Assembly (NCBI GenBank): GCA_964247135.1
Contig: CAXTTL010000097.1
Span: forward strand, 1 to 16,950
Direction of reading: 5' to 3'
DNA from: an uncultured Deinococcales bacterium
Lineage (GTDB): Bacteria; Deinococcota; Deinococci; Deinococcales; JAAFIG01
Length of the DNA stretch: 16,950 bases
Positions 1 through 16,950 of this stretch are shown here, piece after piece (position 1 is the stretch's first letter; each line of letters begins with the position of its first letter). The notes under the pieces were generated by a model. It did no database searches. It was not told the origin of the DNA and was given only the letters and a program-made list of their open reading frames with translations. The position numbers and the translations under genes were made by a program.

Positions 1-635
1 GTCTGCAAAGTTTCCGCGAACGCGAAACGATGTTCGTGCGTTACGCCGCGCACGAGTTGCGCACACCGCTCGCCGCCATGAAAACCCAGTTCGACGCGCA
101 GCAAAACGGTTGGGTCAGCGAATCCGAGGCGTTGACCTCCGCCCGAAATCAAGTCGAACGCATGACCAGACTCTCGCAGGCGTTGCTGGTGTTGGCTCGT
201 GAAGAACGTGCTGAAATGAGCCGTTTTGACCTTGGAAAACTGGCACTCGAGCTTGCCACAAAATACGGCGCAGACTTTATCGGCGCGAAAGAATTATGGG
301 TTGTCGGAAATTCAATTTTGCTCGGACGGGCGCTCGAGAACTTGCTCGAGAACGTCAAACGTCACGCCCCAAACGCCAAATCAACCGTCACACTTGAGGC
401 TCGAGGTTCAAACGTGGTTTTGAGCGTTGAAGACAACGGGCAAGGTTTAAGCCAGGACATGCTTGAACACGCCACCGAAGCGTTCTTTCACAGTGACTCC
501 TCGAGCGGCAGTGGTTTAGGGTTGGCAGTGGTCAAACGCATTACCGAGGCGCACAACGGCACACTCAAACTCGAGAATCTGAAGCCTTCGGGTTTGAAAG
601 TCAGCCTCGAGCTGCCTCAACAAGCAGAGCGGTAG
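1..635 (+). CDS. Two-component sensor histidine kinase, 5'-truncated by the window (HisKA + HATPase_c)
   Basis: Frame is open from position 3 (LQSFRERETMFVRY...), so ATG30 is probably internal. H-box AAHELRTPL, N-box RALENLLENV, G1 VEDNGQG, G2 GSGLGLAVV. The stop TAG 633-635 is part of the GTAG that starts the following REP-like element. Confidence 0.93.
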   Translation, partial: LQSFRERETMFVRYAAHELRTPLAAMKTQFDAQQNGWVSESEALTSARNQVERMTRLSQALLVLAREERAEMSRFDLGKLALELATKYGADFIGAKELWVVGNSILLGRALENLLENVKRHAPNAKSTVTLEARGSNVVLSVEDNGQGLSQDMLEHATEAFFHSDSSSGSGLGLAVVKRITEAHNGTLKLENLKPSGLKVSLELPQQAER

Positions 636-727
636 GGTGCGCCTCTTGACCATAAAATGCACCGAACGGGCATGATCGCCGTGCGCACCGTCTTGGACGG
701 CAAATCGGTGCGCGGGGCGCACCCTAC
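632..727. repeat. GTAG-type REP doublet (REPIN-like); the left REP carries a 36-nt structured insert (copy 1)
   Basis: Termini GTAGGGTGCGCC (632-643) and GGCGCACCCTAC (716-727) are perfect 12-bp inverted repeats. The right unit reads GTAGGGTGCGCCCCGCGCACC on the - strand. The left unit has the same arms but is interrupted by TCTTGACCA...TGATCGC (644-679). Confidence 0.8.
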
Positions 728-774
728 AGAACCCAATATCGAGACACCAATTTCGGTATTGAAGCCGAACAGCT

Positions 775-780
775 TAGAAT
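775..780 (+). promoter_or_regulatory. Putative -10 box (TAGAAT) of a leaderless transcript
   Basis: TANNNT hexamer exactly 6 nt before ATG787, with no Shine-Dalgarno sequence. Confidence 0.55.
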
Positions 781-786
781 CAATTC

Positions 787-1542
787 ATGCCTGAACGCCT
801 TCAAAAAATCTTGGCTCGAGCGGGCGTGGCATCACGACGCGCCGCCGAAGACCTCATCAAGCAAGGTCGGGTGCGTGTCAATGGGCGCGTGGCGCAACTT
901 GGCGAATCTGCGCTCGAGACTGACAGCATTGTGGTCAACGGCAAAGAGGTCACTCGAGCGACCGAACACGTGACGTTTGCGCTGTACAAACCGCGCGGCA
1001 TCGTCACCACCGCCGACGACGAACTGGGACGCAAAAACGTGCTGCATCTGGTGCCGGTCGTGCCTGGGTTGCACCCGATTGGACGGCTCGACCGCGACTC
1101 GGAGGGTTTGCTGCTGCTGACCACCGACGGCGATCTCACGCTTCAACTGACCCACCCGCGTTACGAGCACCCCAAGGAATACCGAATCTGGTCTGACCCC
1201 ATTCCCACCAAAGCCCAACTCGAGCTTTTACGGCGTGGGGTGAATCTCGAGGATGGATTGGCAAAACCCGACAGTTTGCGCGAAGCCGATGGCGGCGCGA
1301 TCATTGTGATTCGGGAGGGACGCAACCGCCAGGTGCGCCGCATGTTCGGCGCCATCGGTTTGGAGGTCACGGTTTTAAAACGCACCCGAATCTCGAACTT
1401 GCACCTCGGCGATTTACGGGTCGGTGAATGGCGCGAACTCGAGCCTGAAGAGGTCGCCACCTTGCGGGCACCGTTTAAACGCGAGAAGTACCAGCCGGTG
1501 CAACGCCCAGATTTAAGGCGCAGAAGCCAAACTCGAGATTGA
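787..1542 (+). CDS. rluB: rRNA pseudouridine synthase, RsuA/RluB family (S4 domain + catalytic domain)
   Basis: N-terminal S4 motif ERLQKILARAGVASRRAAEDLI, LYKPRG, catalytic GRLDRDSEGLLLLT and EGRNRQVRRM. The exact paralog (RluB vs RluF/RsuA) is not certain. Confidence 0.9.
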   Translation: MPERLQKILARAGVASRRAAEDLIKQGRVRVNGRVAQLGESALETDSIVVNGKEVTRATEHVTFALYKPRGIVTTADDELGRKNVLHLVPVVPGLHPIGRLDRDSEGLLLLTTDGDLTLQLTHPRYEHPKEYRIWSDPIPTKAQLELLRRGVNLEDGLAKPDSLREADGGAIIVIREGRNRQVRRMFGAIGLEVTVLKRTRISNLHLGDLRVGEWRELEPEEVATLRAPFKREKYQPVQRPDLRRRSQTRD

Positions 1543-1552
1543 AGACAAGCGC

Positions 1553-1558
1553 TATACT
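1553..1558 (+). promoter_or_regulatory. Putative -10 box (TATACT) of a leaderless transcript
   Basis: TANNNT hexamer exactly 6 nt before ATG1565, with no Shine-Dalgarno sequence. Confidence 0.55.
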
Positions 1559-1564
1559 GATTTC

Positions 1565-2134
1565 ATGGCAGCCATACTCGAGAAAAAAAGTTCTGTCAGT
1601 GAATACCTCGAGCTTGAAAAGCATTCAGAGGTTCGCCACGAATTTGTTGATGGCGAGATTCAGGCAATGGCAGGAGAAAAGCGCGTTCACAACCGTTTGG
1701 CGCGGCGGTTTGTGTTGCTACTCGAGGCATTGGCGGACAGCAAAAACTGTGAGATTGTGATCGAAAGCGTCAAAATCCGAACCCGAGGCACACGCATTCG
1801 TTACCCCGATATTGCCGTTTCCTGCACCCCAGGCACGGACGAATACTTTCTCGAAAATCCATGTTTTATTGCCGAGGTTCTCTCGAGCACGACTGAAAAA
1901 ACCGATTTAACCCTGAAATTAGACGAGTACAAAAACCTGCCCAGTTTGGAACGCTATGCACTGGTGGCTCAAGATCGGCGTTTTGTGGTGTTGTACAAAC
2001 GCGTTTTGGACCACTGGGAAGTGGTCACGCTCGAGGATCAAGGCGAAATTGATTTGCCTTGTCTTGGGACAACTTTGACGCTCGAGCAAATTTACGCGGG
2101 CATCAGCATTGAACCCAAAACCGAAGAAACTTAA
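1565..2134 (+). CDS. Uma2 (DUF820) family PD-(D/E)XK endonuclease-fold protein
   Basis: Typical motifs EYLELE..SEVRHEFVDGEIQAMAG...H, RYPDIAV, PCFIAEVLSSTT..D...KLDEY..LPSLERYALV. Confidence 0.9.
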   Translation: MAAILEKKSSVSEYLELEKHSEVRHEFVDGEIQAMAGEKRVHNRLARRFVLLLEALADSKNCEIVIESVKIRTRGTRIRYPDIAVSCTPGTDEYFLENPCFIAEVLSSTTEKTDLTLKLDEYKNLPSLERYALVAQDRRFVVLYKRVLDHWEVVTLEDQGEIDLPCLGTTLTLEQIYAGISIEPKTEET

Positions 2135-3051
2135 ATTTTCTTTCTTTTGCTCTGCCCGACCACTTCAATCACATACCCCATTACGGCAGGCTTGTGGGTT
2201 CTGACCACATCCTCGAGCACATCGAGCGGCACAATCTCGTTTGGCGGCGGGTTGATCTTGACCCGAATCACAAAGGGGTTGTTCGGTTCATTGGTGATGG
2301 TCGCCACAAAACCCGTGGAAAGTTCAATAAACTTTTCCAGACCATAGTTTGTGCCGCGCCAACGGTACAAATCCATTGCCTCGTGAAGCAAAGCCCGACG
2401 GCGCGATTCGGGGTAATGGAGCGCCACGGGCAAACCCAACCAACCCGCCAACCACTCGAGCATTCCGGTCGGTGCGGTGCGCGGGTCAAAGTACATCTCG
2501 AGCGAATTTTGCCGCCACTCGAGCGGCTCCCAGATGGTTTCAAAAATCCGCAAAAACCGGTCGATAAAATCGTGCTCGTGAAACATGGCGGGAAGGTACT
2601 GCAAATAACCCGATTGTCCGACCACCATTGGAACAATTTCTTTCACCCGAGGCGGTTTGATCGGTAAGGACGGAACGGGGTCGGCTTCGATCACCACACT
2701 CTCAACTTCTGTCACCTTGGTTTCGAGTTGTGCGCTGGTGCTCGAGCCACCACCCAGCAGTTGGTAGGTCAGCACGAACGGACCAATTTGAATCGGCGTT
2801 CCGACGGGCAGCGGGTAGGGCTGTCCTGGCAGCAGGCGGTTGCCCGCGATATACGTTCCCTTTTCGGAATTGAGGTCAACGATCACCAAACCCGTTTCGG
2901 TTTGTTGAATTTCGGCATGGCGTTTTGAAACCCCTGGCAGCGCCAACGCGAGGTCGTTTTCTGGAATGCGCCCAATGGTCAGGTTGCCGTCCACGGGTTT
3001 AACGTGGACATCCTGCCCTTGGTATTGAACAATGATTTGACCTTTAGCCAC
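2131..3051 (-). CDS. FHA domain fused to a P2 gpI-like phage tail/baseplate wedge domain (CIS baseplate component), ~306 aa
   Basis: Start re-assigned to GTG3051, with SD AAGGAG at 3056-3061; the longer start at 3096 lies inside a repeat. FHA motifs IGR...VSKRHA...DLNSEKGT, then a Pro/Glu/Val-rich linker. C-terminal YLQYLPAMF..DFIDRFLRIFE..YFDPRTAP..LEWLAGWLG..LYRWRGT..HKPA matches the tail-protein-I family that follows baseplate J genes. Confidence 0.88.
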   Translation of the reverse strand: MAKGQIIVQYQGQDVHVKPVDGNLTIGRIPENDLALALPGVSKRHAEIQQTETGLVIVDLNSEKGTYIAGNRLLPGQPYPLPVGTPIQIGPFVLTYQLLGGGSSTSAQLETKVTEVESVVIEADPVPSLPIKPPRVKEIVPMVVGQSGYLQYLPAMFHEHDFIDRFLRIFETIWEPLEWRQNSLEMYFDPRTAPTGMLEWLAGWLGLPVALHYPESRRRALLHEAMDLYRWRGTNYGLEKFIELSTGFVATITNEPNNPFVIRVKINPPPNEIVPLDVLEDVVRTHKPAVMGYVIEVVGQSKRKKI

Positions 3052-3064
3052 GGTGCTCCTTGGT

Positions 3065-3122
3065 GGGCGCATATCTTCTTGACCAAAAAAACGCACCTAT
3101 CGGGCTTGGTCGCCATGCGCCC
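3065..3122. repeat. Degenerate REP-like hairpin with the conserved structured insert (copy 2)
   Basis: Perfect 8-bp outer stem GGGCGCAT (3065-3072)/ATGCGCCC (3115-3122) enclosing TCTTGACCA-AAAAAAC-GCACC-TATC-GGGC-T-TGGTCGC (3077-3113). Confidence 0.75.
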
Positions 3123-3143
3123 TTATCCATTCGCTACAACATC

Positions 3144-5165
3144 TTATGTGTCCATGTCTTGCCGTGTCGTCACCCGAATTCGGTGCGTGTTCGAGCAGAG
3201 CAGCACGCCCCTTGGGACGGTTAAAAAACTGGGAATCGGGCGCGGCGGTTCGTTCGAGCCGATTTCACTGACACCAACCTTGAGTTCCTCGACAAATTCG
3301 ACGTATTGAATCCGTTGCAGCAAAGCAAACAATTCCGATTGTTGAAGATCGCGCCCGAATGCCCAACCGGTTCCTTTTGGACCACCGACGTAAGGGTTTA
3401 AAAATCGGTACAGCGCTTTTTCGGCTTCCAGTTGAACACTTGCTGCCATTGCCGCATCAAAACCTTCTGGCACGCGAAGTTTACCCTCGATAGACACCCA
3501 GATCAATTGCGGTCCTCGAACCTCGAGGGTCGTACCGACCAGTTTGCGCCCCTCGAGTTGCGCCAGCACATCGGCGCGGGTTTCGGCGGAGAGGGTCATG
3601 GCTTCGACCGGAATTGACCCCGAAGCGTAATCGGTGCTGGGCAGCACGATCAGTGCCACCTGCCCTGGTTTGGGATCGCCTGGTTTGGGGTTGGTTTGAC
3701 TGCCCGGCGCGAGACAGTACGCCCTGGCAACGCCTGGGACTTGTTGCGCCAAATGCTCGTAATCGTCGCTCGAGACGGCGCGGGTGCGGGTGCGCAAGGT
3801 TTGTGGGGCTTTGGTTTTGGCATCCTCCAAACTTTGCGGGTTGCGTCCCCCGACGGCGGCTTGGCGGTTGACCACCCTGGCGACGTAAGGGATGCTGGAC
3901 TTTAAAACGCTGAGCGCCCCTTTTGGCACGTTGCCCATGACGCCACCGCCGTATTGATACCTCGAGAATCTCAAGCTTGCGCCCTTGGCTGGTATCTGCC
4001 CGAAAGTGTAAACCGTGCCGTCTGGTTGCGGCAGGGTCGCGCCAAAGCGGATGCTGCCGTCCAAACTGTCCAAACTGTAATGCTTGTCGCCGCGTTTGGA
4101 ATCGGCAAAATCGGCAACCTCAGACCAAGCCTCGGGTTCTGACCCAATCGCTTCGACCATTAAAGCGTCGCGGGTCGCGTCTCGAGCCAAAATCGGTGAG
4201 TGCAGCAAATTAAATTTTTGTCCTGGCGTGCCCTCACTGATGCCAACGTACTCGTCGGTCACGGTCACGGCGTGACGGGCGTTGGCGGTTCCGCCCCTTG
4301 CCTCGAGTTTGATGGCTTCAATTTCTGGCGAGACGCCGTAACGCAGTGTGCCAGCTTGGTCGCCCGTCAACCGCACCCGCAACCAGTAACTTGAAATGTT
4401 TTGCAAAGCGCGTTGCTGCATGGCTGGCACGTGCAAAATCACCTCGCCGGACATGTTAAAACCGCCCGTGCCGTCAAATTCGACCTCGCAGGGTTGCCAG
4501 GTGCGCACCGGACCTTGCCAGACTTCCCAAACCAGCGGCGGGTTGGTCGGGTCGATGCCCGCGCCGCCGGCAGTTTCACACTCGAGGATGATGGCAAGCA
4601 CATGGTTGCTGTGATCGGTTTCGAGCGAGAGGTAAAACGCGTCGTTTGGGTTTGGTTGCAGCGGAAACAAACGCAATTTGTTACCAGGCAGCTCGAGCTG
4701 CGAAAGTTCATGCACCACCCAGGGCGCGTCGCGTCCGAGCGTGGCGTCTCGAGAGAACGCGCCGAGCAAAACGGGTGGCGTGATGGTCAGGGCTTGTTCG
4801 GTCGAAAAAATAATGGCGGGACTGGTTTCGGTGCGAACCGTGGCGACCTCGCTGGCTTCGGGCAAGATTAATGGCACGGTTTGGCTCTGCGAGAGGTAAA
4901 AGGTGACCGGTACGGTGGCGGCTTGCGGAGGCTCGAGCCTCACACCGATCATTTCGAGAAATTTGACGTACATTTTGTCTGGCACTTGGTTGACGCGGTA
5001 CAAGAGCATGTCGGTCATCCAGGCGAACAGTTCGATCAGTGCCACGCCAGGGTCGGAGACGTTGTGATCCGTCCACTCTGGGCAGTATTGCGGAATCAAG
5101 CGTTTGGCTTGATCGACAATGTCTTGAAATTTTCGGTCATCCAGGTTGGTGGTTGGTAAGGACAT
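3144..5165 (-). CDS. Baseplate J/gp6-like wedge protein (Afp11/Pvc11-like), ~673 aa
   Basis: N-terminus MSLPTTNLDDRKFQDIV..IPQYCPEWTDHNVSDPGVALIELFAW; also YQYGGGVMGNV, AVGGRNPQSLE..RTRTRAVSSDDYE and GWAFGR. ATG5165 is preceded by GAGGT. Confidence 0.93.
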   Translation of the reverse strand: MSLPTTNLDDRKFQDIVDQAKRLIPQYCPEWTDHNVSDPGVALIELFAWMTDMLLYRVNQVPDKMYVKFLEMIGVRLEPPQAATVPVTFYLSQSQTVPLILPEASEVATVRTETSPAIIFSTEQALTITPPVLLGAFSRDATLGRDAPWVVHELSQLELPGNKLRLFPLQPNPNDAFYLSLETDHSNHVLAIILECETAGGAGIDPTNPPLVWEVWQGPVRTWQPCEVEFDGTGGFNMSGEVILHVPAMQQRALQNISSYWLRVRLTGDQAGTLRYGVSPEIEAIKLEARGGTANARHAVTVTDEYVGISEGTPGQKFNLLHSPILARDATRDALMVEAIGSEPEAWSEVADFADSKRGDKHYSLDSLDGSIRFGATLPQPDGTVYTFGQIPAKGASLRFSRYQYGGGVMGNVPKGALSVLKSSIPYVARVVNRQAAVGGRNPQSLEDAKTKAPQTLRTRTRAVSSDDYEHLAQQVPGVARAYCLAPGSQTNPKPGDPKPGQVALIVLPSTDYASGSIPVEAMTLSAETRADVLAQLEGRKLVGTTLEVRGPQLIWVSIEGKLRVPEGFDAAMAASVQLEAEKALYRFLNPYVGGPKGTGWAFGRDLQQSELFALLQRIQYVEFVEELKVGVSEIGSNEPPRPIPSFLTVPRGVLLCSNTHRIRVTTRQDMDT

Positions 5166-5230
5166 GAACACCTCGAGCGAGAAGGGATTGCGGGAATCAC
5201 CAGAAAATTAAATCTTTGTTTTTGGTTTTT

Positions 5231-5294
5231 GTAGGGGCGAACCTTCTTGACCATATTCTTGCACCTAGCGGGCATGGTCGCTCGTGTTCACCCT
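5231..5294. repeat. GTAG-type REP hairpin with the conserved structured insert (copy 3)
   Basis: GTAGGGGCGAAC...GTTCACCCT arms (7/8 pairing) enclosing TCTTGACCA-TATTCTT-GCACC-TAGC-GGGC-A-TGGTCGC (5245-5281). Confidence 0.78.
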
Positions 5295-5405
5295 GGCTGA
5301 TATCGATCAGTCTTAAATTTCAATTTGGGATTTTGACTGTGGATTCTCGAGTTTTATTTTAAAAACCAAACGTTTCAATAGTTAAACATTTCAAAATTCA
5401 AGATT

Positions 5406-5813
5406 TCACTCGCCAGGAATTCGATAAAACGGAAAGACCAACGACCGCCTGTCGTGCGTGGCTTTGATTTCGTAACTGACTTCAATGTCCATTCGTTCGT
5501 TGTGCTCTGGGTCGGGGCGGGTATTGACCTCGAGCACCTCGATGCGCGGTTCCCAGAAACGCAGGGCATCTTCGACGTAATACGATGCCAGCCCCCAGGT
5601 GTTCGCGTCGTTGGGTGCAAAAATCAGTTCGTGGACTTGACAACCAAACTCTGGACGCATCACGCGTTGACCTTTGGGGGTTTGCAAAATCATCAGGATG
5701 GCTTGCTCGATGTCGGTCACGTGCCGCGCCAAACCGATGCGCCCCCTGGCGTCCACGCCGACCGGAAACGACCAGCCGACGCCCAAAAAATCTTTCATCG
5801 AATCTTCGTTCAT
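5406..5813 (-). CDS. gp25/GPW-like baseplate sheath-initiator (Afp9/Pvc9-like), ~135 aa
   Basis: Start re-assigned to ATG5813 (GGAGG 6 nt upstream). Motifs FLGVGWSFP, DIEQAILMILQTPKGQRVMRPEFGC, ALRFWEPRIEV, LVFPFY. Confidence 0.93.
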   Translation of the reverse strand: MNEDSMKDFLGVGWSFPVGVDARGRIGLARHVTDIEQAILMILQTPKGQRVMRPEFGCQVHELIFAPNDANTWGLASYYVEDALRFWEPRIEVLEVNTRPDPEHNERMDIEVSYEIKATHDRRSLVFPFYRIPGE

Positions 5814-5815
5814 GA

Positions 5816-6106
5816 TTAACCTCCAATGTCCACGGTCGGGCAGCAGGGCGGGGCAACGGTGGTCGAAAGTGGCACGCCAGTCACGGTGTTGACACCCGTC
5901 ACCATGCTGCCGACCCGAGCGGCAGGGCGACCGCCAATCAAAACCGTCATGCTGCCCAAGGTGATTGCGCCAGTACAAACGGGTCCGGCGACGGCATCAC
6001 CCACGCAGGCGGCGGGCATTCCGCCGATGATCACGGTCGGCGCACCAGGCGCGACAATCAAATCGCCAGTCACGGTCATGTCGGTCAGTCTTGCGGCAAA
6101 AGGCAT
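5816..6106 (-). CDS. PAAR-repeat spike tip protein (Afp10-like)
   Basis: Three PAAR-type motifs (FAAR, PAAC, PAAR), TV.IGG repeats, 96 aa, directly downstream of the spike gene. Confidence 0.92.
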   Translation of the reverse strand: MPFAARLTDMTVTGDLIVAPGAPTVIIGGMPAACVGDAVAGPVCTGAITLGSMTVLIGGRPAARVGSMVTGVNTVTGVPLSTTVAPPCCPTVDIGG

Positions 6107-6138
6107 AAAATATCCTGTCTCTCGAGAAACCCTCGAGT

Positions 6139-7833
6139 TTAGTTGATCTTGACAATTCCACCTTTGAGTTCGGACATCGCGCCACCGTCCATTTTGAGTC
6201 CGACGCTGCCTTTGATATCGACTTGCAAACCTTCAATTTTGACGCCCGTCTGTGCTTTAATTGAAATGTCTTGTTGTGATTCCAAACTGATTTTGCCTTT
6301 GGCAATGATTTTGGTTTCGCCCTCCATGCTGATTTTCATTTCGTTGCTGCTCGAGTCGATTTGCACCAAGTTGCTGCCCGTTTTGTCTTTGATGATAATT
6401 TTTTCGGCGCCGCTGGTGTCGTCCAGGATAATCACATGCCCCGAGCGCGACTTGATCATGCGTTTGTCTTTGGCGTCGCTGGCGGGTTGTGGCGGCGCGT
6501 CTTTGCCGTTCCAGAGGCTGCCGATCACATAGGGCTGGTTGACGTCGCCCTGCTCGAAAGCCACCAACACTTCATCATCAATTTCGGGCAGAAACTGAAA
6601 ACCTCGTTCTTTGCCAGCGCTGGGCGTGGCGATTCTTGCCCAGTAACTCGAGTCGTTGTCCGAATAGGCTGGGTATTTGACTTTGACTCGGTTCATGTTT
6701 TCGGGGTCTTGGTTGTCGGTTACAACTGCAACCGCAATGCTTGGCGGCACGCGGTACTCATGGTGGTCTGTGAGGCTCGAGAGCAATGAACTTGGGTTTT
6801 GACCGCTGACCGTAAAATGCGTGACATAACCCAGTTTTTGTTGAAAAATATGGGTTGCCGAGGTAATAAAATACTCGCCCGAGAAGCGTTCTCCAACCCT
6901 CGAGATTTTGACTTTTTGACCTGCCAGTATTTTTGGATCACCACCACAAGTTCCTTCGGCTTCTACAAAATGCCCAATCAAACGGTCAGCAACGGCTTTG
7001 GCAAGCACGGTGGCGGCGGCGGTATCGCGGGGCAGTGGTTCGTTGACCAGGTATGTGGCATTGATGTTATGCGCCGCTCGAGCAATTTGCGAACCCGTTT
7101 GATTGATCCCAATTTTCGGTGCGCCCTGCCCTTGGCTTTGTGTGGCGGTGATGACTTGTTTGTTTTTTGGATCCCAACCTCGCACATTGACTTCACTGAC
7201 CATGCCAACGGTGCTCAGGCGCGGGCGGAAATCGCCGAGGTTTTGATGCCATTGCAGTTCAACCTCGACGCTGCCAGAGGGCGGCGGTTCGCAGTGGATT
7301 TTGTCGCCTTCGGCGTACATAAAATAGCCGAGCGCCGCCGCGCGATCCCTTAAAAATTCAAAATTGCTTTGATTGGCTTGCAAAACGTGCTTGTGAATCA
7401 CGTTGGTTTCAGTCACTTTGGGTTGCAAACCTGCGCCCTCAATAATTTTTTTCATGATGTCAGAATCTTTGACATCGACATACGATTTGACAAAACGTCC
7501 ACGGGTTAAGCGGTGCATTTTATCAAACGCCCGAACCGTCAATTTCATGCCTTCGGGTTCAAAATGAGGCTCGAGTTCGACCAGTTCGCCTTCAAAAATT
7601 GTGGCTGGTCCTCCGCCAGATTCGGCTTGAATTTTGAGTTGCTTTCCTGGCATGACTTTGGCATGGTCAACCCATTTTAAATTTGGGTCATTGAGCACCA
7701 GCGTCGCCGTATCAGGCAGATGCAAACTCGATTCAATGGTGATAGACAGCAGATCGTCCTGCATTTCGCTGTCGAGCGCCCCATCAAAATACAGGTAAAA
7801 ATGACTTAAGTGCAGCGTCGAACCGCTAGGCAT
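6139..7833 (-). CDS. VgrG-like spike/hub protein (gp27-gp5; Afp8/Pvc8-like)
   Basis: Late-control-D-like N-terminal part (LQANQSNFEFLRDRAAALGY, VRGWDPKNKQ). gp5 OB-fold VTDNQDPENMNRVKVKYP..WARI..GFQFLPEIDDEVLVAFEQGD..PYVIGSLWNG. C-terminal beta-helix repeats ending GGIVKIN. Confidence 0.93.
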   Translation of the reverse strand: MPSGSTLHLSHFYLYFDGALDSEMQDDLLSITIESSLHLPDTATLVLNDPNLKWVDHAKVMPGKQLKIQAESGGGPATIFEGELVELEPHFEPEGMKLTVRAFDKMHRLTRGRFVKSYVDVKDSDIMKKIIEGAGLQPKVTETNVIHKHVLQANQSNFEFLRDRAAALGYFMYAEGDKIHCEPPPSGSVEVELQWHQNLGDFRPRLSTVGMVSEVNVRGWDPKNKQVITATQSQGQGAPKIGINQTGSQIARAAHNINATYLVNEPLPRDTAAATVLAKAVADRLIGHFVEAEGTCGGDPKILAGQKVKISRVGERFSGEYFITSATHIFQQKLGYVTHFTVSGQNPSSLLSSLTDHHEYRVPPSIAVAVVTDNQDPENMNRVKVKYPAYSDNDSSYWARIATPSAGKERGFQFLPEIDDEVLVAFEQGDVNQPYVIGSLWNGKDAPPQPASDAKDKRMIKSRSGHVIILDDTSGAEKIIIKDKTGSNLVQIDSSSNEMKISMEGETKIIAKGKISLESQQDISIKAQTGVKIEGLQVDIKGSVGLKMDGGAMSELKGGIVKIN

Positions 7834-8494
7834 TCGGAATCACCAGCACCGTTCCAGGCTGGAGCTTGCGGACATCCTCGAGTTTGTTCATGGCGGCAAT
7901 GCTGCGCCAAGCTTTGGTATCCCCAAGCGCACGGTGGGCAATCAGGCTTAACGTTTCGCCCTGTTGCACCGTCCAGATGCGCTCGCCGCCGTCACCCTGT
8001 GAGGTCGGATTAGTTGGCGGTTGGCTGGTTAAATCCCGAAGCTGCAACAATCCCACGGTCAGCTTTGCCCGTACTGGAATGCCGTCGCTTAAGAACATCG
8101 TAAAATTTTGCGAGACGCTTTGCACCACCGCCTCAAAATTCACGCCCTTGCCCCATTGAAACAGTATTTTACTTGGTCGCCCGACCTTGCTTTTGTTGTC
8201 TTTCAAACCGTCATCGACCATCATCAAATCCCAGATTTTTTTGGTGTGCTTGCGCACATCGCGGTCATCACCCGTTTTTTCGTAGGTGTCAAAGTACAAC
8301 TCGAGTTGCAAGGAGGCGGGTTCGCCGTTGGTGAACTTCATGGGCGGCACGTTTTTACCGCTGCTTTTGCCTTGCTCCCATTTGACGCTGCGCTGAATCG
8401 TGTACTCCTTGGGGTTGAACATGCAGTCAATGGAATTGTTTTTTTTCTGACCCTCAAGGATCGTGATTCTGGCTTTTTCGGGCGCTCCACTCAT
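7826..8494 (-). CDS. CIS tube initiator with C-terminal LysM domain (Afp7/Pvc7-like)
   Basis: CMFNPKEYTI, LQLELYFDTYE, FTMFLSDGIPVRAKL; LysM TVQQGETLSLIAHRALGD..WRSIAAMN...LQPGTVLVIP. Overlaps the spike start by 8 nt. Confidence 0.9.
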   Translation of the reverse strand: MSGAPEKARITILEGQKKNNSIDCMFNPKEYTIQRSVKWEQGKSSGKNVPPMKFTNGEPASLQLELYFDTYEKTGDDRDVRKHTKKIWDLMMVDDGLKDNKSKVGRPSKILFQWGKGVNFEAVVQSVSQNFTMFLSDGIPVRAKLTVGLLQLRDLTSQPPTNPTSQGDGGERIWTVQQGETLSLIAHRALGDTKAWRSIAAMNKLEDVRKLQPGTVLVIPNA

Positions 8495-8508
8495 GGTTGA
8501 CCTCCTTC

Positions 8509-11241
8509 TTATCCCTCTCGGCGGCGTTCGCTCGAGAGTCTGCGTTTGAGAATGTCATAGACTTGTTGCGCCAACAAATCCATGTCTTGCGCGGGCGGGT
8601 GCGGTTGACCGCCCGCAGCCCCTGGTGGCTGATTGTCGGGGTTGTCCGATGGTCGATCTGACTCGGCAAGTTGCACCGCCGAACTCGAGGAATCCGCAAC
8701 AGACGTCAATCCTGTGCTGGTGCTGCTCGAGCCGACAGAACTTGGGGCGATCACGGTCACAAAGTCCGAGGTGTTGGTGTTCAAATTTGGCATGGCTTCC
8801 CACGGGGCTGGCAGTCCATTCCAAGCATCGGTATTTCTTGTTGCATTGCTTGGCGCGGTCGGAGCGGTGCTGGTCTGCCGTGCACTTGCCGCCTCGAGCG
8901 GAATTCCTGGCACGAACATGCTGGCGGTATTGGTGACTCGAGCTTCGACGGCACGCGCTTGGGTTTCAAAAGATTCACCCGTAAAGTCTTGTTGATTGTT
9001 TGTATTTTGCAACATCGGCGGCACAAAATCGGGTTGCAAATTTTGCCCAACGTGCGTTAACTCGTGTGCCAGCAAGCCCAGACCCTCGGCTGATTGCTCA
9101 TCAAAACCATTGTTCAGGTAAACGTCTGTTGCGACCGTCGCGCCGTCGGCGTTCAAGCTCGAGGTGAATTCGCTGGCGCGAGGTCCGACAAAAACCCTGG
9201 CTTGATTGGGATCAAAACCAATCAGCGGCGCAAGGAAGGTGCGGGTGCTTTCGAGCAATTGAACGGGTTGCGTGCCTTGCTGCACGAACTCGCTGGCGGC
9301 TCGGGTTTGGGTTTGACCCAGTTGCTGCCCCACTTTTAAATCTGGCGAACTGGTATCTACTTCGCTCGAGGTTATGGTGGTTGGTGTCTCCGAATACCTT
9401 CGTGCGAGTCGCTGGGCAACATCTGAGATCGATTGGAATTTTGGCGCTGGCGTTTGTTCGGTTACATCGACTTCAACCTGCTGGGAAAACGCGTTGGTGC
9501 TGGGGTCAAAACGGGTTTGTTCAGTCCCGCCAAAACGCTGTTGCAACGATTTCATGCGCTCACTAAGGTTTTGCTTGGGTCGAACCACATTCTCTGGAGT
9601 TTGCGAAACTCGAACCTCGGGCGTTTGCGGTTTCGCAGTTTCCTCTCGAGGTTCGGTTGGTTTCTCGAGTCTTTCGGATTGATGTTTCCGTGGCGGTTTG
9701 GCGCGAATAATTTCAACCACGCCGCTTTGCGGGTCGCCTGGAATTGAACGTTGCCAATCGCTTTGTTCTGGCGTGGCGGGTAGCGCAGGGATTGACTCGC
9801 TTTGAGATTCGGTTCGTATTTCTCGAGCCACAGACTCTGGCTGTAATTCTCGAGGTGCAGCTTCTTGCGTCACGTCTCGAGTTGCAGCTTCTTGCGATAT
9901 CTCTCGAGCCTCAAATTCTTGTTGTGATTCCAGAGCCACAGGTTCTTGCTGTGATTCTCGAGCTAAAGATTTTTGTGGCGTCTCTCGGCTGACAGATTCT
10001 TGCAGTGGTTGACTGACTTCTTGAGATTCAATTTTTGCAATTTCAGAGGTTGTTTCTCGAGGTGCAACATCTGAACTTTGATTTTGGGCAACTCGAGTCT
10101 CCTCTACCGTCGCCTCTCGAGTCTCGATTTTGGGTGTCGATTGTTCCATGACTGATTCAAATCTCGAGGTTGGAACTTCGGCAGGTATAGGAAATTCAGC
10201 ACTGACCCGAGGCGTTTCAATTGCCTCCCGAGCGACCAATGCTGGTTCAGATGGAAGTTCAGTTTGCTGTTCCGAGCTTGCATTTTCGTTTGACTCGAGT
10301 GCGGGTGTCGTTTGATTTCCAGTCTCTCGTAAAACAGTTGGCTCGAGTGGGTTCTTAGATTTCGCTGCGGTTTTTTCTGCTTCAGCAGGAGCTTTGCTTG
10401 AGCTTGGCTCTATGGCTCGAGCTGGGGTCAAAGGTTGGTTTTGATTTGATTGTGGGTTCTGAATTTTTTCTGACCGCATCAATTGTTGTTCAACATTTGA
10501 ACTGTTTATATCTTGAATAGTTTGTGTTTCAATAGATGTAATCAACTCGGCGGCAACTTCGCTTTGTTCCAGAACTCGAACTTCTTCAGGATTGATGACT
10601 TGTGAAATCGCCTCTTCATCCATCTCAACTCGAGGTGTTACAACACCATCAGGCACAACATTTGCGGTACTCGCTCGAGGTGAAACGTCAGGGGGTGCCG
10701 TTTCACCCGAGCGCACGGACGGCGCGACAACAGGCTGAGATTCTGGTGTCGCAGAGGACTCGCGGCGTTCAAGGATTTCTTTGGTACGCGCAGGCTCAAG
10801 TTTGGGTGATGCTTGAAACGTTGGTTCAATCGGCTCCAAATCCTCGAGTTGAGGCAACACTTCAACCGTTGATTCTTGAGCCTCCAAGCTCGAGTCTGCT
10901 TGAGTCTCAAGACTCAAGGCGTTTGAGGCAACAATACTCGAGTCTGTGACCATTGTTTCGAGTATTGGCTCGGTCACTTCAAATGAACGTTCTGTTTCAA
11001 AAGCCAGCCCAGGATTTCTGACAGCTCGAGCATTTCGTGGTTGAACTTTTGCGTCCCTAGGGACTTGCACGGCTCGAGCACGGTTTGGTTCAATCTTTTT
11101 GGGGGTCAATCCAAGTGCCCTCAAACTGGGGGCGTCGGTCATTCGCCAGGTCAAGGCATGGTGTTTTGCAAACACGCTGCGCATAAAATCGCGGCGGGCT
11201 TCGAGGCGTTGTCTGATGCGATTGACGAGGGCGCTACTCAT
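8509..11241 (-). CDS. 910-aa CIS-associated protein: long E/S/T/P/Q-rich low-complexity region, DUF4157 (eCIS core)-like HExxH domain, and C-terminal helix
   Basis: Segment ~9030-9270 (TRTFLAPLIGFDPNQARVFVG..ASEFTSSLNADGATVATDVYL..GLLAHELTHVGQ) resembles DUF4157. It sits in-operon between the tube and LysM genes. Function is not determinable from sequence. Confidence 0.78.
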   Translation of the reverse strand: MSSALVNRIRQRLEARRDFMRSVFAKHHALTWRMTDAPSLRALGLTPKKIEPNRARAVQVPRDAKVQPRNARAVRNPGLAFETERSFEVTEPILETMVTDSSIVASNALSLETQADSSLEAQESTVEVLPQLEDLEPIEPTFQASPKLEPARTKEILERRESSATPESQPVVAPSVRSGETAPPDVSPRASTANVVPDGVVTPRVEMDEEAISQVINPEEVRVLEQSEVAAELITSIETQTIQDINSSNVEQQLMRSEKIQNPQSNQNQPLTPARAIEPSSSKAPAEAEKTAAKSKNPLEPTVLRETGNQTTPALESNENASSEQQTELPSEPALVAREAIETPRVSAEFPIPAEVPTSRFESVMEQSTPKIETREATVEETRVAQNQSSDVAPRETTSEIAKIESQEVSQPLQESVSRETPQKSLARESQQEPVALESQQEFEAREISQEAATRDVTQEAAPRELQPESVAREIRTESQSESIPALPATPEQSDWQRSIPGDPQSGVVEIIRAKPPRKHQSERLEKPTEPREETAKPQTPEVRVSQTPENVVRPKQNLSERMKSLQQRFGGTEQTRFDPSTNAFSQQVEVDVTEQTPAPKFQSISDVAQRLARRYSETPTTITSSEVDTSSPDLKVGQQLGQTQTRAASEFVQQGTQPVQLLESTRTFLAPLIGFDPNQARVFVGPRASEFTSSLNADGATVATDVYLNNGFDEQSAEGLGLLAHELTHVGQNLQPDFVPPMLQNTNNQQDFTGESFETQARAVEARVTNTASMFVPGIPLEAASARQTSTAPTAPSNATRNTDAWNGLPAPWEAMPNLNTNTSDFVTVIAPSSVGSSSTSTGLTSVADSSSSAVQLAESDRPSDNPDNQPPGAAGGQPHPPAQDMDLLAQQVYDILKRRLSSERRREG
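9814..10002 (-). repeat. Intragenic tandem repeat, 7 x 27 bp (9 aa; QExxARExx)
   Basis: CTCGAG or a variant at 9822, 9849, 9876, 9903, 9930 (CCAGAG), 9957 and 9984 (CTCGGC). Peptide QESVSRETP/QKSLARESQ/QEPVALESQ/QEFEAREIS/QEAATRDVT/QEAAPRELQ/PESVAREIR. Confidence 0.85.
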
Positions 11242-11257
11242 GGTTTCCTAAATTCAA

Positions 11258-11680
11258 TTACGAGGCGAGCTGCATTCCACGGTGGACAAATTCAAACGTT
11301 TCGATTGCCGAGGTATTGCCGCTGGCTTGATATTGCGCGCCAGTCCATTTGATTGGCACGGCTTCCAGGAAATTCCAGCGCTGTACAGGGTTGCCCTCCA
11401 GGTCATACATCACCACCGAAATATTTTTGCGCTCAATTTTGCCTTGCGAAACGTCCATCACCCATTTCAAAAAGTCTTGTGATTTGGTCATGCCCTGCTT
11501 CAGGGTGATGTTTCCAATTTTGCTGCGTCCAATAAATTTGTGAACGTATTCGTTGTTGCCACCTTCATTGAAATCTTCGGTGGTGACTTCAACCGACAAG
11601 CCACTGACTTCGGTAAAGACAGCCTCTTTTTTGCTGTCAATCTCGACGTAAAATCGGTTATTGCCGTACACTTCATCCAT
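11258..11680 (-). CDS. T4 gp19-like tail tube protein, second copy (Afp5-like)
   Basis: RFYVEID..FTEVSGL..EGGNN..NITLKQG..RKNISVVMYD..RWNFLEAVPIKWTG..AIETFEFVH. SD-like AAGGTG upstream. Confidence 0.93.
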   Translation of the reverse strand: MDEVYGNNRFYVEIDSKKEAVFTEVSGLSVEVTTEDFNEGGNNEYVHKFIGRSKIGNITLKQGMTKSQDFLKWVMDVSQGKIERKNISVVMYDLEGNPVQRWNFLEAVPIKWTGAQYQASGNTSAIETFEFVHRGMQLAS

Positions 11681-11686
11681 TGGGCT

Positions 11687-11833
11687 TCACCTTTGCTTTG
11701 ATCCAGACCGCCGTGTGTTCTGACCTCTGGCTTTTTGCAATCGAATATCCTCGAGCATCAGTTTGTAGACTTTTTGCGCCAGGGTTTCAACATCCACGGC
11801 ATTTGGTTTTGAAGCTGGGGCATCTTCAGGCAT
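11687..11833 (-). CDS. Unannotated 48-aa protein resembling the C-terminal helix of the 910-aa protein
   Basis: Manual translation: MPEDAPASKPNAVDVETLAQKVYKLMLEDIRLQKARGQNTRRSGSKQR*. AGGA lies 7 nt upstream. It fills the gap between neighbouring genes (3 nt and 6 nt spacers) and is below the ORF-track length cutoff. Confidence 0.8.
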   Translation of the reverse strand: MPEDAPASKPNAVDVETLAQKVYKLMLEDIRLQKARGQNTRRSGSKQR

Positions 11834-11836
11834 GGG

Positions 11837-12205
11837 TTATTCCTGTTCGGCTTTGGCTTGAGAGAGGTCGAGGGCGAAACGGGTCGCACAGTTGGGGCAC
11901 TGGGTTTCTATAATGTTACCCGAGTCGTTCACGCGCAAATACATGTCTTGAAGGTAGGAATAATCGCTGGCGAATAAGTCTTCTATGATTTCGGGAGTGA
12001 TCGTCGCCAACGTTCCGAGTTTGGTCACGACCCTGGCGAGCATCAGCAAACCCAAGTACAATTCGTTGGTTTTCACCCGTGCGTCGTTCAGTGGTTCGAT
12101 TTCGTCTCTGGCGGTGGCAAGCCGCATGGTGCCCTGGCGGTGCAAATTGCCTTCGGGATCAACGTAACCCCTGGGCAGTAAAAACTCGAATTCGGTTTGC
12201 AACAT
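11837..12205 (-). CDS. Conserved CIS protein, putative tail assembly chaperone with C-terminal CxxC, ~122 aa
   Basis: MLQTEFEFLLPRGYVDPEGNLHRQGTMRLATARDEI..IEDLFASDYSYLQDMY..CPNC. It lies directly after the major tube gene, the usual chaperone position. Start re-assigned to ATG12205 (AAGGT upstream). The chaperone role is inferred from synteny. Confidence 0.72.
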   Translation of the reverse strand: MLQTEFEFLLPRGYVDPEGNLHRQGTMRLATARDEIEPLNDARVKTNELYLGLLMLARVVTKLGTLATITPEIIEDLFASDYSYLQDMYLRVNDSGNIIETQCPNCATRFALDLSQAKAEQE

Positions 12206-12243
12206 GAAATACCTTGTCAATCAAGAAAACTCGCGCCATGATG

Positions 12244-12312
12244 CTCGAGAATTCGCCCCACAAAAACCTGTTTCTCTCTCGAGGAAAGTCGGTTCTTGCG
12301 GGGCTTCTCGAG
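12244..12312 (-). other. Long intergenic mRNA hairpin downstream of the major tube gene
   Basis: On the - strand GCCCCGCAAGAACC pairs with GGUUUUUGUGGGGC (14 bp, two G.U). It is extended by CUCGAGAA/UUCUCGAG at the base and capped by CUC-GAGA-GAG. Confidence 0.7.
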
Positions 12313-12317
12313 GTTGC

Positions 12318-12764
12318 TTATTTGGTGCGGGTCATGCCGGTGTGCTGAATCGTCAGGCTTTCAACCGAGATTTCGTTGGATTTGGCATCGAGTTGTGGGA
12401 AGCCGAGCTTGGATGGCCAAGCCTCTTTGATTTCCCAACGGGCGACTTCATTGTGCTCTTGGTCGTAAGCCACCAGCGAACCCGTCACCCTGGCTTCTTT
12501 GATTTTGCCCTCTTCGACTTTTTTAAACCAATCCCAAAGCGCCATGCTGTCGGTCAGACCGCGTTTTAACTCGAGCGCCGTGTGCTTAAAATTGCCTGGA
12601 ATGGCGCGTTGAATCACGAAACCTTTTTCGCCGACCTCTTTGGTCATGATGGTTTCGACCTCGCCGCCACCACCCGAGACGCTCTGAAACCAACCTTCTC
12701 GTCCTCCACCAAAATCAACACCAAACATTGCTGCATTGATTGGGTCTTTTGCGGTATCCGCCAT
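12318..12764 (-). CDS. T4 gp19-like major tail tube protein (Afp1-like)
   Basis: DP..AMFGVDF..FQSVSG..IPG..LELKRGLTDSMALWDW..GSLVAYD..ARWEIKEAWPSK..ISVESLTIQH. SD AAGGAG. Follows the sheath gene. Confidence 0.93.
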   Translation of the reverse strand: MADTAKDPINAAMFGVDFGGGREGWFQSVSGGGGEVETIMTKEVGEKGFVIQRAIPGNFKHTALELKRGLTDSMALWDWFKKVEEGKIKEARVTGSLVAYDQEHNEVARWEIKEAWPSKLGFPQLDAKSNEISVESLTIQHTGMTRTK

Positions 12765-12814
12765 AAACTGCTCCTTTCAAAAACTGCGCTTGATTTGTTC
12801 TCGAGAATTGCCGA

Positions 12815-14383
12815 TTAAACGTTGGTGCTTTCAGAATATTGTTGGAAACGGTAGATCACAAACTCGGCTGGTTTGACTGGCGCAATGCCAATTTCGACCA
12901 CCAATTGACCCCGATCTCGAACGTCTTGGGGGTTGAGTTCGGCGTCGCATTTGACAAAAAACGCCTGTGCAGTGGTCGTGCCAAACAATGCGCCGTCGCG
13001 CCAGGTGCCGGTCAAGAAGGCACGAATGTCGCGCTTGAGGCGCTCCCAAGTGTTGAGATCGTTCGGTTCAAACACGACCCATTGCGTGCCGCGTTCAATC
13101 GATTTTTCGACGTAATTGAACAGACGGCGCACGTTGATGTAACGCCATTGTGGGTCGCTCGAGAGGGTACGGGCGCCCCAGACGCGCACGCCCATGCCCG
13201 TAAAGCTGCGAATGCAGTTGATGCCGCTCGGATTGAGGGTGTCTTGTTCGCCTTTGGTGACTTGAATCACAGGTTCGAGCACACCACGGGCGATTTCGTT
13301 GGCTGGAGCTTTCCAGACGCCGCGCTCGGCATCGGTACGCGCCCAAACGCCCGCCATGTGACCGCTCGGTGGAATGGCAATCGGGCGTCCGGTGAGTGGA
13401 TCGTCGACCTTGACCCAAGGGTAATACAGCGCGGCGGCTTTGGAATCAAAGTTGGACTCGCGTTCGCGCCATTTTTTAACGTCTTGCGGTGATAAATCTG
13501 GCAGTGGGTCAAGGATTGCCATACGTCCACCGACGCGTTCGCAGTGGTTCATCATGGCAAGCTGCACGGCTTTGACGCCGTCCTTGTCGATCATGCCCTG
13601 CTGGTATGCCGCCATTAAATCTGGGGCGCAGAGCATGGTCACATCTTCGGCAACCTCGAGTCCTTCAAGACCAGAACGGTCTGAGACATCGCCGACGAAA
13701 TGGCTGGATTGCACCATCGGCATGGCGGTCATCTGGTTGGCTTTGATGACGTATGTGCCGACTTCTGGAGCACGTTCGGCGAGGCTGCCGGCGGTTTTTT
13801 CTTCAGTTATGGTAATGATCTGGCTGGCGGCGACGGCTTCGGCGAGCGGCTTGGATTTTGCGCCCTTGCCACCCTTGCCCAAAATCACGTTATCAAAGGT
13901 TTCTTCGCTGCCACCCATCTTGATCTTTAAAGTGAATGCGCCCTCGTCGCTGTCCTCGGCGGGTGGACGGGTCACTTCGACCTGAATGTCGCTCGAGGCT
14001 GAACCTTTGGCGGTGATGGTGATGCTCGGAATGGCTTTTGAAGCGCGGCTCGGAAGTTGTGCGCTGGCAGCAGCATCGTCCTTTTTGCCGCTGGTTGGCA
14101 CAACCCGGGTGACGTAACAACGTGTGCCGCCGTTGTTGAAATAACCGTAAATCGAGTGTGCCAGGTACGAGCCGCTCATGTAAGGATTGCGTTTTCCGCC
14201 CTCCTCGAGCGTGCCGAAAGTGTCGACGTACTGCGACCAACTGGTGATGAGCATTGGTTTGTTGGCGGGACCGCTCGGGGCGAAACCAACGAATGCCGCC
14301 ATTGCCGTGCCAACGCCCTCAATGGGACGCGGACCTGCATTGACCTCTTCAACGTAAATTCCTGGCGATAAATACTCGGGCAT
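12815..14383 (-). CDS. Contractile tail sheath protein (gp18 / Afp2-4-like)
   Basis: MPEYLSPGIYVEEV..RPIEGVGTAMAAFVG, YGYFNNGG.RCY, AALYYPW, PPSGHMAGVWARTD..RGVWKAPAN, LNPSGINCIRSF..VWGARTLS..WRYINVRR, VFEPND, GIAPVKPAEFV. SD AAGGAG at 14388-14393. Confidence 0.97.
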   Translation of the reverse strand: MPEYLSPGIYVEEVNAGPRPIEGVGTAMAAFVGFAPSGPANKPMLITSWSQYVDTFGTLEEGGKRNPYMSGSYLAHSIYGYFNNGGTRCYVTRVVPTSGKKDDAAASAQLPSRASKAIPSITITAKGSASSDIQVEVTRPPAEDSDEGAFTLKIKMGGSEETFDNVILGKGGKGAKSKPLAEAVAASQIITITEEKTAGSLAERAPEVGTYVIKANQMTAMPMVQSSHFVGDVSDRSGLEGLEVAEDVTMLCAPDLMAAYQQGMIDKDGVKAVQLAMMNHCERVGGRMAILDPLPDLSPQDVKKWRERESNFDSKAAALYYPWVKVDDPLTGRPIAIPPSGHMAGVWARTDAERGVWKAPANEIARGVLEPVIQVTKGEQDTLNPSGINCIRSFTGMGVRVWGARTLSSDPQWRYINVRRLFNYVEKSIERGTQWVVFEPNDLNTWERLKRDIRAFLTGTWRDGALFGTTTAQAFFVKCDAELNPQDVRDRGQLVVEIGIAPVKPAEFVIYRFQQYSESTNV

Positions 14384-15009
14384 ACGACTCCTTTCTCTCT
14401 TTCCTGCATGAATTGAAAATACAATTTTGGATATAAAATTCTAACCACTTTTGACTCGAGCTTGCAGCTCTCACCTGAAGAATTTGCGTTTCGTCACCTT
14501 GAAAAGTAAAAAATAGAAGATTTAAAGAACTGGTGTTTTTGATTCACAAAACAATGGCAACGCCAAAGGTTGCCAAACAACCATTTAGAATGTGAGACGA
14601 TTTCCCTACAGGCTCGAGTTTACACGAGAACACCAACAACCCCTCGAAATGTCAAACTTATTTCGTTTGGAACGCGCAATTTTTGGATTGTTAAAATTTG
14701 GGCTTTAAAACACGTCCTCGATTGATCCTGGTTAAATTGTTAACGAAAAATCCTGAGCCAGACGGCATTTTTGTTTTGTTAAACCCATTTTATACGTCAA
14801 ACGCATAAGATAGAGCCAGGACTTAAAACTCGAGTTGATTTGACCTGATTGACTTCAAAATTGACTTCAACCGCGCCTCTCGAGCAATTCCCAAACCTGA
14901 TCTGGTGCATTCAAAGCGACTAGACTGTTAAAGTGAAAACAAAAACGTTGCGCTTGAACCTGTCAATGTAAATACCGCATCACAAGCGGCGGCAAACAAG
15001 GGGTAGCAA
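14384..15009. promoter_or_regulatory. AT-rich divergent control region between the CIS operon and the kinase gene
   Basis: 626 bp with no ORF in the track, between divergent starts. Contains TGGCAAC-N7-GTTGCCA (14555-14575), TTATACGT-CAA-ACGCATAA (14790-14808) and direct repeat ATTGACTTCAA x2 (14848-14870). Exact promoters not located. Confidence 0.6.
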
Positions 15010-16950
15010 ATGAACGATTTGGTGGGCAAAACATTAGGTCATTACCGACTCGAGGGCGAACTTCGCACCGGCAGCACTGGGCAAATGTTCCGAGGGGTTG
15101 ACACCCTCAATTCCCGCCCGGTGGCGATCAAGGTCTTACAATCCAACGGTTTGGTCGGCAATTTAAGACAAGAATTTATCGGTAAAATTCGTCAACTTGG
15201 GGCGTTAAAGCACCCACACATCGTCGAGGTTTTTGAAATTGGCGAAGAGAACGACAATGTTTTCTTGGCGATGGAATTTATTTCCGGCGGGTCACTCTCC
15301 ACCCTCTTGCAACGCAACACCCGCGCCAACACCCTGCTCGAGTTGCCCGTGGCATTGGGCTTGATGTACCAAGCCGCCGATGCGCTCTCATATGCCCATA
15401 AAAACGGCGTGATTCACGGCGACCTGAACCCAGAGAACATGCTGGTCAACTCGCAATCTGGCACAGGCTCGAGGGCTTATAATTTAAAGGTTGGCGATTT
15501 TGGGCTTTCAAAACTGAGCGCCGACCGCGCCATGTCGTTTGATGACCTGGTGATCGGCTCACCAGCCTACATGTCGCCAGAGCAATGCCAAGGTTTGGCG
15601 CTGACCGCCGCCTCGGATTTGTACTCGCTGGGCATCGTAATTTACGAAACCCTGACCACCGTTTTACCCTTTGAAGTCAAAAACCTCGGCGAAGCCGCGA
15701 TCAAGCACCTGTACTCCGCGCCACGCTCCCCCAGGGAAATCCGTCCCGAGATTCCGGAGGAACTCGAGGGGCTGATCATGCGCCTGCTCGCCAAAAACCC
15801 CAATGACCGTTACGCCAGCACCGACGAGGTTCGTGACGCCTTGCAGGGCATCCTCGAGCGCATCGAACCCCAAGGTCCAACGCCCACGCTGGTCTTGCCC
15901 GATGTCGGCAGCGAACCCAAACCGCCAAACATTGCCGCGCTGCCAGACACGTCCGAGTCAACGCGCATTACTTTGGCAGACCAATCGGGAAGAATTATCA
16001 AAGTCTTGACCGTACCCAGTGAAGGTTTACGCTTTGGGCGCACCGATCAAAACGACGTGCAACTCGATTCGGAAATGGTCTCAAGGTATCATTTACGCAT
16101 CGACACCCAAGCGCAACGCATCGTCGTGACCGACCTCGGCTCGAGCAACGGCACGATGATGGACGGTCAAAAGCTTGACGTGCAAAAACCCACCGCCTGG
16201 GCGTTTCGCAGCATCTTGCACGTCGGTCCGTTCTGGTTACGCCTTGACGCGCCCACCGCCGCCAGCGCCAAAAACGTGATTGGACTGGTCTTAAACGAAG
16301 ACAAACTGACCGTCGCGCCAGGGCAGGTTGGCGTCTTGCGCGTGACGGTGGGCAACATGGGGCGCATCGTCGATCACTTTACGTTTTCTGCCGACGGCAT
16401 TCCCGCAACTTGGTTGCATGGTCCCGAAAACCCAGTGCAACTCAACCCAGGTTCGCAAGCCCCAGTCGCGTTATCGATTGTCGTGCCGCGCTCGAGCGAA
16501 GCCGTGAGCGGCACCCGAAGCGTGACGATTCGCGCCCACTCGAGGGAATTTCCCGAAGCCCTGGCAACCTCGAAGGTGGCATTGACGGTACTGCCGTTTG
16601 CCATGAGCAGCCTGAGTTTAAAACCCAACAAACGCACCGTCAGGCGCAGCACCCAGTTTGTGGCAACCCTCAAAAACCAGGGCAATACCGCTCTGGATTA
16701 TTACCTGCAGACCGAAGAGGAAGAACCGCGCCTCAAATTTCATTTCTCCGAACCGGTTGTGGCGCTCGAGCCAGGTCAAAGCCGCGATGTGATTTTAAAA
16801 ACCACCGCGCCCTTAAGGATTCTGGGCGCAGCCCAACAGCGACCGTTCACCCTTTCGGCTCGAGCCAGCGGCAGCCACAAAAACCTGCCCGACGATGCCC
16901 AGACCGAAAATAAAACGGGATTGAACGCCAGAGAAATGCTGGTGAACGCC
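15010..16950 (+). CDS. Hanks-type Ser/Thr protein kinase(-like) - FHA - tandem Ig-like beta-sandwich protein, 3'-truncated by the window (>647 aa)
   Basis: Manual translation from ATG15010 (AAGGGG upstream) has no stop to the window end. Kinase: MNDLVGKTLGHYRL..VAIKVL..LKHPHIV..AMEFISGGSL..IHGDLNPENML..KVGDFGL..GSPAYMSPEQ..SDLYSLG..LLAKNPNDRY. FHA ~16030-16245: FGR..VSRYHL..DLGSSNGT. Then LTVAPGQ..VTVGNMGRIVDHF..VQLNPG and LKNQGNT..VALEPGQ. Confidence 0.92.
   Translation, partial: MNDLVGKTLGHYRLEGELRTGSTGQMFRGVDTLNSRPVAIKVLQSNGLVGNLRQEFIGKIRQLGALKHPHIVEVFEIGEENDNVFLAMEFISGGSLSTLLQRNTRANTLLELPVALGLMYQAADALSYAHKNGVIHGDLNPENMLVNSQSGTGSRAYNLKVGDFGLSKLSADRAMSFDDLVIGSPAYMSPEQCQGLALTAASDLYSLGIVIYETLTTVLPFEVKNLGEAAIKHLYSAPRSPREIRPEIPEELEGLIMRLLAKNPNDRYASTDEVRDALQGILERIEPQGPTPTLVLPDVGSEPKPPNIAALPDTSESTRITLADQSGRIIKVLTVPSEGLRFGRTDQNDVQLDSEMVSRYHLRIDTQAQRIVVTDLGSSNGTMMDGQKLDVQKPTAWAFRSILHVGPFWLRLDAPTAASAKNVIGLVLNEDKLTVAPGQVGVLRVTVGNMGRIVDHFTFSADGIPATWLHGPENPVQLNPGSQAPVALSIVVPRSSEAVSGTRSVTIRAHSREFPEALATSKVALTVLPFAMSSLSLKPNKRTVRRSTQFVATLKNQGNTALDYYLQTEEEEPRLKFHFSEPVVALEPGQSRDVILKTTAPLRILGAAQQRPFTLSARASGSHKNLPDDAQTENKTGLNAREMLVNA

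Follow-up and report, generated by a model that had tools for sequence, protein, structure and literature searches.

The window, a single whole contig of 16,950 nt considered at its full length, covers the structural half of a contractile injection system (CIS) that is type IId-like and belongs to the Chloroflexota/Deinococcota lineage. The ORF map and Pfam scans place the structural operon on the minus strand (14383-2131). It encodes sheath, tube, spike, PAAR, gp25 and gpJ proteins, and its last gene is a fusion of an FHA domain with Tail_P2_I (Cis12). A gene for a membrane kinase-FHA-Ig protein is divergent from the sheath gene. The features are as follows.

2131..3096, minus strand: cis12, FHA-Tail_P2_I fusion, baseplate wedge subunit, 321 aa as the longest ORF (Pfam, profile match, AlphaFold2 model)
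2758..3042, minus strand: FHA domain of Cis12, residues 19-113 (Pfam, alignment, AlphaFold2)
2623..2751, minus strand: flexible linker of Cis12, residues 116-158 (pLDDT 37-66; gapped, variable alignment columns)
2161..2619, minus strand: gpI-like (Cis12) core domain, residues 160-312 (Pfam, profile match, AlphaFold2, Foldseek)
3144..5171, minus strand: cis11, Baseplate_J, gpJ (Pfam E 7.4e-13; adjoins cis12 in the loci of relatives as well)
5406..5978, minus strand: cis9, gp25-like (Pfam GPW_gp25 E 1e-24)
5816..6106, minus strand: PAAR spike tip (Pfam PAAR_motif E 5e-14)
6139..7833, minus strand: cis8, VgrG-like spike (Pfam Phage_base_V E 4.1e-28)
7826..8494, minus strand: cis7, tube initiator, CIS_tube and LysM (Pfam E 7e-33 and 2.6e-6)
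8509..11241, minus strand: 910-aa protein with eCIS_core (DUF4157) at residues 663-736, in the gap between tube and cis7 (Pfam E 9e-15)
11258..11680, minus strand: second gp19-like tube protein, Cis5/Cis1b-like (Pfam E 3.4e-42)
11837..12220, minus strand: conserved 127-aa ORF flanked by two tube genes (same position in most loci)
12318..12764, minus strand: cis1, inner tube (Pfam E 1.3e-34)
12815..14383, minus strand: cis2, sheath (Pfam; full-length match to the 8bky/9gtp sheath)
14384..15009, no strand: divergent intergenic region between sheath and kinase, 626 bp (ORF map)
15010..16950, plus strand: membrane kinase-FHA-Ig gene, N-terminal 647 aa, running off the contig end (Pfam; 96-97% identical orthologues)
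15046-15822, 16030-16191 and ~16282-16869, plus strand: kinase, FHA and two Ig-like domains of this gene

Homologues suggest that cis12 starts a few codons inside its longest ORF. The longest ORF of cis9 overlaps the PAAR ORF, and thus the true cis9 start is probably further in. The 910-aa eCIS_core protein is conserved with its paralogue and with other loci in the C-terminal ~270 aa only, and a PDB sequence search for it returned no match. The 127-aa ORF likewise had no match in PDB, and in Pfam gave only sub-threshold matches to zinc ribbons. The intergenic region is ~85% identical to the same region of the sister genome; neither a sigma-70-like site nor an Rfam family was found in it. The rest of the kinase gene forms the start of another contig of the same genome (C23) and is followed there by cis16, cis15 and eCIS_core genes, a run that is headed by the kinase in the sister genome as well.

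The closest solved system is the cytoplasmic CIS of Streptomyces: the window sheath matches nearly full-length the sheath shared by 8bky and 9gtp (S. coelicolor; E 1.8e-164). The sequence-only reading of this DNA had proposed that the last gene of the operon encodes an FHA domain fused to a gpI-like baseplate subunit, and that the divergent gene encodes a Ser/Thr kinase fold with its own FHA. Both assignments hold. Cis12 contains FHA (PF00498, E 2.8e-17, residues 40-105) and Tail_P2_I (PF09684, E 2.1e-11, residues 181-282), and the kinase ORF (15010-16950) contains Pkinase (E 2.8e-43, residues 13-271) and FHA (E 2e-13, residues 341-394). A structure prediction places the FHA on a flexible linker of the wedge subunit. 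In the AlphaFold2 model of Cis12 two confident domains, an FHA beta-sandwich (residues 19-113, pLDDT 93-97) and a gpI-like domain (residues 160-312, pLDDT about 90), are joined by a low-confidence linker (residues 116-158, pLDDT 37-66), whose length and sequence vary in the family alignment. Foldseek matches the model to GarA/OdhI-type FHA domains (TM 0.82-0.89 on target) and to Cis12 of the S. coelicolor CIS baseplate 9gtp. A profile of 44 Cis12 homologues matches 9gtp_E with E 4.8e-25, at profile positions 154-301 only; the core is homologous to Streptomyces Cis12, but the latter has 190 aa and no FHA.

Among five orthologues from the window clade, identity is 96-99% in the FHA, 91-95% in the gpI domain and 63-81% in the linker. 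Judged by these values, the Cis12-FHA is strongly constrained in this clade. It retains R43, S57 and H60; its loop reads S77-E78-K79-G-T where relatives have S-[ST]-N-G-T, and thus the loop Asn is missing.

Of 82 homologues from the protein database, 75 have both FHA and Tail_P2_I. A further 116 relatives were confirmed in the species genome collection, and the best 80 of these were taken for locus analysis. All 80 carry FHA on Cis12; their phyla are Deinococcota, Chloroflexota, Thermomicrobiota, Gemmatimonadota, Acidobacteriota, Methylomirabilota, Rhodothermota and Armatimonadota. By its sequence distribution, the fusion is the mark of a CIS lineage that spans several phyla. In 70 of these best 80 loci there is a same-strand kinase gene 3' of cis12. 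It directly abuts cis12 in 61, the predicted start being -525 to +208 bp from the cis12 stop, and in 33 loci the kinase start overlaps the cis12 stop by 4 nt (longest-ORF calls). In the other nine of the 70 one gene intervenes, which in five cases is an FHA-Ig paralogue that has no kinase. The kinase of the window clade has moved to the opposite end of the operon, and this divergent position is conserved. The genome of the window has a second, paralogous system (38-64% identity) with an FHA-Cis12 and a kinase-FHA paralogue, the latter immediately upstream of cis7-vgrG. As background, Pkinase matches number only 14 in the 5.09 Mb of the window's own genome. In the control set of 16 FHA-less gpI loci of Deinococcota, the kinase-FHA-Ig gene is found in none, and any kinase within 10 kb in one. 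At one locus of the lineage (L059) the 10 kb 3' of cis12 contain no kinase, and in this genome none was found at E <= 1e-40 with the window kinase as the query.

Thus the co-occurrence of FHA-gpI fusions with kinase genes, which the sequence-only reading had proposed to check, is confirmed. An adjacent PP2C gene, looked for along with it, did not appear: PF13672 is absent within 20 kb in five of five genomes, no PP2C was found on the CIS contigs of the window's own genome, and PP2C seed searches gave no matches in the 80 loci (best 80 of 116 relatives). Without a PP2C phosphatase inside or close to the clusters, there is no evident reversible switch. On the whole, the interpretation offered in the sequence-only reading is borne out in part.

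Orthologues of the window kinase (96-97% identical) have 1441-1442 aa. In the 96% identical one (1441 aa) a hydrophobic helix is observed at 757-789, and such a helix stands right behind two Ig-like domains in 59 of 63 complete kinase ORFs. The protein is therefore predicted to be bitopic, with a cytoplasmic kinase-FHA-2xIg part, a single transmembrane helix and an outer domain that varies. Its C-terminal part consists of variable Ig/PKD-like repeats, all under the Pfam cut-offs. Rather than a soluble regulator, the kinase is a predicted membrane protein, and its gene ends the canonical cluster, where CisA or tail fibres would be encoded. Its FHA is canonical (R344, S358, H361, N380). The catalytic loop reads HGDLNPEN; K41, D138, N143 and DFG are present, and K59 and N140 stand in place of the Glu of alphaC and the Lys of the catalytic loop. 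Some degree of degeneration is seen in every Deinococcota copy, and in most Chloroflexota loci the kinase has every catalytic residue. Since the window kinase lacks these two core residues and the loop of the Cis12-FHA is altered, phospho-gating is less certain here than in the Chloroflexota relatives: coupling may rely on weak or atypical activity, may go via another kinase, or may have become phospho-independent.

In the S. coelicolor system CIS-Sc no tail fibres were found, and firing requires CisA, a bitopic membrane protein (N-in/C-out) whose gene comes right behind the baseplate genes (PMC12237407). The kinase protein occupies the same slot in canonical loci and has the same predicted topology. 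However, the cytoplasmic part of CisA is unstructured, with no kinase or FHA (PMC12237407, where neither word occurs), whereas here it is kinase-FHA-2xIg. Systems of the window's own lineage have been described in Roseiflexus, Thermogemmatispora, Calidithermus chliarophilus and Deinococcus aquatilis (Gaisin et al., ISME J 2026, PMC12998442). According to the accessible text of that paper, the particles were imaged free in the cytoplasm and belong to subtype IId beside Streptomyces; Roseiflexus has no close cisA homologue, and the firing mechanism may differ because such homologues are absent. C. chliarophilus and D. aquatilis (L016 and L069) are among our FHA-Cis12 loci, and the gene sets agree. 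Unlike them, the window clade shows a rearrangement of the cluster, in which the kinase gene diverges from that of the sheath. The terms FHA, kinase, forkhead, phosphoryl and Cis12 do not occur in the accessible main text of PMC12998442, and no description of an FHA/kinase module of CIS was found in the literature searched. New here are the fusion as a mark of the lineage, the linkage of the kinase, its predicted bitopic nature, and its position in the CisA slot with the CisA topology.

A predicted phosphothreonine reader on the baseplate and a nearby membrane kinase in most relatives suggest a built-in signal switch for docking and firing. We lean, if only slightly, towards a signal-dependent coupling of the free particle to the cytoplasmic membrane by the Cis12-FHA and the membrane kinase. 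The N-terminal FHA is held on a ~45-residue flexible linker, and thus each baseplate would carry six tethered FHA domains, provided that every wedge has a single Cis12, as it does in the Streptomyces CIS. The outer domain of the kinase protein would sense an envelope or surface cue, the kinase would mark itself or the Cis12 linker on threonine, the FHA modules would read these marks, and the baseplate would dock on the clustered membrane protein and be licensed to fire. Since the particles of the imaged relatives are unattached in the cytoplasm (accessible text of PMC12998442), any docking would have to be conditional. Canonical kinases are found with canonical Cis12-FHA domains in the raw count (29/8/3/24; odds ratio 29, Fisher p 1.3e-7); however, this association fails a phylogenetic check with five independent pairs on the kinase-protein tree. 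In random pairings the FHA state differed the same way in 0.7 pairs, the opposite way in 0.0 and not at all in 4.2, and despite the 0.0 mean nine of 200 individual listed pairings went the opposite way. What the analysis shows is the domain architectures, the linkage of the two genes in several phyla, the membrane topology as predicted and the relationship with the Streptomyces CIS; direct binding, a dependence on phosphothreonine and any effect on docking or firing are inferred from these.

Such a coupling would correspond to the role of CisA in Streptomyces, and in type VI secretion to that of PpkA together with Fha1 or TssL. In the type VI pathway (PpkA/TagE, PppA/TagG, Fha1/TagH; p-TssL-Fha of Agrobacterium), too, the cluster of a contractile machine encodes a Hanks kinase that spans the membrane and a reader with FHA, and the available part of PMC13584744 describes a phospho-mark that recruits FHA to membrane-proximal parts of the machine. 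However, here the FHA is fused to the baseplate wedge subunit, the kinase has its own FHA and Ig-like domains, the cluster has no PP2C phosphatase, and the machine is an eCIS-type IId particle rather than a T6SS. In the thylakoid-anchored CIS of Anabaena an extra domain of Cis12 and an adjacent membrane-inserted protein set the position of the particle (PMC8894136, with no occurrence of kinase or FHA). There the Cis12 extension is large, C-terminal and devoid of FHA, and the particle is anchored constitutively by Cis13, a fibre-like protein with a transmembrane helix.

Alternatively, a pseudokinase membrane protein of the window clade might contact the Cis12-FHA, or its own FHA, constitutively, as a fixed CisA-like adaptor with no threonine signal. 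We consider this possible, although somewhat unlikely. The lost alphaC Glu and catalytic-loop Lys, the loss of the catalytic Asp or beta3 Lys in wider Deinococcota copies, and the missing loop Asn, with the kinase fold and the FHA domain nevertheless strongly conserved, are consistent with it. The phosphate-contacting Ser of the Cis12-FHA is replaced by Ala in 8 of 27 loci with a degenerate kinase and in none of 37 with a canonical one. A fixed scaffold agrees poorly with the retained kinase residues, with R43, S57 and H60 of the Cis12-FHA and with the fully canonical FHA of the kinase protein; moreover, the 13 other Pkinase matches of the genome could supply the mark.

The same cis12/kinase linkage would fit an assembly checkpoint, where the kinase marks a CIS structural protein, the Cis12-FHA binds the mark and thereby nucleates or completes the assembly of baseplate and sheath, in the manner of Fha1 of type VI secretion, and the membrane span only senses. 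The kinase/FHA pair of type VI secretion promotes assembly (PMC13584744, available part), and the imaged particles of relatives are not membrane-bound; but particles form in C. chliarophilus and D. aquatilis though their kinases have lost the catalytic Asp or beta3 Lys (both observations combined with the accessible text of PMC12998442), and the kinase gene sits at the cluster end, in the CisA or fibre slot. We regard a checkpoint as unlikely. It is hardly credible that the kinase-FHA-Ig protein serves a released extracellular particle for receptor binding, like a fibre, mounted on Cis12 at the usual tail-fibre site. The gene position after cis12 and the variable sub-threshold C-terminal repeats resemble a fibre, but the kinase and the two FHA domains require cytoplasmic ATP, the transmembrane helix divides the protein, and particles of the lineage were observed within cells and contracted when the cells lysed (accessible text of PMC12998442). 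It is also very improbable that the kinase is a general signalling gene travelling with the cluster by chance, with the Cis12-FHA placing the particle by binding unrelated phosphoproteins of, for example, the envelope or division. Adjacency in 70 of the best 80 of 116 loci, over eight phyla and with the 4-nt overlaps in 33, the lack of the kinase-FHA-Ig gene in all 16 FHA-less loci, and a pairing that survives rearrangement and recurs in the deep paralogue all argue against it.

The FHA-gpI fusion at the end of the operon of structural genes of the contractile injection system (CIS), and the divergent kinase-FHA gene, both proposed in the sequence-only reading, were confirmed by the ORF map and by Pfam. 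The structural genes of the core CIS set are all in the window: Cis1, 2, 5, 7, 8, 9, PAAR, 11 and 12. The genes, with domains assigned by Pfam unless another basis is given, are as follows.

14383-12815, minus strand: sheath (cis2)
12764-12318, minus strand: tube (cis1)
12220-11837, minus strand: 127-aa ORF between both tube genes, in the same position in most loci
11680-11258, minus strand: second tube-like gene
11241-8509, minus strand: 910-aa eCIS_core (DUF4157) protein, between the tube genes and cis7
8494-7826, minus strand: Cis7 with LysM
7833-6139, minus strand: VgrG (cis8)
6106-5816, minus strand: PAAR
5978-5406, minus strand: gp25
5171-3144, minus strand: gpJ/Cis11
3096-2131, minus strand: Cis12, 321 aa, FHA (E 2.8e-17) and Tail_P2_I (E 2.1e-11), last gene of the operon
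from 15010, plus strand, 626 bp past the sheath gene: Pkinase (E 2.8e-43), FHA (E 2e-13) and Ig-like domains, cut at residue 647
3-2134, plus strand: C-terminal part of a histidine kinase, an RluA-type pseudouridine synthase and a Uma2-family protein, flanking genes unrelated to the CIS

The same histidine kinase, pseudouridine synthase and Uma2 genes flank cis12 in the sister genomes. The source genome (386 contigs, 5.09 Mb, 84% complete), of which the window is one entire contig, has Deinococcales bins as its nearest relatives in the species genome collection. Genes for the cap (cis16) and the ATPase (cis15) are located on another of its contigs, C23, after the remaining part of the kinase gene, and the order kinase-cis16-cis15 is identical in a sister genome. 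The intergenic region between the sheath and kinase genes contains two weak terminator-like hairpins and no sigma-70-like site. The window as a whole gave no match to an Rfam family. The 910-aa eCIS_core protein has no sequence relative in PDB, and its conservation across loci is confined to the last ~270 residues; it could be a tape measure or loaded cargo. The 127-aa ORF also has no PDB relative, and its zinc-ribbon matches are all below the threshold.

The sheath is highly similar to that of the Streptomyces CIS-Sc (E 1.8e-164, residues 1-518, a sequence common to 8bky and 9gtp), and is much nearer to the S. coelicolor CIS sheath than to the sheaths of Anabaena, PVC, Afp or pyocins. Judged here from genes alone, by the sheath and the core gene set, the system would belong to the type IId-like cytoplasmic CIS lineage. 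Deinococcota and hot-spring Chloroflexota have recently been found to contain cytoplasmic CIS, and cryo-tomography of Roseiflexus, C. chliarophilus and D. aquatilis showed particles of the same lineage as the window lying free in the cytoplasm, according to the text of PMC12998442. The last two species are among the mapped FHA-Cis12 loci.

The AlphaFold2 model of Cis12, built with 44 homologues, consists of two confident domains, an FHA sandwich (residues 19-113, pLDDT 93-97) and a gpI-like domain (160-312). The linker between them (116-158) is of low confidence and pTM is 0.45; therefore no fixed orientation of the domains is predicted. In Foldseek, the FHA domain matches the bacterial FHA domains GarA and OdhI (TM 0.82-0.89 on target), and Cis12 of the S. 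coelicolor CIS baseplate is matched as well. The family profile aligns with the latter protein (9gtp_E, 190 aa) only through its C-terminal half, so the solved relative has no FHA domain. Among the five orthologues of the window clade, identity is 96-99% in the FHA domain, 91-95% in the gpI domain and 63-81% in the linker; by these values the FHA domain is maintained in this clade, not decaying.

The binding-loop residues R43, S57 and H60, whose roles we take to be those of the Arg, Ser and His known from the FHA literature, are all present in the window. R43 and H60 do not vary among the 44 homologues, of which at least 90% keep S57. What is missing is the loop Asn: where the pattern is S-[ST]-N-G-T, members of the window clade read S-[ED]-K-G-T, and this window S-E-K-G-T. 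The domain has the fold and the Arg, Ser and His of an FHA domain but not the loop Asn, and it may bind phosphothreonine.

Both FHA and Tail_P2_I were observed in 75 of the 82 homologues from the protein database, and three of the remaining seven appear to be truncated gene calls. In at least one database record a family member is already labelled 'FHA domain c…'. From the species genome collection 116 relatives were confirmed, and the locus counts are based on the best 80 of them; the FHA domain is present in all 80 of these loci, which represent eight phyla. In Deinococcota, the gpI domain was matched in 63 of 364 genomes, and all 55 strong matches (E <= 2.3e-36) fall within open frames of at least 298 aa.

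The best 80 of the 116 loci were mapped with the window's proteins as queries. In 70 of these 80 loci a kinase gene is located downstream of cis12 and in the same orientation. It directly abuts cis12 in 61 of the 80, in 33 with a predicted 4-nt overlap with the cis12 stop codon (longest-ORF calls). Another gene separates the two in 9/70 loci, and in five of these nine it encodes an FHA-Ig paralogue lacking the kinase domain. Ten loci have no kinase downstream. Five of them form the window clade, where the kinase is in the divergent position, that is, at the other end of the operon. In two more at most 238 bp of sequence follow cis12, and in another two the contig ends within an FHA-Ig paralogue. 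In the locus L059 no kinase was found in the 10 kb downstream of cis12.

The divergent arrangement is retained in the close relatives. In two sister genomes the kinase orthologue (96-97% identical, 1441-1442 aa) is on the same contig as the CIS operon. In one of them it starts ~690 bp from the sheath gene and heads a series of cis16, cis15 (AAA+), three eCIS_core genes and a gene for a second Pvc16_N protein. The contig C23 of the source genome opens with the remainder of the kinase gene, followed by the same series. In the canonical cluster, as in Thermogemmatispora tikiterensis, all genes point the same way, in the order cis16, cis15, two eCIS_core genes, cis16b, sheath to cis12, and the kinase last.

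As a control we considered 16 weaker Deinococcota gpI matches without the FHA domain. None of the 16 loci has the kinase-FHA-Ig gene, and one has any kinase within 10 kb; this control holds for the phylum and not for the lineage, because its loci belong to other tail or CIS classes. When the genome collection was scanned with the 188-aa protein P0082, no FHA-less Cis12 of the same lineage was confirmed. The source genome has only 14 Pkinase matches in total. Chance adjacency of the kinase gene to the FHA-cis12 cluster is excluded, and the association of FHA-gpI fusions with kinases, suggested earlier, is borne out (70 of the best 80 of 116 loci versus 0/16 FHA-less loci).

Some Chloroflexota loci have a kinase-less FHA-Ig-TM paralogue inserted between cis12 and the kinase gene, and tandem arrays of up to three kinase-FHA-Ig genes occur in Roseiflexus-type loci. 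The mapped loci with such inserted or tandem genes are L011:5060-8725, L020:1231-5625, L026:6893-11151, L053, L061:10849-13725; L058, L060, L066.

A hydrophobic helix was found just past two conserved Ig-like domains in 59 of the 63 complete kinase ORFs; in the orthologue of the window kinase it occupies residues 757-789 of 1441. Because of this helix after the two Ig-like domains, the protein is bitopic and not a soluble regulator. The kinase, the FHA domain and the two Ig-like domains make up the predicted cytoplasmic part. The outer part differs between members: in the window clade it combines Ig/PKD-like repeats with a Thr/Pro-rich stretch, and elsewhere in the family it has other folds, in both cases below the Pfam cut-offs. 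Linkage of the two genes, the architecture of their products and this predicted topology are what the analysis shows. The FHA domain of the kinase protein is canonical in nearly all copies (SSNGT in the window). In seven Gemmatimonadota loci (L030, L048, L057, L068, L074, L075, L078) the kinase has no internal FHA domain and the FHA of Cis12 is kept.

All catalytic residues are present in most Chloroflexota and Thermomicrobiota kinases and in some other copies. The Deinococcota copies are all degenerate. The window kinase has the beta3 lysine K41, D138 (as HGD), N143 and D163 of DFG. The position of the alphaC Glu, conserved in 48 of the 72 aligned kinases, is occupied by K59, where the alignment of the helix may be off by one turn (E55). 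The position of the catalytic-loop Lys (HRDxKxxN), conserved in 60/72, is occupied by N140.

FHA domains usually prefer pT-x-x-hydrophobic. In 12 of the 13 Deinococcota copies, a Thr with Leu, Phe or Trp at position +3 occurs ~20 residues past the kinase domain (in the window T293, residues 293-296 of the kinase protein, 15886-15897, plus strand). This Thr is a possible candidate for an FHA docking site. Co-folding of kinase residues 1-647 with full-length Cis12 gave a score of 0.00 against the mark of 0.32, which speaks neither for nor against binding.

In 64 loci, a canonical kinase goes with a canonical Cis12 FHA (29/8/3/24, odds ratio 29). The phosphate-contacting Ser is replaced by Ala only beside degenerate kinases, in 8/27 loci versus 0/37 loci with a canonical kinase. 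The tree of gpI domains has just one independent pair on supported branches and thus no power. The tree of kinase proteins has five, with 0.7 pairs changing in agreement, 0 in the opposite direction and 4.2 showing no difference. As the state of the FHA domain is unchanged in most pairs of the kinase tree, co-degeneration as a proof of coupling was dropped; it is a clade-level pattern of few, deep events and is suggestive only.

A PP2C phosphatase gene had also been considered as a partner. The search covered PF13672 and three seed proteins, and none was found near the clusters. There is no PF13672 match within 20 kb in any of five genomes, and none on the CIS contigs of the source genome, whose three PP2C genes are on other contigs. 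A phmmer search with the three PP2C seeds, of limited sensitivity, gave no matches in the best 80 of the 116 loci.

To our knowledge, CisA is the only known factor for membrane engagement and firing of cytoplasmic CIS, which are linked to stress-induced cell death in Streptomyces. The Streptomyces CIS has no tail fibres, and its wedges consist of two Cis11 and one Cis12, according to the text of PMC12237407, where neither FHA nor kinase occurs. In the one member of the lineage checked, Roseiflexus, the text of PMC12998442 reports no close cisA homologue, and since such homologues are absent, firing may differ in this lineage. FHA, kinase, forkhead, phosphoryl and Cis12 do not occur in that text, figures and supplements excepted. 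In Anabaena, the particle is anchored by an extension of Cis12 together with a membrane-inserted neighbour, as the text of PMC8894136 has it.

Assembly of T6SS, the machine for type VI secretion, is controlled by a membrane kinase, an FHA protein and a phosphatase, as stated in the text of PMC13584744. As in that pathway, a membrane Hanks kinase is encoded within the cluster. Unlike it, no PppA-type PP2C was found in the cluster and there is no free-standing Fha1/TagH: the FHA domains are fused to Cis12 and to the kinase, and the sheath is of the eCIS/CIS-Sc type. The lineage's kinase gene resembles cisA in its place in the cluster and in the predicted topology of its product; in the window clade it has shifted to the other end of the operon. 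The pair is best interpreted as working like CisA and the T6SS phospho-pathway while being a member of neither. In the literature searched, FHA domains or kinases appear together with contractile machines in T6SS papers only, and figures or supplements could name these domains. The texts, as distinct from figures and supplements, of the CIS papers PMC12210884, PMC8894136, PMC12237407 and PMC12998442 do not describe an FHA/kinase module.

The best-supported interpretation is that the Cis12 FHA and the membrane kinase-FHA-Ig protein form a functional pair coupling the free particle to the membrane on a signal. For this pair we infer binding, phospho-dependence and an effect on firing. The idea of a phosphorylation-gated CIS stands in part, and is sharpened: the kinase would be the membrane partner and not just a neighbour. 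Tentatively, and with slightly more doubt than belief, we propose that the kinase-FHA-Ig protein is the missing equivalent of CisA, that the baseplate FHA domains read its phosphothreonines to effect docking or firing, and that it is drifting to a pseudokinase adaptor in Deinococcota. An envelope signal would activate the kinase, and activated molecules would cluster in the membrane. Six baseplate-tethered FHA modules would then read the phosphothreonine marks on the cluster, and a free-floating cytoplasmic particle would become membrane-docked and fire, the phospho-switch residing inside the baseplate itself. In Deinococcota, including the source organism, this switch may be drifting toward an adaptor based on a pseudokinase, and a phospho-independent or weakly active version in the source organism is a serious possibility.

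The functional pair, namely the wedge FHA and the membrane kinase-FHA protein at the cluster end, is a specific conserved candidate for membrane engagement and firing. The catalytically intact Chloroflexota and the degenerate Deinococcota kinases provide a natural contrast. If the proposal is true, threonine-phosphorylation control of contractile machines extends beyond type VI secretion, with the regulatory reader fused to a baseplate subunit, an arrangement we did not find described in the literature searched.

The source genome contains a second, paralogous CIS, deeply diverged (38-64% identity) and scattered over several places (contigs C10:30837-42762, C1:106281-115555, C100:163-1047 and C221). 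It also has an FHA-Cis12 and a kinase-FHA paralogue (at least 1318 aa), the latter directly followed by a 180-aa ORF, cis7 and vgrG. Some eCIS_core proteins contain enzyme-like parts, Lipase_3 and N-acetylmuramidase in one and OmpA in another (L084:4838-8134, on the genome's own C10; L091:10249-16854). Such proteins are likely cargo of both CIS systems.

The palindrome CTCGAG occurs at 100 sites in the 16,950 bases versus 3.25 expected from shuffles (e.g. 14455, 14613, 14829, 14879). The whole genome has 33,925 sites (6.7 per kb), 25x the expectation from base composition. It is by far the top hexamer, is present on every contig and is equally frequent in the three codon frames. Its density is 3-6.5 per kb in related Deinococcales and Calidithermus loci and 0-0.4 in Deinococcus and Chloroflexota loci. 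It resembles the highly iterated palindromes of HIP1 type.
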